IMG/VR virus record: IMGVR_UViG_2911215477_000001
Location: 1 to 38,485 of that record
Origin: a virus
Taxonomy: Duplodnaviria > Heunggongvirae > Uroviricota > Caudoviricetes
Length of the DNA: 38,485 nucleotides
Direction: 5' to 3' (one strand)
Part shown: positions 1 through 38,485 of the stretch, in pieces
Position numbering within the stretch: position 1 is the stretch's first letter
How the letters are laid out: every line of letters begins with the position of its first letter
The notes under the pieces: model-generated
What the model saw: only the letters and a program-made list of their open reading frames with translations
The model's database searches: none
What the model was told of the DNA's origin: nothing
Position numbers and translations under genes: made by a program

Positions 1-1323
1 ATGCCAAAGATGCGCCTGACTAAGCAGGCGGTCGATGAGTTGCCGTTCCCTGAAGTATCCGGAACCCGCATCAACTACATCGACAGCGAATGCTCAGCCC
101 TCTACCTGCGTGTTACGACGACCGCAAAGACCTTCTATTACGTCACCTATAACGCTGCTGCGAAGAAGCGTGAATGGGTGAAGATCGGGCGACCGGATGA
201 GGGTCACACCCCAAACACCGCCCGTGAGTTCTGCCGGAAGGTAGCCCGTGGAGAGATCAATCTCGCGGAGCCGGCAGTCAACGAAGACGAACCCACTACC
301 CTTTCCCTTGTCCCGGAAACCGACTCGGGAGCCGCACCTGCGCCGGAAGAGATGACCTGCCGACAGCTGGCGAAAGACTATCTGGAGCAGTACGCCGTCA
401 ATAAGAAAGACGGTGGAAAGTCGGATCGTCGCTTTCTGGAGATCGACTTCCTACCCTCCTTTGGGGATCGGGTCGCGGCTTCTGTGAAGCGTTCGGAGCT
501 TCAGAAGCTCTTTCAGGACAAGGCGAACGGTGATCCTGACCTGGGGAAGAAAGCCGCCCCGGTCGCAGCGAACCGTCTTCGTGCCGTCGTTTCCAAGATG
601 TTCTCCTGGGGTATGCCGACCCTCGATGACGGTGTTCAGGTCAGTCCGGTCATGGGAACCCATCGTCGGAAAGAGCAAGCTCGCGACCGCGTTCTCTCCC
701 ATGATGAGCTTCGCCTCGTGTGGAGAAAGCTGTCTAGCTTTCAGTCGGACTTGATTCGCAGTGCGGTGAAGATACTGATCATCACCCTTCAGCGTCGTTC
801 CGAGGTAGCTCTCATGGAATGGAAAGAGATCGACTGGAAGCACCGCATCTGGACTATCCCGAAGGAAAAGTCGAAGAACGGACACTCGCAAACCGTCCCT
901 CTGTCGAAGATGGCAATCCGTGAGCTGGAATACATGAAGCCCCTAACCGGGCACACGCCATACATCTTCTGGAGCAACAAGAGGAACAACGCGAAGGTGC
1001 TGGAAGCAGGAGTTATTCACCCGGACTGGATCACTCACGCAATCGCGGACTTGCGCGCCCGCGACGAGGAACTGAAGGTCTTGGACCGTTTCACTCCCCA
1101 CGATTTCCGTCGTACTGCCGCTACCAATATCGGTGAGCTGATGGAGAGTCGTGAAGCGGTGAAGCGTCTGTTGAACCACGTCGAAGGTGGTGCGACGTCG
1201 ATTTATGACCGTGCGACGTACACGGGGTTGAAGCGCAAAGCCCTCAACCTTTGGGCAGATCGCCTGTCTAAGATCATCCGAGGCGAGCACATTCCCATCG
1301 CGGATCTGGACGAAGCCGCATAA
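1..1323 (+). CDS. int: Tyrosine recombinase / phage integrase with N-terminal arm-binding domain
   Basis: 440 aa. Catalytic set present: R (LQRRSEV), K (KSKNG), HxxR (HDFRRT), H (LNHV), Y (IYDR). The N-terminus RLTKQAV..YIDSECSALYLRVT resembles P4-type arm-binding domains. Confidence 0.93.
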   Translation: MPKMRLTKQAVDELPFPEVSGTRINYIDSECSALYLRVTTTAKTFYYVTYNAAAKKREWVKIGRPDEGHTPNTAREFCRKVARGEINLAEPAVNEDEPTTLSLVPETDSGAAPAPEEMTCRQLAKDYLEQYAVNKKDGGKSDRRFLEIDFLPSFGDRVAASVKRSELQKLFQDKANGDPDLGKKAAPVAANRLRAVVSKMFSWGMPTLDDGVQVSPVMGTHRRKEQARDRVLSHDELRLVWRKLSSFQSDLIRSAVKILIITLQRRSEVALMEWKEIDWKHRIWTIPKEKSKNGHSQTVPLSKMAIRELEYMKPLTGHTPYIFWSNKRNNAKVLEAGVIHPDWITHAIADLRARDEELKVLDRFTPHDFRRTAATNIGELMESREAVKRLLNHVEGGATSIYDRATYTGLKRKALNLWADRLSKIIRGEHIPIADLDEAA

Positions 1324-1325
1324 GC

Positions 1326-1361
1326 AAAAGGGGCACCCTCATCAGGTGCCCCTCTTTCTTT
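1326..1361. terminator. Bidirectional intrinsic terminator between convergent int and ligase
   Basis: Perfect 9-bp stem AGGGGCACC (1329-1337) / GGTGCCCCT (1345-1353), 7-nt loop, A-run on the left and CTTTCTTT on the right. Confidence 0.85.
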
Positions 1362-2739
1362 ACCAGCTGATTTCAGCCTTGTCGGTTCGCAGTCGCTTGA
1401 AGACCGGGTGTCGGAGCGAGCCTGCCGGCGTCACCTCCTGATACTGCACCTCGGCCAGCATACCCATCACCTGACGGCCCGCCGTCTTCTCCATGTCGGC
1501 ATTCAGGGCTTCCCAAAGCTCGCCACGCTGGGACAGGCTGAAGCCCGAACCCACCTTTACCTGCTCGCCCTTGAAGTCCACGACGATCCCGCCGAGGGTG
1601 CCCACCATTGCCCCGGTGCCCTCGAAGAAGCCGATGATCTGCAGATCCATCGTCTCTTCCGCCTTGATCTTCATCCAGGCGTAATCGCGCTTCTTGCGGT
1701 AGAAGGCGTCGGGGTCTTTGATGATCAGACCCTCCAGGCCGTTGTTGCGAGCTGCCTCGTACATTGCCCAGATTTCGTCTTCGGATGCCGCCCAATAGCT
1801 GCCCGGCAACTCCAGGAACTTCGGCTTGTTCGTTTCCTTGTATGCCTTGAACGCAGCCTCCAGCAGCTTTCGACGCTGACGCTGGGTGCCCATTTCCTCC
1901 AGCTGGGCGTCGGACGCCTCCAGAAGGTTCGTGCCGGGCAGACCCAGAACGTCGAACACATGGAGGGTGCCCTCCTCGATGGGGTCATCCGAACGCAGGG
2001 CTGAGACCGACTCGTTGAAGGAGCCCGACGTTGCTTCGGCGTCCAGGCAGACGATGCGACCCATCTCCTTCTCGTCCATGACCACACGAACGAAGTCGAT
2101 GACTTCCATCGTCATCGGGACGAGGCTCGGGATCGGGTTGCCTGCGCGGGTGTAGAAGTCCACGACCCAATCGACGGTATCGACGACGACCAGGGTGCGC
2201 ATGCCATCCAGCTTCGGCTCGATCATGCGGGGCCAGCCGCTGACCTTCTTCACGTTGAAGGGGTGAGCCAGCATGACGCCGAACTCGGACAGCAAGCCGG
2301 GGATGACTTTGTTCACGCTCGATGCCTGAATGCCGATCTTCAGGTTCTTGTCGAGCGCCCACAGGGACCACTTGAGCACCGGCTGCTCGTACTTGGTGCG
2401 GATGTCCTCCAGCATCTTGATCCGGCGATCCGTCGCACCCGTGCCCGTGGCGAGCTGAATCTCGCGCATGGCGATGAAGTAGTCAGAGTCCAGGTCGTTG
2501 CCCTCGGTGACGTGAGCCACCGAGAAGTCGGTCAGTTGCTTGGGAAGCTGCTTGCTGGTGATGCCGAACTTCACCTGGTCGTCGAACCAGAACTTGAGCA
2601 GGCGCTTCAGGTAATCCACCTGGGTTTCGTCGGCGTCTTTGACGAAGTTCTCCAGCAGCTCCAGCTTGGTCTTGCCCTTCGCTGCCCCGATGGCAACGAG
2701 CAAGTCGTGGATTGCGTCAATATTGGGCGTCGTGCTCAT
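1360..2739 (-). CDS. lig: ATP-dependent DNA ligase
   Basis: Motif I EPKLDGMR, followed by LDAE, VFD, EGLIIK, WMKIK and an OB-fold tail (VKVGSG, LRHPVF). Start moved to MSTTP (ATG at 2739), which has GAGGA upstream. Confidence 0.93.
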   Translation of the reverse strand: MSTTPNIDAIHDLLVAIGAAKGKTKLELLENFVKDADETQVDYLKRLLKFWFDDQVKFGITSKQLPKQLTDFSVAHVTEGNDLDSDYFIAMREIQLATGTGATDRRIKMLEDIRTKYEQPVLKWSLWALDKNLKIGIQASSVNKVIPGLLSEFGVMLAHPFNVKKVSGWPRMIEPKLDGMRTLVVVDTVDWVVDFYTRAGNPIPSLVPMTMEVIDFVRVVMDEKEMGRIVCLDAEATSGSFNESVSALRSDDPIEEGTLHVFDVLGLPGTNLLEASDAQLEEMGTQRQRRKLLEAAFKAYKETNKPKFLELPGSYWAASEDEIWAMYEAARNNGLEGLIIKDPDAFYRKKRDYAWMKIKAEETMDLQIIGFFEGTGAMVGTLGGIVVDFKGEQVKVGSGFSLSQRGELWEALNADMEKTAGRQVMGMLAEVQYQEVTPAGSLRHPVFKRLRTDKAEISW

Positions 2740-3283
2740 TTCCAAGTTCCTCAAGTGCCTGGTTGATCGCTCCCTGGATGATGTTCTGGGAGGCAAGGTC
2801 GGTGTCGATGTGACCGTTACGCTTCACGGGCGCGGTCACGGGTTCAGCACGCTCGCGCTTGACCTTGATCGGGTCGGCGTCTGCGATGGTGTTGGTGTCG
2901 GTCGGGACGAAGCCGCGCTGGGAGTTACCCCGGCGATAGCCGATGCCAGCTCGGGCGGCTTCGGACTGTTTCTGGAACTCGGCCAGGGTCTTGTGACGGT
3001 CGCGGAAGTACAGGGCGTGACCCACCTGCATCTCTTCCTTGCGCATCTTGATCGCCGGACAGGTTCGGCTGCAGATGGCGTCCTGGCAGCTCGTGCGCAG
3101 GTTCGGGCGCTTCTCCAGCACCGCTTCGATGGTGTGCAGGCAGACTGCATAGTTCGAACGGCCACTGTACTGGTCACACCAGAAGTAATAGCCGTTGCTG
3201 CCCGAGCGAGATTCGCCCATCGGCAGCTTGTCTTCATTGATGGGGTCGTTCGGGATGTCCCGAAGCTCGATCTTCTCTTCCAC
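2717..3283 (-). CDS. Cys-rich hypothetical protein (possible Zn-binding), 188 aa
   Basis: GTG start with AGGAG SD. Five Cys in the N-terminal half (FWC..AVC..SCQDAICSRTC). Overlaps the ligase start by 23 nt. Confidence 0.75.
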   Translation of the reverse strand: MEEKIELRDIPNDPINEDKLPMGESRSGSNGYYFWCDQYSGRSNYAVCLHTIEAVLEKRPNLRTSCQDAICSRTCPAIKMRKEEMQVGHALYFRDRHKTLAEFQKQSEAARAGIGYRRGNSQRGFVPTDTNTIADADPIKVKRERAEPVTAPVKRNGHIDTDLASQNIIQGAINQALEELGNEHDAQY

Positions 3284-3320
3284 GCTCTTCTCTCCTGTGC
3301 GCGCATTTGCGCTTCACGCA

Positions 3321-3342
3321 ATTATAGTATGTGCATACATAC
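3321..3342 (-). promoter_or_regulatory. Operator-like palindrome 1 plus -10 box
   Basis: GTATGT-gcat-ACATAC at 3327-3342. On the minus strand it is followed immediately by TATAAT (3326-3321). Confidence 0.75.
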
Positions 3343-3344
3343 CA

Positions 3345-4469
3345 TTACAGCGAAATCGTTAGGGGCTTCTCTGGGTAGCGCTTGGCCACCTCCCCCTTCA
3401 GCAGCACGATGTCCACGCCCGTCCTGATCCGCTTAGCGTTCTGGATCGCGGACAGGATCTCCACCGGCTTCGCTTCGCCTGGGTCTTTGTCCTTCGGGAG
3501 CATCGCCACGTAGCACTCAAACCCCATCTTCAGGAGGCTCAGACACGCCTTGGCAGCTGCGAAGGTCGCTTTCGCCTCCCCATCCCAGAGGAAGGTCAGG
3601 CGCTTGACGCCCTTACCCCTGAGCTTGATGAACTGGCCCAGCTGGTCATTCCCTTCGTTGTTGCCCTCGGACAGGTGCATGCCGAAGGTGCCCACGGCCA
3701 GGGTGGTCTCACGCTTGGAGAAGTCCGTGTCCAGGGCGATCTTTGCCCCGATGACGTCAAACGCACCCTCGCAGATGACCACATGGTCTACCCCAGGCAC
3801 GACGTTCCACCCGTTGTAGAGGTAGGAGCCGGTAGACGCGAAGCCAGGCGGGAACAGGTAGCGCTTCTCGTGCTCCCCAGTGCCGTCTCGCCCCTGGAAC
3901 GTGACCAGCTCACCCTCCAGGTCGAAGACCGGGATGATCACGCGCTTGCCGTAGTCCTGCTTCATCTTGCGACCGTCAGGGCTGACGACTTCGAAGGAGC
4001 CCTCTTCACACCAGCGGAGCCCGAAGTATTCAGCCAGGGCTTTATCCACCCCTCGGCGTGCCAGGTATTCGGGAACCTCCTCCATCTCCGCGACAGGCTT
4101 GCTCTCGGGGAGATAGAGGGAATTGAGGTCCGCGATGGTCAGGACTGACGTTCGCTTGGGCCTCCAGCCCTGCTCCTGAGCCAGTTTCCTGAGCGTCAGA
4201 AGCAGCTGGTTGCCAGCTTGGGAGTACAGACCCTTGAGGAAAGTCCATTTGGAGAAGGTCTTCTGGGGGCAACCGCCAGAGAAGCAGTTGCCGACGCCAG
4301 AATCCGCGTTGACGTAGACACGATAGTCGTTCGACCCGCAGAACGGGCATGCCCGGACGTTGAGCTGACGACCTGAACGACCGTAACTGTCACGGTGGGA
4401 CACGCCTTCACGGTCGAGCACCCACTCCATGTCGATCTGGTCGAGCAGTTCTTTTGCCTCCTCCCACAT
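3345..4469 (-). CDS. DNA primase (Zn-finger + TOPRIM)
   Basis: CPFC..NCFSGGC Zn-binding region, TOPRIM ICEGAFD and LWDGE, DKDPGE. Adjacent to the helicase. Confidence 0.88.
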   Translation of the reverse strand: MWEEAKELLDQIDMEWVLDREGVSHRDSYGRSGRQLNVRACPFCGSNDYRVYVNADSGVGNCFSGGCPQKTFSKWTFLKGLYSQAGNQLLLTLRKLAQEQGWRPKRTSVLTIADLNSLYLPESKPVAEMEEVPEYLARRGVDKALAEYFGLRWCEEGSFEVVSPDGRKMKQDYGKRVIIPVFDLEGELVTFQGRDGTGEHEKRYLFPPGFASTGSYLYNGWNVVPGVDHVVICEGAFDVIGAKIALDTDFSKRETTLAVGTFGMHLSEGNNEGNDQLGQFIKLRGKGVKRLTFLWDGEAKATFAAAKACLSLLKMGFECYVAMLPKDKDPGEAKPVEILSAIQNAKRIRTGVDIVLLKGEVAKRYPEKPLTISL

Positions 4470-4474
4470 GACGC

Positions 4475-5824
4475 CTATGCCTCGATTTCGATGATGGACT
4501 CGATCATTCGTGCCTGTTCAAGGTTCGTCTTGACCCGGACGATGAAGTTGCCCTTCTGGTTACGGGACGCGGCGAAGTAGAGCTTTGCCTCGTTGTTTGC
4601 CTTGTCCTCGTCGCTACTGTTGATGGAGATCAGCAAGTCCACAGTTCGGACCTTGTTGATGTCTTCAGCGACGTGCTCCATCTTGCTGACCGTGGACTTG
4701 AAGCCCTCACGGTTGGTCTGGGTCGCAGACAGAAGCGCGCAGTTGAACTCGTAGGAGATGGCACGCAGGTCGATGTAGATCATGCGGCTGTTCTCGCGCA
4801 TCTCCGACGACATCTGATCCGGACGCATCAGGTCGGCGTAGTCCACCACCACCATGTCGTAGTGATTGCCCTTTGCGGCTTCCCGGTGAAGCAGACGACG
4901 GAGGTCGCCAGGGCTGAAGCTGCCCGTGGGGAAGTCGAACAAGGAGAACTTGCCGGCCTTAGCAGACGCTGCCTTTACCTTGTCGCGAACGGCACCCAGA
5001 GCGATCTGGAGATCCTTCATCGCGGTCTTGGCGATGTTCGCGTCCATACGATCCGCGATGATGCGAGCGGCCACTTCCAGCGAGACGTACAAGACGTTGT
5101 AGCCGGCGAGACAGGCATTGACCGCGAACGCGATCAGCGACATGGACTTGCCCGCTTTCGCAGCGCCCATGATCACGCTCAGCTCCTTGCGACCCCATCC
5201 CTTGTTGTAGAGAACACGGTCCAGCTCCTTGAAGCCGGTGGTGATCCCGTCATAGGTGATGCGACCCGCCAGAAGCTCCTTGCGGTATTCCGCACGCCCC
5301 TCGATCGTTTCGAAGAAGTCGATCTTGGAGTTGTCCTGGTTCTCGCCCACCATCAAGGCTTGCTTGATGGCCTTTTCGATGGCCGGGAAGTCCCGCTTAT
5401 CGACCAGCTCTGCAGACTTCAGGATGGCCTCGGTCATCGCAGAGTGACGAGCGAACTCGGCCACGCGGTCGATGGTGAAGTCCTTGTCGTCCAGCTCGAC
5501 TGCGTACAGCTGACGCAGCGCCTGCTTCATGTCCTCAACGAGGTCGCCACGGATGGTCTTGTTCTTGACCGCATCCGTGAAGAGCATCACGAACGCCGTC
5601 TTGGACGGGATCATCTTGTACTTGTTGAAGTAGTCGAGAGCCAGGCTCACGATCTGACCGAGGCTTTCGCTGGTCATGTAGCGCGGCTGGACGAGCCCTT
5701 CGGTGCGCTGGTTGAAGTCCGTGTCGCGAAGCACCCAGGCAGCGATCTGTTCCTGGAAGTTCTCGTCGAACTCATAGGTAACGCCCTCTTCGGTCGCTAC
5801 CACCTCTTCTTCGACCGCCGACAT
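4475..5824 (-). CDS. DnaB/gp41-like SF4 replicative helicase
   Basis: Walker A GAAKAGKS, SLEVA, Walker B VVDYADL, ATQTNR, AEDINK. Confidence 0.92.
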   Translation of the reverse strand: MSAVEEEVVATEEGVTYEFDENFQEQIAAWVLRDTDFNQRTEGLVQPRYMTSESLGQIVSLALDYFNKYKMIPSKTAFVMLFTDAVKNKTIRGDLVEDMKQALRQLYAVELDDKDFTIDRVAEFARHSAMTEAILKSAELVDKRDFPAIEKAIKQALMVGENQDNSKIDFFETIEGRAEYRKELLAGRITYDGITTGFKELDRVLYNKGWGRKELSVIMGAAKAGKSMSLIAFAVNACLAGYNVLYVSLEVAARIIADRMDANIAKTAMKDLQIALGAVRDKVKAASAKAGKFSLFDFPTGSFSPGDLRRLLHREAAKGNHYDMVVVDYADLMRPDQMSSEMRENSRMIYIDLRAISYEFNCALLSATQTNREGFKSTVSKMEHVAEDINKVRTVDLLISINSSDEDKANNEAKLYFAASRNQKGNFIVRVKTNLEQARMIESIIEIEA

Positions 5825-6136
5825 TTAAGCCACCTCGGCAACGGTGATCTCTTCGAGGGCGTGCTTGAACAGCAGGCGCTTGACGGCACCGTTGTTGGTG
5901 GAGATCAGGATGGTGTAGCGATCAACCTCCAGGACGTAGCCGTTCAGGACGACATCAGCGCCCAGCACGAATTCCAGCTCGGTCTCGGACTCGCGCATCT
6001 CCTGCAGCCACTGGTCATGGCTCCAGGGCTTCGGCTGGGGCGGGAGGACGATCTTGGTCGGCGGGGTTACTTCGGGACGGCGGGCCTTGCCGTTCAGGTG
6101 GAGGGTCTTGCGACGGGGAAAGTTGTGATCCTTCAT
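5825..6136 (-). CDS. hfq: Hfq-like (Sm-fold) RNA chaperone with basic, Pro-rich N-terminal extension, 103 aa
   Basis: SHDQWLQEMR..EFVL..VVLNGYVLEVDRYTILI..LLFKHALEEI aligns by eye with the Hfq core (LQDPFLNALR..IYL..IKLQGQIESFDQFVILL..VYKHAISTV). ATG at 6136. Confidence 0.8.
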   Translation of the reverse strand: MKDHNFPRRKTLHLNGKARRPEVTPPTKIVLPPQPKPWSHDQWLQEMRESETELEFVLGADVVLNGYVLEVDRYTILISTNNGAVKRLLFKHALEEITVAEVA

Positions 6137-6153
6137 TCTCTTCTCTACTGCGT

Positions 6154-6177
6154 ATGTATGTCGATACATACATTGTA
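6154..6177 (-). promoter_or_regulatory. Operator-like palindrome 2 plus -10 box (hfq-like promoter)
   Basis: ATGTATGT-cgat-ACATACAT (6154-6173, perfect 8-bp arms, core 6156-6171). On the minus strand TACAAT directly precedes the core. Confidence 0.8.
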
Positions 6178-6189
6178 GCGAGGAAAAAG

Positions 6190-6882
6190 TTACGCGATCA
6201 GTTCAGCGGGAAGCAGCTTCTCGGCAGTCGCTTGGGACAGCACTCCCTGGTCGATCAGACGCAGGGCGACCATCGAGCTGCCCTTGGCACGGATCATCTT
6301 GCAGAGCCATTCGTCGAACGCGCCCTTCCACGGGGCAGTCGAGTCGGCCATGAGGGTCGGGGCGGTGAAGTGCAGCGCTCGGATGGGGAGTTCCTCCTTC
6401 CAGCGCATTGCGATGAAGCCGATCAGGGGCAGGACGCCGGGACGGGCCTTGCCGTAAAGCTGACGGACGTTGGGGAGCCTGCTCCACCCGCGATCCACTG
6501 CCTCGTTGATCCCGAGACGGACGAACGTGTCATAGGGCATCCCGAGAGCGTCAGCGGCCTGTCGTGCCCCGAATGCGTCTTTCATCTGCTGCTCTTTTAT
6601 AAGAGACGTGAACAGCTTCGACACAGCGATAGGGGCGCGATAGATGCCGGTGTACTTCTCCTGCGACTCGACGTAGACCTTGTTGCAGAGCTTCCCAAAC
6701 AAGCGCGTGCGCTTGACGGGGTGCATGCCCCTGTATTCCCACCAGCAGGCTTTCGCAAGCTTGCGCTCGCGCTCACAGATCGCGTCAAAGTCGTTTGGGA
6801 ACGAGCGCATCAGCGCTAGATCCATGTCCCTGGCTTCCATGTCGAAGCCAGGGAACTCGATGGTATGTGTGATGGTCGCCAT
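6190..6882 (-). CDS. Conserved phage hypothetical protein, about 230 aa
   Basis: Long ORF. The WWEYRGMHPVKRTRLF motif recalls a protein of SSU5/pHCM2-like elements (from memory). Start set to MATITH (6882) because the upstream ATG lies in the promoter region. Confidence 0.7.
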   Translation of the reverse strand: MATITHTIEFPGFDMEARDMDLALMRSFPNDFDAICERERKLAKACWWEYRGMHPVKRTRLFGKLCNKVYVESQEKYTGIYRAPIAVSKLFTSLIKEQQMKDAFGARQAADALGMPYDTFVRLGINEAVDRGWSRLPNVRQLYGKARPGVLPLIGFIAMRWKEELPIRALHFTAPTLMADSTAPWKGAFDEWLCKMIRAKGSSMVALRLIDQGVLSQATAEKLLPAELIA

Positions 6883-6884
6883 AG

Positions 6885-6927
6885 TTAGTGCTTTGTCTCT
6901 GAGCACTAATTATATGCGCTCACATAC
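6885..6927 (-). promoter_or_regulatory. Operator-like palindrome 3, TATAAT box and downstream 8-bp hairpin
   Basis: ATATGC-gctc-ACATAC at 6912-6927 overlaps a minus-strand TATAAT. Inverted repeat TTAGTGCT (6885-6892) / AGCACTAA (6902-6909). Confidence 0.7.
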
Positions 6928-7677
6928 TTATTTTGTCGCAGGATCTCGATACCGCCTCAAGATCTCCTTGACCAGGCCCGAGCGCACAACGTCATCCTCG
7001 GTGAACTCGATGACCTTCACGCCCTTGAGACCCTTCAAACGCTCCATGGCGTCCTTCAGGCCGCTTTCGCCAGGGATGTCCTTTTGGGTGATGTCGCCAT
7101 TGATGACCACGGTCGAGTTTTCACCGATGCGGGTCAGGAACAGCTTCATCTGCTCCGGGGTGACGTTCTGGGCTTCGTCCAAGATCACGAAGCAGTTGTC
7201 GAAGGTCAGGCCACGGATGTACTCCAGGGGCTGAATCTCCACCTTTTCGAGGCGCTGGAGGTTCTCCAGATGCCTTGCGCCGAGGACCGAACTCAGGATG
7301 TGCCGGAACGGGGCGAAGTACGGTTCGAACTTCTCGTGGATGGTGCCGGGAAGGAAGCCCAGTCCCTTACCTGCTTCGACTGCCGGACGGGTCACGATGA
7401 TCTTCTGGATCTTCCGCTGAAGCAGCAGGTTCGCAGCGTGCGCGGTGCAGACGTAGGTCTTGCCCGTGCCAGCGGGACCGATGCCGAAGGTCAGCTGATT
7501 GGATTCCATCGAGATGAGATAGTGACCCTGCACCTCATTCTTCGGCACGACTTCCTTGACGTAGCCGTAATCCTCTTCCCCACGGTGACGCTCACTACCC
7601 ACACGCTCCTTGCCAGTGCGTTCCCGGTTCTCACGTTCCATGCGCTCGTTGCGCTTACGTTCTGCTCGGCGTCCCAC
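6928..7677 (-). CDS. phoH: PhoH-family ATPase
   Basis: GPAGTGKT, ITRPAVE, GFLPG, RGLTF, ILDEAQN, GDITQKD. Probable GTG start at 7677 with AAGGA SD. Confidence 0.93.
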   Translation of the reverse strand: MGRRAERKRNERMERENRERTGKERVGSERHRGEEDYGYVKEVVPKNEVQGHYLISMESNQLTFGIGPAGTGKTYVCTAHAANLLLQRKIQKIIVTRPAVEAGKGLGFLPGTIHEKFEPYFAPFRHILSSVLGARHLENLQRLEKVEIQPLEYIRGLTFDNCFVILDEAQNVTPEQMKLFLTRIGENSTVVINGDITQKDIPGESGLKDAMERLKGLKGVKVIEFTEDDVVRSGLVKEILRRYRDPATK

Positions 7678-7731
7678 GTTTGTCCTTCCTTGGTTGTGAA
7701 AAAGGGCGTCCGTCCTAGACACCCTTGGGGT

Positions 7732-8919
7732 TTAGTGATTCTTGGTGGTGAAGAGCGTCGTTGGTATCCCGGCAAACTCGCTCTTGTCCCGGTAGTAATA
7801 CTTGCCACCCACCACAGCGAAGTTGGTGATCGGGAAGTATTCGATGACCGTGGCCTTCGTCAGCGTGTCGATGTGTGCCAGGGCGAAGCCGTTGTGCCAC
7901 TGCTCACCGTTGCAGTAGCTCGCGGAGCGCTTGTGACCGCTGCCTAGCTGATGCCATTCGTATGCACCGTAGATCGGGGAGAACATCGGCCACACTTCAT
8001 GCTTGTGGTGATGACCGTTGACGCCGGGCAGACCCATGTGGCGCGCATGCGGAAAGTGATGTGCGAGGAAGGCGTCCCAATAGATGCGGTAGTTGTTCTT
8101 CACTTCCTTGGTCGTGTCCGACTTCGTGAACGCCGTCATGTCGGCCTGGGCCACGTAGTTCATTTCGAACTCTTCCAGACCCAGCAGCTTGCTGATCGTC
8201 ATGCCGTGGAGGTCGGAAAGGACCGCACGCAGGGCCGGCGTAGCATCAGCCAGGTGACGCAGGAGGCGGTGCTCGTGGTTGCCTTCGATCAGGTCCATCT
8301 GCGTGCCTGGGCAGGCTTCACGGATGGGAGCGAAGATCTTGGTGTGGGCGAACTTGATGCGACCCACCACGTCCCACTCACGCGGATCCACGCCGTACTT
8401 GCCGAACTCGGGCAGATCGAAGATGTCGCCCACGAAGCTCACCACGTCGGGCTGCACTCGCTTGGCGGTGTCGATGAGGACGCGCAGGAAGAACGGGTCA
8501 ATCTCGATGTCGTGGAGGTCCGAACACAGCAGGATGGTCTTGAAGCGAGCCTTGTTGTCGCGGGTGTACTTGTCGCCCCACTCCCGGCGCTCCTCGTTCA
8601 TGCGCTTGTAGTGGTCAACCGAGGCGTGCTTGGCGATGGCCTTCTCCATCGCACCGACCTGACGTGAGCCGGTGATGCCCGCCTGGCGCTTGAACTCGTG
8701 GAAGGTGCCGAAGTGCATCGTCCAGACGGACTCGGCATAGCGTCCGTGGACGCGGTAGTAGTTGCGGGTGATGAACCGTTCGGGGTCCGCTTCCGCCATC
8801 GCACGAATGTCTGCGATGCAGTCTTCGGCAGTGCCATCCTTCAGCTTGGGGATGATGGTTTCAGAGAGTGGGGCTTCCTTGCCCCGTGCAGCCTTCACTG
8901 GCTTCTTACTCGCTTTCAC
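7732..8919 (-). CDS. Calcineurin-like metallophosphoesterase with N-terminal helical module
   Basis: SDLH, GDIFD, GNHE and GHHH metal motifs. The N-terminal YAESVWTMHFGTFHEFKRQAG resembles the HNH-associated repeat (FGSW..AG). GTG at 8919 overlaps the o-spanin TGA. Confidence 0.82.
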   Translation of the reverse strand: MKASKKPVKAARGKEAPLSETIIPKLKDGTAEDCIADIRAMAEADPERFITRNYYRVHGRYAESVWTMHFGTFHEFKRQAGITGSRQVGAMEKAIAKHASVDHYKRMNEERREWGDKYTRDNKARFKTILLCSDLHDIEIDPFFLRVLIDTAKRVQPDVVSFVGDIFDLPEFGKYGVDPREWDVVGRIKFAHTKIFAPIREACPGTQMDLIEGNHEHRLLRHLADATPALRAVLSDLHGMTISKLLGLEEFEMNYVAQADMTAFTKSDTTKEVKNNYRIYWDAFLAHHFPHARHMGLPGVNGHHHKHEVWPMFSPIYGAYEWHQLGSGHKRSASYCNGEQWHNGFALAHIDTLTKATVIEYFPITNFAVVGGKYYYRDKSEFAGIPTTLFTTKNH

Positions 8920-9188
8920 TTGCCGATTCCTTGTTTTCTGAGCTGTTCCGTCAGCCCATGGTGGCGGTCCTTGCACTCCCAGTAGAGGTGCTGGACTTGT
9001 TTGTGGTTGGCTTGAATGGCTTCACGTTCACCGGATTGAAGCTCCGGCAGCTCTTCAGGGCAGTCCTCAAGGTATTTCGCGTTGAGAAAAATCTGCCCTC
9101 TTGTTTCCGAGGTTCCAGAGGCGCAGCTCGTCAGCATCAAACACAGGCTGATCCACGCTGCGCTCAGAAAGAGCCGGTATGGGTTCAT
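8916..9188 (-). CDS. Outer-membrane spanin (Rz1-like lipoprotein)
   Basis: Signal peptide with lipobox LTS-C and a short Pro/Cys-containing mature part. Overlaps the 3' end of the i-spanin in another frame. Confidence 0.85.
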   Translation of the reverse strand: MNPYRLFLSAAWISLCLMLTSCASGTSETRGQIFLNAKYLEDCPEELPELQSGEREAIQANHKQVQHLYWECKDRHHGLTEQLRKQGIGK

Positions 9189-9507
9189 GGGTGTCGTCCT
9201 TCGGCGGATTCCGTGCCTTGGGTTCAGTCACGGGGTATCCGGGCTCCTGTGCCCGGCGCTTGTTGTAGAAATCGACAACGGCGGTGTCAGTCCAGGAGAA
9301 GAAGCCGTCCCTGGCTACATCCTTCCCTGTTTGCTCCTCCTGGACTGACATGGCCGCTTGGGCGTTGTCTGCCGTTTCCTTGCTCACCGCAGCGGACTGC
9401 TGGGACTTCTCAATGGCGTAGCCACGCTCAGTCCAGGTGTGGCCTCCGTAGAAGCACAGACCCGACCAGGCCACGACGAGCAAACCAATGAGAAGTCCCT
9501 GCTTCAT
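9067..9507 (-). CDS. Inner-membrane spanin (Rz-like)
   Basis: N-terminal TM helix (MKQGLLIGLLVVAWSGLCFYGG), then a helical periplasmic domain. ATG overlaps the endolysin TGA (ATGA). Confidence 0.8.
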   Translation of the reverse strand: MKQGLLIGLLVVAWSGLCFYGGHTWTERGYAIEKSQQSAAVSKETADNAQAAMSVQEEQTGKDVARDGFFSWTDTAVVDFYNKRRAQEPGYPVTEPKARNPPKDDTHEPIPALSERSVDQPVFDADELRLWNLGNKRADFSQREIP

Positions 9508-10394
9508 GCTGCTTCCTTGAGTTCCTTGCGTTTCTGCCAAACCACGTAGATCGAGGTGCCGATGCTGACGGCCACCAAGGTCAGAGCGATCACTCGGGTC
9601 CACTGCGTCATGCCGGCAGTGTCCGAGGCGATCTGTTTGATGGCTGCCACCGTGGGAGCGATCTGGCTGTAACCAGCGGTGATCGCGCCTGCGATACCCG
9701 TCACGATGGTCGTGATGGATGCCTTGCCACCCGGCACTTCAGTCACCTTCTGGACGGGTGCCGTGGGCACTTCGTTGGCGGTGTCGATACGGATGGCTTC
9801 CTGGATGACAGGAGCTGCCTTCGGCACTTCGATACCGGGCAGAGTCATCTGCGGAGCCGGCACGGAGATCTTCCCGATGGGAGCGATGTCCTCGACCGGG
9901 AGGCTCCACAGTCGGATTTCCAGGTTGCGACGGTTCACCAGGCCCGGCAGATCTTCCTTCCAGGTCCGAACCTTGCCGTCAGCAAGCTTCTCGGTCTTGG
10001 TGATCTTGACCCACTTGGCCAGCTCAATCGGGACAGCCTTGTAGTCGCCCTGGTTGAGCTTGCGCAGCAGCGTGCTGGACGCGAACTGATCCCAGCCCAC
10101 GTTGAAGGCGAAGGACACCAGTGCGCCGTACTGATGATCGTTCAGATCAACCAGCACCTTGCTGCACACTACGTCGATTGCTTCGTGGAGATCCTGGTCG
10201 AAGATGCGCCAGGCTTCGGCTTCGGTGATGACCAGGCCAGAGCGAACCTCGGGACCGGTGTGGCCGATACCGATAGTCCAGACGCCCTTGCTGTCCTTGT
10301 AAGCCTTGAGGACGGGTTTACCGTCAGTGCCAGGAGCGCCCTCGCACACAGCGAGGAACTTGCGGCACTCTTCAGTCAGTGGACGGAAGTTCAC
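9504..10394 (-). CDS. GH24 (T4/P21-type) endolysin with hydrophobic C-terminal extension, about 296 aa
   Basis: Catalytic E..D-x5-T (CEG..YKDSKGVWTIGIGHT), ALVSFAFNVG, GLVNRR. GTG at 10394 has a GGAGG SD and overlaps the upstream TGA. Confidence 0.9.
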   Translation of the reverse strand: MNFRPLTEECRKFLAVCEGAPGTDGKPVLKAYKDSKGVWTIGIGHTGPEVRSGLVITEAEAWRIFDQDLHEAIDVVCSKVLVDLNDHQYGALVSFAFNVGWDQFASSTLLRKLNQGDYKAVPIELAKWVKITKTEKLADGKVRTWKEDLPGLVNRRNLEIRLWSLPVEDIAPIGKISVPAPQMTLPGIEVPKAAPVIQEAIRIDTANEVPTAPVQKVTEVPGGKASITTIVTGIAGAITAGYSQIAPTVAAIKQIASDTAGMTQWTRVIALTLVAVSIGTSIYVVWQKRKELKEAA

Positions 10395-10729
10395 GGGGAA
10401 CCTCCGCTGAGCTTGGGGATGTTGACGTCCGCTGCCTTGGCAGTCAGATAGATCAGCAGGAGCCAGAGACCGATCTTCGTAGCCCACGCGAATACGTGGC
10501 CCATGAAAGAGTCGGTCAGCTTGTCCATGCGTCGGTGGAACTGTTCCGTGATACGGATCAGTTCGAGAACCTCTTCGGGCTTTCGGTCCCCGAAGTGGCT
10601 GATGAAGCTTTCCCGGACTTCGGATCGGACGACAGACCGAATTGCCTCAAGCAACTCGGCCTGTCGGCCTTTCTCAATGAGTTCCTTCTCACGTCCGGAC
10701 ATTCCATTGTCCAGGTCTTTCTCGCTCAC
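10391..10729 (-). CDS. Putative holin or antiholin (single C-terminal TM helix)
   Basis: 112 aa directly upstream of and coupled to the endolysin. Hydrophobic stretch FAWATKIGLWLLLIYLTA. Confidence 0.55.
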   Translation of the reverse strand: MSEKDLDNGMSGREKELIEKGRQAELLEAIRSVVRSEVRESFISHFGDRKPEEVLELIRITEQFHRRMDKLTDSFMGHVFAWATKIGLWLLLIYLTAKAADVNIPKLSGGSP

Positions 10730-10736
10730 CGCTCAG

Positions 10737-10784
10737 TCCCTTGTAGCCAGTGTGTATGTATGCGCTTACGTATTCTACAAGGGA
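10737..10784 (-). promoter_or_regulatory. Lysis-cassette control region: operator-like palindrome 4, -10 TAGAAT and flanking 10-bp inverted repeat
   Basis: GTATGC-gctt-ACGTAT at 10758-10773. Perfect IR TCCCTTGTAG (10737-10746) / CTACAAGGGA (10775-10784). The downstream arm on the mRNA contains the SD of the holin candidate. Confidence 0.75.
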
Positions 10785-10793
10785 CGGAAAGGG

Positions 10794-11030
10794 TTAGCCA
10801 CCCTTGGTGGAGTTGCCCTTGCCGGTCGGCTTCGACTTCAGCTCTTCCAGCTCGCTGGTCAGCTCGGCAATGCGCTGGGCCTGCTCCTGCAGGTTGCCGT
10901 GGATGATCTGCACAGCCTGGCGTGCGGCCTGGACGAACGGACCACGGGCAGCGCCTGCGAGGGTCTGGGTCAGGTCATCGGATGCCTGGGCGAGGAACTG
11001 CACGGCTTCCTGGGTTTCCTGCTTGATCAC
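10794..11030 (-). CDS. Small coiled-coil hypothetical protein, 78 aa
   Basis: GTG start with AAGGA SD, overlaps the upstream stop, heptad-like C-terminus. Confidence 0.65.
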   Translation of the reverse strand: MIKQETQEAVQFLAQASDDLTQTLAGAARGPFVQAARQAVQIIHGNLQEQAQRIAELTSELEELKSKPTGKGNSTKGG

Positions 11031-11497
11031 GGGGTTTCTTCCTTGTTGGTTTCAGTGGTGGGTTCGATGATCGTGACGGTTTCGTCCACGACCGGGGGCG
11101 GTTCTTCCGAGACGTTCGGAGAGTTGGGGTTCAGGGTGCTCTGCAGGGTCTCGCTTGCGAAGCCCTTTTCGTTTGCCAGGCGGTCGAACGCGAGCTTGAA
11201 CATGTTGACGACGCCGGCTCCCGAGATGTGCTCCAGCGGAACACCAGTGACGGGATCGAGGTCTTCGGGCTGGGCAAACAGACGCGGGAGCACTTCCATG
11301 CCATTGACCCAAAGGGTATCGCGACGACCCTGCACGTCCACGTAGGCACCGTCGATGTAGATGTATTCCTGGCACTCGTAGATCAGCTGGATGTTGCCGC
11401 TGACCGGATCCCACTTCATGCGGATCTCCGGGGCGACCATTTCAGCGACGACACCGTTACCCAGCTCCCGGAATCGCTTGTTCACAACATTGGTCAT
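11027..11497 (-). CDS. Hypothetical protein next to the tail-fibre locus, 156 aa
   Basis: AGGA SD and its own TATAAT promoter. The DPVTGVPLEHISGAGVVNMFK motif recalls proteins found after tail fibres in Xanthomonadales phages (from memory). Confidence 0.7.
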   Translation of the reverse strand: MTNVVNKRFRELGNGVVAEMVAPEIRMKWDPVSGNIQLIYECQEYIYIDGAYVDVQGRRDTLWVNGMEVLPRLFAQPEDLDPVTGVPLEHISGAGVVNMFKLAFDRLANEKGFASETLQSTLNPNSPNVSEEPPPVVDETVTIIEPTTETNKEETP

Positions 11498-11524
11498 AGG
11501 TATGTCCTAAAAGGTGACTATTAC

Positions 11525-11547
11525 ATTATACGTATGCAGATACTTAC
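11525..11547 (-). promoter_or_regulatory. Operator-like palindrome 5 plus -10 box
   Basis: GTATGC-agat-ACTTAC at 11532-11547. Minus-strand TATAAT at 11530-11525. Confidence 0.7.
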
Positions 11548-11593
11548 ACGGTCAGCCCGGCCCTAAGACCGGGTGACATTTCTTCGAATTGCC

Positions 11594-12100
11594 TTACACC
11601 GTGTTGAAGTAGTTCATGCTGCAACGTGCGGTCACGGTCTGGGACGAGACGCCATCAGAGATGTCGCACGCCACATCCACGTAGCTGCCCCCATTGAGCA
11701 GAGCCGTACACTGCGCGCTCACCTGGTTGGTGTTGCTGCCGGCAGTAGCGCCAGATGCGCCACCACCCCACCCGATCACACGCCAGTTGTAGCTGAAGTT
11801 GCCCGTGCCACCGGATGCGTATGCGGTGGCCAAGGTGCTCATCACGCGGGTCGTCGGCGTGGTCTTGTTGCCGAGGTTGAACGAGACCGTCGAGCCGGTT
11901 GCAGACGCAGTGAACGGGACGTAGTTGGTCGCACCCACGAACTGCGCGAGTTCCAGATACCACGAGTTGTCCGAGACGCCGTAGTTCTGCGAGATGTTCG
12001 GGACGAGACCACCACCACGGGCATACGAAAAGAGGTCGCCAGGGCCTCCGAAGACATTCACTAGATCCTGGAGGCTCGGGTTGGCGGGAACGGTAGCCAT
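11594..12100 (-). CDS. Putative fibre-tip adhesin / receptor-binding protein, 168 aa
   Basis: TAATG-coupled to a fibre that ends in a self-cleaving chaperone. Gly-rich N-terminus (SLQDL..FSYARGGGLVPN) followed by a Thr/Ser-rich beta domain. Confidence 0.6.
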   Translation of the reverse strand: MATVPANPSLQDLVNVFGGPGDLFSYARGGGLVPNISQNYGVSDNSWYLELAQFVGATNYVPFTASATGSTVSFNLGNKTTPTTRVMSTLATAYASGGTGNFSYNWRVIGWGGGASGATAGSNTNQVSAQCTALLNGGSYVDVACDISDGVSSQTVTARCSMNYFNTV

Positions 12101-15100
12101 TACAGGCCACCGTCCGTCAGACGCTTGTCCAACATCTGCACCGCTGCGACGAGGGGAGCCAGCAGCTCGGCCACCGACAGGGTGAGCGTGTCGGGACCAG
12201 CAGGGCCGTCACCGGAGGTCACCATCGTCGGATAGTGGTCCTCCATCTCCTGAGCGAAGAACCCGAACTCCCAGTGGCCGTCCTTGAGGTAGGAACGCGG
12301 GATCAGCTTCTTGATCTTCTCAAGCTCCTGGCGGGGGTTGAGCTTCTCCGCGAAGCGCTTCAAGCGCGCGTCGGAGTTGATCTTGAAGTTCGGCGCATAC
12401 ACCCAGGCGGAACAGTAAGCGTCACCGTTGGATTGAACCTTGAACTCGCCAGCACCGTTATATGGCCCGTTGGGTCGCATATAGATCGTGCCCGCCGTGC
12501 CGTTATTGCCGAGAACAAGGTGGCCCTGGTCGGAGTTGACGTAGCCGTTGCGCGCCTTCAGGGTGTTGCCGCTTGCTTCGCCCCAAATCGTTGCAGAACC
12601 GCGTGCGACGAGATCGCCGCGCATATTGAAGTGGCCGTTACGAACGTCAAACCAATGCGAGTATTCGCCCAAAGGCACAGCCTGTCCGGAAATGGTCGGG
12701 GCAAAGCCGATACCGTTCCACGACTTGATGGCAAGGTTGTTCGCAGTGATAGAGCAGTTGTCACCGTTACCCGGATAGATGCCGTTGCCGCCACCGTTAC
12801 CGTTAAACGTGATCTCCTTCATCATTACGCCGCCGACGTTCTTGTCTAGCGGGGTGATAAGAGCAGACGTCCAGATGGTGCCGCCTGCGGCGAGGGAGGC
12901 GGTAAACCCAGCCTGCTCGTTATAGAAGCTGAACTGTCCGCCCTGCTTGAAGATGTACGAGTTGGCGTTTCCGAAGTAGACAACGCCATCAGTGGCAGTG
13001 CCGTTCCAGCCGGAAGCTCGGAGGGAAGCGTTGTTCGCGATCACCGTGCCATTAACGGTCGTCGTGCCGTCAGGCGCGACCGTGACCCTGGAGATCAGGG
13101 CACCGCGCTTGGCCCCAAAGCTGATGTTGAGCGCACCGCCCACCGAATAGAGGGCGATGTCATTGTCACCATCAGAGATCGCATAGCCGCCGCCGTAGCT
13201 GCCGCCAGCCTGGTATGCCATAGCGCCGACGCCCTGACCAGGGCCACTCCAGACGTGCGTCGAGACAACGGACTTCGTGACCGTAATCTTGTTCTGAGCC
13301 TGGAGCGAAATGTCGGTGCCGTTGATTGCGATGGGCGCGTACTTCGACGCATCCGAGTTGACGGCATCCAGGGACACGCCATCCGTGCCGAAAGGCATGA
13401 AGCGAGAGAGGCCAGTCGTGCCGTTCACCGGCTTGAAGTACACGATGTCGGAGAACGTCGGCCCGACAAGGTTCGCCTTGCTATTCGGGTTGAAGTTGCC
13501 GTCGTGCCACACATTGCGCCACGGACCCCAAGTCGTTGCGTTGGTGCCCTTACGGATTGCCAGGCCATCGCCAAAGCTGAGCTGCGATGCGTAGCCGCCC
13601 GATCCGCCGATGTCCCAACCCATCATGGTCAGAATGTGCGCATAGGTGCCGCCGTTGTTGACGGGCGGGTTATTGACCGACGCAATGCGCTTGAAGCTCG
13701 CGAATACCTGCTTAGCCCCGAAGTCGCCCGGAGCATCCACCACGTCGCGGGTGTCCACCACAGCAATCGAGGTTGCGGATGCAGCGGTGGCGGTCTTGTC
13801 GAGCTTCGTGGTCGGATCGAAGTTGGCACTCGTCCACAGCTTGTTCCAGGTGGCGAACTGCGAGCCATCCGAGGTGCCGCCGACGAAGGAGTCAGAAGAG
13901 CCGGCCTGGATCCACAGACCCGCCCAGCCGCCCGAAACGTCGCGATTGGCGATCTTGTGGAAGTAGCCGTAGTTGTCGTTGGGCGCACCACCTGCAATGC
14001 CGATAGTGCTGCTGTTGCCCATATAGCTGGAGTAGCCCATCGGGAGCGCAGCCCAGGCAGCGGCGGTGTTCGTTACGCCGTCGTAGGTCTGGTTGCCAGT
14101 TTTGCCCAGCTTCGTGGCGAGCAGCGGAAGCAGACCCAGATCATCGGTCACGTCGATGATCGAGACGTCATCAACCGTCAGCGTGCCGACCGTCTGGTTC
14201 GCATTCACGGACAGCTGGAGACCGGTCACGCCCGGCTGCACGGTGTAATCGCCAGTGACCTGAGTCCAGCTCGTCTTGTTGCTGGAGAACGTCGGGGCGA
14301 TCAGCAGACCACCGCCCGAGTCACCCAGGCGCAGCTTGGAGTTGTTGGATGCCCCGTTGTAGTCGGCGCTGGTCTTGTAGTAGCACGAAATGCGGTAGGT
14401 GCGGCCCAGCACAACCGGGATCGTCTGCACCGGCATGCCAAAGCTGACATCACCGCTACCAGGTGCGATCTGAATGGCCGTGCTGCCGCTGCGGGAGTCC
14501 GTCACATAGGTCACACGCCCCTGAGCGCCCGACTGCGTGAGATCCCACAGCTTCTTTTCGAAGTTGCCGTCCGAAACGAGGTTGCGACCAGCCGTGAAGT
14601 TGATCAGGTCCAGCGAACGCTGGAGGTTCGTCACTTCACTGATGGCGTGCGTATGCGCGCTCGGAGTGAACGTGGTCGGCTTGTTCGCCAGGTTCGCCCA
14701 GGTGAAAGCAGCAGAGTCGAGCTTGGACGACTCCAGGGCGGCAACCGAGGTCAGGTTGCGGACATGCCAATCCGTCGCATACCAGATCGAACCGTAGTCC
14801 GGCGAGTTCTGGTTGATCTGGAGGAACGGCAGGATCCAGCGAACCGAGCCATTTGCGGGCACGGTATAGCGACCCACCACCTTCACCCAGCCTGCGCTGA
14901 TGGGCTGGCTCTTGACGTTGGTGTAGGTGTAGGTGCCTGCGCCACCCGGAGCCCACGGGCTGAACTGCGACTGGCGGACGTAGAGATTGAAGGCATTGGT
15001 GCCAGGCGTGCCGACACTCGATGCCACGACAGCCGTCATCTCGATCACATCGCCCGGCTGAACCGGAATGGGATCGAAGTTGGGCGTGTGGTCGCGCACA

Positions 15101-17472
15101 GCCAGCTTTGCCACATAGGGCTGCGGGCAGCCAGCCGGGACGTCCGGATCGGTCGAAGCGACGACCGTGAAGCCCATGCGGTCGTAGCGGGTTTCGAACG
15201 TCGGGTTCGGGATCAGGTCTTCACCCGCGTTCAAGGCCGACTTGACCGCGTAGGTCAGCGTATCCAGGTTCGTCTGGAGGCTGCTGATGTCACCGATGCC
15301 CAGCGTGACCGCACCAGTGCGACCGGCAACGCTCGTCACCGTCTGCTGGTTGTCGATGCGATCCCAGCCATTCTTGTCATTGGCAACGATCATGTCGCCA
15401 ATCTTGTAGCTCACCGAGCTGACGGTGCCCGCCACGCTGATGATGTAGAAGTCACCCTTCTTCGGGGTGGCCGGCAGCGTGCCCTTGGAAGCGTCCCACG
15501 AGCCCATGTAGACCAGGGTGCCCGTCGATGCAGCCTGCATCGTTTCCGCCCAGTGGCGAGCGGAGAACTTGCCCGGCTGGACTTCGGTGTTGCGGGGAGC
15601 GTCAGCCCACTGCTGAGCCAGGTCGCGAGCGGTCTCGGCAGCCGTCTTCGCACCGCCTGCAGCCGACGAGGATGCGGCAGCGCTCGTTTCCGAGGACTTC
15701 GCGTTGGTCTCGCTCGTTTTGGCGTTGGTCTCGGAGGTCTTTGCGTTCGTAGCCGAGGTGGCTGCAGCCGTAGCCGATCCAGCAGCTGCCGTCTTCGATG
15801 CAGCAGCATTGGTTTCGGACGTAGCAGCGTTCGTTTCCGAGGTCTTGGAGTTGGTCTCGGAGGTCTTCGCCTTGCTCTGGGAGTCGGCAGCAGCAGCTGC
15901 GCTGTCAGAGGCAGCCTGGCTGTCCGTGATGTCCTCGATGTAGAGCGCCTGCAGCTCGATGGTCGCGCCCGTGCCAGCCGTCGCAATGGCCTGACAGGTG
16001 GCATAGGGAGCCGTGCTGCCGCTGGTGAACTGGAACGAGACCGTCTGCCACGCGCCGTCCTTGGGGAGGTTCGCGTTCGCAGGGATGTTGGCCATGACGG
16101 AGGTCGCCATAGCGTCGTTCACGGTCAGGATCGACAGACCCAGGGTCGAAGTGCCCGCAATGGATCGAGCGACCGCAGTTGCACGATAGGTGCGACCGGA
16201 CGCATTGCGCAGGTAGCCCTTCGGACGCGGATACACCGGGCTGGTTGCCGTGGACTTGAAGACCGTGCCAGAGCCCGCTTCAACGACGAAGTTGGCATCC
16301 GGGATGTCAGTCGATCCCGGACCCACCGAGTTGGTCAGGGTGAAGAACTTACCCTTCTGCGAGAACTCGCGGGGCATGGCGAACATTGCACCGGCAGTCG
16401 CAGCGGTCGCACTGTTGGCAGCGTTCGTTTCACTGGTCGCAGCAGCGGTCTTCGACGCAGCAGCAGCGTTTTCCGATGCCTTGGCATTGGTTTCGCTGGT
16501 CTTTGCATTCGTCTCGGAGGTTGCAGCAGCCGTTTTGCTGGCAGCAGCAGCATTCTCGGAAGCCTTCGCGTTGGTTTCCGAGGTGCCGGCAGCGGTCTTG
16601 CTCGCAGCAGCAGCCGTCGCGGAGCCAGCAGCGTTCGTTTCGCTGGTTTTCGCGTTCGTTTCGGAGGTCTTGGCGTTGGTTTCCGACGTCTTTGCGTTCG
16701 TTTCGGAGGTCTTCGCCTTCCCTTCCGACGTGGAAGCATTGGTGGCCGACGTAGCAGCAGCCGTAGCGGAGCCGGCAGCAGCGGTCTTGCTGGAAGCAGC
16801 GTTCGTTTCGCTCGTGGCCGCAGCCGTCTTGCTCGCAGCAGCGTTGGTTTCCGAGGTCTTGGAGTTGGACTCGGAGATCTTTGCGTTCTGCTCGCTCGTG
16901 CGGGCAGCTGCAGCCGAAGCCGCCGCATTGGTCTCGCTGGTCTTGGCAGCGTCACGCGATGCGTTCGACTTGGCCAGGTTGTCGCGAGTCTGGGCAATCG
17001 CACCGCCCAGCTCATCAGCCATCTTGGTGCCGCTGTCCAGGATCTGTGGCAGCGAGTAGACCTCCATCGCCACGCCGTCGAAGCTGGTGATCGTGACCTT
17101 GGTCGGATACACCGGGTCATCGGATGCCGGCTTCGTCGCCCAATCGGTCAGCTGACGCTCGCGCAGGAGCGACTTGCTGATGAGCTGGAGCTGGGCAGCA
17201 ACAAGCTCGGCACCGGGAAGCACCGAGAAGTTGCGGATGACCGCGTAGGTCGTGGTAGCCAGGCTCGCGCCCTTGTAAGGGGACGCGAGCACCAGGGTAT
17301 CGGCACCAGTGACGTCCGCGATCTCGTAGAACGCAGCGCCGTCGATGGTGAAGAGATCACCAGGGCGGATCGGGTTGCCAACATTCCAGAACGTCGAGGT
17401 TCCGGAGATGTTGGCCGAGTCCTTGGTTACTTTGACAGTGCCGGCTCGATACCAGCGGCTGTAGTCCGTCAT
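12100..17472 (-). CDS. Side tail fibre, 1790 aa, with CBM-like domains and a C-terminal intramolecular chaperone (peptidase S74-like)
   Basis: N-terminal anchor (WYRAGTVKV..ISGTSTFW), SETNA repeats, two NL(I/V)xxxxFE jelly-roll starts, a PSAHTH motif, and C-terminal SDARLK..GFFAQE. Confidence 0.92.
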   Translation of the reverse strand: MTDYSRWYRAGTVKVTKDSANISGTSTFWNVGNPIRPGDLFTIDGAAFYEIADVTGADTLVLASPYKGASLATTTYAVIRNFSVLPGAELVAAQLQLISKSLLRERQLTDWATKPASDDPVYPTKVTITSFDGVAMEVYSLPQILDSGTKMADELGGAIAQTRDNLAKSNASRDAAKTSETNAAASAAAARTSEQNAKISESNSKTSETNAAASKTAAATSETNAASSKTAAAGSATAAATSATNASTSEGKAKTSETNAKTSETNAKTSETNAKTSETNAAGSATAAAASKTAAGTSETNAKASENAAAASKTAAATSETNAKTSETNAKASENAAAASKTAAATSETNAANSATAATAGAMFAMPREFSQKGKFFTLTNSVGPGSTDIPDANFVVEAGSGTVFKSTATSPVYPRPKGYLRNASGRTYRATAVARSIAGTSTLGLSILTVNDAMATSVMANIPANANLPKDGAWQTVSFQFTSGSTAPYATCQAIATAGTGATIELQALYIEDITDSQAASDSAAAAADSQSKAKTSETNSKTSETNAATSETNAAASKTAAAGSATAAATSATNAKTSETNAKTSETNAKSSETSAAASSSAAGGAKTAAETARDLAQQWADAPRNTEVQPGKFSARHWAETMQAASTGTLVYMGSWDASKGTLPATPKKGDFYIISVAGTVSSVSYKIGDMIVANDKNGWDRIDNQQTVTSVAGRTGAVTLGIGDISSLQTNLDTLTYAVKSALNAGEDLIPNPTFETRYDRMGFTVVASTDPDVPAGCPQPYVAKLAVRDHTPNFDPIPVQPGDVIEMTAVVASSVGTPGTNAFNLYVRQSQFSPWAPGGAGTYTYTNVKSQPISAGWVKVVGRYTVPANGSVRWILPFLQINQNSPDYGSIWYATDWHVRNLTSVAALESSKLDSAAFTWANLANKPTTFTPSAHTHAISEVTNLQRSLDLINFTAGRNLVSDGNFEKKLWDLTQSGAQGRVTYVTDSRSGSTAIQIAPGSGDVSFGMPVQTIPVVLGRTYRISCYYKTSADYNGASNNSKLRLGDSGGGLLIAPTFSSNKTSWTQVTGDYTVQPGVTGLQLSVNANQTVGTLTVDDVSIIDVTDDLGLLPLLATKLGKTGNQTYDGVTNTAAAWAALPMGYSSYMGNSSTIGIAGGAPNDNYGYFHKIANRDVSGGWAGLWIQAGSSDSFVGGTSDGSQFATWNKLWTSANFDPTTKLDKTATAASATSIAVVDTRDVVDAPGDFGAKQVFASFKRIASVNNPPVNNGGTYAHILTMMGWDIGGSGGYASQLSFGDGLAIRKGTNATTWGPWRNVWHDGNFNPNSKANLVGPTFSDIVYFKPVNGTTGLSRFMPFGTDGVSLDAVNSDASKYAPIAINGTDISLQAQNKITVTKSVVSTHVWSGPGQGVGAMAYQAGGSYGGGYAISDGDNDIALYSVGGALNISFGAKRGALISRVTVAPDGTTTVNGTVIANNASLRASGWNGTATDGVVYFGNANSYIFKQGGQFSFYNEQAGFTASLAAGGTIWTSALITPLDKNVGGVMMKEITFNGNGGGNGIYPGNGDNCSITANNLAIKSWNGIGFAPTISGQAVPLGEYSHWFDVRNGHFNMRGDLVARGSATIWGEASGNTLKARNGYVNSDQGHLVLGNNGTAGTIYMRPNGPYNGAGEFKVQSNGDAYCSAWVYAPNFKINSDARLKRFAEKLNPRQELEKIKKLIPRSYLKDGHWEFGFFAQEMEDHYPTMVTSGDGPAGPDTLTLSVAELLAPLVAAVQMLDKRLTDGGL
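15630..15925 (-). repeat. Coding tandem repeat block 2 (same units as block 1)
   Basis: Second run of KTSETN/AAAS units after an intervening globular domain of about 150 aa. Boundaries are approximate. Confidence 0.8.
16390..16965 (-). repeat. Coding tandem repeat block 1 (AKTSETN / AAASKTA units)
   Basis: Many imperfect 7-aa and 14-aa units in the fibre translation (Stf-like coiled coil). Boundaries are approximate. Confidence 0.85.
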
Positions 17473-17499
17473 TCGATCATCCTTGATCTATGGAGGTAT

Positions 17500-17519
17500 G
17501 TATGTGCCTACATAGTATA
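17500..17519 (-). promoter_or_regulatory. Operator-like palindrome 6 overlapping -10 TATACT (tail-fibre promoter)
   Basis: GTATGT-gcct-ACATAG at 17500-17515, preceded by GTAT. Minus-strand TATACT overlaps the site by 2 nt. Confidence 0.75.
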
Positions 17520-17523
17520 GCAA

Positions 17524-20500
17524 TCAACGAAGACCAAAGATGTAGCCCTGCACGAGGTTCACATGGAAGTTGCCATCACGGTTGCCGCCCGAGGTGGTGT
17601 GGACTCGGTAGGCTCGCGACCCGTTGATCATGTCGTCCGGGATCAGGAACGTGTTGACCGCACTGTTGCGGGAGCCCAGGTAGATGTTCACCTGGCGCAT
17701 GGGCACCCACGAGCTGCCCACCAGCTTCTCAATCGTCACCGTGCCGTTACAGGGGTCACTGCCGCTGTTGTACGAGTTCACTTCCATCATCACGACCGGA
17801 CGGTGCCATTCACCCGAACGAACCGGGTTGTCCAGCCAGAAGGCGTCAGTCGCACCACCGGACGCAGTGATGTCGCCCGACCAGCTGATGATGTTCGACG
17901 CCTGGAACTTGCCCGTGATCGAGCCAGCCGTCAGGTCGCCTCGGATGATGGCGTTGTTGAAGATGGCCGTGCCGTCCTTGCGGATCTGCCAACCATTGTT
18001 GCCGTCGTAGTTCCACGACTGGATCGTGTCACCGATCTTGGCGTTGGTAATCGTTCCGTCACGGATATAGGCGGCATCCATCCACACGCCACGGTAGTCA
18101 CCCGAGGTGATCACCTGGAATGGGAAGACGTTGGCGATACCCGGCGCACCCACGAGGAACTGGTCCGCACGGACGATGAACTGCGAAGTCGGGCCTGCAC
18201 CCGGCTTGCTAGTCACACCCAGGCCGAAACCTGCCACGTAGCCATTGACGTCGATACGCAGGCTGTACTGGCTCTGGAAGTCCGAGATCGACAGGCGCTG
18301 TTCGATAGCCTGGCGCACGGTGCCGCCCGCGTTGTAGGTGTCGTAGCTGAGCTGGTTGACCTGGCTCACCAGGTTGCCCGAGCCGGTGAACACGATGGAT
18401 TCCAGGTTCGTGATCTTGGCCTGAGCCTTGCCAGCTTCAGAGGTCGAGTCCGCGAACATCTGGCGTGCCCACTCCGTCACGAACTTGCCGTTCTGGAGGT
18501 CCGACACAGAGGTCTGGAGCGAACCAAGGTAGCTGGAGTTCGTGATGGTCGCGCCATCCTTGGTGCCCGTCACCTTCAGCGACAGCTGCTCCTGGCTCGT
18601 GATGGTCGCGTAGTTGTCCTTGACGAGCGCCTGGATGGTCTTGTCATAGGCGGCGACCGACGAGGACACCTTCTGACCAATGGTCGAGTCGTCGGTGACA
18701 GCGGAGCCGTCAGCCTTACCCACGATCTTGGCGATGATGTTGTTGCGGGAGGTCGCTTCAGCGCTGTCACCATCCGAGCGCGCCTTCTGCTCGTTCGTGA
18801 TCGCGGTTTCAGCCGCACCCATGCGGGTAGCCAGCTTGCCCACGTCCGACGAGATCGCCCCGTCAGCGTCCACACGAGCCTGCTTCTCGGACGAGATGCC
18901 CGCAGCCAGGTCGTCCGCCATCTTGGCAGCCAGCGTCGTGCGGGCAGTCGCTTCTGCAGAGTCAGCGTCAGCGCGAGCCTTCGACTCGGAAGCGATTCCA
19001 GCCTCAGCCTGCCCCATGCGCACAGCCATCGCGTCCATCGACTTGGCGAAGGCTTCGTCAGCAGCAGCGCGAGCCGTGCGCTCTTCCACGATGCCGGCAG
19101 CGATGTTCTCGTTCAGCTCGGCATAGAACGTGGTGATGCGCTGAGCCAGAGCCTCGTCTTCGCTCTGGCGCACATTCTCTTCCACGCTGATGCGCGTCTG
19201 GTGGTTGTCAGCCAGCGTCAGGAGACGCCAGGTCTCAGCGATGGTATCGACGAAGGTGGTCATATCCACCTTGCCGTTGAGGTCGCTGCCAGCCAGCAGA
19301 TCGAACAGCTGCGGGATCTGGTCGATGTTGGTGCGCAGCTCCTTGTCCAGCATGCCGGCGCTGACCTTCTCGCCGTTCTCCTCCATGATCTGCTGGATGG
19401 AGGTCTGGGCAGTGCCGATCACACCGTCCTTCGGGAACGGGTCGCCCTTGTTGCCAGCCGTGTCCTTCAGGCGGATCCAGTAACGGAACTGCCCTTCCCC
19501 ACGGTTCGTATGGGTGAACGAGAACGCGCTGACGGTATCCGCAAGGGTAGCGTCTGCGAAGCTCTTAGACGGCTCCTGGTCGATTCCGAGCGTGTAGTAG
19601 ATCTCGGTCTGCGCGACTCGCGTGGCGTCGCTCACAGCCCAGCTGAGACGACATGCGAACGGGAGCGTCGTGACATTCAGGTCGAGCGGGGTCACAGCTG
19701 CCGTGATAGCAGCCTTCACCTCGACCGTGACGGTCGGAGCCTTGGAGAACGGCGCACGGTTGCCCACGCGGTCGATAGCGACCACGCGCAGGCTGAAGAC
19801 GTCATCCTTCTCCGCTTCGAACGAATAGATGGTGTAGCCGGCAGTGACCTTGCCCACCGACTTCCACTCGTCGGCGTTCGGGTCCAGGCGGAACAGCTCA
19901 GCACCGTCGTAGTCGCCAGTCTTCGGGCGCTCCCAATGCACGTCCACGTAGAAGCGAGCCTTGATGTCGTCGTAGCTCACGTTCGGGGACGCGACCAGGT
20001 TCTCCACCTGACCGATGTAGAGGGGCACGCCGTCACCAGGCGGCTTGGGCGCGATCAAACCACTGGTGCTGTAGACCTCAGCGTTGTACTCCAGGGCCGT
20101 GATGCTGGCCGTTTCAGCGGTCGGACCACCATTGATGCCCGTCACACGGTAGAGGCGCTTCACAGCCTCCAGCGTGCCGAACAGGAAGTGGGTGCGGATC
20201 GGGGCGGACTGCAGCAGCTGGCTGAAATTGCCGTCCAGGTCCACGTAGTCCTGAACACCAGTCTTGGCGGGAGCCTTGACCGGCAGCTCCACCACTACGT
20301 CACCCGCCACGAGCTGCACGAAGGCGCTCGTGTTGACGTCAGAGGTGGACCAGGGGTCAACCCAAGCCAGTGCGGTGCCGTCGTCCTGCTCTTCCCACTG
20401 GTTGACGCGCATTTCCTTGTAGGACTTGCCGTCAGCACTGCGGACGCGGAGGAACTGGGCCGTCAACGGGCTCACCAGGCCACCCTTGAGCGCCTTGAAG

Positions 20501-22896
20501 CCGGACACGCGGATCCAGCCACCTGCCGGCGAGTAGGAACCCACTGCGCACGCGGAGCTGAACTGGTTCACTTCCCAGCTGGCTGCGAACAGCAGCACGG
20601 TCTGCTTGAGGCCCGCCTGGACAGTCACGTCCTGGTCGAGCAGCAGGTGGTTTGCCGTCGCATCAGCGATCAGGCGACCCGAGGCGACCGTCTTCTGGGC
20701 CAGGTGCTTGACCACGATGACGCTTCCCAGAGCACAGCCCAGAGAGTCGTATGCCGCACTGAACTCCACGGTGCGGGTGATCAGGCGGTTCATGTTGAGC
20801 TGGAGGTTCAGATCCTCCATCGCACGCTGACGGCTGGTGACGCCGATCATGTCGATGGACGCAACCACCTCACGGAACGGGACGCCGGCGATGTCGTCGG
20901 AGATCTTGATCGTGGACTTCTTGAAGTCGTCGTCGCGATCCCAGAAGGTGCCCTCGACTGCGTTCGCGCGGTCGGCAGTGCTGAGCCAGCTGACCTTGAG
21001 GCTGTCCTTCACGATGTTCGCTTCGGAGAACATCATCACGGGCTCATCAGCGCGCTCGATGACGACCGTGTAGCGCGTGCCCGTGCGGATAACCTGCGCA
21101 TGACCGCAGCGGGAGACCAGCTTGAGCGCTTCCCAGATGTTGCTGGCACTGTCGATGACGCCGTTGAACTCCAGGGGAGCCGGTGCCAGCGTGTCGCAGT
21201 AGTGCGCCCAATCCTTGAACGACTCCAGGTCGAGATCGTCAGCGGACACATCTGCGCCCAGGCGGTCGTCCAGGAGCATGTCCAAGCAGACCCACGCCGG
21301 GTTGCTGCTCGCACCGATCATCCACTGCTTCGTCGCACGATCCCAATAACGGATGCGGCGACCCTTGTTCAGGTAGGTGATGTTCGGGAGACCATTCAAC
21401 TGGTCGGACAGCTGCACACGCACAGCCACCAGGGCCGTGTTGTTGTAGGCGACCGATGCCGAGGTGATCTCACCGATGGCCTCGAAGTTCACTGCGTCGA
21501 TGCCCTTGTCATCGGCCAGCTTCGGGTTGGTGCGGCAGACAGCGACCTTGTAGTAGCCAGGCTTGAGCGGAGGCGTGTAGTAGCTGATGCGAGTCGGGTA
21601 GCGCGTGTTGGACGAGAACGTGACCTTGCCGTCCTGCGACTTCTGCGTGTAGACCGGATCCTGGATCACCTGGCCAACGATGTTGCCCTGGCTGTCCAGA
21701 ATGTCATCGCCGTCGATGGTCGAGTTTGCACGGAGCTTCTCGGCAATCTCGGCCTTCAGGGCATTGGAGATCTTCAGCCCAGTGTCGGGGGCAAAGGTCA
21801 GCTTGTCCCAGTAGTAGAACTTGTTCGTGTAGCCGGCGATCTCGTAGGTGCCGATGGTGTATTCCCACGCAGCGCCTGGTGCCGGGCTTCCGTCCGCATT
21901 GACGCGCATGTAGGCGATACGCAGGTCCACATTGGCCCACTGCGTCTTGCCCTTCTTGTCCACCGTCATCAGGCCCGTGGGTGCGGACATGTCGATGCGC
22001 AGACGGTCCACCGTGCCGCTCGTGAAGCGGACAAGGGGGCTCGTGCTCGGGTCGGCGTTGTAGACCGGAACTTCCGGGTTGCCGGTGTCGGTCGCCAGCT
22101 CGTTCGTCGAGAACCAGGGGATTACAGCCTGGTCTTCGTCGCCAAGGCGGATCTCCGTCTGGACGTTCTTGAAGGAATCGAGCGGCTGATCGTTGATGCG
22201 GATGTCTTCGATGCCCGCGACCGGGCCTTCACCCGCGTTCACGAGCATGTAGACGATCTGGGTCTTCTGCTGGTTTTCGGTGTGCAGGCCGATGATGTTG
22301 CCAGCCATGCGGAACTGGCCGTAACAAACGGGGATCGGCATGTCCTCGTTGGACGTGTTCACCGGACCCGACAGGCCATACGTGCTGCTCTCATCCGAGC
22401 CACCACCCAGCTTTGCCGTGGGCAGCGGGATCAGGGCGTTCACGAGCATCGAGCCTGCAATCACGATACCCGCTGCGAACGCGCCTGCGTAAGCACTGGA
22501 GCCCATGATCGTGGTGGACAGGGACGCACCCCAGCCAGCCGAGAAATACGTGATGACAGCCAGCGCAATGATGCGCAGGGCCATCTTGCCACCGTTGCCA
22601 CCGTGCATGACCGGGACGATCACCACGCTGTCGCCAGGGTTCAGCGAATAGCTGTCCCACAGCTCATCAGGCACAGCAGAACCGTTGACGCCCGCAACGA
22701 AGCGGCCATCAGGAATGAAGTCAGCGATTACCGCGCCTTCGCGGAACTCTTCCCAGCGCGCCTCTTTGATCTCAGGGGCGAGAGGGTTCCGAATTTCGAT
22801 GACGCGAATGTGGGTGTCGAACTTGTCAACCGACGAAATCGACGAACCCAGCGATACGGTGTTCCCAATCCCGGAACTTTTCCGAAGCAACTCCAA
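17524..22896 (-). CDS. Tail tip / host-specificity protein (gpJ-like, with fused gpI-like N-terminus)
   Basis: PVCYG, GEGPV, Phage-tail_3-like region, FN3-like repeats, coiled coil, and the DUF1983-like segment YVAGFGL..FIVRADQF..AAYIRDGTITNAKIG. Start uncertain; TTG at 22896 (GGAG 7 nt upstream) chosen. Confidence 0.9.
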   Translation of the reverse strand: MELLRKSSGIGNTVSLGSSISSVDKFDTHIRVIEIRNPLAPEIKEARWEEFREGAVIADFIPDGRFVAGVNGSAVPDELWDSYSLNPGDSVVIVPVMHGGNGGKMALRIIALAVITYFSAGWGASLSTTIMGSSAYAGAFAAGIVIAGSMLVNALIPLPTAKLGGGSDESSTYGLSGPVNTSNEDMPIPVCYGQFRMAGNIIGLHTENQQKTQIVYMLVNAGEGPVAGIEDIRINDQPLDSFKNVQTEIRLGDEDQAVIPWFSTNELATDTGNPEVPVYNADPSTSPLVRFTSGTVDRLRIDMSAPTGLMTVDKKGKTQWANVDLRIAYMRVNADGSPAPGAAWEYTIGTYEIAGYTNKFYYWDKLTFAPDTGLKISNALKAEIAEKLRANSTIDGDDILDSQGNIVGQVIQDPVYTQKSQDGKVTFSSNTRYPTRISYYTPPLKPGYYKVAVCRTNPKLADDKGIDAVNFEAIGEITSASVAYNNTALVAVRVQLSDQLNGLPNITYLNKGRRIRYWDRATKQWMIGASSNPAWVCLDMLLDDRLGADVSADDLDLESFKDWAHYCDTLAPAPLEFNGVIDSASNIWEALKLVSRCGHAQVIRTGTRYTVVIERADEPVMMFSEANIVKDSLKVSWLSTADRANAVEGTFWDRDDDFKKSTIKISDDIAGVPFREVVASIDMIGVTSRQRAMEDLNLQLNMNRLITRTVEFSAAYDSLGCALGSVIVVKHLAQKTVASGRLIADATANHLLLDQDVTVQAGLKQTVLLFAASWEVNQFSSACAVGSYSPAGGWIRVSGFKALKGGLVSPLTAQFLRVRSADGKSYKEMRVNQWEEQDDGTALAWVDPWSTSDVNTSAFVQLVAGDVVVELPVKAPAKTGVQDYVDLDGNFSQLLQSAPIRTHFLFGTLEAVKRLYRVTGINGGPTAETASITALEYNAEVYSTSGLIAPKPPGDGVPLYIGQVENLVASPNVSYDDIKARFYVDVHWERPKTGDYDGAELFRLDPNADEWKSVGKVTAGYTIYSFEAEKDDVFSLRVVAIDRVGNRAPFSKAPTVTVEVKAAITAAVTPLDLNVTTLPFACRLSWAVSDATRVAQTEIYYTLGIDQEPSKSFADATLADTVSAFSFTHTNRGEGQFRYWIRLKDTAGNKGDPFPKDGVIGTAQTSIQQIMEENGEKVSAGMLDKELRTNIDQIPQLFDLLAGSDLNGKVDMTTFVDTIAETWRLLTLADNHQTRISVEENVRQSEDEALAQRITTFYAELNENIAAGIVEERTARAAADEAFAKSMDAMAVRMGQAEAGIASESKARADADSAEATARTTLAAKMADDLAAGISSEKQARVDADGAISSDVGKLATRMGAAETAITNEQKARSDGDSAEATSRNNIIAKIVGKADGSAVTDDSTIGQKVSSSVAAYDKTIQALVKDNYATITSQEQLSLKVTGTKDGATITNSSYLGSLQTSVSDLQNGKFVTEWARQMFADSTSEAGKAQAKITNLESIVFTGSGNLVSQVNQLSYDTYNAGGTVRQAIEQRLSISDFQSQYSLRIDVNGYVAGFGLGVTSKPGAGPTSQFIVRADQFLVGAPGIANVFPFQVITSGDYRGVWMDAAYIRDGTITNAKIGDTIQSWNYDGNNGWQIRKDGTAIFNNAIIRGDLTAGSITGKFQASNIISWSGDITASGGATDAFWLDNPVRSGEWHRPVVMMEVNSYNSGSDPCNGTVTIEKLVGSSWVPMRQVNIYLGSRNSAVNTFLIPDDMINGSRAYRVHTTSGGNRDGNFHVNLVQGYIFGLR

Positions 22897-23200
22897 GGCC
22901 GTTCTCCATTGTGTGTACGAAGCGATCTTCCGTGATCGCAAAACCGACATGACAAACGTATCGGCCCATGCGGAATAGTACAGCAACGTGTGGCTGCCTC
23001 TCCACGGATTTCCACACCGAATCCCGCTGAATCAGCAGGTTCGATTCGTTTAGAAGTCCATTTGTGGAGCTGGTTACGTCCGGGATGATCACGCCCTTGC
23101 GTCGATACATCTCCATCAGCAAACCGTAGCAATCCATTCCGTTGTGGTCCCGCCCACCGTAGGCGAACGGGACGTCCAACAGATCGGCATACGCGATCAT
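22826..23200 (-). CDS. NlpC/P60 peptidase (gpK-like tail assembly protein)
   Basis: GGRD..GMDCYGL (catalytic Cys), HVG and VH. Located between the L-like and J-like genes. Confidence 0.9.
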   Translation of the reverse strand: MIAYADLLDVPFAYGGRDHNGMDCYGLLMEMYRRKGVIIPDVTSSTNGLLNESNLLIQRDSVWKSVERQPHVAVLFRMGRYVCHVGFAITEDRFVHTMENGLGVASEKFRDWEHRIAGFVDFVG

Positions 23201-23877
23201 CGGGTGCCTCGCGGCTTGATGCCTGGGAAGCCTCCGAAGTTGAGGTTGTTGTTATGCGCCTGGCAGCCGTTCGGGCCGACCAGGGTGTAGTCGCAGCTCG
23301 GCATGGTGCCGGCGTAGCGACAATACTTGTCCCTGTACTTGTGACCGCAGAAGTCCTTGCGCTGCTTGCGACGCGGGAACTCCATCGCGAGCATGTTGTT
23401 CGCGCCCAGGGTCCAGGAGATGTTGCGACCGTCCACCGAAGCGCCCGTGACGATGAACTTCTCCGTGGCTTCGAAGTTGGAGCCTTCGCCGTCCAGGATC
23501 ACGTACATCGTCACCAGGAAGCCCACACCACCCTGGAACTGGTCCAGCTGGTCGCGCACGAGTCCGGTGATGTCAGTGATGGTCAGCGTCACAGCCGACA
23601 CGTCGCCCTGGCTTTCCTTCACGGATAGGTCGAACCAGGCGGGCTGGTAATACTCGCCCCGGAAGGTCACGCCACCCGTCTGCAGGATGTCGTCATTGCC
23701 CGAGTCGTCCGACACGAGCTTGGTCGTGTGGACGATGCGGATCACGTCACCGCTCTGCTGCTGGGTGAAGCGGTCAACCGGCGTGACAGCCAGGAGCACC
23801 TGATAGACGCGCTCGCTGTCCAGCTGCGCGTTGTCGATCATCGCGGTTAGCGAGATGGTCTTCCCTACACGCATCAC
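23197..23877 (-). CDS. Minor tail protein, gpL-like (hub with Cys cluster)
   Basis: C-terminal FC..YR..YCRY..SCD..GC..NFGGFPG pattern typical of gpL-family Fe-S ligands, and expected position. Confidence 0.85.
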   Translation of the reverse strand: MMRVGKTISLTAMIDNAQLDSERVYQVLLAVTPVDRFTQQQSGDVIRIVHTTKLVSDDSGNDDILQTGGVTFRGEYYQPAWFDLSVKESQGDVSAVTLTITDITGLVRDQLDQFQGGVGFLVTMYVILDGEGSNFEATEKFIVTGASVDGRNISWTLGANNMLAMEFPRRKQRKDFCGHKYRDKYCRYAGTMPSCDYTLVGPNGCQAHNNNLNFGGFPGIKPRGTR

Positions 23878-24320
23878 ACTTCCTCCAACGTGATGCCCTG
23901 GACATCCCAGCGCAGGTTGGAGCCGAAGCCGACAGGCGTGAACTTCATCTGCTCGCCCGACTTGAAGCGCACGTACATCCGATACGGGGCCTTATCGACC
24001 GTCGCTTTCGGGTTCGTCTTCTGCGCGTTCCAGAGCGCGGCCTCGTACTTGTGCTTGTCGAGATAGATGAAGATCAGGGAACCGCCCCTGACGTCGTTCC
24101 AGAGCGTCTGGAGCGCATCTGCATCACTCGGAGACAAGTCAGTGAACCCCGTCGAGATCGTGCGACGGAGTTGCTTGCGGGCATGGCGAGGACGGCTAGC
24201 AACGTAGCCGCCCTCGAACTCAGTGGACTTACTCGGATCTTCGACCGTCACCGAGTAATACTTCCGGTCCTCGCGCTCGGCAAATGCCGTTACGCGGTCT
24301 TCCCAACGAATCGTGGCCAT
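23874..24320 (-). CDS. Distal tail protein (Dit / gpM-like)
   Basis: 148 aa directly after the tape measure gene. FEGGY..SRPR and terminal LEEV motifs. Confidence 0.75.
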   Translation of the reverse strand: MATIRWEDRVTAFAEREDRKYYSVTVEDPSKSTEFEGGYVASRPRHARKQLRRTISTGFTDLSPSDADALQTLWNDVRGGSLIFIYLDKHKYEAALWNAQKTNPKATVDKAPYRMYVRFKSGEQMKFTPVGFGSNLRWDVQGITLEEV

Positions 24321-24322
24321 CC

Positions 24323-27300
24323 TTACCTCACTGCGTTCCGCATTCCTTCGCGGAACGAACCTGCGCTGTTCATGGCTTCCAGAACCACGTCGAGCACCAT
24401 CTGTTTACCGTCGAAGCGACGGCTGCTTTCCTTTGCCTGCACCTGCTGGCCGGACTGGTTGATGACGTTCACCTGGACGTTCATCTCGGGCTGGGCGCTT
24501 CCTGCGCTACCGCCCTTCATCGTCACAGGGATCGTCCTGCCATCCGGAAGCGGGACATACGCTTCAGGGAGGCGACCTTCGCCATACAGAGCCAGCTGCG
24601 GCTTGTTGGCGATGCCACCCATCGAATACTTCTTCAGCGGGATCGAACCCTTCGGGCCGAACACGCCACCGTTCGCATGCTTCACGACGCCGCTGTTGGC
24701 ATCGGCTGCGAAGTCGAACGAGTAGCTGCCACCACCGTTGCCCGAACCCTGGACAGCCGTGGTCTTGCCCATCGTCATAAACGACTCAGCGATGCCGGCG
24801 ATTGCCTTCTGAAGCTGGATGCGAGCGATCTGCTTCAGGATGTCCGTCGCGAAGCTCTTGAACTGGAACTTGCCGGTCTCGACGAACGTCAGGGTGGCTT
24901 CCACGCCCGAGTTCATGGCATTGCCCCAGACATCAGCCATGCGCTCAGCCAAGTTCTGCCAGTCGTCCAGCTGTCGCTTCCACGACGCACGGGTGTCGAA
25001 CTCGTAGCGGTCGTTGATCGAGCGGATCGCCTCGTTGGACTTTTCCTCCAGGCGCACGCGCTCATCACCCGTCAGCTGGGTCGCGCTGACGCGCTCACGC
25101 AGGAGACGGATCTCCTCGTCAGCCTCGGCACGCTTGCGAGCGTTCGGGTTGGCGTTCATTGCCGCGCCGTTCTGGTTGATCGTCTTGACCAGATCCAGCT
25201 GCAGCTTGTTGGAGTCGATCTGAGCCTGGACCTGGCGCAAGTTGTCGAACTTGGCAGCCAGCTCGTCGGTCCACTTACCGTTGTTGCGGAGGGTCTGCTC
25301 CAGAACAGCCAGCTGACGATTGAGACCAACAGCGCCGGCAGCCTGACGACCGTAGAGATCGCCCGACAGCTGGTCCTTGCTGGCATCGAGGTCAGAGTTC
25401 AGACGCGCCTGGATGTCGTCGAGCTGGCCCGTAGCCTTCTCAACTTCAGCCAGCGACTTCTTCTGTGCCTTGAGCTTGACCTGGAGGTCTTCCAGCTGAG
25501 CGATGCCGGCTTCCATCTGCTGAACCCAGCCAGCCGTCTCGCCGCGCTTCTTGCCTGCTTCCAGCTCAGCCTTGAACTTGGCCAGCTCACCCTGCCCGCC
25601 CTTCAACTCGTCGGTCAGCTCCGCGATCTTGCCCTTCAGGGTCGCGAGTTCGTCCGCACGAGCGGGGCCGGTCTTCTTTTCCTTCTTGTAGGCGTCGAGC
25701 TTGCCCTGGTAGTCGGCCAGATCGTCGAATGCCTTCGACTGCTCCTGGAACTCCTTGTTGGTCGCCAGCTCGGACAGGAGAACCTTCTTCTCCTTGCCAG
25801 CAGCCTGGGCGAGACCCTCGATCCACTTTTCCTTGCGGTTGAGAGTCTTCTGGCGGGCATCCATGTCCCGCTCTTCCCACTTACGCTGGGCGTCGCTGCG
25901 CTCCTGCTCGACGTTGCCACCTTCCTTGTTGGCCTGGGCGGTTCCGGCAGAACGCAGGTTGAAGGTGTCCTTGAAGGCGTCGCCCAGCCCAAACAGGCCG
26001 CTTGCAGCCTGCTTCAGACCTTCCAGGCCCGACTTCGCACTGTTCGCCTTGTCGTAGATCCCGGACAGGTATTCCTGGATGCCGCCCTTACCCGACCAGG
26101 TGGTGCTCAGCACGAGACCCGAGTTGCGACCGATCTCCTGGTTGAGCTTCTCCAGTTCCGGCGTGAGCTTCTCGACCTTTTCCTTGGCCGCATCGTAGGT
26201 GCCAGTCATCTTGGCCCACTCAGCGCGCAGGCCCTGGAAGCCGTTCATCGCCTCAGCGCCGAGCATGCGGCTCATACCGCCGTACTGGCTCTCCTTGAGG
26301 GACGCCTCACCAGCGTTCCACTTGTTGATCTGCTCCTGGAGATCGGAAACCTCCTTGAGGCGGTCCTGAAGCTCCTTGGTTGCAGACGCACCCTTCTCGG
26401 CAGCGTCATTCACCGACATGCTGGTGGTCGCGCGCTGGAATTCCTTGTTTGCGGCTACCAGCTGCTCGCGCATGTCCTTGATCGACTGAACGGAGCCGGC
26501 GATCTCCTCCTTCATGGCCTTCGCCTTGGAGCGAGCATCCATGAACGCGAAGCCGACCGTGGTGACAGCCGTGATCAAGAGACCGATCGGTCCACCCACC
26601 AGACCCAGCGCGGTCGTGCCGATAGCCTTGATGCCCGTGCCGATCAGCTTGAACGCGCTCGATGCCTTGGCAGCTGCATTTGCAGCGGCGTTGGCAGCCA
26701 GCGAGGTCTCACGATGGTTCAGCTCGATACCCTTGAGGGCTCCTGCAGCCGCTCGGGTGCGAACGATTTCCTTCTCGGTGATCAGCAGCGTGCGAGCGGA
26801 GTTGAGGCGCTGAGCCTCCATCTCCTTCTCGATAGCCCACTGGTCGAGCAGCTTCTGGTTGTTGGCGATGCGACGCAGTGCGTCCTTCTCCGCACGAGCA
26901 GAGCCGGCAGCACGGGCAGCCTGGAGATCCATCTCAGCCTTGAGCTGGTCGCGATTGATCTCCTTGGTGATCCGGCCAATCTTCATCAGCTGGACGCTGG
27001 CCTGGTTGTACTCCTGCTGGATGCCTGCGGTGTTGCCACCGAAGATCGCGGAGAACTTGTCCACGCCTGCGTTCTTGGCCTGCTCGCGGGCGAGCTGCTG
27101 CTTCGCCTGGAGATCAGCCAGAGTCGCCTCAGCGGAGCGACGGTGAGCCGTTGCGATGTCAGCGGTCTGCTTCAACTCGACGGCGTTTGCACGCGCCTGG
27201 TCAGCGTTGTCGCGAGCCTGGCGTGCCTTGTCGATGTAGCTGTTCAGACCACCGGAGTAGTTGCCGTCAGAGCCGCGCTTGCCCACGACCAGGCCCGCAC

Positions 27301-28303
27301 CGAAGCGAGCCAGCGAGATGGCAGCGATTGCCGTGGCGACGTTTGCCAGGCGCTCCAGGTTGTTGGTCATCAGGCGGATCGAGCCGATAGCCATGTCCGA
27401 GAACAGGCCATTGCTCATGTCCACCTTCAGCTTCAGCCAGGCGTTGCTCAGGCGGTTCAGCTCGGCGTTCATGCCGTGCGACGCCTCTTCCCAGCCGTTG
27501 CCAGCTTCGGAGATCGCCTGAATCAGGGCCGGCAGCACGTCAGCGGTGACGAGCTTGCCCTGCTGCATGAGCTTGTCGAAGGACTTGCCTGCGTCCTCGG
27601 TGCCTTCCTTCATCTTGAGGACGGCATGCTCGAAGCGAGGCACGATACCGGGAATGGCCTGACCCAACTGCAGACGCAGTTCCTGAGCCTGGACCTTACC
27701 CTTGGAGAACATCTGCTCCAGCGCGAGCAGTGCGCGGGAGGACTGGTCAGCGCTCAGGTGCATCACGGTCGATGCCTGACCTAGCGCGGTGAACAGTTCC
27801 TGCTGCTTGCTCATGGCGATGCCATTGGCGGTTGCAGCAGCGGACAGCTGAGCGAAGCCCTGGCCTGCGGAGGCAAGGTTCAAGCCCAGCTTGTCGGAAG
27901 TCTTGACCACGAAGTCGAACGCCTGCGCAGCCTGGCTGAGCGAACCCAGCGCGCCGACAAGCGTGTATTTGATCGACTGCATCGCCACCTGAGCGTCGAT
28001 CAGGGAGGTCACGCCCTCTTTGATAGCAGTGAAGCCGACGAAGCCCACCATGAGCTTCTTCAGGTCATCCATTGCCTTGAAGGTGGACTTGCTCTGACGC
28101 TCCAGCTGTTGCATGGAACGGGTAGTCAGGCCGAACGACGCAGAAGCCCCGACCGTTGCGCGGTCGAGGCCACTCATCTTTGCTGCGATCTCTTCGGTGG
28201 TCTTACCGAAGATGGTCAGCAATTCGCCTGCACGTTTGATCTTGGCGGAGAACTGACCACTGTCGAGGTCGAGTTCTACTTCCATCGCAGCAATGTCGGT
28301 CAC
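24323..28303 (-). CDS. Tape measure protein, 1326 aa
   Basis: Tape-measure domain (ALEQMFSKGKVQAQELRLQLGQAIP), long Ala-rich helices and a lambda-H-like C-terminus (HANGG..GEGRLPEA..PL). Confidence 0.93.
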   Translation of the reverse strand: MTDIAAMEVELDLDSGQFSAKIKRAGELLTIFGKTTEEIAAKMSGLDRATVGASASFGLTTRSMQQLERQSKSTFKAMDDLKKLMVGFVGFTAIKEGVTSLIDAQVAMQSIKYTLVGALGSLSQAAQAFDFVVKTSDKLGLNLASAGQGFAQLSAAATANGIAMSKQQELFTALGQASTVMHLSADQSSRALLALEQMFSKGKVQAQELRLQLGQAIPGIVPRFEHAVLKMKEGTEDAGKSFDKLMQQGKLVTADVLPALIQAISEAGNGWEEASHGMNAELNRLSNAWLKLKVDMSNGLFSDMAIGSIRLMTNNLERLANVATAIAAISLARFGAGLVVGKRGSDGNYSGGLNSYIDKARQARDNADQARANAVELKQTADIATAHRRSAEATLADLQAKQQLAREQAKNAGVDKFSAIFGGNTAGIQQEYNQASVQLMKIGRITKEINRDQLKAEMDLQAARAAGSARAEKDALRRIANNQKLLDQWAIEKEMEAQRLNSARTLLITEKEIVRTRAAAGALKGIELNHRETSLAANAAANAAAKASSAFKLIGTGIKAIGTTALGLVGGPIGLLITAVTTVGFAFMDARSKAKAMKEEIAGSVQSIKDMREQLVAANKEFQRATTSMSVNDAAEKGASATKELQDRLKEVSDLQEQINKWNAGEASLKESQYGGMSRMLGAEAMNGFQGLRAEWAKMTGTYDAAKEKVEKLTPELEKLNQEIGRNSGLVLSTTWSGKGGIQEYLSGIYDKANSAKSGLEGLKQAASGLFGLGDAFKDTFNLRSAGTAQANKEGGNVEQERSDAQRKWEERDMDARQKTLNRKEKWIEGLAQAAGKEKKVLLSELATNKEFQEQSKAFDDLADYQGKLDAYKKEKKTGPARADELATLKGKIAELTDELKGGQGELAKFKAELEAGKKRGETAGWVQQMEAGIAQLEDLQVKLKAQKKSLAEVEKATGQLDDIQARLNSDLDASKDQLSGDLYGRQAAGAVGLNRQLAVLEQTLRNNGKWTDELAAKFDNLRQVQAQIDSNKLQLDLVKTINQNGAAMNANPNARKRAEADEEIRLLRERVSATQLTGDERVRLEEKSNEAIRSINDRYEFDTRASWKRQLDDWQNLAERMADVWGNAMNSGVEATLTFVETGKFQFKSFATDILKQIARIQLQKAIAGIAESFMTMGKTTAVQGSGNGGGSYSFDFAADANSGVVKHANGGVFGPKGSIPLKKYSMGGIANKPQLALYGEGRLPEAYVPLPDGRTIPVTMKGGSAGSAQPEMNVQVNVINQSGQQVQAKESSRRFDGKQMVLDVVLEAMNSAGSFREGMRNAVR

Positions 28304-28321
28304 TCACATCATCCTTGATGT

Positions 28322-28992
28322 TTAGCCGGCGAGTCCTTTGAGCTTGTTCCAGCCCTGGCTATCGAAACGCGGCTTCTCTACAACAACGACACCGATGCTG
28401 TCCTCCAGCTCGGATACGTATTCCCTGCGGGTGTCAGCCTCCGCGTGCTCCATGCTTGCCAGCCTGAAAGCGGAAAGGCGTTCCGTCGCCTTATGCCGAT
28501 TCATCTGCCGGTAGCAGGTCCAAAATGCGTGGATTGGCGTGGACATGGTTTGTTGCCACGTCCACGAGTAGAACCGCATGACCTCAGTTACGAGGAACGG
28601 AAAATCGACTGACTCGATTTCCCTTACGGAGTCGGCTCCGCTTGCTGCGTCGGTTCGGCTTCCGCTGCCGGAGCTGCGTCGTTTCCCTTGTCACCTTCGT
28701 CGCTGGGGAAAGCGTCGAAGATCAGGTTCACGACGGCGTACATCTGGCGCATGGTCAGCTTGCCGACGAGTTCACCGGGCATGTCCGGCAGCGCGTTGCT
28801 GATGATGACCTTGGCAAGGCGTGCGACCTTGGCGTTGTCACCGACTTCCTGCGCTTCGAACAGCTCATCGGCTTTCGCCTGGATGTCCACGAACGACTCA
28901 AGGTCGAATTCCTGGATCTCGTATTCCGTCCCCTTGAGAGTCACGACGCGGCGGGGAGCTGCCAGTTCGTCGAGGTTGATCAGTCGCGTCAT
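28322..28992 (-). CDS. Tail assembly chaperone GT (G + T fusion by -1 frameshift)
   Basis: The -1 frame is open from G GGA AAC (28687-28681) through ..EIESVDFPFLVTEVMRFYSW.. to the stop at 28322. Confidence 0.8.
28624..28992 (-). CDS. Tail assembly chaperone G
   Basis: 122-aa acidic protein between the tail tube and tape measure genes. Confidence 0.85.
   Translation of the reverse strand: MTRLINLDELAAPRRVVTLKGTEYEIQEFDLESFVDIQAKADELFEAQEVGDNAKVARLAKVIISNALPDMPGELVGKLTMRQMYAVVNLIFDAFPSDEGDKGNDAAPAAEAEPTQQAEPTP
28681..28687 (-). other. -1 ribosomal frameshift slippery heptamer G GGA AAC
   Basis: X XXY YYZ phasing within G (AAG GGA AAC), and the -1 frame joins the downstream 85-aa ORF. Confidence 0.85.
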
Positions 28993-29002
28993 TTCTTCAA
29001 TC

Positions 29003-29035
29003 CATGAAGAGAGGCGGGGAGGTTTCCCTCCCCGC
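29003..29035 (-). terminator. Weak intrinsic terminator after the tail tube gene
   Basis: GCGGGGAGG-GAAA-CCTCCCCGC 9-bp stem (29014-29035) followed by CTCTCTT, a poor U-tail. Confidence 0.6.
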
Positions 29036-29043
29036 GTGGTTGG

Positions 29044-29586
29044 TTACGGCGTCGGGAGATCCGGGCCGATGGTGAACAGCACCTTGGTTGCCGGGTCCGG
29101 GTAGCCGTTGAACACGGCATTGAACACGCGCTCGTCGTCCACCTTGTAGGCGAACTTCAGAGCGCCGGCAGTGGCTGCCAGCGGGATCACCAAGTCTTCC
29201 GACTGGTCGGCGTCGTCCAGGCCGATGGGATGCAGAACCAGCTTCTTGGCCTGGTTCAGGAGGTTGATGCCAGTGCCCACCTGCACGAGCGCCTGCTTCT
29301 TGGCAGTCGGACCCGTGCCCTCGGTCACGACGGTCGTGCCGGGCATGATGAGCTTGAGGTTTTCGACCGTGGTCTCGGCCAGCGGGCACGTCACGGAGAT
29401 CTTGCGACCCATGATGTACTCGGAGATCGGCGTGTTGCCGAACTGGTCCACGTTCACGGCATGGGTGTCCGTGGTGACTTCGACGTCCACACCGCCCTTG
29501 GTATAACCCAGGTCAGTGCCATCCAGAGTCACTTTGCACACGCCAATCTTGACGTTCTGAGTGCTGCTAGTGCTAGGCGTTGCCAT
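29044..29586 (-). CDS. Major tail tube protein
   Basis: NVKIGVCKV..DLGYTKGGV..VDQFG..GRKISVTCPLAE siphovirus tube motif, and expected position. Confidence 0.88.
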   Translation of the reverse strand: MATPSTSSTQNVKIGVCKVTLDGTDLGYTKGGVDVEVTTDTHAVNVDQFGNTPISEYIMGRKISVTCPLAETTVENLKLIMPGTTVVTEGTGPTAKKQALVQVGTGINLLNQAKKLVLHPIGLDDADQSEDLVIPLAATAGALKFAYKVDDERVFNAVFNGYPDPATKVLFTIGPDLPTP

Positions 29587-29640
29587 TTTGCTTCCTTGCC
29601 TCTTCGGTTATCTGCGGCTTCCTGCCCCAGGGCGATACGT

Positions 29641-29665
29641 CTATGTATCTACATACATACTACCA
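29641..29665 (-). promoter_or_regulatory. Operator-like palindrome 7 plus extended -10 (tail-tube promoter)
   Basis: CTATGT-atct-ACATAC-ATAC at 29641-29660. The minus strand reads TG-G-TAGTAT directly before the core. Confidence 0.75.
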
Positions 29666-29680
29666 CAGGCGAAAACAACC

Positions 29681-30070
29681 TCAACGGTTGATGGGTGCCC
29701 AGGTAGCCTGCAGGTTGATGAGCATTTCGATCATGTCGCCCGGCGTGTCAGGAAAGGTGATCGGATCGTGGGTCGCACGCATGCGCTTGATCTCCAGCTG
29801 ATCCGGGATGATTCGGCGGTGAATGTCCAGTTCCCGCACGATGGCCTCAGCACGCTTCACGCACGCCGAGTAGTCGGTATCACGCACCACCACCTTGAAG
29901 GGCGTGCGCTTGAGGTCCGGGATGTCGTCGTCACGTTCGGTGCCCATCAGGTCGTCCATGATGAGAACGCCAGTTCGGATCTTCTCCGGCATGTTGTGGA
30001 TGAACAGCGTCTTGGTCGGGATGCCGTGCTTCTTCTCGGTGAGAATCGCGGCTACTGCTTCAAGGATCAT
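29681..30070 (-). CDS. Tail terminator / tail completion protein
   Basis: 129 aa immediately upstream of the tail tube gene, consistent with gpU-like position and size. Confidence 0.7.
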   Translation of the reverse strand: MILEAVAAILTEKKHGIPTKTLFIHNMPEKIRTGVLIMDDLMGTERDDDIPDLKRTPFKVVVRDTDYSACVKRAEAIVRELDIHRRIIPDQLEIKRMRATHDPITFPDTPGDMIEMLINLQATWAPINR

Positions 30071-30525
30071 TTGCGCCTCTTGTTGCTGATCTGGGTGATG
30101 GTGTCTTTGAGCCCGTCCTTCACGCGCTGGGCGATACGGGGTTTCAGCTCTCGATAGGCGCGCTCCAGATACTTCGGACCCACCTTCTTCCCGTTGAGCA
30201 GCGCTTTGGCTAGGCTCAACCGTCCGAGGCGATACTCACCGGCATGCTTCTGGTTCCAGATGAAGCCTTCATGCAGCTGCCAGGCGTACTTCGCTGCCCT
30301 ACCCTGCACGCCGATCTTGTAGGTGAAGCTGGACGAGTTGCTGTCACGACGGGCACGAATGCCCATCTCCAGGTCGCCCTTCTTGAACGGAGCGTAGGAA
30401 CGAGCAAGGGCGCTCATCTCCTGAGCACCCTCTCGCACTGCTTGCTTGGCGGCGTCCGTGCATCGACGGTCCACTTCCCTGAAGGTCGAGACCGTGGATT
30501 GGAGCCCTTTAAGCTTGAGCCCCAT
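30067..30525 (-). CDS. HK97 gp10-like tail/neck component
   Basis: Basic protein with ARSYAPFKKGDLEMGI..KYAWQLHEG..GPKYLERAY pattern. Confidence 0.78.
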   Translation of the reverse strand: MGLKLKGLQSTVSTFREVDRRCTDAAKQAVREGAQEMSALARSYAPFKKGDLEMGIRARRDSNSSSFTYKIGVQGRAAKYAWQLHEGFIWNQKHAGEYRLGRLSLAKALLNGKKVGPKYLERAYRELKPRIAQRVKDGLKDTITQISNKRRK

Positions 30526-30871
30526 CCGCCTTCTCCGTGGTGATCAGGTCCACCTGCCAGTGATCCAGCTTGCCGGGCACGTTGTAGCGAGGGAAAACCC
30601 CGCTGATGCGCATCCGGAAGTCCATGAACTCCACCAGGTCGCCTGCCTTGGGCGTGAAGGTCTTCGGGAACAGCATGCGTGCCTTGGTGATGGCCTCGTG
30701 AGCCGCACTGTGCGACGCGGAGCTGTCCGTTCGCACGCTGGTCGTGTCCTCGGACTGGATCAGGGTGACGATGGCGCAGCGGATCTTCTGGGCGGGTCCG
30801 AACTGCTGCATGCCGTAGAGGTTCGCCCCAACCAGGCGACGAACCTTGCAAGTCGTGTTGGGGATGAACAT
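30509..30871 (-). CDS. Head closure / head-tail adaptor protein
   Basis: 120-aa beta-rich protein in the head-tail joining cluster, overlapping its neighbours. Confidence 0.7.
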   Translation of the reverse strand: MFIPNTTCKVRRLVGANLYGMQQFGPAQKIRCAIVTLIQSEDTTSVRTDSSASHSAAHEAITKARMLFPKTFTPKAGDLVEFMDFRMRISGVFPRYNVPGKLDHWQVDLITTEKADGAQA

Positions 30872-31578
30872 CAGACAGCTCCCACCACGGCGGTCGAACG
30901 CGGGTGGAACACCTCGTCCGCGAGATCCAGGTAGGTCGGCAGCTCCAGACCATCCACCAGGGCGATCTGACGACCGTTGTTCTCGCTGTCCGCGCTCAGG
31001 GTGACGATCTGGGCGGTCTCGTGACCATCCAGACGCAGCAGGTTCATCTGCACCTCGTTGAACAGGTCCAGGGCAGCCTTGCGCATGGTCAGGTAGACGA
31101 AGTTCTGACTGGTCATCGACTGGCCGGCACGGTTGAGCGTGCGCAGATCGGTGGACAGCGGGACAGCCGTGCCCTGACGCGAGGCGACCATGTAGCGGAA
31201 CTTCCGCTGGTAGATCTGTGCGACCTGGCCGAAGTGATGCTGGATGCTGTTGCCGACCAGGGGAACGCTCTCTGCCAGCGGCTGACGAGTCGCCTGCCCT
31301 GCCAGAGCGTCATCACCCTTTGCAGCGCTCAGGAACTCGACCATCTGGCTGCCGAAGTGCATCAGGCTCGATTCCGCCATGATGCGGGCAGACGTCAGCA
31401 CGGACGGGAGCACGTTCTGGAACGCACGGTATCCCAGCAGCGACGGGCTGCGATGAAAGTGCGTCTCCAGCGCCCCGTCGAGCGTCATAGTGTGCATCTC
31501 AGACGCTTGAGCAGCACGGGTAGCAGTTTCATCGAGAAGCGCCCAGATCGACGCATAGAGCGACTTACGAGCGTCCAA
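30871..31578 (-). CDS. Hypothetical virion protein, 235 aa
   Basis: Translationally coupled ORF within the head-tail cluster. No motif recognised. Confidence 0.7.
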   Translation of the reverse strand: MDARKSLYASIWALLDETATRAAQASEMHTMTLDGALETHFHRSPSLLGYRAFQNVLPSVLTSARIMAESSLMHFGSQMVEFLSAAKGDDALAGQATRQPLAESVPLVGNSIQHHFGQVAQIYQRKFRYMVASRQGTAVPLSTDLRTLNRAGQSMTSQNFVYLTMRKAALDLFNEVQMNLLRLDGHETAQIVTLSADSENNGRQIALVDGLELPTYLDLADEVFHPRSTAVVGAV

Positions 31579-32350
31579 GGTTCACCTCCCAGATGACGTA
31601 GCCGCGCAGCAGATCCATGGTCCGGCGATTGACCGGCATGAGCAGCGCCTTCTCGGGGCGGAAGAACATGGTGCTCTCGCCAATCGACTCGGACAGGAGA
31701 CCCTGCTGTCGCTTGTAGGCGATGCTGTTGGTGTCGAGCAGCTCGTTCGCTTCGGCAACCTGTGCCAGGCGCAGCGAGTCCACGAACTGCTTGGGAAGGT
31801 CGAGGTAGTCCTCAGCCTTCAGATTCAGGAGACCAGTCAGGCGCAGGCGCTCGTAGCCACCATTGGCCGTTGGCTTGGTGACAGAGAACGTCAGGCGCGA
31901 GATCTGCTGGTAGGCGGTGGACAGAGCCACGACCTTGTTGCGACGGTCTGCCTCGTTGAACGCTTCCACGTTGGCCATGGAGGCACCGTTGACGATGGCC
32001 TGGCCGTAGGTCTGGAAGCTGTTCGTGCCAGTCTCCAGAGCGTTGGTCGATTCGATCACATACTCGGAGGTCAGAAGGTAGGTTGCGCCATCCTTCGTGA
32101 CCTCGGCTTTGATCATGCGGAATCCACGTACAGCGCCGGCAGCAAGCGTGTTCGCTTCTGCGGAGACGCGCACGAACATCTCCAGCTCACCCTCGACGGG
32201 GAGCGGGTCCATGTTCTCGGTATGAATCTCGCCACCATTCTCGTCCAGGACGGTAATGACGACGGCTTCGGGTGCAGTCAGATCCAGGCCCGAGTCGTCC
32301 TGCAGCTGAAATGCGACCGTTACCGGACTGCCGGCGAAGTACGTGTCCAC
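31565..32350 (-). CDS. Head-tail connector protein, 261 aa
   Basis: C-terminal LRLAQVAEANELL..GLLSESIGESTMFFR pattern typical of connector/adaptor proteins, and expected position. Confidence 0.7.
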   Translation of the reverse strand: MDTYFAGSPVTVAFQLQDDSGLDLTAPEAVVITVLDENGGEIHTENMDPLPVEGELEMFVRVSAEANTLAAGAVRGFRMIKAEVTKDGATYLLTSEYVIESTNALETGTNSFQTYGQAIVNGASMANVEAFNEADRRNKVVALSTAYQQISRLTFSVTKPTANGGYERLRLTGLLNLKAEDYLDLPKQFVDSLRLAQVAEANELLDTNSIAYKRQQGLLSESIGESTMFFRPEKALLMPVNRRTMDLLRGYVIWEVNLGRS

Positions 32351-32352
32351 GA

Positions 32353-32784
32353 TTAGCCCGCCTTCGCCAGGATGGCTTCGATCAGCTCGGCAATGCTGCG
32401 ACCACGGACGCCGAGGGTGTCAGCGATCTCGCGAACGCCGGCAATGCCACGCTGGTCAGCAACCTTCTCCAGGTCTTCGCGGGTGTACTGGGCCGCTTCC
32501 TCGACCTTCTGGTGTTCCTTGGTCGCTTCGTTGGCGGTTTCCACGTCGATCAGGGTCGATTCCACCTTGGCCGGCGTGTCCTTGTTCGCGAGGTAGTCGC
32601 TGTTGCTGGTGATCTGCGCTTCCGAGTCGCACAGTTCGATGCGGACCAGGGAGCCCAGCTGACGGGCGACGGAGGGAGCCACGGCTTCGACCGAGAGGCT
32701 GTTGAGGAACTCGACGCCACCGAAGGTGCCGTTGAAATTACCCCAGCCCTTCTCGACGATCTTGATGCGCTGTGCAGAATTCAT
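32353..32784 (-). CDS. Hypothetical head-associated protein with C-terminal HeH/Rho-N-like helices
   Basis: 143 aa after the major capsid gene, ending YTREDLEKVAD..GIAGVREIADTLGVRGRSIAELIEAIL. Confidence 0.7.
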   Translation of the reverse strand: MNSAQRIKIVEKGWGNFNGTFGGVEFLNSLSVEAVAPSVARQLGSLVRIELCDSEAQITSNSDYLANKDTPAKVESTLIDVETANEATKEHQKVEEAAQYTREDLEKVADQRGIAGVREIADTLGVRGRSIAELIEAILAKAG

Positions 32785-32799
32785 GCTTTGTCCTTGTGC

Positions 32800-32835
32800 A
32801 AAAGAAAAAGGGACGGGCGATAAGCCCGCCCCTTT
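32800..32835 (-). terminator. Intrinsic terminator after the major capsid gene
   Basis: Minus strand GGGGCGGGC-TTATC-GCCCGTCCC-TTTTTCTTTT. Confidence 0.88.
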
Positions 32836-32857
32836 CGGGTTGCTCTAAGCCGATGGC

Positions 32858-33766
32858 TTAGACGTTGGTGATGCCCTTCAGGCGAGCCATCGAGCGCGTG
32901 GACTTGAGGGCCAGGCCCACATACCACTTCAGGCGGTAGCGCCAGGCGTCCTTGTTCTGGACGGTGCCGAGAGCTTCCAGGCGGATGCCCGCAGCTTCGC
33001 CACCGTGCAGACCGTGCAGGCCGTCGTCTTCGTTCAGACGCAGCGCGTACACGCTGGTCGTGGCATCGGCGGAACCCTGGGCTTCCGTGCCGATGTAGTC
33101 GTTGACGATGATCGGCATGCCGTTGTGGCACAGCATGGGGCGACCGAAGTTCGGCAGGATCAGCTCGGACGGCGAGGTGCCACCAGCTGCGCGGAGCAGC
33201 GCACGGTATGCGCGGACGGTGCCCGAACGCATCACGAGGCAGTCAGCGCCGTTCGGCACCATGTCCACCAGCTCGTCGAGCATGGAGAGGGTCAGCGCGG
33301 AACCGTTGGCACCCACGACCTGCACCTGGCTCGAACCCAGACCGTTGGAGATCGCGGCGATACCATCGAATTCCTTCGAATGGACCGAGCGGTCGCCGTT
33401 GATGAGGGTCTTCTGGAACTTGGTGCGCAGACCCTTCGCCTTCGCGGCGATCTGCAGGGCCACCTGGTCGTTCACATCGCTCTCGGACGAGGCGAGGAAC
33501 TTGTCGATGTCCACGTCATGCGCCAGGACGCGGAGCGCCGTGGTGACTTCGGTGAACTTCGCAGCACCTTCCGGCACTTCCTCGTTCGGATCCAGGAACT
33601 CGGCTTCGACCACACCGTTCTCACGGTTGTAGACGTAAGCCTTACCATCGGTTCGGGTGAACGGCAGCACGGCGAACAGGTCGTCGCGGTCGATCACCTC
33701 TTCGATCACGCCACGGACGAGATCGTTGTTCGAAAGCTTGTCAGCTTCCACTTTCAGCAACGGCAT
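32858..33766 (-). CDS. Major capsid protein (HK97 fold), 302 aa
   Basis: Follows the scaffold gene, has a strong SD and its own terminator. MPLLKVEADKLSNN..DDLFAVLPF..YVYNRE and RYRLKWY motifs. Confidence 0.92.
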   Translation of the reverse strand: MPLLKVEADKLSNNDLVRGVIEEVIDRDDLFAVLPFTRTDGKAYVYNRENGVVEAEFLDPNEEVPEGAAKFTEVTTALRVLAHDVDIDKFLASSESDVNDQVALQIAAKAKGLRTKFQKTLINGDRSVHSKEFDGIAAISNGLGSSQVQVVGANGSALTLSMLDELVDMVPNGADCLVMRSGTVRAYRALLRAAGGTSPSELILPNFGRPMLCHNGMPIIVNDYIGTEAQGSADATTSVYALRLNEDDGLHGLHGGEAAGIRLEALGTVQNKDAWRYRLKWYVGLALKSTRSMARLKGITNV

Positions 33767-33791
33767 TTAAGACACTCCTTGTCTTGTTTCG

Positions 33792-33811
33792 GTATGTATG
33801 TGGTTACGTAC
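33792..33811 (-). promoter_or_regulatory. Operator-like palindrome 8 (upstream of the capsid gene)
   Basis: GTAT-GTATGT-ggtt-ACGTAC at 33792-33811. The -10 box is weak here. Confidence 0.7.
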
Positions 33812-33859
33812 TTGTATTGCTACAACCGAACCCGCCAGTTCCCTTTGGCGTGAACTCAG

Positions 33860-34678
33860 TTAGAAGCCGCTCGACGGGAGCTTGATGGCACCCGCGTTGA
33901 CGGCAGCTCGGATGCGATCACGGCCCGAGCCCACGTCCACATCAGCCTTGGCACCGTCCTGGTTCTTGGAACCGGAGCCGGCGCGCATCTGCGAGCGGAG
34001 CATGTGGTCACGGTCGGGATCGCCATTGACGATCTTCTCCAGCGCCTTTTCGAATTGCAGCGGCGAACCGTTGCCATCGACCAGGACGGAGCGACCAGCG
34101 GCACCGACCGGCTTGTCATAGCCGACGACGTTGCCGTCCTTCACTTCGAAATGTCCGCCGTACACCGTGCGAGCCTTGGCCGGGGTCAGCGTGAGCTGAT
34201 CGCGGACGAAGGACGAGTCACCGAACGAACGGCCAATCGTCAGCTCGATGATCTGGGCACGCGAGGCTTCCAGTTCCGCCGACATCGAGGTGAGCTTCGT
34301 GCTCGTCTCGTTGGTCAGCGCTTCCAGCGCCTTGTTGTGCTCGTCGATCATCTGGGTCTTGACGCTTTCGAACTCACCGCGCTTTTCAGCTTCGGTGCGT
34401 TGGCGTTCGGCTTCCAGGCGGTCGCTTTCTGCCTTGTCCTTGAGCAGCTGCTTCACTGCCTCGGGATCAATGCCTTCGAACTTCTTCTGGTGTTCGGTCA
34501 GGGACTCTTCCAACTCGCGGATGCGGGTCTTCTTGTCCATGACTTCCTTCAGGAGCTTGGCTTCGGCGTCGGACGGGGTGTTCTTGCCACCCTCATTGCC
34601 CGGACCACCTGCGCCCTTGCCCTGATCTTCCTTACCAGCCTCGTCCATCAGGCGGCGATTGCGAAACTTGTTGAACAT
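33860..34678 (-). CDS. Capsid scaffolding protein
   Basis: Charged coiled-coil protein between portal and capsid genes. ATG at 34678 with AAGGA SD. Confidence 0.82.
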   Translation of the reverse strand: MFNKFRNRRLMDEAGKEDQGKGAGGPGNEGGKNTPSDAEAKLLKEVMDKKTRIRELEESLTEHQKKFEGIDPEAVKQLLKDKAESDRLEAERQRTEAEKRGEFESVKTQMIDEHNKALEALTNETSTKLTSMSAELEASRAQIIELTIGRSFGDSSFVRDQLTLTPAKARTVYGGHFEVKDGNVVGYDKPVGAAGRSVLVDGNGSPLQFEKALEKIVNGDPDRDHMLRSQMRAGSGSKNQDGAKADVDVGSGRDRIRAAVNAGAIKLPSSGF

Positions 34679-34700
34679 TCCGTGTTTTCCTTGATGCCAT

Positions 34701-34732
34701 TCACTTGGCAATCTCTTGGCCAGTCACTTGGC
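34701..34732. repeat. Three near-tandem 9-mers TC(A/T)CTTGGC
   Basis: TCACTTGGC 34701-34709, TCTCTTGGC 34712-34720, TCACTTGGC 34724-34732. Confidence 0.7.
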
Positions 34733-34734
34733 CG

Positions 34735-36336
34735 TTAGTTGTTCCCTGGAGTGGGCTTGCCGCCGCTGTTGTCTTTCGACGAGACGGCACCCTGGTTCGA
34801 ATCCTTCGAACCGTCCTGGGCTGGTGTATGTATGTTCATACCTACACCATTAAGCGAAGTGTAGGCACTGTCGTCCCAGGAATCAATAGCCTTCTGCAAT
34901 TCCTGTTTCTTCTCTTCTGCCAGCATCGGCCAGATCTTCTCCACGATGCCGGTCATCAGTGCGCGACGCACCTCGATGGGAGCTGCGAGCAAACTCATGC
35001 CCTGCGCAATCGCCATGTCGTCGGACAGACCGCGCACGTCGAAGCTCGTGCTGTACTTCACCGTGTTGGTTTCGGGATCGAGCAGGCTGGTCTTCTCGCC
35101 GTTCCAGATGCGCACCAGGGTTTCCATGCGGTTGGAGAACTGCTCCATCGCATTGGCCTTGGCCGAGAGCAGCGCGTTCACACGTTCGAAGTCGTATGCC
35201 TTTGCTACGCCCGAGCTGTTGTCGATGCCGACCGAGTTGTCCTGCTTGGTGCGCTCACCGGCAAGACCGACCGTGTGGTAGATCTCGTTGATGATCTGGC
35301 GGATCGCCGTGATGATCAGGGATGCTTGGCGCGGATCGGGGCTGATGTAGGTGGGGGCTGCGCCGTGCTCACCGTCGAACAGAAGCACCTGGGAAGTGCC
35401 CATCTTCATCAGGTTGCGCTTGGCTTCGTCCTCTTCCTTCGCACTGTCTTCCGGCGACAGACCCACGCCCGGCAGCACACCCTGAGCCGGCATGACGAGC
35501 TGGCTGAAGGTCTGGTCGTTGATGATCTGGTCCAGGCACGACAGGTAGTTCGCGGTGCCACGGTCCATGTAGGCGATGTCTTCGATCAGCCCAGGGTTGT
35601 GGTAGCGAGCGTCCGACTCGACGTGATCGGCCTTGATGACCGGCACGACGCCCAGGTTGTGATCGCCCTTATCGACGAACTCGATCTTGTCCCTGACGGT
35701 CTGCTTGAAGACGAACCACTGGGTCTTGGTCCACAGGCGGAAGCGGGACAGCACGCGGCCCGAGCCCGAGAACGGGTTGTCGTCGTCGCGGTAGACCTCT
35801 TCGATCAGGATCCACTCCAGCTGGCCGAAGTCGTCGTAGCCCATGTCCAGGACATGCTTGGGGGTGACGATGTACGAGTAGAGGCGCACCGCACCATTCT
35901 TCTCGTCGGCAATCGACGCGATCTCGGAGTTGCTGCGCTTGTTGTTGTCCACCACGACCCAGACGCGACCATAGATCGACGTCTTGCGGGCGACCTCGCG
36001 TTCGAACTGGGACAGCGTGAGGCCCGTCAGGGTGGCTCGCTCGCGGAAACGCAGCACCTGGTCGGGGACGTCCGGCTTACGCACGGGTGCCACCTTGAAC
36101 AGATACTTGTTCACCAGGTCCACTACCTCGCGGGTGTGGTTGAAGCGGTAGGCGCGCTCCACACGCTTGGCGTAGGTCGTGTCACCCTCTCGCGTGAAGC
36201 GGAAGATGTTCTTCTTGAACCAGGACCGCTCGCTCTTGTAGGTCTCTTCCAAGAACTCCCAGTGTTCCAGCTTCTCCCGGTAGTCCGGGTGACGGCGCTG
36301 GGTGAGCGCCGCCATTTCCTTTGGCTTGTAAGTCAT
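34735..36336 (-). CDS. Portal protein (SPP1 gp6-like), 533 aa
   Basis: Follows terL. HNLGVVPVI, IAYMDR..NYLS and SGVAKAYDF motifs. Confidence 0.9.
   Translation of the reverse strand: MTYKPKEMAALTQRRHPDYREKLEHWEFLEETYKSERSWFKKNIFRFTREGDTTYAKRVERAYRFNHTREVVDLVNKYLFKVAPVRKPDVPDQVLRFRERATLTGLTLSQFEREVARKTSIYGRVWVVVDNNKRSNSEIASIADEKNGAVRLYSYIVTPKHVLDMGYDDFGQLEWILIEEVYRDDDNPFSGSGRVLSRFRLWTKTQWFVFKQTVRDKIEFVDKGDHNLGVVPVIKADHVESDARYHNPGLIEDIAYMDRGTANYLSCLDQIINDQTFSQLVMPAQGVLPGVGLSPEDSAKEEDEAKRNLMKMGTSQVLLFDGEHGAAPTYISPDPRQASLIITAIRQIINEIYHTVGLAGERTKQDNSVGIDNSSGVAKAYDFERVNALLSAKANAMEQFSNRMETLVRIWNGEKTSLLDPETNTVKYSTSFDVRGLSDDMAIAQGMSLLAAPIEVRRALMTGIVEKIWPMLAEEKKQELQKAIDSWDDSAYTSLNGVGMNIHTPAQDGSKDSNQGAVSSKDNSGGKPTPGNN
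34826..34845 (-). promoter_or_regulatory. Operator-like palindrome 9, embedded in the portal 3' coding sequence
   Basis: GTAT-GTATGT-tcat-ACCTAC at 34826-34845, an AT-rich patch within the portal tail. Confidence 0.65.
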
Positions 36337-36354
36337 CAGACGTCCTTGTCTAGT

Positions 36355-36374
36355 GTATGTATATGGTTACATAC
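36355..36374 (-). promoter_or_regulatory. Operator-like palindrome 10 (upstream of portal)
   Basis: GTAT-GTATAT-ggtt-ACATAC at 36355-36374, in the 46-nt terL-portal gap. Confidence 0.7.
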
Positions 36375-36382
36375 ATCTTTGG

Positions 36383-37633
36383 TCAAAAGCTAACACCCAG
36401 GACCGGCGTCTTGCGGGTCGGGAAGTTGTACTCGATGGCGTAGCCGATACCGTCCGCGATGTGCTCCTTGTTGAGCGACTTGTCGATCTCGGTCGTGCCC
36501 TCGCGATACGTCACCTGTTCGAAGGCTTCGATGGTCGCCCTGCACTTCTCGTTGACCTTCAGTCGCACCTGGTTGCTGGCACTGCGGAGCAAGGCGTTCA
36601 CCGAGTTCACGCGGTCCTGCACGAACGGATGCTTCTTGTGATACATGATCCGCTTGAAGCCTCGGCTGCGGAAAATGTCCAGGGCCGATTCACCACGGGC
36701 ATGCGAGCGCGAACCACCTGCCGGGTCAGGGAAGATGGTGATCTGGCTCATGTTGCGCCAGTAGCGCTTCTCCAGCTCGTCGCAGACCTCGGTCACGTTG
36801 GAGTTGAAGAGCACGATCTCATCGACCACCCACAGCTCGCCGTTCGGCTGAGGCTGAAGCACAGCAGCCGACATCGGGGAGATGTTGAAGTCCTGCCCGA
36901 TCCAGATCGGCAGCTTCGGGTTGAATGGGTAGTTGCCCACATGCCGGCTGCGTTCGAACGGGTAGTAGACGCGGCCCGACATGGTTTCGAAGCTCGCCTC
37001 GTACTCCTGACGGAACGTGCGCGGATCCAGGTCGCTGCGTGCCTGCTCGATCTCTCGCATGGGCACGAACGGGGACGCGATGGTCGGGAACTGCCAGCTC
37101 GCCCACTCGGGGTTCTTGCGGTTGCGCTGACGGACGCCCTTGGCGTAGTTCTCGTACAGAAGGTTGTGGGACTTGGGCGTGCCGATGAAGAGCGCCCTGC
37201 CCTCCGTCGTCGCCAGGGTCGGACGGAGCACCTGCTCCCAGACCTCGGTGCGCATATCCTGGTATTCGTCGAGCACCACGAAGTTCAGACCCACACCGCG
37301 CAGGGTGTCAGGTCGGTCGGCACCCTTCAGGGAGATCAGCGCGCCGTTGACCAGGCGCAACTGCAGGAGCGTTTCGTTGTACTTGTCCACCCAATCCGGA
37401 GGCGTGGTCGCCTTCAGATCGTTCCACATGATCTCTCGGGCCATGCCGTAGGTCGGGGCCACATACCAGATCTTGTCGCCGGGATTGGCACGCGCACCTT
37501 CGCGACGAAGCTCGGACAGTGCGAGCGTCGTCTTGCCAAAGCGTCGGCCTGCAACCAGGGTGCGGAAACGCGCAGGATTGCGATACACCTCCATCTGGGC
37601 ACGATGGAGGCGCGTGCGTGCTACCTCGCTCAT
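36383..37633 (-). CDS. terL: Terminase large subunit
   Basis: Walker A AGRRFGKT, Walker B FVVLDEYQD, nuclease GQDFN and HIADGIGY. Confidence 0.95.
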   Translation of the reverse strand: MSEVARTRLHRAQMEVYRNPARFRTLVAGRRFGKTTLALSELRREGARANPGDKIWYVAPTYGMAREIMWNDLKATTPPDWVDKYNETLLQLRLVNGALISLKGADRPDTLRGVGLNFVVLDEYQDMRTEVWEQVLRPTLATTEGRALFIGTPKSHNLLYENYAKGVRQRNRKNPEWASWQFPTIASPFVPMREIEQARSDLDPRTFRQEYEASFETMSGRVYYPFERSRHVGNYPFNPKLPIWIGQDFNISPMSAAVLQPQPNGELWVVDEIVLFNSNVTEVCDELEKRYWRNMSQITIFPDPAGGSRSHARGESALDIFRSRGFKRIMYHKKHPFVQDRVNSVNALLRSASNQVRLKVNEKCRATIEAFEQVTYREGTTEIDKSLNKEHIADGIGYAIEYNFPTRKTPVLGVSF

Positions 37634-38277
37634 TCTGCTTCCTCTTCCTCGGACTCCGTGTCCGGTTCCGGGAAGGACTCAGCTGCGGCTTCGATCTCTT
37701 CGATGGTGGGCGCGGGTGCCTCTTCGTCGGTTTCCTCACCGAACGAGGACGTGCGGTTGCGGAGCGCTGCCTCTTCCTCGGCAGTCATCTCTTCCACGAC
37801 GATCTTGGTCTTCTCGCCCGTGCCGGCGTCCGGGTTGATCTCCAACAGGCAATACAGCTCTTCGCGGGCGAGCTTCAGTGAAGCGACCGATTCGCGCAGG
37901 GCTTTGGCAGTTGCCTGGAGGGACGCAAGCGAATGGCCACCCTCACGGATGACCTTGAACTCGCGACCGAAGGCTTGCAGGAGGTTGAGCTGGATGCCGG
38001 CGAGCTGTTCCTTCGCGTAGATCGAACGGAATGCCATCTTCTCGGCGTATTCGCGCTCCATCGCAGCGATCTTCGCCAGGTTCTCTTCACGAACCTTGTC
38101 CAGCTTCTCGCCGCCCTTGATCTTGGCAGCGGTCATGTGTCGGGAGACGGTTTCGATGCGGATGCCGAACTTTTCAGCCACCTCTTTCTGGGTGTGGCCG
38201 TTGGCATACATCTCTTCGGCCTTCGCCCACTCCTTCGGAGTCAGACGGCGACCGGCGCTTGCAGCTTTTGCACTCAT
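37630..38277 (-). CDS. terS: Terminase small subunit
   Basis: N-terminal HTH (TQKEVAEKFGIRIETVSRH), coiled-coil middle and acidic tail. Overlaps the terL ATG. Confidence 0.85.
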   Translation of the reverse strand: MSAKAASAGRRLTPKEWAKAEEMYANGHTQKEVAEKFGIRIETVSRHMTAAKIKGGEKLDKVREENLAKIAAMEREYAEKMAFRSIYAKEQLAGIQLNLLQAFGREFKVIREGGHSLASLQATAKALRESVASLKLAREELYCLLEINPDAGTGEKTKIVVEEMTAEEEAALRNRTSSFGEETDEEAPAPTIEEIEAAAESFPEPDTESEEEEAE

Positions 38278-38282
38278 TACAA

Positions 38283-38351
38283 CTCCATCCTTGGAGATAT
38301 GAAGACGGGATCTACAGCGCGTCCCATCCTTGGGGGCTGTAGATCCCGTCT
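38283..38351 (-). promoter_or_regulatory. Structured terS leader: two CAAGGATG-loop hairpins, one capping a perfect 16-bp stem
   Basis: AGACGGGATCTACAGC (38303-38318) / GCTGTAGATCCCGTCT (38336-38351) with inner CCCA-AGGA-TGGG. CTCCA-AGGA-TGGAG (38283-38296) covers the SD. Confidence 0.75.
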
Positions 38352-38353
38352 GT

Positions 38354-38437
38354 TAGAAAATCCCGGCTCGGTCCATCGGAGGAGAGAAGAGATGGTCTTT
38401 GGCGACCGCTGCCGGGGTGTCCTTTGTATGTATGTGC
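38354..38437 (-). ncRNA. Candidate leader-derived small RNA of about 85 nt (hairpin plus U-tract, pyrimidine-rich loop)
   Basis: Starts just after TATAAT (38449-38444). Nested stems CCCGGC/GCCGGG, CGGT/ACCG and CCATC/GATGG, loop TCTTCTCTCCTCC, then ATTTTCT. Structure predicted by hand only. Confidence 0.45.
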
Positions 38438-38449
38438 TTACCTATTATA
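38426..38449 (-). promoter_or_regulatory. Operator-like palindrome 11 overlapping TATAAT (head-operon promoter)
   Basis: GTAT-GTATGT-gctt-ACCTAT at 38426-38445. Minus-strand TATAAT at 38449-38444, with GTGAAA 17 bp upstream. Confidence 0.8.
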
Positions 38450-38485
38450 CCGGGCACAACACTAAATTTCACACCTAGCTTCAAC

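Follow-up and report, generated by a model that had tools for sequence, protein, structure and literature searches.

Introduction

The C1 repressor of phage P1 acts on dispersed operators at tens of P1 promoters. In phage T4, the ribosome-binding sites (RBSs) of gene e, soc and I-TevI are masked in long upstream transcripts and freed by an internal promoter in the 5' arm of the hairpin. The chromosomal RNAs AbcR1/2, CcsR/cuckoo and RsaE use CU-rich single strands or loops to cover the Shine-Dalgarno sequences (SDs) of many mRNAs. To our knowledge, every phage sRNA described to date either has no more than a few targets or works on the host.

StxS/lambda 6S, the PR'-tR' product, is a short RNA that starts at a late promoter, stops at a terminator ahead of the late genes and represses one phage mRNA, stx1B, in trans with Hfq; StxS is not needed for phage propagation and chiefly activates host rpoS (Sy, Lan and Tree 2020, PMC7547250). 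Further phage sRNAs regulate phage or element genes at the level of translation: lambda PreS and OOP, P22 sar and VP882 VpdS, of which VpdS is multi-target and sar and OOP are single-target cis-antisense RNAs (PMC12197685). SviR, an sRNA of the Vibrio cholerae mobile element PLE, controls translation of several targets (bioRxiv 10.1101/2022.04.08.487710). On the protein side, CsrA/RsmA recognizes ANGGA in apical hairpin loops (PMC5207318).

Here, we analysed a stretch of 38,485 nucleotides (the window), which covers the leftmost 38 kb of an SSU5/AB-like prophage of ~103 kb. Our data point to an RNA from the leader of terS whose pyrimidine seed matches, and co-varies with, the RBSs of a set of non-virion phage genes.

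Results

The prophage is related to SSU5/AB-type phage-plasmids

The prophage shares capsid, portal, terminase and replication gene order with the SSU5/AB-type group of ~110-kb phage-plasmids. Its gene order is syntenic with BUCTxx99, and its capsid is 61% identical to that of Acinetobacter phage-plasmids (954 plasmid records matched). It is integrated at a tRNA-Lys with an integrase, and a plasmid prophage state was not found. Protein searches returned a single close phage (L359, 96% DNA identity), and no terminase relatives were present in 200 related host genomes. Because the leader described below is 99% identical in this sole close relative, co-variation testing is impossible there. The 4.89-Mb host genome carries both csrA and hfq. 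Rfam and tRNA scans of the window gave no matches, and counts from generic promoter and terminator scans did not exceed those in shuffles.

A dispersed operator-like box recurs throughout the prophage

A palindromic box occurs 11 times in the window (no strand assigned), with ten copies scoring 21-32 bits:

3323..3342: box
6152..6171: box
6908..6927: weak box, about 10 bits
10754..10773: box
11528..11547: box
17496..17515: box
29641..29660: box
33792..33811: box, no recognizable -10 found
34826..34845: box within the portal gene, no recognizable -10 found
36355..36374: box
38426..38445: operator-like box that overlaps the -10/start region of the terS promoter

Prophage-wide there are 39 boxes, 36 of them at 15 bits or more, compared with none at 15 bits in five shuffles and none at 15 bits or more in the 4.89-Mb host. 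The first-pass annotation had proposed one operator controlling 11 promoters. A single dispersed operator is borne out; its extent is the whole prophage, and an 11-promoter regulon as a unit was rejected because the sites number 39. Since two boxes lack a -10, -35 matches near the boxes are mostly poor (2-3/6) and the boxes adopt two geometries, some overlapping the start site and others lying in the spacer, the 11 boxes do not equate to 11 proven promoters.

A winged-helix gene just upstream of terS was the sole binder candidate found in all 25 of 25 near-complete genomes. We infer a repressor role for the box binder: one DNA-binding protein on ~39 boxes would keep both early and late promoters silent during lysogeny. 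This layout resembles that of P1 C1, in which one palindrome-like site likewise recurs at tens of promoters in a temperate phage of ~100 kb, but the site sequence differs and the boxes here also precede virion genes.

It had further been argued that, with all these promoters opened together, timing must be set after transcription. We found no support for that argument. The prophage encodes sigma-factor-like, XRE-like, further HTH and winged-helix proteins, so timing need not be post-transcriptional, and the terminators before terS in many relatives imply a transcriptional step. Early/late timing is thus probably also transcriptional.

The terS leader carries a promoter, a candidate sRNA and a pyrimidine seed

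The region upstream of terS contains the following features:

38444..38472, minus strand: sigma70-type terS-leader promoter (GTGAAA-17-TATAAT), 10/12 consensus matches
38354..38437, minus strand: candidate ~82-nt leader sRNA with nested stems and a weak AUUUUCU tail, from folding
38378..38393, minus strand: pyrimidine seed; 12-16 phage genes carry an AG-rich RBS motif complementary to it
38303..38351, minus strand: 16-bp hairpin with an apical CAAGGAUG loop, which may be a CsrA site or a processing stem

The start site would lie near 38437, and the box covers the -10/start region here and the -35 in relatives. Folding gave a z of -5.25 for the 181-nt leader, but only -2.3 for its 88-nt 5' part.

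Many relatives have a near-consensus promoter and a strong terminator before terS. Of 92 relative loci, 36 have a terminator 630-900 nt upstream of terL, 28 of them with adjoining CTCC, and the promoter-CU seed-terminator unit precedes terS in 28 of the 92. In the same genomes, CTCC was found at 17/20 such terminators versus 58/445 others (p 5e-12), and the terminator stem shows both-sided changes at 5/6 pairs. No such unit was detected in enterobacterial or Stenotrophomonas members, nor in many alphaproteobacterial ones.

The prophage leader is without the GC stem and U6-8 tail of the family; the terminators of relatives are strong, whereas the tail here is weak. A family covariance model detected more terS-leader members and did not match the prophage leader. 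Therefore, release as a separate RNA is uncertain in this prophage, and homology of its leader rests on position and seed.

In its order of late promoter, early terminator and late operon (28-36 of 92 relative loci, weak in this prophage), the unit resembles StxS/lambda 6S. It differs in the genome-wide operator placed on the promoter and in its predicted targets, which are at least 12 early RBSs of its own phage that co-vary with the seed. Homology to StxS/lambda 6S was not indicated by any Rfam match in the window. Among the regulators scanned there was no Q-like match to a Q-type antiterminator, and the operator overlaps the promoter.

The seed matches non-virion RBSs and co-varies with them across relatives

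Seed matches were found at 16/108 non-late phage RBSs, 0/24 late RBSs and 11/2679 host RBSs; for matches of at least 10 nt, the corresponding counts were 12/108, 0/24 and 1/2679. In 2000 shuffles of the leader, the number of matches averaged 0.13 and never exceeded 4, against 12 observed, and the contrast between late and non-late genes inside the prophage genome is modest (p 0.03). The motif AGAGAAGAGA has 13 copies in the prophage, mostly directly 5' of start codons, and none in the 4.89-Mb host. Genes with matches include those for the integrase, excisionase-like, XRE-like, hfq-like, Cys-rich, cobS/cobT-like and sbcCD-like proteins and dUTPase. In the window these include:

1..1323, plus strand: integrase, with a 9-nt seed match at its RBS, which lies immediately outside the left end of the window
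2717..3283, minus strand: Cys-rich gene of 188 aa, flanked by the primase and ligase genes (PHROG 4558/5055)
3285..3296, minus strand: AG-rich RBS of the Cys-rich gene, 12-nt seed match
6137..6146, minus strand: AG-rich RBS of the hfq-like gene, 10-nt seed match

Computed pairing with the leader extends over the same 12 nt and 10 nt at the Cys-rich and hfq RBSs, respectively. An atlas search yielded no fold for the Cys-rich protein. A second, inverted motif copy lies near attR. A 28-codon plus-strand ORF behind the inverted motif was considered and rejected as without support.

In a cognate test with 7-mers across 20 genomes, the RNA fitted its own phage's RBSs better than others did. This held after leaving out the prophage's own genome (p<0.0002), and sense, coding, further-upstream, reversed and shuffled controls were all negative. 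With the own genome again left out, seed and RBS co-varied for orthologues of the Cys-rich (p 0.0006, n=12), hfq-like (p 0.03, n=11), cobS-like (p 0.0008), XRE-like (p 0.004) and 151-aa (p 0.0014) genes, in a scan of 62 families from related genomes with start codons from a simple gene caller. The values were much alike once close kin were removed, and scaffold and capsid RBSs gave co-variation of the opposite sign. Seeds vary between phages, and the cobS RBS tracks them (own phage, Magnetospirillum, Chitinibacter and G223). Four genomes (G206, G221, G226 and G253) have the unit without a cognate 8-mer match, and a single held-out partial genome (G209) ranked last in the cognate test. An accessible seed with co-varying target RBSs, as seen in trans-acting sRNAs, is thus found here, though not in every relative. 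No description of this terS-leader RNA or of a co-varying target set was found in the literature searched, mainly open-access papers.

The leader RNA had been thought to silence the hfq-like and Cys-rich genes. Their pairings do co-vary in relatives, which is compatible with the repression that we infer, but the set comprises ~16 genes rather than two.

The prophage encodes an Hfq-like protein that is separable from the leader RNA

5825..6136, minus strand: Hfq-like gene abutting dnaB; Pfam Hfq (PF17209), 34 bits, above cut-off

The structural model of the encoded protein (pLDDT 85; rmsd to Hfq of 1-2.6 A by Foldseek) has an Sm fold with an N-terminal helix and five strands. Proximal-face residues (Q8, D40-F42, K56-H57) are kept, with H replacing Q8, followed by DRY and FKH, and H40, D72 and K91 are invariant among 18 phage Hfq homologues. 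In an alignment with host Hfq, the distal Y25 and the rim arginine patch are not kept, and a basic N-terminal arm is present instead. Because the proximal-face residues that bind U tails are kept, host or phage Hfq probably aids the leader RNA.

An obligatory tie between leader RNA and phage Hfq did not hold: in one genome (G204), the RNA and a strong match occur without any hfq-like gene, and several genomes without the RNA do have the gene. Strict co-occurrence was rejected for these reasons. A phage Hfq in this phage family was likewise not found described in mainly open-access papers.

Hairpins may gate the holin candidate and, in this lineage, virion genes

Two hairpins would form only in read-through or upstream-initiated RNA:

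10736..10785, minus strand: 11-bp inverted repeat around a box, predicted to mask the RBS of the holin candidate (GTG 10729) in read-through RNA only
6885..6909, minus strand: 8-bp read-through hairpin before the ~230-aa gene opening the replication block

Computed RBS opening energies with and without upstream RNA were 18.5 and 6.2 kcal/mol for the holin candidate, 10.0 and 3.2 for hfq, and 9.8 and 2.8 for the ~230-aa gene. Given a prophage median of 7.9 and a 90th percentile of 13.2 kcal/mol, the holin candidate alone stands out. Of the proposed read-through gating of holin and replication entry points, the holin hairpin has precedent in its favour; the replication entry is not outstanding in opening energy. 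The holin candidate has the same read-through masking layout as T4 gene e, soc and I-TevI, but here an operator lies on the internal promoter and gating would apply to a holin candidate. We suggest that this hairpin would be a separate T4 gene e-type device.

GGA-loop hairpins lie on the minus strand at the following positions:

38283..38296, minus strand: over the terS SD
36338..36351, minus strand: CANGGANG hairpin over the portal RBS
34794..34812, minus strand: 8-bp hairpin within the portal gene; the scaffold gene starts ~120 nt further on
33769..33785, minus strand: over the major capsid RBS
28994..29010, minus strand: over the RBS of a 122-aa tail gene
28306..28321, minus strand: over the tape-measure RBS
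17475..17488, minus strand: over the tail-fibre RBS

Such hairpins occur at 5/19 GGA-containing late RBSs versus 25/1626 in the host (p 1e-5) and 2/64 other phage genes (p 0.006); CANGGANG combined with a stem is found at 4/19 of these late RBSs versus 1/1626 in the host. The enrichment is confined to late RBSs, as GGA hairpins over the whole prophage numbered 77 against 76.7 expected, and late RBS structure overall was not above early (p 0.11). The loops, CAAGGA(U/C)G over the SDs of terS, portal, tape measure and tail fibre in a CsrA-encoding host, resemble CsrA/RsmA targets, but these are predicted sites that are not family-conserved. Late-gene enrichment was seen in 3/34 genomes, one of them marginal. 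Among relatives with CsrA hosts, the pattern was present in G243 (p 0.02) and in part in G241, and it was absent in Acinetobacter (CsrA-positive), Stenotrophomonas and Methylophaga-type members; Morganella/Xenorhabdus-type members also have GGA hairpins over the terS SD. Gating of virion mRNAs by GGA hairpins, as first annotated, is consistent with the late-RBS enrichment here, but Rsm gating as a family feature was rejected because it is missing in most relatives. The hairpins may be a local lineage addition readable by host CsrA, and could simply be weak SD-occluding hairpins.

Discussion

Taken together, we propose that box repression is followed by action of the terS-leader RNA in trans on co-evolved non-virion RBSs, a scheme to which we give about an even chance. 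Upon induction, the terS promoter would first give a short leader RNA, whose CU-rich seed would pair over the SD region of co-evolved non-virion mRNAs, while virion RBSs, being unmatched, would be spared. The leader would act as a lambda Cro made of RNA, lowering regulator, integration and early genes after the lytic start. Complementarity and co-variation are direct observations; pairing and repression are predictions from sequence, and a Cro-like RNA repressor is the most likely role of the leader unit. More tentative is a family-wide switch, in which a packaging-leader sRNA, a phage Hfq and an RBS "barcode" co-evolving with the seed would operate together, with host CsrA gating virion genes in this lineage.

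The same RNA and targets could also work with the opposite timing, which we consider unlikely. Here, as for StxS/lambda 6S, the promoter would leak or fire in the lysogen with transcription halting at the terminator, the RNA would be a second lock on stray early transcripts, and late genes would require antitermination or an activator. The near-consensus promoters and strong terminators before terS in many relatives agree with this, as do the StxS precedent (PMC7547250) and the fact that most targets are lytic early genes. However, the box on the promoter, whether over the -10/start or the -35, suggests that it is off in the lysogen, and the integrase and an XRE-like gene are among the targets.

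It is improbable that there is no trans pairing at all, with the AG motif being a strong stereotyped RBS or a phage Hfq-like site, the CU stretch part of a cis attenuator and the match general SD complementarity. AG-motif genes are mostly first behind a box, like a copied cassette, and a further copy in inverted orientation is located near attR; the CUCC core can pair with any SD, and the match is missing in many relatives. Nevertheless, the cognate-versus-foreign tests cancel generic SD pairing and are still significant with negative controls, virion RBSs avoid the match, and the motif/box order of the leader differs from that of an inverted cassette.

Least probable is the full model of the first-pass annotation, with joint promoter opening and timing set only by CsrA on virion mRNAs, by read-through hairpins and by feedback from the sRNA and phage Hfq: every named part is present in the prophage, CsrA-type hairpins are enriched at late RBSs in a host with csrA and hfq, and terS SD hairpins recur in Morganella/Xenorhabdus-type members, but further regulators are encoded, one sigma-like, the boxes have two geometries and some no -10, late RBSs are not more structured overall, and most relatives, CsrA-positive Acinetobacter included, lack the GGA layer. 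The layers are not one family-wide system; in relatives, the GGA layer was lineage-specific and the hfq-like gene and RNA were separable.

In our preferred scheme, the leader RNA resembles AbcR1/2, CcsR/cuckoo and RsaE in its CU-rich anti-SD seed and many targets, but it is phage-borne, has no Rfam match, and would owe its specificity to phage-specific seed flanks. In contrast to SviR, VpdS, PreS, sar and OOP, it would come from a terminase leader, co-evolve with a set of RBSs across the family and share its genome with an Hfq homologue. If this is correct, one RNA would lower the whole early programme as a block, and a seed that co-evolves with RBSs throughout an entire class of the phage's genes would represent a new design of developmental switch. 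The widespread phage Hfq homologues would gain a candidate RNA partner, and the unit would offer a handle on the regulation of this phage family, including the SSU5/AB-type phage-plasmids.

Genomic setting

The window (G000:64774-103258 of the 4.99-Mb, 64.7% GC host chromosome) covers the left part of a prophage of ~103 kb, which is flanked by a duplicated tRNA-Lys segment. Its genes run from integrase (plus strand) through ligase, primase, helicase, PhoH, lysis, tail and head genes to terminase (minus strand), and the gene order of Stenotrophomonas phage BUCTxx99 agrees with that of the prophage. The capsid is 61% identical to that of Acinetobacter phage-plasmids, with matches in 954 plasmid records. 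The host has one csrA and one hfq gene.

Integrase and ligase converge on a bidirectional terminator-like hairpin (1329-1353). Behind the endolysin gene, two small genes that overlap each other (8916-9507) look like an i-spanin/o-spanin pair, and the first tail-fibre gene carries 7-residue (21-nt) repeats (15600-16950), which are ordinary in fibres.

Predicted leader RNA and its matches to phage RBSs

The terS promoter is predicted to produce a structured RNA of ~82 nt with a pyrimidine seed at 38378-38393. The prophage contains 13 copies of the seed-complementary word AGAGAAGAGA; the host has none. Seed matches of at least 8 nt were found at 16 of 108 non-late ribosome-binding sites (RBSs), none of 24 late ones and 11 of 2679 in the host; at 10 nt, these counts were 12, 0 and 1, respectively, and shuffled leaders reached a maximum of 4 RBS matches versus 12 for the actual leader. 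The matched genes include integrase, XRE-like, hfq-like, Cys-rich, cobS/cobT-like, sbcCD-like, dUTPase and 5'-3' exonuclease genes; the excisionase-like gene, absent from the gene calls used for counting, also has the AG motif.

A second, inverted AG-motif copy lies near attR on the minus strand, outside the window (L008:6331-6420 of a prophage locus, or G000:167331-167420). Complementary to 13 phage RBSs, it is single-stranded inside a stem, behind which come a hairpin and a weak U tail. It may be a second sRNA, lying upstream of the excisionase-like promoter; a promoter of its own was looked for and not found. Between this copy and attR (L008:6440-6560), several CTGTAGCCC copies in both orientations look like integrase arm sites.

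Seed-RBS co-variation in relatives

Among 92 related-terminase loci, 36 have a strong terminator upstream of terS, and in 28 CTCC lies in or beside it; at other terminators of the relatives' genomes, CTCC occurs in 58 of 445. The terminator stem of this leader unit (promoter, CU seed, terminator) co-varies, and a covariance model from 22 members recovered further members at the same position; it did not recognise the leader of this genome.

Across 20 related genomes (62 families scanned, start codons from crude calls), each RNA fitted its own phage's RBSs better than those of other phages. This holds without this genome, and the signal was negative in five kinds of control. Orthologue-level co-variation was found for the XRE-like, Cys-rich, cobS-like, 151-aa and hfq-like genes. 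Pairing with the Cys-rich and hfq-like mRNAs had been specified in the first-pass annotation from this genome alone, so both tests are independent. The signal was reversed for two head genes:

33860-34678, scaffold: RBS pairs less well with its own phage's leader RNA than with those of other phages (p 0.001 without this genome)
32858-33766, capsid: RBS pairs less well with its own phage's leader RNA than with those of other phages (p 0.08 without this genome)

This suggests that the scaffold and capsid RBSs were selected to avoid the leader RNA.

Two relatives, G206 and G220 (L077-L082, L300-L305), carry a different RBS-proximal word, AGGTAAACA, before 8-9 genes. Their own terS-leader RNA does not match it, and it may be read by another RNA or protein.

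Palindromic box and candidate regulators

The prophage carries 39 copies of the 20-bp palindrome GTATGTA-N6-TACATAC, 11 of them in the window; at 15 bits, none was found in shuffled sequence or in the host. Boxes precede early, late, integrase and regulator genes without distinction, either over the start site or within the promoter spacer, and some lack a -10. Cognate boxes are AAGTCA-N4-TGACTT in most relatives and TAAGTA-N6-TACTTA in enterobacterial members. A repressor site would be the simplest reading; dispersed operators are known from P1. An XRE-like gene is present in 20 of 25 near-complete genomes and a winged-helix gene upstream of terS in all 25. The winged-helix gene and a sigma-factor-like gene of the prophage lie at these loci:

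L005:2390-2671, minus strand: 93-aa gene of winged-helix type (PHROG 900), immediately upstream of the terS promoter
L008:91-774, minus strand: sigma-factor-like gene (PHROG 351, E 2e-7), lying downstream of cobS-like; 18 of 25 near-complete relatives have it

The winged-helix product is the best candidate for the box binder, and the sigma-factor-like gene is a candidate for transcriptional timing. Because winged-helix, XRE-like and sigma-like regulators are encoded, the earlier argument that all promoters open together, and hence that timing must be post-transcriptional, does not follow.

Hairpins and the phage Hfq-like protein

Read-through hairpins are a device known from T4. The holin RBS is a strong case (opening energy 18.5 versus 6.2 kcal/mol); for the hairpins that precede the 230-aa gene and the hfq-like gene, the values fall inside the prophage's normal RBS range.

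GGA-loop hairpins lie over five late RBSs, and the CANGGANG form is found at those of terS, portal, tape measure and fibre (four), frequencies that far exceed those in host and early genes. This form is compatible with the CsrA consensus (PMC5207318). Late-RBS GGA enrichment was confined to three of 34 genomes: this one (p 0.003), a Morganella element (p 0.02) and a third, marginal case (p 0.03). csrA is absent in the beta- and alphaproteobacterial hosts tested and present in Acinetobacter and Methylophaga-type hosts, whose elements lack the hairpins. The proposed Rsm-type gating of virion mRNAs would be a lineage-level layer at most.

In enterobacterial terS leaders (L022, L025, L026), which lack the CU-seed terminator unit, the terS SD and GTG start lie within a GGA-loop hairpin.

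The hfq-like product (103 aa) has a real Hfq fold, and its gene precedes dnaB in most relatives. Its proximal face, the one by which Hfq binds U-rich terminator ends (PMC5207318), is retained, but neither the distal tyrosine nor the rim arginines are. Some genomes that lack the leader unit have the gene, and it was not found in G204, a relative with the unit and a strong seed match. Action of this protein with the leader RNA is plausible and not required.

Discussion

Late-leader sRNAs and multi-target element sRNAs are already known singly (PMC7547250, 10.1101/2022.04.08.487710, PMC12197685). Our literature search found no paper on a seed co-varying with a class of RBSs from the same phage; this computational result is apparently undescribed.

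A Cro-like role of the leader RNA after repressor release is the likeliest mechanism, at about an even chance. The main rival, rather unlikely, retains the pairing and assigns it to the lysogenic state, by analogy with StxS (PMC7547250). Several relatives' genomes have no seed-RBS match, and the cognate test on one held-out genome fragment was negative. Absence of any pairing in trans is unlikely. The four-layer model as first written (one operator regulon, a leader sRNA with phage Hfq, Rsm-type hairpins and read-through hairpins) is very unlikely. Under the Cro-like role, repressor release would turn on the leader RNA, which would cover the SD in mRNAs of regulator, integration and early genes, leaving the virion mRNAs untouched.

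Follow-up and report, generated by a model that had tools for sequence, protein, structure and literature searches.

Genomic context and distribution of the palindrome

The window (the whole stretch of DNA analysed, 38,485 nucleotides) belongs to an SSU5/RHEph10-type prophage of 103 kb that is inserted at a tRNA, and the attL core lies 230-251 bp to the left of the window. A search for tRNA genes within the window returned none, the tail region gave no near relative when compared by megablast with the phage collection, and the capsid protein, used as a query on 300 same-family genomes and on genome contigs, retrieved no related prophage. Eleven copies of a palindrome are distributed along the window, and a further copy lies 204-221 bp left of its start. 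In the list below, sites are assigned to class A where a -10 hexamer lies upstream of the palindrome and to class B where it lies downstream:

1..1323 (+): tyrosine integrase, marking the left end of the prophage
3324..3341: putative operator palindrome upstream of a 188-aa gene, 2717-3283 (-); -10 TATAAT at 3326-3321 (-), downstream of the palindrome; class B
6153..6170: putative operator upstream of an Hfq-like gene, 5825-6136 (-), and a helicase/primase operon
6177-6172 (-): -10 TACAAT, upstream of the 6153..6170 palindrome; class A
6913..6930: putative operator, the weakest in the window (PWM score 14.4), upstream of gene 6190-6882 (-)
6914-6909 (-): -10 TATAAT at the 6913..6930 site; class B
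10755..10772: putative operator upstream of an ORF, 10391-10729 (-), and an endolysin gene, 9504-10394 (-)
10777-10772 (-): -10 TAGAAT at the 10755..10772 site; class A
11529..11546: putative operator upstream of gene 11027-11497 (-); -10 TATAAT at 11530-11525 (-); class B
17497..17514: putative operator lying between two tail genes (1820 aa and 1790 aa) and preceding 12100-17472 (-) by 24 bp
17519-17514 (-): -10 TATACT at the 17497..17514 site; class A
29642..29659: putative operator upstream of a 180-aa gene, 29044-29586 (-)
29662-29657 (-): TAGTAT, a weak (4/6) match and the sole -10 at the 29642..29659 site
33793..33810: putative operator preceding the major capsid gene, 32858-33766 (-), by 26 bp; -10 not evident
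34827..34844: putative operator inside the 3'-terminal part of the portal ORF; the scaffold gene, 33860-34678 (-), follows about 150 bp downstream; -10 not evident
36356..36373: putative operator preceding the portal gene, 34735-36336 (-), by about 20 bp; -10 not evident
38427..38444: putative operator upstream of a small-terminase-like HTH gene, 37630-38277 (-), and the large terminase
38449-38444 (-): -10 TATAAT at the 38427..38444 site, with GTGAAA 17 bp upstream; class A

An earlier note on this DNA had described these sites as 11 copies of GTATGT-N4-ACATAC, most with an extra GTAT on one side. All 11 loci were recovered: the window holds two exact matches (3327 and 6156; 0.00 expected), and allowing up to two mismatches yields 16 register matches at the 11 loci against 0.24 expected, a count reached by none of 100 shuffles, with the 10758 site matched at this tolerance solely in the 10754 register. 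The motif as first drawn is, however, an 18-20 bp palindrome seen in a shifted register: TATGTATGC-GCATACATA, centred 2 bp to either side of the proposed centre. The palindromic model outscored the 16-mer register (summed score of 997 vs 917), and the latter was rejected; the extra GTAT is real.

Scanning the whole window with the palindromic model found no sites beyond the 11, a number that is right for the window but falls short of the full extent of about 40 sites across 103 kb. A position weight matrix (PWM) scan of the whole element and the host chromosome, as the earlier note had advised, showed the motif to be prophage-specific: at a threshold of 14 there are 40 sites inside the prophage and three outside, and at 18 there are 37 and none, the three outside matches being weak (scores of 14.7-17.3) in the remaining 4.89 Mb of host genome. 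Across the prophage, 35 of 39 sites are intergenic, mostly 16-60 bp upstream of start codons (10 of 11 in the window, as had been reported, the exception being 34827-34844). Positions G-6, T-5 and A-4 are at consensus in both arms in 39, 38 and 34 of the 39 sites respectively, so that both arms of a two-fold symmetric site are conserved as sequence, as expected of an operator of the XRE/Cro-C1 type. Arm-to-arm changes comprise 93 one-sided deviations and three compensatory ones, against 8.9 compensatory changes expected under independence.

Relationship to promoters

The -10-like hexamers begin in two registers relative to the palindrome centre, -14 and +7. Strong hexamers (at least 5/6) fall in the upstream register at -14 (six sites) and -16/-17 (four sites), and in the downstream register at +7 (eight sites), +6 and +9 (one each); in total, a strong -10 hexamer at -14/-17 or +7 is fused to 20 of 39 sites. 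The start sites implied by these registers place the palindrome centre at about +2.5 or -18.5, and a protein bound there would cover -7 to +11 (class A) or -27 to -10 (class B).

Of eight minus-strand -10 boxes previously called clear in the window, seven stand and TAGTAT is a weak match; the sites at 33796, 34830 and 36359 have no convincing -10 on that strand. As had been described, the -10 follows the palindrome at 3327, 6912 and 11532, and at the remaining sites the palindrome lies on or beyond the -10, but the variable spacing that had been proposed gives way to two discrete registers. Good -35 boxes are mostly absent, as had been remarked: a two-hexamer promoter scan of the window found three promoter-like sites, a number lower than in shuffled sequence, so full sigma-70-type promoters are not enriched, and only the one at 38472-38444 cleanly coincides with a palindrome.

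Candidate regulators

The earlier observation that no candidate regulator is encoded in the window holds insofar as no good one lies there, but the search for helix-turn-helix regulators elsewhere on the element that it recommended identified a strong candidate 63 kb beyond the window end. P0001 is a 136-aa XRE-type protein (genome 166609-167019, +) encoded in a lysogeny module with xis, attP and int, which is transcribed mostly opposite to the lytic genes. Its promoter carries the weakest operator on a TATAAT, and this overlap suggests autoregulation. The P0001 family profile (A1) matches XRE helix-turn-helix domains, including 2kpj (E 5e-4) and 434 Cro, and homologues of P0001 carry PF01381/PF12844; a Pfam search of P0001 itself gave no match, and P0001 alone as a query in viral contigs found no close relative. 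In its AF2 model (pLDDT of 88.6) the N-terminal 60 residues form a predicted five-helix Cro/C1-type domain that superposes in Foldseek on 434 Cro, 434 repressor, P22 c2, C.AhdI, SinR and DdrO at 1.5-1.9 Å, with E-values of only about 0.02. The protein has no peptidase domain, its C-terminal domain being helical rather than an S24 peptidase.

Two other DNA-binding proteins are encoded on the prophage, both unique to it, as is its operator word: P0002, a 123-aa XRE protein with a Pfam HTH_26 match (genome 110546-110917), whose own promoter has an operator fused to TATAAT, and a 240-aa LuxR/GerE-type protein (genome 165713-166435), whose gene and that of P0001 are divergently arranged around a putative operator.

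Putative operator words and P0001 homologues in related phages

Related phages carry different palindromes in the same frame and at the same two registers, together with a third register that overlaps a consensus -35; their palindromes sit on consensus TTGACA-N17-TATTGT promoters in three registers. G301 has 49 copies of TAAGTCACC-GGTGACTTA, compared with 0.35 in shuffles; its -10 hexamers lie at +7 in 11 sites and at -14/-15 in five, and TTGACA overlaps the right arm of the palindrome. G304 has about 50 sites of AGTAAG-N2-CTTACT, and RHEph10 about 25 of AGTCAATATTGACT. Homologues of P0001 occur in G301-G304, G308 and RHEph10. G308 has such a homologue, yet its main repeated motif is asymmetric, a 17-mer at a fixed distance upstream of -10 boxes that resembles a promoter element; SSU5 has palindromes and no detectable P0001 homologue; and in G305 and JGB6 neither a homologue nor an enriched palindrome was found. 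Palindromes of the AGTCA/GTA type are absent from relatives that lack the protein.

The recognition helix of the P0001 family appears to change with operator type, as judged from about seven genomes in three classes that are confounded by shared ancestry. Phages with GTC-type operators have a helix of the form (K/R/Q)(P/S)N(I/V/M)(I/V)(S/T)M, which also predominates among the 120 database homologues listed (of 152), and those with GTA-type operators have KQANAFVLLK (this phage) or KNSNFLTLLR (G304).

Interpretation and alternatives

Positioned on the core promoters of about 40 transcription units and confined to the prophage, the palindrome is most likely the silencing site of a single repressor, and probably serves as the global, prophage-wide operator of a phage-encoded dimeric helix-turn-helix protein. 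A dimer covering the promoter in either class would exclude host RNA polymerase, and would in this way silence the promoters of the replication, lysis, head, tail and xis genes as well as that of the repressor itself, such that one protein would keep the whole lytic programme off in the lysogen. If that protein is P0001, which is the binder we lean towards, the lack of a peptidase domain means that induction would depend on an antirepressor or some other signal and not on self-cleavage driven by RecA. The relatives include direct-terminal-repeat genomes and plaque-isolated phages, and the regulator could therefore be a temporal one rather than a regulator of lysogeny.

The same promoter occlusion by P0002, by the LuxR/GerE-type protein, or by both as a CI/Cro-like pair sharing operators is an unlikely variant. 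It has in its favour the position of operators at P0002 and between the LuxR-type gene and P0001, the HTH_26 match, and the confinement of both proteins to the one prophage with this operator word, and LuxR-type dimers classically bind palindromes of 18-20 bp. Homologues of these two proteins are, however, missing from G304, where the operator departs from the one here at a single core position per arm, and from every other relative sharing the frame and registers; P0001 does have homologues in such relatives, with a helix that changes with the operator.

A greater departure from promoter occlusion would be for the palindrome to act positively, as the site of a phage activator or as part of the promoter of a sigma-like factor, replacing the missing -35. 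The class B palindrome does occupy the -35/spacer region, its distance from TATAAT being fixed, the asymmetric G308 17-mer also lies at a fixed distance upstream of its -10 boxes, and the prophage encodes a protein with a weak Sigma70_r2 match that is homologous to RHEph10 gp045. Activators, however, bind at about -41.5 or further upstream, and centres at -18.5 and +2.5 are positions where RNA polymerase itself sits, which supports the earlier preference for a repressor over an activator. Relatives place their palindromes on consensus promoters, and a sigma-factor promoter was rejected because the site is symmetric with equally conserved arms, which sigma factors do not read, and because the sigma-like gene also occurs in the palindrome-free G305 and JGB6. 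We therefore regard a positive element as improbable.

More improbable still is a structural or non-transcriptional element, be it a hairpin or processing site in a 5' leader, a centromere-operator of the ParB/KorB type, or a host box such as that of LexA. A 6-9 bp A/U-rich hairpin near ribosome-binding sites could form from the palindrome, but the lack of compensatory changes between the arms favours a DNA site bound by a dimer, and class B sites, lying upstream of the -10, are not transcribed from their own promoter; an RNA hairpin was rejected on both counts. Two ParB-like genes adjoin the terminase in the phage, and the ParB family includes KorB of plasmid RK2, a global repressor whose palindromic operators are dispersed; the ParB, ABC and GNAT proteins are nonetheless 47-67% identical in the palindrome-free G305 and JGB6, and 46-56% identical in G301, which has another operator word. 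Neither the presence nor the specificity of such a binder follows the palindrome across the relatives, and a KorB/ParB-type operator was likewise rejected. A host regulator would be expected to have chromosomal sites, but all 37 sites scoring above 18 are in the prophage, and a LexA (SOS) box or any other host regulon was rejected as well.

Extending the preferred reading, a phage-encoded repressor, to the relatives, we tentatively propose that the large set of SSU5/RHEph10-related phages and phage-plasmids of 100-115 kb shares an undescribed form of genome-wide control, in which one XRE-type repressor family would gate every transcription unit, those of head and tail included, by way of operators joined to the -10 at -14 and +7. 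The repressor helix and the operator word may have diverged together, giving at least three specificities (GTC, GTA-T and GTA-A cores), with the lineages of G305 and JGB6 having lost the repressor and all operators. To our knowledge, gene regulation in this widespread group, including the SSU5-type enterobacterial phage-plasmids, is essentially unstudied, and a literature search for operators, repressors or palindromes in SSU5 or RHEph10 brought up no relevant work. If the reading is correct, one protein acting at about 40 operators over a 103-kb prophage would rank among the largest phage repressor regulons, and would act directly on late structural operons. The design is found again, with other operator words, in cultured Rhizobium phages and many uncultivated phage genomes of 100-115 kb. 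The operator map provides a ready list of transcription units, the pairing of repressor and operator is testable, and a simple sequence signature separates repressor-bearing lineages from those that lost the repressor. Such a family would offer a natural set of orthogonal repressor/operator pairs and a marker of temperate versus virulent lifestyle in the group.

Comparison with known systems

The proposed logic is familiar, but this phage family appears not to have been described as using it. The closest functional parallel is P1 C1, where, as proposed here, a single repressor has many operators dispersed over a temperate phage genome of about 100 kb, each on the promoter of a separate operon; C1 is autoregulated and without a RecA-cleavable domain, as the candidate P0001 would be, and the relatives of the present phage are phage-plasmids. 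P1 operators are asymmetric 17-mers (of the ATTGCTCTAATAAATTT type) and C1 is not an XRE helix-turn-helix protein, whereas the present site is symmetric and 18 bp long and the fold of the candidate binder resembles 434 Cro, so a C1-type operator was rejected and the resemblance is functional only, not homologous. P1 also runs its late genes via the activator Lpa, whilst here the head and tail operons carry operators of the regulon of about 40 sites directly. The stoperators of cluster A mycobacteriophages (L5 gp71) are similar in that dozens of sites lie across the prophage, including its structural genes. Stoperators are asymmetric 13-bp sites, oriented with transcription, that block elongation inside operons; the sites described here are palindromic, largely intergenic and in half of cases fused to strong -10 hexamers at two fixed registers, and assignment to the stoperator type was rejected. 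The lambdoid repressors (CI/Cro, 434, P22 c2) share with this system the N-terminal fold of the candidate regulator, palindromic operators with half-sites about one helical turn apart that overlap the -10 or -35, and a regulator near int and xis that is autoregulated, as P0001 would be, but lambdoid phages have six operators in two clusters and control late genes by antitermination, and the C-terminal domain of P0001 is helical as in SinR, DdrO and Stl. KorB of RK2 offers a similar picture of a palindromic operator repeated over a mobile element and coordinating many operons, but it belongs to the ParB family and acts at several distances, including more than 1 kb.

A dispersed palindrome specific to the prophage

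The window corresponds to genome positions 64774-103258 of a 4.99-Mb single contig and has a G+C content of 60%. Its first gene is a tyrosine integrase; its genes are otherwise carried on the minus strand and include primase, DnaB helicase, metallophosphoesterase, endolysin, large terminase, the head genes (major capsid, scaffold, portal) and three tail genes whose products are 1,300-1,800 aa long. The two copies of a 22-bp direct repeat, at genome 64522 and 167656 and within a tRNA gene, mark the ends of a 103.1-kb prophage. Exact matches to GTATGT-N4-ACATAC, the motif reported in the earlier note as eleven operator copies, occur twice in the window (0.00 expected), and with up to two mismatches there are 16 matches (0.24 expected; no shuffle reached 16), which fall into 11 loci and recover every copy: the repeat is real and highly non-random. 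It belongs to the whole prophage and not to the window alone: the genome has 27 matches that agree at 11 or more of the 12 positions, and every one lies within genome 64551-167298. The earlier note had also advised scanning the element and the host chromosome with a position weight matrix (PWM). An iterated palindromic PWM, applied to the prophage and the other 4.89 Mb, found 39-40 and 3 sites respectively at threshold 14, and 37 and 0 at threshold 18; the motif is specific to the prophage, and no window site is added to those first listed. Among 39 prophage sites, 35 are intergenic, with the next start codon usually 16-60 bp downstream.

Other features of the prophage were noted. A purine-rich leader, GAGAGAAGAG, directly precedes many start codons across the prophage (e.g. 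window 3284-3300 and 6137-6150), which holds 11 of its 15 genome copies. Downstream of the operator at 6153-6170, a small gene (5825-6136, minus strand) has an Hfq Pfam match (E 2.8e-8). A second palindrome, CCATGG-N3-CCATGG, has seven copies at L030 ~11617-15575 (genome 114617-118575), all intergenic and grouped in a low-GC early region; the similar CATGG-N5-CCATG is enriched in the related phage G302.

Symmetry of the site and its position at promoters

As GTAT/ATAC units recur every 4 bp, the register of the original 16-mer is ambiguous: its sites are real, but a model centred 2 bp either side of the original centre, TATGTATGC|GCATACATA, scores higher (997 vs 917) and accounts for the 'extra GTAT on one side' noted previously. 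In this shifted register both arms hold the consensus G-6 at 39 of 39 sites, T-5 at 38 and A-4 at 34. Arm deviations across the 39 sites are one-sided in 93 cases, unpaired in 15 and compensatory in only 3, against 8.9 expected under independent arm variation. A palindrome of this kind might act as an RNA or DNA hairpin, and it is this one-sidedness and shortage of compensatory pairs that speak against it; arm conservation without compensation is the signature expected of a two-fold symmetric protein-binding site.

With sites oriented by their downstream gene and hexamers scored as at least 5/6 matches to TATAAT, -10-like hexamers start at two kinds of position only relative to the palindrome centre: upstream at -14 (6 sites) or -16/-17 (4 sites), or downstream at +7 (8 sites), +6 (1) and +9 (1). 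Where the hexamer lies upstream, the palindrome spans about -7 to +11; where it lies downstream ('ACATACgTATAAT'), about -27 to -10. In either placement the palindrome overlaps the RNA polymerase footprint, as occlusion would predict and activation would not. Good -35 boxes are missing, and a two-hexamer scan gave the window fewer promoter-like sites than shuffled sequence; at three window sites (33793, 34827, 36356) no -10 could be recognised. For these reasons promoter function is something we infer for the palindrome-associated hexamers. Being prophage-specific, mostly intergenic, symmetric and placed over the polymerase footprint, the sites support the original reading as operators of a repressor.

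Putative operators in related phages

Relatives by capsid include Xanthomonas phage JGB6, Stenotrophomonas phages, Pseudomonas phage nickie, Rhizobium phages and SSU5-type phage-plasmids, as well as 27 IMG/VR contigs at 49-70% identity in the capsid. Comparison of the tail region with a phage collection, and of the capsid protein with 300 same-family genomes, revealed no near-identical phage. Many of the 27 contigs, of 39-63% G+C, carry a different dispersed palindrome, AAGTCA-N4-TGACTT. The complete 111.6-kb genome G301, syntenic with our phage except for ~25 kb, has TAAGTCACC|GGTGACTTA at 49 sites (0.35 in shuffles). Its -10 hexamers begin at +7 in 11 of these and at -14/-15 in 5, the same two registers that our phage uses; in a third layout the right arm overlaps a consensus TTGACA. 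In some relatives two sites flank the capsid-gene promoter. In genome G304, AGTAAG-N2-CTTACT occurs ~50 times and a TATAGT overlaps its left arm; Rhizobium phage RHEph10 has ~25 sites of (AGTC)AGTCAATATTGACT(GACT), whose arms are likewise 4-bp periodic. When operators are aligned by centre, G-6 and T-5 are common to all; at -4 the AGTCA group has C, and our phage and G304 have A. The closest relative by terminase-proximal module, G305 (50-67% identity), and JGB6 share the most proteins with our phage among the relatives compared (54 and 48), and no enriched palindrome was found in either; our integrase was found in none of the relatives.

Further layouts were observed within this group. The sole strong intrinsic terminator of the window (32836-32806, minus strand; 13-bp stem and T-run) lies directly 3' of the major capsid gene, and the equivalent position in G301 holds an operator with TAGAAT, then a terminator. 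IMG/VR contig 3300037296_000220 (G308) carries 16 copies of an asymmetric 17-mer, CACACAAACAACTAAGT. About half of them sit at a fixed distance directly upstream of a box resembling TATAAT, often with an extended -10, which suggests either a promoter element peculiar to the phage or an operator that lacks symmetry; a few CTATGTnACATAG palindromes occur besides. Salmonella phage SSU5 (NC_018843) has its own enriched palindrome, AAACAAnTTGTTT, ~13 times, as well as TAAGT-N4-ACTTA (8 copies) and TAAGT-N8-ACTTA (5 copies).

Candidate readers of the site

The genes weighed here all lie outside the window (L033 being a stretch of the same genome):

Genome 110546-110917: P0002, XRE protein by Pfam, with an operator on its own promoter
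Genome 161091-161789 (L032:18091-18789), minus strand: sigma-like ORF absent from the gene calls, Sigma70_r2 at 23.5 bits, below the cutoff of 24
Genome 165713-166435 (L033:2713-3435), minus strand: LuxR/GerE-type regulator, 240 aa, only in this prophage, divergent from P0001
Genome 166609-167019 (L033:3609-4019), plus strand: P0001, XRE-type regulator, 136 aa
L033:4016-4261, minus strand: xis-like HTH_17 gene, convergent with P0001

A phage sigma factor could in principle read the site, and the sigma-like ORF is homologous to RHEph10 gp045, annotated as 'RNA polymerase sigma factor'; its gene, however, is conserved also in relatives without palindromes, including G305 and JGB6, and a symmetric site is not what a sigma factor would read. 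ParB-like proteins are rejected as binders, being conserved whatever the presence or sequence of the palindrome, and a host regulon is excluded because the chromosome lacks sites.

The window itself encodes nothing better than a small-terminase-like HTH protein, in line with the earlier note, which advised a search for HTH regulators elsewhere on the contig; this yielded P0001, P0002 and the LuxR/GerE-type protein, of which P0001 is the best candidate and predicted binder. P0002 has no homologue that we found in the relatives. Nor has the LuxR/GerE-type protein, whose N-terminal domain has no Pfam match; phage LuxR-type receptors are described for other plasmid prophages, and by analogy it might provide a signal input to the switch. 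The P0001 family profile matches XRE HTH domains, and in its AF2 model (pLDDT 88.6) the N-terminal domain superposes on 434 Cro/repressor, P22 c2, C.AhdI and SinR, and the C-terminal domain after it is helical. In the circular phage form P0001 adjoins the xis-like gene, attP and int, an arrangement suggesting that this is the prophage's lysogeny module; the weakest operator follows P0001's own TATAAT, and the xis promoter has an operator too.

Homologues of P0001 occur in G301 (two copies), G302, G303, G304, G308 and RHEph10, and none was detected in G305, JGB6 or SSU5; G305 and JGB6 lack both this family and the palindromes, perhaps because some lineages have lost the repression system. Where operators are of the AGTCA type, the recognition helix is (K/R/Q)(P/S)N(I/V/M)(I/V)(S/T)M, which predominates among the 120 database homologues listed, and GTA-type operators accompany KQANAFVLLK in our phage and KNSNFLTLLR in G304. 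The helix thus appears to follow operator type, in few genomes and confounded by relatedness; G308 (a homologue, mainly an asymmetric motif) and SSU5 (palindromes without a homologue) do not fit neatly.

Comparison with known systems

The precedents proposed earlier, the P1 C1 regulon and mycobacteriophage stoperators, hold in function, the former working alike and the latter more loosely, but not in their defining features: our sites are symmetric whereas those of both precedents are asymmetric, and the proteins are unrelated. In the literature searched, we found no description of such a system for SSU5- or RHEph10-type phages. By the candidate's predicted fold and the symmetry of the operator, the system belongs with the XRE/Cro-C1 repressors. 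Its scale, ~40 operators with those of late operons among them, and their conserved fusion to a -10 hexamer are unusual; its interest lies mainly in a design common to, and diversified across, a large and little-studied group of phages.

Follow-up and report, generated by a model that had tools for sequence, protein, structure and literature searches.

The Hfq-like gene and its prophage neighbourhood

The window, by which we mean the whole analysed stretch of 38,485 nucleotides, represents a siphovirus-type prophage of ~45 kb that is integrated in a 4.99-Mb chromosome. Its genes encode an integrase, an ATP-dependent ligase, a primase, a helicase, an Hfq-like protein, a member of phrog_2500, PhoH, a metallophosphoesterase and a lysozyme, together with structural and packaging proteins (tail fibres, tape measure, major head protein, scaffold, portal and large terminase). 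The right edge of the window is closely followed by ParB-like and ABC-ATPase genes. The Hfq-like gene (5825-6136, minus strand) is found within a replication module encoded on the same strand. It is followed by the gene of a 449-aa DnaB-type replicative helicase with a DnaB_C domain (4475-5824, minus strand) and then by a DnaG-type primase gene (3345-4469, minus strand), the next gene of the helicase unit. On the other side, the Hfq-like gene is immediately preceded by one for a conserved 238-aa protein of phrog_2500 (6190-6906, minus strand). This gene occupies the same position in every relative, standing next to the helicase where the Hfq-like gene is missing. It is preceded by the gene of a PhoH-like ATPase (6928-7722, minus strand), a conserved member of the same module. 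The TAA of the Hfq-like gene (5827-5825) directly abuts the helicase ATG (5824), as the first-pass annotation had reported, and the helicase Shine-Dalgarno sequence GAGGTG is located inside the final Hfq-like codons.

No DNA polymerase, SSB or helicase loader was recognisable among the ORFs scanned in the window and in L016; since these ORFs include no phage DNA polymerase, that of the host is presumably borrowed. The 238-aa protein had no Pfam family and yielded an all-helical model at a pLDDT of only 60, for which the best fold matches (Z of 5.9 or less) fell under the noise level for helical proteins. A match of this model to the SPP1 loader G39P (Z of 4.3) was rejected as not meaningful. 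By position only, the 238-aa protein is a candidate replication initiator.

The Hfq-like ORF comprises 103 codons plus the stop codon. An alternative start at ATG 6169, which would give a product of 114 aa, was rejected because it sits within a palindrome and has no ribosome-binding site, and the public gene call is likewise of 103 aa. Codons 1-39 (6020-6136) encode a disordered, basic and Pro-rich N-terminal extension that carries the motif RRKTLHL at residues 8-14, while codons 40-103 (5828-6019) encode an Sm core of one helix and five strands with a proximal pocket formed by H40, R73, Y74, F90, K91 and H92. Residues 41-101 matched the Pfam Hfq family PF17209 with 34.0 bits (E-value of 2.2e-8), above the gathering threshold of 27 bits, and the PDB sequences retrieved with phmmer were nearly all Hfq chains. 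A single-chain AlphaFold2 model, built from an input alignment of 36 relatives, placed the secondary structure elements of the core (helix 40-49; strands 54-58, 62-71, 75-80, 85-90 and 94-99) with pLDDT values of 93-96, and residues 1-39 were devoid of secondary structure (pLDDT 53-75). The best PDB matches of this model in Foldseek were all Hfq structures, superposing over ~61 residues with target TM-scores of 0.85-0.92 and rmsd values of 0.8-1.4 A. PDB 1KQ2 was among the matches of both phmmer and Foldseek, and PDB 5UK7 was among those of Foldseek. The Sm-like Hfq fold proposed in the first-pass annotation is thus borne out by both the HMM search and the structural model.

Pfam, PHROGs and NCBIfam returned Hfq as the sole family for this protein, and the match is far beyond chance. 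The likeness is that of a distant relative, however: the NCBIfam Hfq equivalogs TIGR02383 and NF001602 scored 30.4 and 24.2 bits, below their cut-offs of 61.7 and 95 bits, which the Hfq of the host passed with 102.9 and 141.3 bits. The product of 5825-6136 is therefore a genuine but divergent Sm protein of the Hfq family, a homologue of Hfq for which functional equivalence is not to be assumed. Known helicase loaders (lambda P, DnaC/DnaI and SPP1 G39P) showed no likeness to it in Pfam, PHROGs, NCBIfam or fold, the latter being that of Sm proteins; this counts against placing it among the loaders, not against an action on the helicase.

Upstream of the Hfq-like gene there is an intergenic region of 53 nt. 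A purine-rich ribosome-binding stretch, AGAGAAGAGA (6137-6146, minus strand), lies directly before the ATG. Further upstream on the same strand (6152-6177) are a TACAAT hexamer resembling a -10 element (6177-6172), a palindrome composed of ATGTATGT and ACATACAT (6173-6154) and a box with the sequence ACATACATAC (6161-6152). The palindrome is perfect, with arms of 8 bp (6154-6161 and 6166-6173) separated by a 4-nt spacer; it overlaps the 3' end of TACAAT and the expected start site, and its right arm forms part of the box. In four relatives, as in the window, a -10-like hexamer is located 30-45 nt before the Hfq-like gene. Allowing for one mismatch at most, the box occurs in 10 copies in the window versus 0.26 expected (3333-3342, 6152-6161, 10750-10763, 17496-17505, 29651-29660, 33792-33801, 34826-34835, 36355-36364 and 38426-38435). 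The copies are nearly all intergenic and on the coding strand, with a -10-like hexamer 3-10 nt (mostly 8-10 nt) before them. The box has the look of either a phage-wide operator close to promoters or a common 5' leader. The gene had been described at first as lying behind its own promoter and operator. The TACAAT hexamer, the perfect palindrome and the dispersed box make this plausible, but a good -35 element was not found and the site was not called by a consensus promoter scan. On the basis of these upstream elements, the Hfq-like gene would head the helicase-primase unit. One copy of the box, GCATACATAC, is preceded by TATAGT and lies in reverse orientation between the primase gene and its neighbour (3290-3345, plus strand); as a possible antisense promoter, it would direct transcription back into the primase-helicase-Hfq-like unit.

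The region 38350-38437 (minus strand) is a lead for a candidate partner RNA. A TATAAT promoter at the right edge of the window, matching the consensus at 10/12 positions, precedes this leader, which contains a stem with AUUUUCU after it and a run of pyrimidines with complementarity to the ribosome-binding site of the Hfq-like gene. Ten contiguous nucleotides (13/15 overall) can pair, and this ribosome-binding site is the best complement match in the window. The RNA folds moderately better than shuffled sequences (z = -2.3). Relatives have ordinary ribosome-binding sites of the AGGAG type before the Hfq-like gene, and the antisense pairing seen in the window is thus not a feature of the family. 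A link between this RNA and the Hfq-like protein is conjecture. Sites resembling intrinsic terminators occurred at chance level in the window, which therefore shows no clear set of Hfq-type sRNAs. Just two intrinsic terminators were convincing: one after the major head gene (32806-32836, minus strand), with a 13-bp stem and a T run, and another between the convergent integrase and ligase genes (1329-1353).

Conservation of the RNA-binding faces

Hfq is a central RNA chaperone in many bacteria. The host chromosome encodes a canonical Hfq (103.6 bits) at a separate locus, and residues of the phage protein were mapped by alignment to it, the host numbering being identical to that of E. coli Hfq. 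The two proteins are only 21% identical. The residues of the proximal face are largely kept: Q8 is replaced by H40, F42 by Y74 and Y55 by F90, while K56 and H57 are retained as K91 and H92. At the rim, R16-R17-E18-R19 becomes R48-E49-S50-E51, and on the distal face Y25 becomes V57. This is the pattern that had been read by manual alignment from the sequence of the window (a largely intact proximal face, a rim changed to RESE and a valine in place of Y25), and the alignment confirms it at each of these positions and extends it to the whole family.

Across 36 family members, the positions of F42 and Y55 are aromatic in all, K56 is present in all and H57 in 35, and the equivalents of G34 and D40 are invariant. 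His occupies the position of Q8 in 33 members and K or R that of Q41 in 30. In contrast, the rim positions R16, R17 and R19 are basic in just 8, 4 and 7 members, and the distal position 25 is aromatic in 2. The combination of K41 and Y42 gives a pocket of the S. aureus type, which is bound to U-rich RNA in PDB 1KQ2. These clade members can also be recognised by the motifs GH[DE]..L, D[KR][YF]T and [FY]KHA, which here read SHDQWL, DRYT and FKHA. Judged from these residues, one of the three RNA-binding faces of Hfq, the proximal site for uridines and RNA 3' ends, is retained, and the rim patch and the distal A-R-N site are lost. The retained site corresponds to the surface with which Hfq and other Sm proteins contact U-rich RNA and 3' ends. 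In E. coli Hfq the rim arginines catalyse annealing and are required there (PMC3753642). The phage family is, in effect, a natural separation-of-function mutant of Hfq.

Every family member also carries a basic N-terminal extension, of 18-99 residues and with a net charge of +2 to +8, in contrast to the Sm core, which is neutral or acidic across the family. In the window the extension had been put at about 37 residues and described as basic and Pro-rich; it measures 39 residues, with 9 K/R, 2 D/E and 8 P and a net charge of +7. Tail sequences are poorly conserved apart from the motif RRxTLxL, which is found in the longer tails. It is present in 9 of the 39 tails of the family versus 0.4 in shuffled sequences, a contrast that is inflated by the post hoc definition of the pattern. 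The motif may be a docking site for a partner protein. In the tails of P0001, P0004, P0010, P0015, P0016, P0018, P0020, P0042 and P0043 it takes the form RRxTLx[LV], often after [IV]R[RN]DQ.

Distribution of the family and gene order

When the Hfq-like protein and a second family member were queried with tblastn against 50,697 phage records and 72,556 plasmids, no match was obtained in either set. A phmmer search of 1.84 billion representatives retrieved 11 matches, three of which (P0002, P0005 and P0007) were spurious matches to repeat proteins. BLAST finds no relatives because the family is too divergent, and its members were reached instead by profile searches, hhalign and pattern scans. 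A profile built from the first relatives recovered 33 proteins, some of them named Hfq by the JGI pipeline, and the use of two conserved peptides as query identified 61 IMG/VR loci and two named genomes (Paraburkholderia and Massilia). Genomes were scanned with a subgroup alignment of the family as seed. Among 300 sampled genomes of the order of the host, only the host itself had a second Hfq-like gene.

The strongest pattern to emerge, which was absent from the first-pass annotation, is that this conserved family always stands directly before a DnaB-type helicase. In all 61 IMG/VR loci the Hfq-like gene is followed by a homologue of the window helicase (34-49% identity), and in 51 of them the first ATG of the helicase frame is located between -10 and +5 nt from the Hfq-like stop codon. 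The order of a ~240-aa gene, the Hfq-like gene and the helicase was also observed in 8 metagenome contexts, in the Paraburkholderia and Massilia genomes and in Nickievirus phages. The window helicase is nearest to those of siphoviruses of ~110 kb, namely Stenotrophomonas ANB28, the Rhizobium RHEph10 type, Pseudomonas nickie and Salmonella SSU5, which have in common a module of PhoH, the ~240-aa protein, helicase, primase and ligase. SSU5 and Rhizobium RHph_N1_10 have the same neighbours without an Hfq-like gene at this spot. The gene is therefore accessory, but its position is constant wherever it is present. In ANB28 this position, overlapping the helicase start, is taken by an unrelated-looking ORF of 69 aa (L014, 3278-3487); it resembles Sm1/Sm2 by eye and lacks the KH motif, and neither the family profile nor Pfam gave a significant match to it. 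Longer or fused forms of the Hfq-like protein, including an Hfq-helicase fusion, were not found in these searches.

Our literature searches yielded neither a published study of an Hfq copy encoded by a phage nor a description of this family. What was already known is the Hfq fold and family, and one member is labelled hfq in GenBank (that of Nican01). What is new is the definition of a clade in which a single RNA face survives, the N-terminus is extended by a basic tail and the gene constantly heads the helicase-primase operon.

Possible roles and comparison with known systems

With family membership, fold, conservation pattern and gene order established in this analysis, we tentatively propose, with a confidence that stops a little short of even, as the most economical reading that the phage protein acts as a proximal-only Sm ring, binding U-rich RNA or the 3' ends of phage RNAs and setting their stability or translation early, without being a full matchmaker. 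The protein would most likely assemble into a homo-oligomeric ring, and its proximal pocket for uridines and 3' ends would bind U-rich single-stranded RNA or the 3' ends of phage RNAs, possibly leader or antisense RNAs and early transcripts, the stability or translation of which would be set by this binding in the early phase. The flexible basic tails, emerging on the proximal side, would probably add non-specific affinity for nucleic acids. Being encoded first in the helicase-primase operon, the Hfq-like protein would be produced together with the replication proteins, and because this operon lies behind a copy of the dispersed promoter-proximal operator-like box, it should appear as lytic replication switches on. 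The Pfam score, the Sm fold and the constraint on the proximal pocket argue for an RNA regulator. So does the precedent of T4 RegA, an RNA-binding regulator encoded within a replication gene cluster. The -10-like hexamers, the dispersed box and the candidate leader RNA also speak for this reading. Against it stand the scores below the NCBIfam equivalog cut-offs, the chance-level terminator-like sites, the only moderately better fold of the leader and the lack of the gene in SSU5 and RHph_N1_10, and the constant place before the helicase suits a role in replication at least equally well.

Such a role, in which the ring would assist the DnaB-type helicase, the primase or both instead of regulating genes, perhaps helping to load or organise the helicase hexamer or holding RNA primers or T-rich ssDNA at the fork, is in our view rather unlikely. 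In its favour, the helicase is the next gene in all the contexts described above (61/61 IMG/VR loci, metagenome contexts, named genomes and Nickievirus), and a loader could not be recognised in the window beside the helicase, primase and ligase. In SPP1, genes 38-39-40 encode an origin binder, a loader and a helicase, with the gene of the small loader G39P placed between those of the origin-binding protein and the DnaB-type helicase; the succession of a ~240-aa protein, a small protein and a DnaB-type helicase mirrors this order. DNA binding and effects on DNA transactions are also known for Hfq (PMC4963395), PDB 5UK7 being one of the Foldseek matches, and the RRxTLxL motif of the tails could serve for protein docking. 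Yet the gene is missing from SSU5 and RHph_N1_10, whose helicases have diverged to a similar degree and which share the 240-aa neighbour, and it is therefore not an obligatory loader. Moreover, the module is inherited as a whole together with its gene order, which thus is weak evidence of physical interaction, the lack of a fused Hfq-helicase form counts, weakly, against such interaction, the Sm fold is unrelated to known loaders, and the strongest conservation falls on the residues of the RNA uridine pocket. The more specific version, a six-fold Sm ring recruited into the phage replisome that docks on the helicase or primase via its tails and uses the uridine/3'-end pocket to hold primers or ssDNA template, or aids loading, we regard as unlikely; if true, it would make this the first Sm protein directly active in DNA replication.

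The retention of the proximal face together with the loss of the distal and rim faces is also the pattern required of a decoy for sRNA 3' ends. The proximal-only ring might accordingly capture the U-rich 3' tails of host sRNAs, or its subunits might join the Hfq rings of the host, as the first-pass annotation had suggested, in either case disabling host sRNA regulation during lytic growth. In favour of such antagonism, a canonical Hfq is encoded elsewhere in the chromosome, and this is the sole genome of 300 in the order with a second Hfq-like gene. We nevertheless consider antagonism of host Hfq improbable, as an identity of 21% to host Hfq and the spread of the family across hosts with differing Hfq make co-assembly unlikely, no link to other host-takeover genes was seen, and both the fixed place in the helicase operon and the rarity of the gene would be left unexplained. 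The suggestion that the protein is a chaperone for phage sRNAs had also been made from the window, and part of it stands: simple binding of U-rich RNA at the proximal pocket is still likely, while a classical matchmaker has become less so with the loss of the rim arginines and the distal tyrosine family-wide. A full matchmaker in which the basic N-terminal tails stand in for the lost rim patch as annealing surface is, in our estimate, quite improbable. All members do have basic tails (net +2 to +8), and the candidate phage RNA is complementary to early-gene ribosome-binding sites; but a second specific RNA-binding face is not conserved, the tails vary apart from one short motif, and with AGGAG-type sites in relatives the pairing seen in the window is not family-wide. 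Among these readings the proximal-only RNA-binding ring is the one that we favour. The target of the ring would reveal a private phage RNA regulation, a disarmed host sRNA network or, most surprisingly, an Sm ring in DNA replication. Since the family occurs in isolated phages of Pseudomonas syringae (Nickievirus), it can be tested in the laboratory.

Among known systems, bacterial Hfq of the S. aureus type (PDB 1KQ1/1KQ2) is similar to the phage protein in its Sm fold and in the invariant or nearly invariant equivalents of G34, D40, K56 and H57. S. aureus Hfq is also alike in its poorly basic rim and in combining an aromatic residue 42 with a basic residue 41. In contrast to bacterial Hfq, the phage protein has His for Gln8, lacks the distal Tyr/Phe25 and the rim Arg patch, has a basic disordered N-terminal extension instead of a C-terminal tail, and is phage-borne and tied to a helicase gene. 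Hfq3 of the Bacillus anthracis plasmid pXO1 is likewise an extra Hfq on a mobile element beside a chromosomal Hfq, but it is plasmid-borne and near to canonical Hfq, with no N-terminal extension and no link to a helicase (PMC5348863). Phage proteins resembling Hfq have been mentioned in passing, e.g., gp39 of mycobacteriophage Adephagia (PMC11373665). The mycobacteriophage proteins (Adephagia gp39 and the 'Hfq-like domain' proteins of Tonenili and Phabba) have an Hfq-like fold and appeared at BFVD ranks 5 and 9, but they are weak structural matches (rmsd of 5-12 A at full length) with another context and belong to another sequence family.

The closest counterpart is found in Nickievirus. Gp117 of Pseudomonas phage nickie, annotated as hypothetical, belongs to the same family (hhalign probability of 96.6%, E-value of 5e-10) and is the second-best structural match in BFVD. 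Its homologue in Nican01 is labelled 'hfq, RNA-binding protein Hfq' in GenBank, and the paper on Nican01 makes no mention of it. In both phages the gene is likewise flanked by the ~240-aa gene and the helicase, the start of which it overlaps. The differences are that the sequence likeness is distant enough to be missed by tblastn, that nickie gp117 has Ser at the equivalent of H57, and that Nickievirus comprises phages of ~112 kb as opposed to a prophage of roughly 45 kb here. Finally, SPP1 G39P and T4 RegA are functional analogies only, with no common sequence or fold, and they point to opposite functions.

Follow-up and report, generated by a model that had tools for sequence, protein, structure and literature searches.

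GGA-loop hairpins at the virion genes of a Dyella prophage suggest CsrA-type translational control of its late module

Why do so many virion genes of one prophage start translation at a Shine-Dalgarno (SD) sequence held in the loop of a small hairpin, and what might read these hairpins? The late-gene hairpins belong to a 104-kb, SSU5-like prophage integrated in the soil bacterium Dyella, and the window, the whole stretch of DNA that was analysed, spans 38,485 nucleotides. A sequence-only reading had reported nine GGA-loop hairpins on the minus strand, and every letter of the nine strings matched at its coordinates; eight proved to be real, while the one in the tube leader (29616..29626; 3-bp stem, loop AGGAA, -2.5 kcal/mol, 38 of 200 shuffles as stable) is at chance level. 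Local MFE folds showed six SD hairpins (terS, portal, capsid, chaperone, TMP and fibre), with energies of -2.7 to -4.9 kcal/mol when folded in isolation, and five additional hairpins were found. Seven virion genes that start translation independently (terS, portal, capsid, tail chaperone, tape measure, a minor tail gene and fibre) have a weak hairpin whose loop contains the GGA of the SD; an SD buried in a stem occurs within the window only at the lysozyme and 11594-12100 genes. Most independently translated virion genes place their ribosome-binding site (RBS) in the loop of a small hairpin that resembles the docking site of CsrA, a translation regulator of the host.

The sites, all on the minus strand, begin with a long hairpin in the terS leader (38305..38349; -29.9 kcal/mol, z -6.35, 0 of 200 shuffles as stable), whose apex (38323-38334; 4-bp stem, loop AGGA) presents a GGA ~50 nt 5' of the terS ATG that is not the SD. 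The SD hairpin of this terS-like gene, whose product is a DNA-binding PHROG 867 protein, lies at 38283..38296 (5-bp stem, loop AGGA, core CAAGGAUG, -4.6 kcal/mol) and ends 10 nt before the ATG at 38277, the two AGGA loops of the leader being 39 nt apart. Within the 3' coding end of terS, and 21 nt before the terL ATG at 37633, is an additional non-SD hairpin (37650..37664; 5-bp stem, loop ACGGA, -6.1 kcal/mol). The portal (PHROG 145) SD hairpin (36337..36352; 5-bp stem, loop AAGGAC) contains the full 10-mer (A/U)CANGGANG(U/A) and reaches 10/12 when scored on the SELEX consensus; a ATACATAC promoter/operator half-site at 36355..36362 defines the short leader of the portal mRNA. ATACATAC occurs in 10 copies against 0.07 expected, with a -10-like hexamer 9-11 nt upstream, and other copies (38426-38433, 34826-34833, 33792-33799 and 17496-17503) each stand 3-14 nt before a hairpin. 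One of them precedes by 14 nt the scaffold-leader hairpin (34794..34812; 7-8 bp stem, GGA in the loop, -8.6 kcal/mol, 1 of 200 shuffles as stable), which falls within the 3' end of the portal coding sequence and precedes the scaffold ATG at 34678 by ~120 nt.

Further along, the major capsid gene (MCP, PHROG 212) has its SD hairpin at 33769..33785 (6-bp stem, loop AGGAG). Directly 3' of the tube gene, an additional G+C-rich hairpin (29014..29035; loop GGAAAC, -20.4 kcal/mol, z -5.2, one extra pair closed in the fold) places its GGA 32 nt before the tail-chaperone ATG and is a candidate upstream site; the chaperone (PHROG 893, alignment starting at residue 1) has its own SD hairpin at 28994..29010 (6-bp stem, loop UGGAU, -4.9 kcal/mol). 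The tape-measure SD hairpin (28306..28321; 6-bp stem, loop AGGA, -4.1 kcal/mol, 0 of 200 shuffles as stable) carries the full 10-mer consensus and ends 8 nt before the GTG at 28303. The remaining additional hairpins lie in the TMP 3' coding end (24334..24357; 8-bp stem, loop GAAGGAAU, -13 kcal/mol, z -4.3), with GGA 23 nt before the ATG at 24320; at the RBS of a minor tail protein gene (PHROG 18; 23871..23896; 10-bp stem including G-U pairs, loop GGAGGA, -10.1 kcal/mol), with the start codon within the 3' arm; and upstream of the gene for a 1790-aa tail protein (22922..22939; 6-bp stem, loop ACGGAA, -7.8 kcal/mol, z -4.05), with GGA 32 nt before the called TTG start at 22896, a start that is uncertain. 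The SD hairpin of the 1790-aa tail/fibre gene (17475..17488; 5-bp stem, loop AGGA, -2.7 kcal/mol) also carries the full 10-mer and ends 7 nt before the ATG at 17472.

Perfect stems were counted in the region -35..+6 of 20 virion genes, and 1000 shuffles in which GGA was kept and the rest shuffled served as the null. Stems of at least 4, 5 and 6 bp were observed at 11, 8 and 4 virion genes, against 1.7, 0.39 and 0.09 under the null, and none of the 1000 shuffles reached the observed counts. The other 118 prophage genes are at chance (6, 2 and 2 against 9.1, 2.2 and 0.5), and the earlier remark that replication genes have no such hairpins likewise held. When an SD GGA in a loop of at most 8 nt closed by at least 5 bp was sought in MFE folds, it was found at 7/20 virion genes, as compared to 1/104 in the rest of the prophage (Fisher 7e-6) and 45/3859 in the host (Fisher 3e-9). 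The sense strand of the window carries 25 GGA-loop hairpins and the opposite strand 10; a Markov-1 null gives 11.5 +/- 3.2.

CsrA binds short hairpins whose loop contains GGA (PMC7366521, PMC4347634), and the late sites agree with the CsrA/RsmA code of sequence and structure beyond what SD function requires, as the sequence-only reading had proposed. The 10-mer (A/U)CANGGANG(U/A) occurs at 4/28 late RBSs, 0/110 of the rest and 8/3859 in the host (p = 1e-6), and scores of at least 8/12 against RUACARGGAUGU are found at 13/28, 6/110 and 191/3859, respectively. A C precedes AAGGA in 12/12 late SDs versus 165/342 in the host, a G stands two bases 3' of GGA in 9/13 late sites versus 35/165, and many late sites fit CA-N-GGA-N-G. 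Because the 16S gene ends in CCTCCTT followed by T, the conserved C does not reflect anti-SD pairing. Moreover, the core 9-mer of the capsid SD is identical to BS2, the CsrA site on the SD of ColE7 cel validated by EMSA, at which an AC-to-TT change relieved CsrA repression (PMC2896534). Second sites point the same way: several late genes are preceded, 21-50 nt upstream, by a further GGA-loop hairpin of greater stability; a non-SD GGA-loop hairpin 21-32 nt upstream is present at 5/20 virion genes, 4/118 of the rest and 118/3858 host genes (3%); and additional A-N-GGA motifs in -70..+35 number 1.0 per late gene, 0.45 in the rest and 0.25 in the host. These upstream hairpins, at a distance suited to bridging, support a CsrA-type code.

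The host genome encodes one canonical csrA, the product of which is near-identical to enterobacterial CsrA over its N-terminal 50 residues. Taken with the motif code and the upstream hairpins, this sustains the proposal that virion translation may be gated by host RsmA; the other half of that proposal, a phage homologue, fell away, as six-frame searches with Pfam PF02599 and phrog_9500 found no CsrA homologue in the prophage. CsrA/RsmA-type modules exerting CsrA-type translational control of the late module are thus our best reading of the hairpins, one to which we give about an even chance of being correct, and the data suggest that the host Csr system may gate particle production. A CsrA dimer would dock on the upstream loop and bridge to the SD loop, or bind the SD loop alone, and would block 30S binding, as at glgC, hcnA and ColE7 cel; late transcripts that leak through in the lysogen would therefore stay untranslated until, upon induction, late mRNA became abundant enough, or free CsrA scarce enough, to lift the block. 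Production of virion and tail proteins would in that case depend on a threshold and on how the Csr system stands. Because the hairpins overlap the SD, we take the effect to be repression, although activation through mRNA protection is also possible; repression of the most abundant virion proteins would bring no obvious benefit except under the logic of a threshold or a lysogen safety lock.

Like CsrA-glgC of E. coli and RsmE-hcnA of Pseudomonas, the prophage sites consist of a short hairpin that overlaps the SD and has GGA in its loop, and they follow the RUACARGGAUGU and (A/U)CANGGANG(U/A) consensus sequences; in those systems one dimer bridges an upstream hairpin and the SD site to repress (PMC4347634, PMC2896534, PMC6849547). 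Those targets are host metabolic or secondary-metabolite genes, whereas the prophage targets make up a whole virion module with ~7 SD and ~6 upstream sites predicted from sequence, in a host where no decoy sRNA was found. On the ColE7 plasmid, host CsrA was proven experimentally to repress a single gene, the lysis gene cel (PMC2896534), so that a late, lethal function of a mobile element is restrained by host CsrA, as we predict for the prophage; cel has one site in a stem-loop past the preceding gene and one on the SD, and the two hairpins at the tube-to-chaperone junction are arranged in the same way. Unlike cel, the prophage case involves many genes, a phage and another host order, and is a deduction from sequence. 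In Serratia sp. ATCC 39006, deletion of rsmA increases the levels of prophage RNA and protein as well as excision and the release of particles (PMC4046660), and therefore the host Csr/Rsm system can gate a prophage; that prophage is podovirus-like and unrelated to the one in Dyella, has no defined binding sites or mechanism, and its response may be indirect.

The search for close relatives of the prophage in collections returned none. In its distant relatives SSU5 and Cyrano, from Salmonella and E. coli, stems of at least 4 bp occur at 12/28 SSU5 late genes (null 3.0), 0/18 SSU5 non-late genes and 10/24 Cyrano late genes (null 2.1), and the 10-mer is found at 3/28 late and 0/18 non-late RBSs of SSU5 and 0/24 of lambda, whose late genes have hairpins at chance. 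The non-SD loop of the terS leader is altered in SSU5 and Cyrano with A-N-GGA kept, and the closing pair of the capsid hairpin differs on both sides between them. Hairpins are at chance in relatives at 62-72% capsid identity (ANB28, JGB6 and four metagenomic contigs), which counts against the CsrA reading since ANB28 and JGB6 infect Stenotrophomonas and Xanthomonas, hosts that presumably have CsrA/RsmA. Also against it, a strong AAGGA SD, such as might serve any late gene with high expression, accounts for part of the consensus score; a search of the host for a Csr/Rsm decoy sRNA found none; and one similar chaperone hairpin occurs in a phage of Rhizobium, a genus that probably lacks CsrA.

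The main rival reading, possible if rather doubtful, is a role in cis that needs no trans-acting protein: the hairpins would keep each SD in a fixed local loop on late mRNAs that are long, G+C-rich and polycistronic, and would thereby make initiation independent of upstream context, adjust its rate and/or shield the short 5' leaders of internal promoters from 5'-end-dependent decay. Genes with a hairpin come after an intergenic gap or after an internal promoter, the hairpin lying 3-14 nt past ATACATAC, and overlapping, coupled genes mostly have none; the SD stems are weak enough that initiation need not be blocked; and capsid SD-loop hairpins recur with unrelated stems in nickie, hairong, the SSU5 group and one metagenomic relative, which shows selection on structure only. 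In SD-occluding hairpins and RNA thermometers (ROSE, fourU), a local RBS hairpin controls initiation with the SD paired in the stem, whereas in the prophage it is in the loop, and a 4-nt loop could probably pair with the anti-SD only if the stem opened. A role in cis leaves unexplained the conserved C and G that flank A-GGA-N and are unpaired with the 16S tail, the upstream non-SD hairpins and the A-N-GGA kept in the terS leaders of SSU5 and Cyrano; nor does it account for why the other 104-118 prophage genes and the host genes, of similar or higher G+C, do without the device.

A phage-encoded factor, either an unrecognised RNA-binding protein or the Hfq-like protein of the prophage, might instead read the hairpins as translational operators, although we consider this unlikely. 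T4 RegA and the MS2 coat-protein hairpin are precedents in which one protein times translation by recognising a small RNA element that several phage genes carry at their RBS; those readers are phage-encoded, whereas the prophage motif matches one that a host regulator is already known to read, and homologues of RegA, ProQ/FinO, Com, RegB and CsrA were not found in the element. The pattern is present at many late genes (prophage and SSU5 group) or at none (ANB28-like), resembling a regulon tied to a lineage-borne factor, and the prophage does encode an Hfq-family protein (5825-6136; Pfam 34 bits, cut-off 27). Its lack of any tblastn match in 50,697 phage records would fit such a factor but sits poorly with the hairpins of SSU5 and Cyrano. 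Hfq binds A-R-N and U-rich single strands, and we know of no case in which it reads GGA hairpin loops. Very improbable, finally, is that the inverted repeats are DNA-level operators, or that they arise by chance or from base composition wherever leaders are A/C-rich and AAG-GAN codons occur. CAAGGA does occur 56 times on the sense strand against 2 on the other, largely as NNC-AAG-GAN codons, and the hairpins adjoin a dispersed promoter/operator motif; however, all arm sequences differ, so there is no common DNA-binding site, and what the hairpins have in common is the loop GGA and pairing. Chance is rejected by the shuffle, host, other-strand and same-phage controls, and most SD hairpins are intergenic.

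Elsewhere in the window, the 6.9-11.5 kb block has several CAAGGAA-type SDs, including that of the small gene 10794-11030, a stemless match to the 10-mer consensus at 11037..11046 on the minus strand.

The window lies at bases 64774-103258 of a 4.99-Mb chromosome with 64.7% G+C, where it forms the left third of a ~104-kb region at 59-60% G+C. A tyrosine integrase gene at window 1-1323 (+) stands at the edge of this low-G+C block, at the start of the 104-kb region, indicating that the SSU5-type element is integrated into the chromosome and not maintained as a plasmid. Its capsid protein is 45-66% identical to the capsids of Xanthomonas phage JGB6, Stenotrophomonas phage ANB28, Pseudomonas phage nickie, Rhizobium RHEph10-like phages and Salmonella phage SSU5, which identifies the element as an integrated member of the SSU5/nickie supergroup. 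Genes were called with our own codon-bias caller, with starts chosen blind to the hairpins, which yielded 144 genes for the element plus its flanks; the same caller supplied a host comparison set of 3859 genes outside the element. PHROG and Pfam matches defined a virion module on the minus strand: a terS-like HTH protein (37630-38277), terL (36383-37633), portal (34735-36336), scaffold (33860-34678), major capsid protein (32858-33766), an Ig-domain tube protein (29044-29586), tail chaperone (28624-28992), tape measure protein (24323-28303), minor tail proteins (22826-23874) and two 1790-aa tail proteins (17524-22896 and 12100-17472).

The sequence-only reading had listed nine hairpins with GGA in the loop at the ribosome-binding sites (RBSs) or leaders of virion genes. 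All nine strings occur verbatim in the window, and the set as a whole exceeds shuffled controls, although its tube-leader member is at chance level. Counting perfect Watson-Crick stems with a GGA-containing loop of 3-8 nt in the region -35 to +6, against a null in which GGA was held fixed and the rest shuffled, we found stems of at least 4, 5 and 6 bp at 11, 8 and 4 of the 20 virion genes (null 1.7, 0.39 and 0.09), counts that 0 of 1000 shuffles reached. The same thresholds gave 6, 2 and 2 among 118 other prophage genes (null 9.1, 2.2 and 0.5) and 5.4%, 1.3% and 0.34% of host genes. By a thermodynamic criterion (minimum-free-energy fold of -40 to +15, with the GGA of the ribosome-binding Shine-Dalgarno site, or SD, in a hairpin loop of at most 8 nt closed by at least 5 bp), 7 of 20 virion genes qualified, against 1 of 104 in the rest of the prophage and 45 of 3859 in the host (Fisher 7e-6 and 3e-9). 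Across the whole window, GGA-loop hairpins of at least 5 bp number 25 on the sense strand and 10 on the other, with a Markov-1 null of 11.5 +/- 3.2.

At terS, portal, capsid, chaperone, tape measure, minor tail and fibre genes, 6-10 nt separate the end of the GGA from the start codon, an overlap with the SD at which binding would compete with the 30S subunit. These seven SD hairpins and at least five hairpins further upstream hold GGA in loops of 3-8 nt, as in CsrA sites, whose invariant GGA is shown in the loop of a short hairpin (PMC7366521, PMC4347634). GGA-loop hairpins beyond the nine first listed lie at 23871-23896, 37650-37664, 29014-29035, 24334-24357 and 22922-22939 (all -); a hairpin at the 30067-30417 gene, with a GGAGA loop abutting the called ATG, was left out of the counts as its start is doubtful. 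Folding of the SD hairpins is weak (-2.7 to -4.9 kcal/mol). Their stem sequences differ, the sole common 12-mer being shared by the tape measure and fibre hairpins, and we therefore rejected a repeated cassette as their source. The class of SD-occluding RNA thermometers and attenuators was rejected because all seven SD hairpins leave the SD GGA unpaired in their loops, and high G+C as a cause because the pattern is absent from both the 64.7% G+C host and a 62% G+C relative.

The letters around GGA also follow the CsrA code. At least 8 of 12 positions of the SELEX consensus RUACARGGAUGU (PMC4347634) are matched at 13 of 28 late-region RBSs, compared with 6 of 110 other phage RBSs and 191 of 3859 in the host (4.9%); the full RsmE-derived 10-mer, (A/U)CANGGANG(U/A) (PMC6849547), occurs at 4 of 28, 0 of 110 and 8 of 3859 (0.2%), respectively (p = 1e-6). 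A C precedes the AAGGA-type SD in 12 of 12 late cases against 48% in the host, and G stands two bases past GGA at 9 of 13 late sites against 21% (p = 2e-4 to 3e-4 for these flank-letter statistics). Agreement with the extended consensus is imperfect, in that three hairpins have a loop one base longer. We considered whether the C of CAAGGA reflects longer SD pairing and rejected this, since CCTCCTT in the 16S gene is followed by T, which would call for A rather than C. Over all 9 nt, the capsid SD core is identical to binding site 2 in the leader of cel, the ColE7 plasmid lysis gene, where CsrA dependence was proved by EMSA and an AC-to-TT change (PMC2896534).

GGA-loop hairpins with GGA 21-32 nt before the start, and so outside the SD, are found at 5 of 20 virion genes, 3.4% of the rest of the phage and 3.1% of host genes (p = 0.003 and 3e-4, respectively). 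The terS leader (fold z = -5.3) carries an AGGA loop atop a long, near-continuous stem of ~18 pairs, 39 nt before the SD AGGA loop. One CsrA dimer can bridge sites roughly 10-60 nt apart, and two sites at such a distance are present at terS (39 nt), the chaperone, terL and the 23874-24320 gene; at the capsid, A-N-GGA occurs only once in the leader. Auxiliary A-N-GGA motifs in -70 to +35 average 1.0 per late gene, 0.45 per other phage gene and 0.25 per host gene. It is the flanking letters, the non-SD GGA loops and these auxiliary motifs that carry the results beyond a hairpin plus an SD, and the prophage hairpins share their code and, at the genes that have two sites, their layout with CsrA-glgC, RsmE-hcnA and CsrA-cel.

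A candidate reader for such sites is present in the host, which has a single csrA copy at 870 kb whose product scores 91.9 bits against PF02599 and has the canonical CsrA N-terminal sequence. The sequence-only reading had proposed gating by host RsmA or a phage homologue; the second option is not supported, as neither Pfam PF02599 nor the CsrA PHROG phrog_9500 revealed a CsrA-like frame in the prophage. About 1% of phage genomes carry a csrA gene (PMC7366521). Homologues of RegA, ProQ/FinO, Com and RegB were not matched in the element, and PF01818, PF10122, PF04352 and PF10715 gave no match there. Among RNA-binding genes the element has a single recognisable one, of the Hfq family, at 5825-6136 (-); its 103-aa product (34 bits against Pfam Hfq, cut-off 27) had no tblastn match among 50,697 phage records. 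These searches gave no cognate repressor or activator for a phage-encoded translational operator system of the RegA or Com type. Recognition of GGA hairpin loops is not a known property of Hfq. The window yielded no family in an Rfam gathering scan, a search of the host for RsmZ (RF00166) gave nothing above cut-off, and no Csr decoy RNA was identified in the host, where a scan for dense GGA-hairpin clusters returned only rRNA and coding regions.

Searching genome_contigs and viral_contigs with the portal protein gave no close relative, a family-level genome search gave one distant match at 37% identity, and the collections searched held no close relatives for site-by-site stem covariation. Among more distant phages, SSU5 (54% capsid identity) has stems of at least 4 bp at 12 of 28 late genes (null 3.0) and of at least 5 bp at 5 (null 0.8), with 0 of 18 at non-late genes, and Cyrano, a phage-plasmid of E. 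coli LF82 (PMC9928086), has hairpins at 10 of 24 late genes (null 2.1). The SSU5 terS leader also has a non-SD AGGA hairpin; between SSU5 and Cyrano this loop differs by two letters and keeps A-N-GGA, and the capsid hairpin has its closing pair altered on both sides, a single compensatory pair. Two GGA-loop hairpins occupy the tube-to-chaperone junction in SSU5, Cyrano and the Dyella prophage alike. In nickie and hairong, too, the capsid SD lies in a hairpin loop, the stems being unrelated. Relatives at 62-72% capsid identity, namely ANB28, JGB6 (borderline) and four metagenomic contigs, are at chance. The late genes of lambda are also at chance level, and we thus rejected a general siphovirus late-gene property. 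The pattern is thus widespread among the late genes of some lineages and missing from those of others, a distribution that resembles a regulon more than tuning of one gene at a time.

Two local features of these phages may be recorded here. The minor tail M gene of SSU5 (15215-15240) and Cyrano (15160-15185) has a 7-bp hairpin, directly 3' of a G+C-rich terminator-like hairpin, whose loop and closing pairs are the SELEX core ACA-A-GGA-UGU. In Rhizobium phage RHph_Y2_11, the tail-chaperone SD (~28040-28070) falls in a 6-bp hairpin with loop GAAGGA, closed by UCA..UGA as in Dyella; the host genus of this phage probably lacks CsrA.

A second recurrent element, ATACATAC, is present in 10 copies in the window against 0.07 expected, at 3335-3342 (+), 6152-6171 (both strands), 10754-10761 (-), 17496-17503 (-), 29653-29660 (+), 33792-33799 (-), 34826-34833 (-), 36355-36362 (-) and 38426-38433 (-). 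Each copy lies 9-11 nt 3' of a -10-like hexamer and is half of a GTATGT-N-ACATAC palindrome; 19 of the 28 copies genome-wide fall inside the 104-kb element, and ATACATAC is probably a dispersed promoter/operator. Non-late genes that follow a promoter have a different, purine-rich leader, GAGAGAAGAGA-like, right before the start codon, as at window 2717-3283 and 5825-6136 and at many genes beyond 38485 (genome 103-168 kb), with AGAAGAG at 4 of 104 non-late phage RBSs and 3 of 3859 host RBSs. Alongside the late SD type, these leaders give the phage two RBS styles.

The pattern is well supported and the mechanism, read from sequence, is unproven; CsrA-type translational control of the late module appears to be the best reading, and we hold it with about even confidence. 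From the observed sites, their statistics and the presence of CsrA in the host, we infer that CsrA would bind the SD loop, aided by the upstream loop where there is one, and block initiation. The chief rival, which we judge somewhat unlikely, is that the hairpins act in cis, presenting or insulating the SD and stabilising short leaders made from ATACATAC promoters; this would account for the stems, but leaves the flanking letters and the non-SD GGA loops unexplained. That the hairpins serve a phage-encoded reader not yet recognised seems distinctly improbable, and an origin at the DNA level or by chance, disfavoured by every control, is highly improbable.

If CsrA does read the sites, their purpose may be to keep a safety lock on late transcripts that leak, the element having many internal promoters, to set a titration threshold for induction, or to couple the late module to the state of the Csr system. 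A more elaborate and rather unlikely version is that late transcripts of SSU5-type temperate phages form, with host CsrA, both a titration switch and a CsrA sponge, a device that SSU5-group phage-plasmids would have in common and that would have arisen, or been retained, independently in the Dyella prophage. About a dozen consensus sites per genome would silence leaky late mRNA in lysogens or plasmid carriers; at induction, a burst of multi-site late RNA would exceed CsrA, with the four-motif terS leader contributing as a potentially stable, persistent RNA, and virion synthesis would come on all-or-none. The phage RNA would double as a CsrA sponge, reprogramming host metabolism late in infection.

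Late control in phages is usually described at the level of transcription, and CsrA gating, if true, would add a layer to it: a global regulator of host carbon and stationary-phase physiology would exert direct control over the translation of structural and tail genes. Such gating is one way in which 100-kb phage-plasmids, with their many internal late promoters, could be spared toxic leakage. Within the literature searched, we found no paper on CsrA sites across phage virion genes, the nearest cases being the ColE7 cel site and a Serratia rsmA mutant in which a prophage is derepressed and particles are released (PMC4046660). As SSU5 and Cyrano share the pattern, existing csrA tools make it testable in E. 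coli or Salmonella LT2.

Two further RBS features were noted in the window. The lysozyme gene at 9504-10394 (-) and the 11594-12100 (-) gene, immediately downstream of the fibre gene, have their SDs buried in a stable ~10-bp stem, the reverse of the loop-presented SDs. In five SD hairpins (38277-38334, 33766-33785, 28992-29010, 28303-28321 and 17472-17488, all -), the A of GGA and the UG (or GUG) opening the 3' arm make a start-like codon, perhaps as a side effect of the CA..UG closing pair. These codons open frames of 2-3 codons that stop on, beside or 4 nt before the real start, with AUGA and UAAUG as the overlaps. The upstream hairpin of the terS leader supplies a further AUG in register with the SD-hairpin frame, which opens a 16-codon frame with the same stop.

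Follow-up and report, generated by a model that had tools for sequence, protein, structure and literature searches.

A pyrimidine-rich loop in the late-operon leader of an SSU5/nickie-like prophage is complementary to a class of early ribosome-binding sites and may represent an anti-RBS element

Background

Several bacterial small RNAs act on translation through an unpaired, C/U-rich loop that is directed against the purine-rich Shine-Dalgarno (SD) regions of several mRNAs, e.g., RNAIII and RsaE/RoxS of S. aureus, LhrC of Listeria and RepG of H. pylori. They are stand-alone genes that have their own terminators and usually carry several copies of the motif. The leader described here has the same type of loop, but it is present in one copy in an mRNA leader with no clear 3' end, and the candidate targets are the phage's own genes. 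A second point of comparison is phage T4, where an initiation signature of the early class permits post-transcriptional shut-off by the RegB endoribonuclease and the RegA repressor while late genes are spared. Whereas T4 relies on proteins for this purpose, an RNA is proposed as the effector in the present case, possibly aided by an Hfq-like protein. Phage-encoded sRNAs as such are well known.

The closest described arrangement is the C4 antisense RNA of phages P1 and P7 (immI; Citron and Schuster 1990, cited in PMC8198154), which in the account given by the citing paper is leader-borne and has loops that mask the ribosome-binding region. The similarity to C4 lies in an antisense element in a phage-operon leader with exposed loops facing a ribosome-binding region, although the pairing is a predicted one in the present case. 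In addition, both are found in large temperate phages with many promoters under one repressor operator. There are also clear differences. C4 targets its own downstream transcript (icd-ant) and serves immunity, whereas the leader analyzed here belongs to a virion operon and has at least 14 other transcripts as candidate targets. The C4 target lies over the ribosome-binding site (RBS) of the next gene in the same transcript; here the next gene is terS, and its RBS is of a different, GGA-loop type. No sequence or structure similarity to C4 (RF01695) is present, and an Rfam search does not recover it even with the E limit raised to 10. A genuine regulator would be a variant of the known leader antisense and anti-SD logic that falls outside the C4 family.

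The prophage and its late promoter

The window, i.e., the whole stretch of DNA that was analyzed, is 38,485 nt long (G000:C1:64774-103258) and represents the left third of a ~103-kb SSU5/nickie-like prophage, as determined by its placement in the genome. The integrase gene int (window 1-1323, plus strand) marks the left prophage end, and nearly all other prophage genes are on the minus strand. The far end is at a tRNA cluster near genome 167.7 kb. By large terminase and gene layout, the kin of this prophage are siphophages of ~105-120 kb: Stenotrophomonas phages ANB28 and BUCTxx99, Xanthomonas phage JGB6, Pseudomonas phage nickie and Salmonella phage SSU5. The sole close relative is the Logan contig SRR11658448_3841, which was examined end to end; its TerS is 97% identical, and the nt identity is 96% in the virion module and 79-92% elsewhere. 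A promoter-plus-operator motif, consisting of a TATAAT-like box followed by GTATGT..ACATAC, is present in ~35 copies across genome positions 64.5-167 kb and is almost absent from the rest of the genome.

The late promoter, which serves the terminase/head operon, is at positions 38444..38472 on the minus strand and has a -35 box GTGAAA, a 17-nt spacer and a -10 box TATAAT (38449-38444), as an earlier note on this DNA had described from the sequence. It scores 10 of 12 matches in a promoter scan. An operator copy with the half-site ACATACATAC is situated directly 3' of the -10 box (38426..38443, minus strand), and this operator region shares a 29-nt match with another phage promoter at genome position 157179.

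The operon leader is 160 nt in length and has two hairpins, both formed by the minus strand. Hairpin 1 (38362..38416) is closed by an outer GC stem that pairs positions 38416-38411 with 38367-38362. The 44-nt interior contains alternative inner stems and a pyrimidine tract. This 18-nt pyrimidine-rich tract, CCAUCUCUUCUCUCCUCC (38378..38395, minus strand), is the candidate anti-RBS seed and includes the segment CCAUCUCUUCUCUCCU at 38395-38380 to which attention had first been drawn. Hairpin 2 (38304..38350) displays a perfect 15-bp stem with the apical element CCCAAGGAUGGG. Between the two hairpins is the linker AUUUUCU (38361-38355, i.e., 38355..38361 on the minus strand), which had been proposed as a 3' end or processing site. 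The terS RBS is in a small GGA-loop hairpin (CUCCAAGGAUGGAG, 38283..38296, minus strand), and the terS ORF (37630-38277, minus strand) begins with an ATG at 38277.

AAGGA or CAAGGAUGG recurs in small hairpin loops, both in virion-gene start regions and in hairpin 2 (window positions 38334-38323, 38296-38283, 36351-36338, about 33785-33769 and about 17480-17465). These loops form a second, late-class type of RBS, and they resemble CsrA/RsmA binding sites.

Complementarity of the leader loop to early ribosome-binding sites

The motif GAGAGAAGAG has nine sense copies in the 103-kb phage, each located next to a start codon. The rest of the genome, 9.8 Mb of host sequence, has four copies with both strands counted, which corresponds to a >200-fold enrichment in the phage. 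Antisense copies in the phage number two, compared with 0.04 expected per phage strand (P about 9e-4), and the leader loop is one of these two. The other is a 21-nt polypyrimidine tract in the att region (genome 167390-167410, minus strand; ~102617 on the window scale). It is flanked by the promoter of a xis-like gene and by about eight GGCTACAG-type repeats, which are probably integrase arm sites; no transcript of this tract is evident.

The start regions that carry the motif, termed GA-type here, have the consensus GGAGAGAAGAG adjoining the start codon. The seed has 9-14 contiguous Watson-Crick matches with 16 of the 17 GA-type start regions and 7 with the other one, and the pairing covers the SD and the start codon in all targets. 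Carriers of a GA-type RBS are the genes for an 80-aa excisionase-like HTH protein, the integrase, CobT-like, CobS/MoxR-like, SbcD-like and SbcC-like proteins, a dUTPase, a DUF6197 protein, a 188-aa protein and an Hfq-like protein, as well as several small ORFs. The targets include at least 14 early, recombination and DNA-metabolism genes, and 11-12 of the 17 GA-type genes are directly behind an operator promoter.

A permutation test on start regions that were chosen by seed k-mer match is circular, and two independently defined sets were used instead: 26 start regions selected solely by a purine run of at least 9, and all 131 phage start regions. With the first set the real 18-nt loop has a mean delta G of -16.4 kcal/mol, compared with -11.4 +/- 1.45 kcal/mol for 2000 shuffles of the same composition, none of which equals the real loop. 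With the second set, 13 regions are at -18 kcal/mol or lower; the shuffles have 2.0 such regions on average and 9 at most. The complementarity of the loop to the phage RBSs is sequence-specific and is more than a matter of low complexity, which had been raised as a caveat for GA-rich sequence.

The loop was also ranked against the start regions of 4108 whole-genome gene calls, a crude set of which phage genes make up 3%. Phage genes nevertheless represent 6 of the top 10, 10 of the top 30 and 14 of the top 50 duplexes (hypergeometric 2e-7 to 2e-10). The xis-like gene ranks first at -30.1 kcal/mol, with 14 contiguous Watson-Crick pairs inside a 17-bp helix, and the int start region ranks 32 of 4108. 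The 188-aa gene and the Hfq-like gene had been proposed as the target pair, with the only two GA-rich RBSs. Within the window these are indeed the only two, but at least 15 others are found when the entire phage is considered. The 188-aa gene ranks second genome-wide as a target; the targets as a whole, however, are a class of at least 14 that is led by the xis-like gene outside the window.

Virion genes tend toward AAGGA in small hairpin loops, and no credible start region of the virion module pairs with the loop at -20 kcal/mol or lower. The one virion-module region at -20.1 kcal/mol is at an internal start that was probably mis-chosen.

At the right prophage end (genome 166609-167258), the xis-like gene (80 aa, HTH_17) is convergent with a plus-strand gene that encodes 136 aa and belongs to no known family; both have GA-type RBSs behind operator promoters. 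With int at the left end, all three would fall into the same proposed regulon.

Ribosome binding offers a partial account of the motif. The tail of the host 16S rRNA, GGAUCACCUCCUUUC, pairs with the GA motif through GGAG only (-7.4 kcal/mol); at the xis-like site, where the SD is even weaker, the 16S pairing is -5.5 kcal/mol. Extended 16S pairing was considered as the source of the motif and rejected, since nothing pairs beyond GGAG, and the conserved AGAAGAG part therefore needs another explanation. An origin of the loop by inverted duplication of an early cassette was rejected as well: similarity to the xis, dut and sbcD regions ends at the 13-14-nt motif.

The reading that we put forward, tentatively and from sequence analysis, is that the late leader may be an anti-RBS element that acts as an RNA on the GA-type class.

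Folding of the leader and the question of a discrete small RNA

The earlier note had proposed that an RNA of about 85 nt with nested stems, a 13-nt pyrimidine loop and an AUUUUCU end is transcribed first from the late promoter. The minimum free energy of the 84-nt RNA is -23.0 kcal/mol. The nested-stem fold with the 13-nt loop has a delta G of -22.4 kcal/mol and is thus a near-optimal alternative. The tract is mostly unpaired in both folds, and the seed has a mean unpaired probability of 0.68 in the ensemble. The stability of the 84-nt RNA is not significant relative to shuffled sequences (z -1.8; 8 of 200 as good).

A terminator scan called no minus-strand terminator at AUUUUCU, which has only four U residues. 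Neither hairpin 1 nor hairpin 2 was called as a minus-strand intrinsic terminator, i.e., a compact GC-rich hairpin with a direct U-run. A canonical terminator is present elsewhere in the phage, after the capsid gene (32836-32806). No Rfam family is found in the window at the gathering score, and a search of 38200-38485 with E up to 10 gave only two unrelated weak matches. The leader has a promoter, but no 3' end is defined for a discrete small RNA, and a separate species of ~85 nt is unsupported by the fold and the terminator scan. As regards the features of Hfq-dependent sRNAs, the Rho-independent terminator with a 3' U-tail is absent, while an accessible seed complementary to start regions is present, with 7-14 contiguous matches in 17 regions. 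The hallmark of pyrimidine-loop anti-SD sRNAs, an unpaired C/U motif against the SD regions of several mRNAs, is found as well.

The whole leader is a very stable structure (z -5.4), to which hairpin 2 is the main contributor. This stability fits a purely cis-acting late leader, in which hairpins 1 and 2 would govern read-through, the processing or stability of the RNA, or the translation of terS. For example, the two GGA-loop sites could act together with host CsrA, the pyrimidine tract being a mere loop or an S1/Hfq site, and the match to the early RBSs would be without regulatory consequence. The two CAAGGAUGG elements, both situated in hairpin loops and one overlying the terS SD, are consistent with such a role. 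So are the presence of csrA in the host (a single copy at genome 870127-870282; none was found in the prophage), the good conservation of the leader in the relative and the insertion of the module before terS in this lineage. We consider a purely cis-acting leader somewhat unlikely. It leaves unexplained an exact antisense match to the early RBS motif that beats all 2000 shuffles. Moreover, the loop has no GA-type partner within the late operon, where the best start region is that of terL at -16.2 kcal/mol; the strong targets are in other operons.

The 188-aa gene and the Hfq-like gene

The start region of the 188-aa gene (3280..3296, minus strand) has a GA-type RBS followed by GUG. It pairs with the seed through 12 bp, a bulged C and another 4 bp, and the duplex has a delta G of -25.9 kcal/mol (rank 2 of 4108). 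The pairing block is unchanged in the close relative, where 4 of the 27 nt just upstream are altered. The start region of the Hfq-like gene (6134..6146, minus strand) pairs through 12 bp with one bulged A, but the delta G is only -16.7 kcal/mol (rank 196 of 4108). In the relative, this start has a 5-nt indel and substitutions, and 12 bp with one bulge can form in a shifted register (-15.5 kcal/mol). Both duplexes are exactly as the earlier note described them. The prediction that the targets rank above background holds for the GA class and for the 188-aa gene; the Hfq-like gene is unremarkable in this respect. As a weak target it lends no special support to the feedback loop on a phage-encoded Hfq that had been suggested.

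A GC palindrome, GCGCAAATGCGC, is located between the operator and the GA-type RBS of the 188-aa gene (window 3311-3300, minus strand). The relative (L025 about 15560-15575) has GCGCTAAAGCGC instead, where a double change from A..T to T..A leaves the dyad intact. Several other early leaders have comparable GCGC-rich dyads at the same place (genome 162940, 131000 and 116190).

The Hfq-like gene itself (5825..6136, minus strand; 103 aa) is real as a member of this family. The protein matches Pfam PF17209 over residues 41-101 (34.0 bits, cut-off 27; E 2.2e-8). A search of 1.84 billion cluster representatives gave just 11 hits with E up to 1e-3, which makes it a near-orphan; the best of the small hits are 31-40% identical. 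No record in the phage collection encodes this protein. The ortholog in the relative (L025:12738-13049), which also matches PF17209, has 7 differences in 103 residues.

The distal faces of Hfq proteins recognize A-R-N or A-G repeats, and early start regions are where RegB and RegA of T4 act. The GA-type RBS class could accordingly be read by a protein, either the Hfq-like protein on purine repeats or a RegA/RegB-like repressor or nuclease, with the loop being unrelated. The class-specific nature of the motif, which 16S pairing does not explain, and the co-occurrence of the motif with a lineage-specific Hfq-like gene are in line with this. We regard a protein reader as quite unlikely by itself, as it does not account for the antisense copy that the late leader carries. 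It is also compatible with the anti-RBS reading, where such a protein could chaperone the pairing.

Relatives and origin of the leader module

TerS homologs at 40-45% identity are found in three phage records, ANB28, BUCTxx99 and JGB6. Searches of 400 family genomes, the GTDB contigs and IMG/VR gave none, and two contigs with 31% TerS identity have a different layout. The leader DNA gave only chance matches of 22-27 nt in the 400 family genomes. In ANB28 and JGB6, terS has a short leader of ~45 nt without the pyrimidine loop. GAGAGAAGAG is absent from these two phages; each has one near-match, which is equal to the control.

Alignment with ANB28 and JGB6 shows that the ancestral -10 box, short leader and RBS-like stretch are retained in the present phage. 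They are followed by ~207 nt of lineage-specific sequence that comprises the operator promoter, both hairpins, a new RBS and nine extra TerS codons. The lineage-specific terS leader module corresponds to window positions 38278-38485, and the ancestral remnant is just past the window end (genome 103259-103330).

In the close relative, the leader differs at 1 of 195 positions compared with a window mean of 14.3; 4.5% of windows are as low, and several of these equally conserved windows are other promoter regions. The loop and the stems are identical. The relative carries the Hfq-like gene, the 188-aa gene and int, and the motifs of the DUF6197 gene and int are kept. The motif of the 240-aa gene has two purine-for-purine changes that shorten the contiguous pairing from 11 to 9 bp, with the loop unchanged. 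The comparison shows the GA motif and the leader to be, as far as sequence conservation indicates, under selection. With a loop that is invariant, this conservation does not amount to covariation. Both members of the lineage have the loop together with the GA-type RBS class and the Hfq-like gene, and ANB28 and JGB6 have none of the three. Their co-occurrence is a single evolutionary event.

The position of the module is also relevant to a DNA-level role. The polypurine/polypyrimidine tract, with the adjacent 15-bp inverted repeat, could be part of a pac site or another site for a phage protein. The SPP1 pac site spans a promoter and the 5' end of the small-terminase gene, and the tract here is immediately upstream of terS; the second antisense tract, in the att region, has no evident transcript. 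A DNA-level element is nevertheless very unlikely in our estimate: relatives with a homologous terS have no such module at all, and all sense copies are at RBS distance from start codons, which points to a motif at the RNA level.

Two small ORFs overlap the module. On the plus strand, GGAGGAGAGAAGAG followed by an ATG at 38392 could represent the GA-type RBS of a 28-codon antisense ORF (38392-38478). The site has a 14-nt match to the xis start region that includes ATGG, the frame is open and runs back across the late promoter and operator, and the one leader substitution that the relative has is silent here. The ORF has no plus-strand promoter or operator that could be found upstream, however, and its GC3 is about 61% (hand count) compared with 75-85% in phage genes. 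A start codon and an open frame of 28 codons after the motif are not unlikely by chance, and we consider a functional plus strand highly improbable. A 43-codon minus-strand ORF over hairpin 1, from a TTG at 38484 to a TAA at 38355-38353, was judged unlikely to be coding; its GC3 is about 53% (hand count), it crosses the promoter and the substitution in the relative is non-synonymous. The TTG at 38484 is at the ancestral start position, and its 43-codon frame stops exactly at the end of hairpin 1. Most of the probability left over after these readings goes to a chance match.

A possible switch from early to late expression

Under the anti-RBS reading, hairpin 1 would expose the 18-nt pyrimidine tract, which would pair with the GA-type initiation regions. 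The pairing would mask the SD and the start codon and hinder 30S binding. We infer that build-up of the late-operon RNA would lead to pairing in vivo and lower the translation of early genes, while virion genes, with their other type of RBS, would be spared. The active species may be a leader fragment that arises from weak termination or is processed out of the transcript, either at the AU-rich linker or at hairpin 2. Alternatively, it may be just the 5' end of the late mRNA. The AUUUUCU linker would provide a single-stranded, AU-rich context, and hairpin 2 may form a coaxial helix of ~20 bp that would be a possible processing site. The Hfq-like protein could be a chaperone for the pairing, or it could bind the purine repeats directly.

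Several points argue against such a switch, among them the fold and terminator results, the pairing lost in the 240-aa gene of the relative and the phage-type RBS with ATG that the plus strand of the loop resembles. The late promoter has the same operator as the early promoters, so that there is no obvious delay between regulator and targets, and RBS function would by itself lead to a conserved GA motif.

A more elaborate form of the proposal is an early-to-late switch in three parts that is specific to this lineage: the inserted leader, GA-type RBSs rewritten on at least 14 early operons, int and xis among them, and a private, highly divergent Hfq-like chaperone. The late leader RNA, loaded by the phage Hfq-like protein, would then silence the whole early class. 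We consider the three-part form unlikely as it stands.

To our knowledge, there is next to no work on temporal control in the large temperate phages of the SSU5/nickie group, and a search for literature on RNA control in the SSU5 group found nothing. With ~35 promoters that share one operator, post-transcriptional control is a natural place to seek the order of early and late expression. If the proposal is true, the leader would be an RNA counterpart of T4 RegA/RegB that masks an RBS motif on a dozen or more operons. It would then also represent a rare phage sRNA with a regulon made up of early genes of the phage itself, possibly in concert with an Hfq-like chaperone that the phage encodes.
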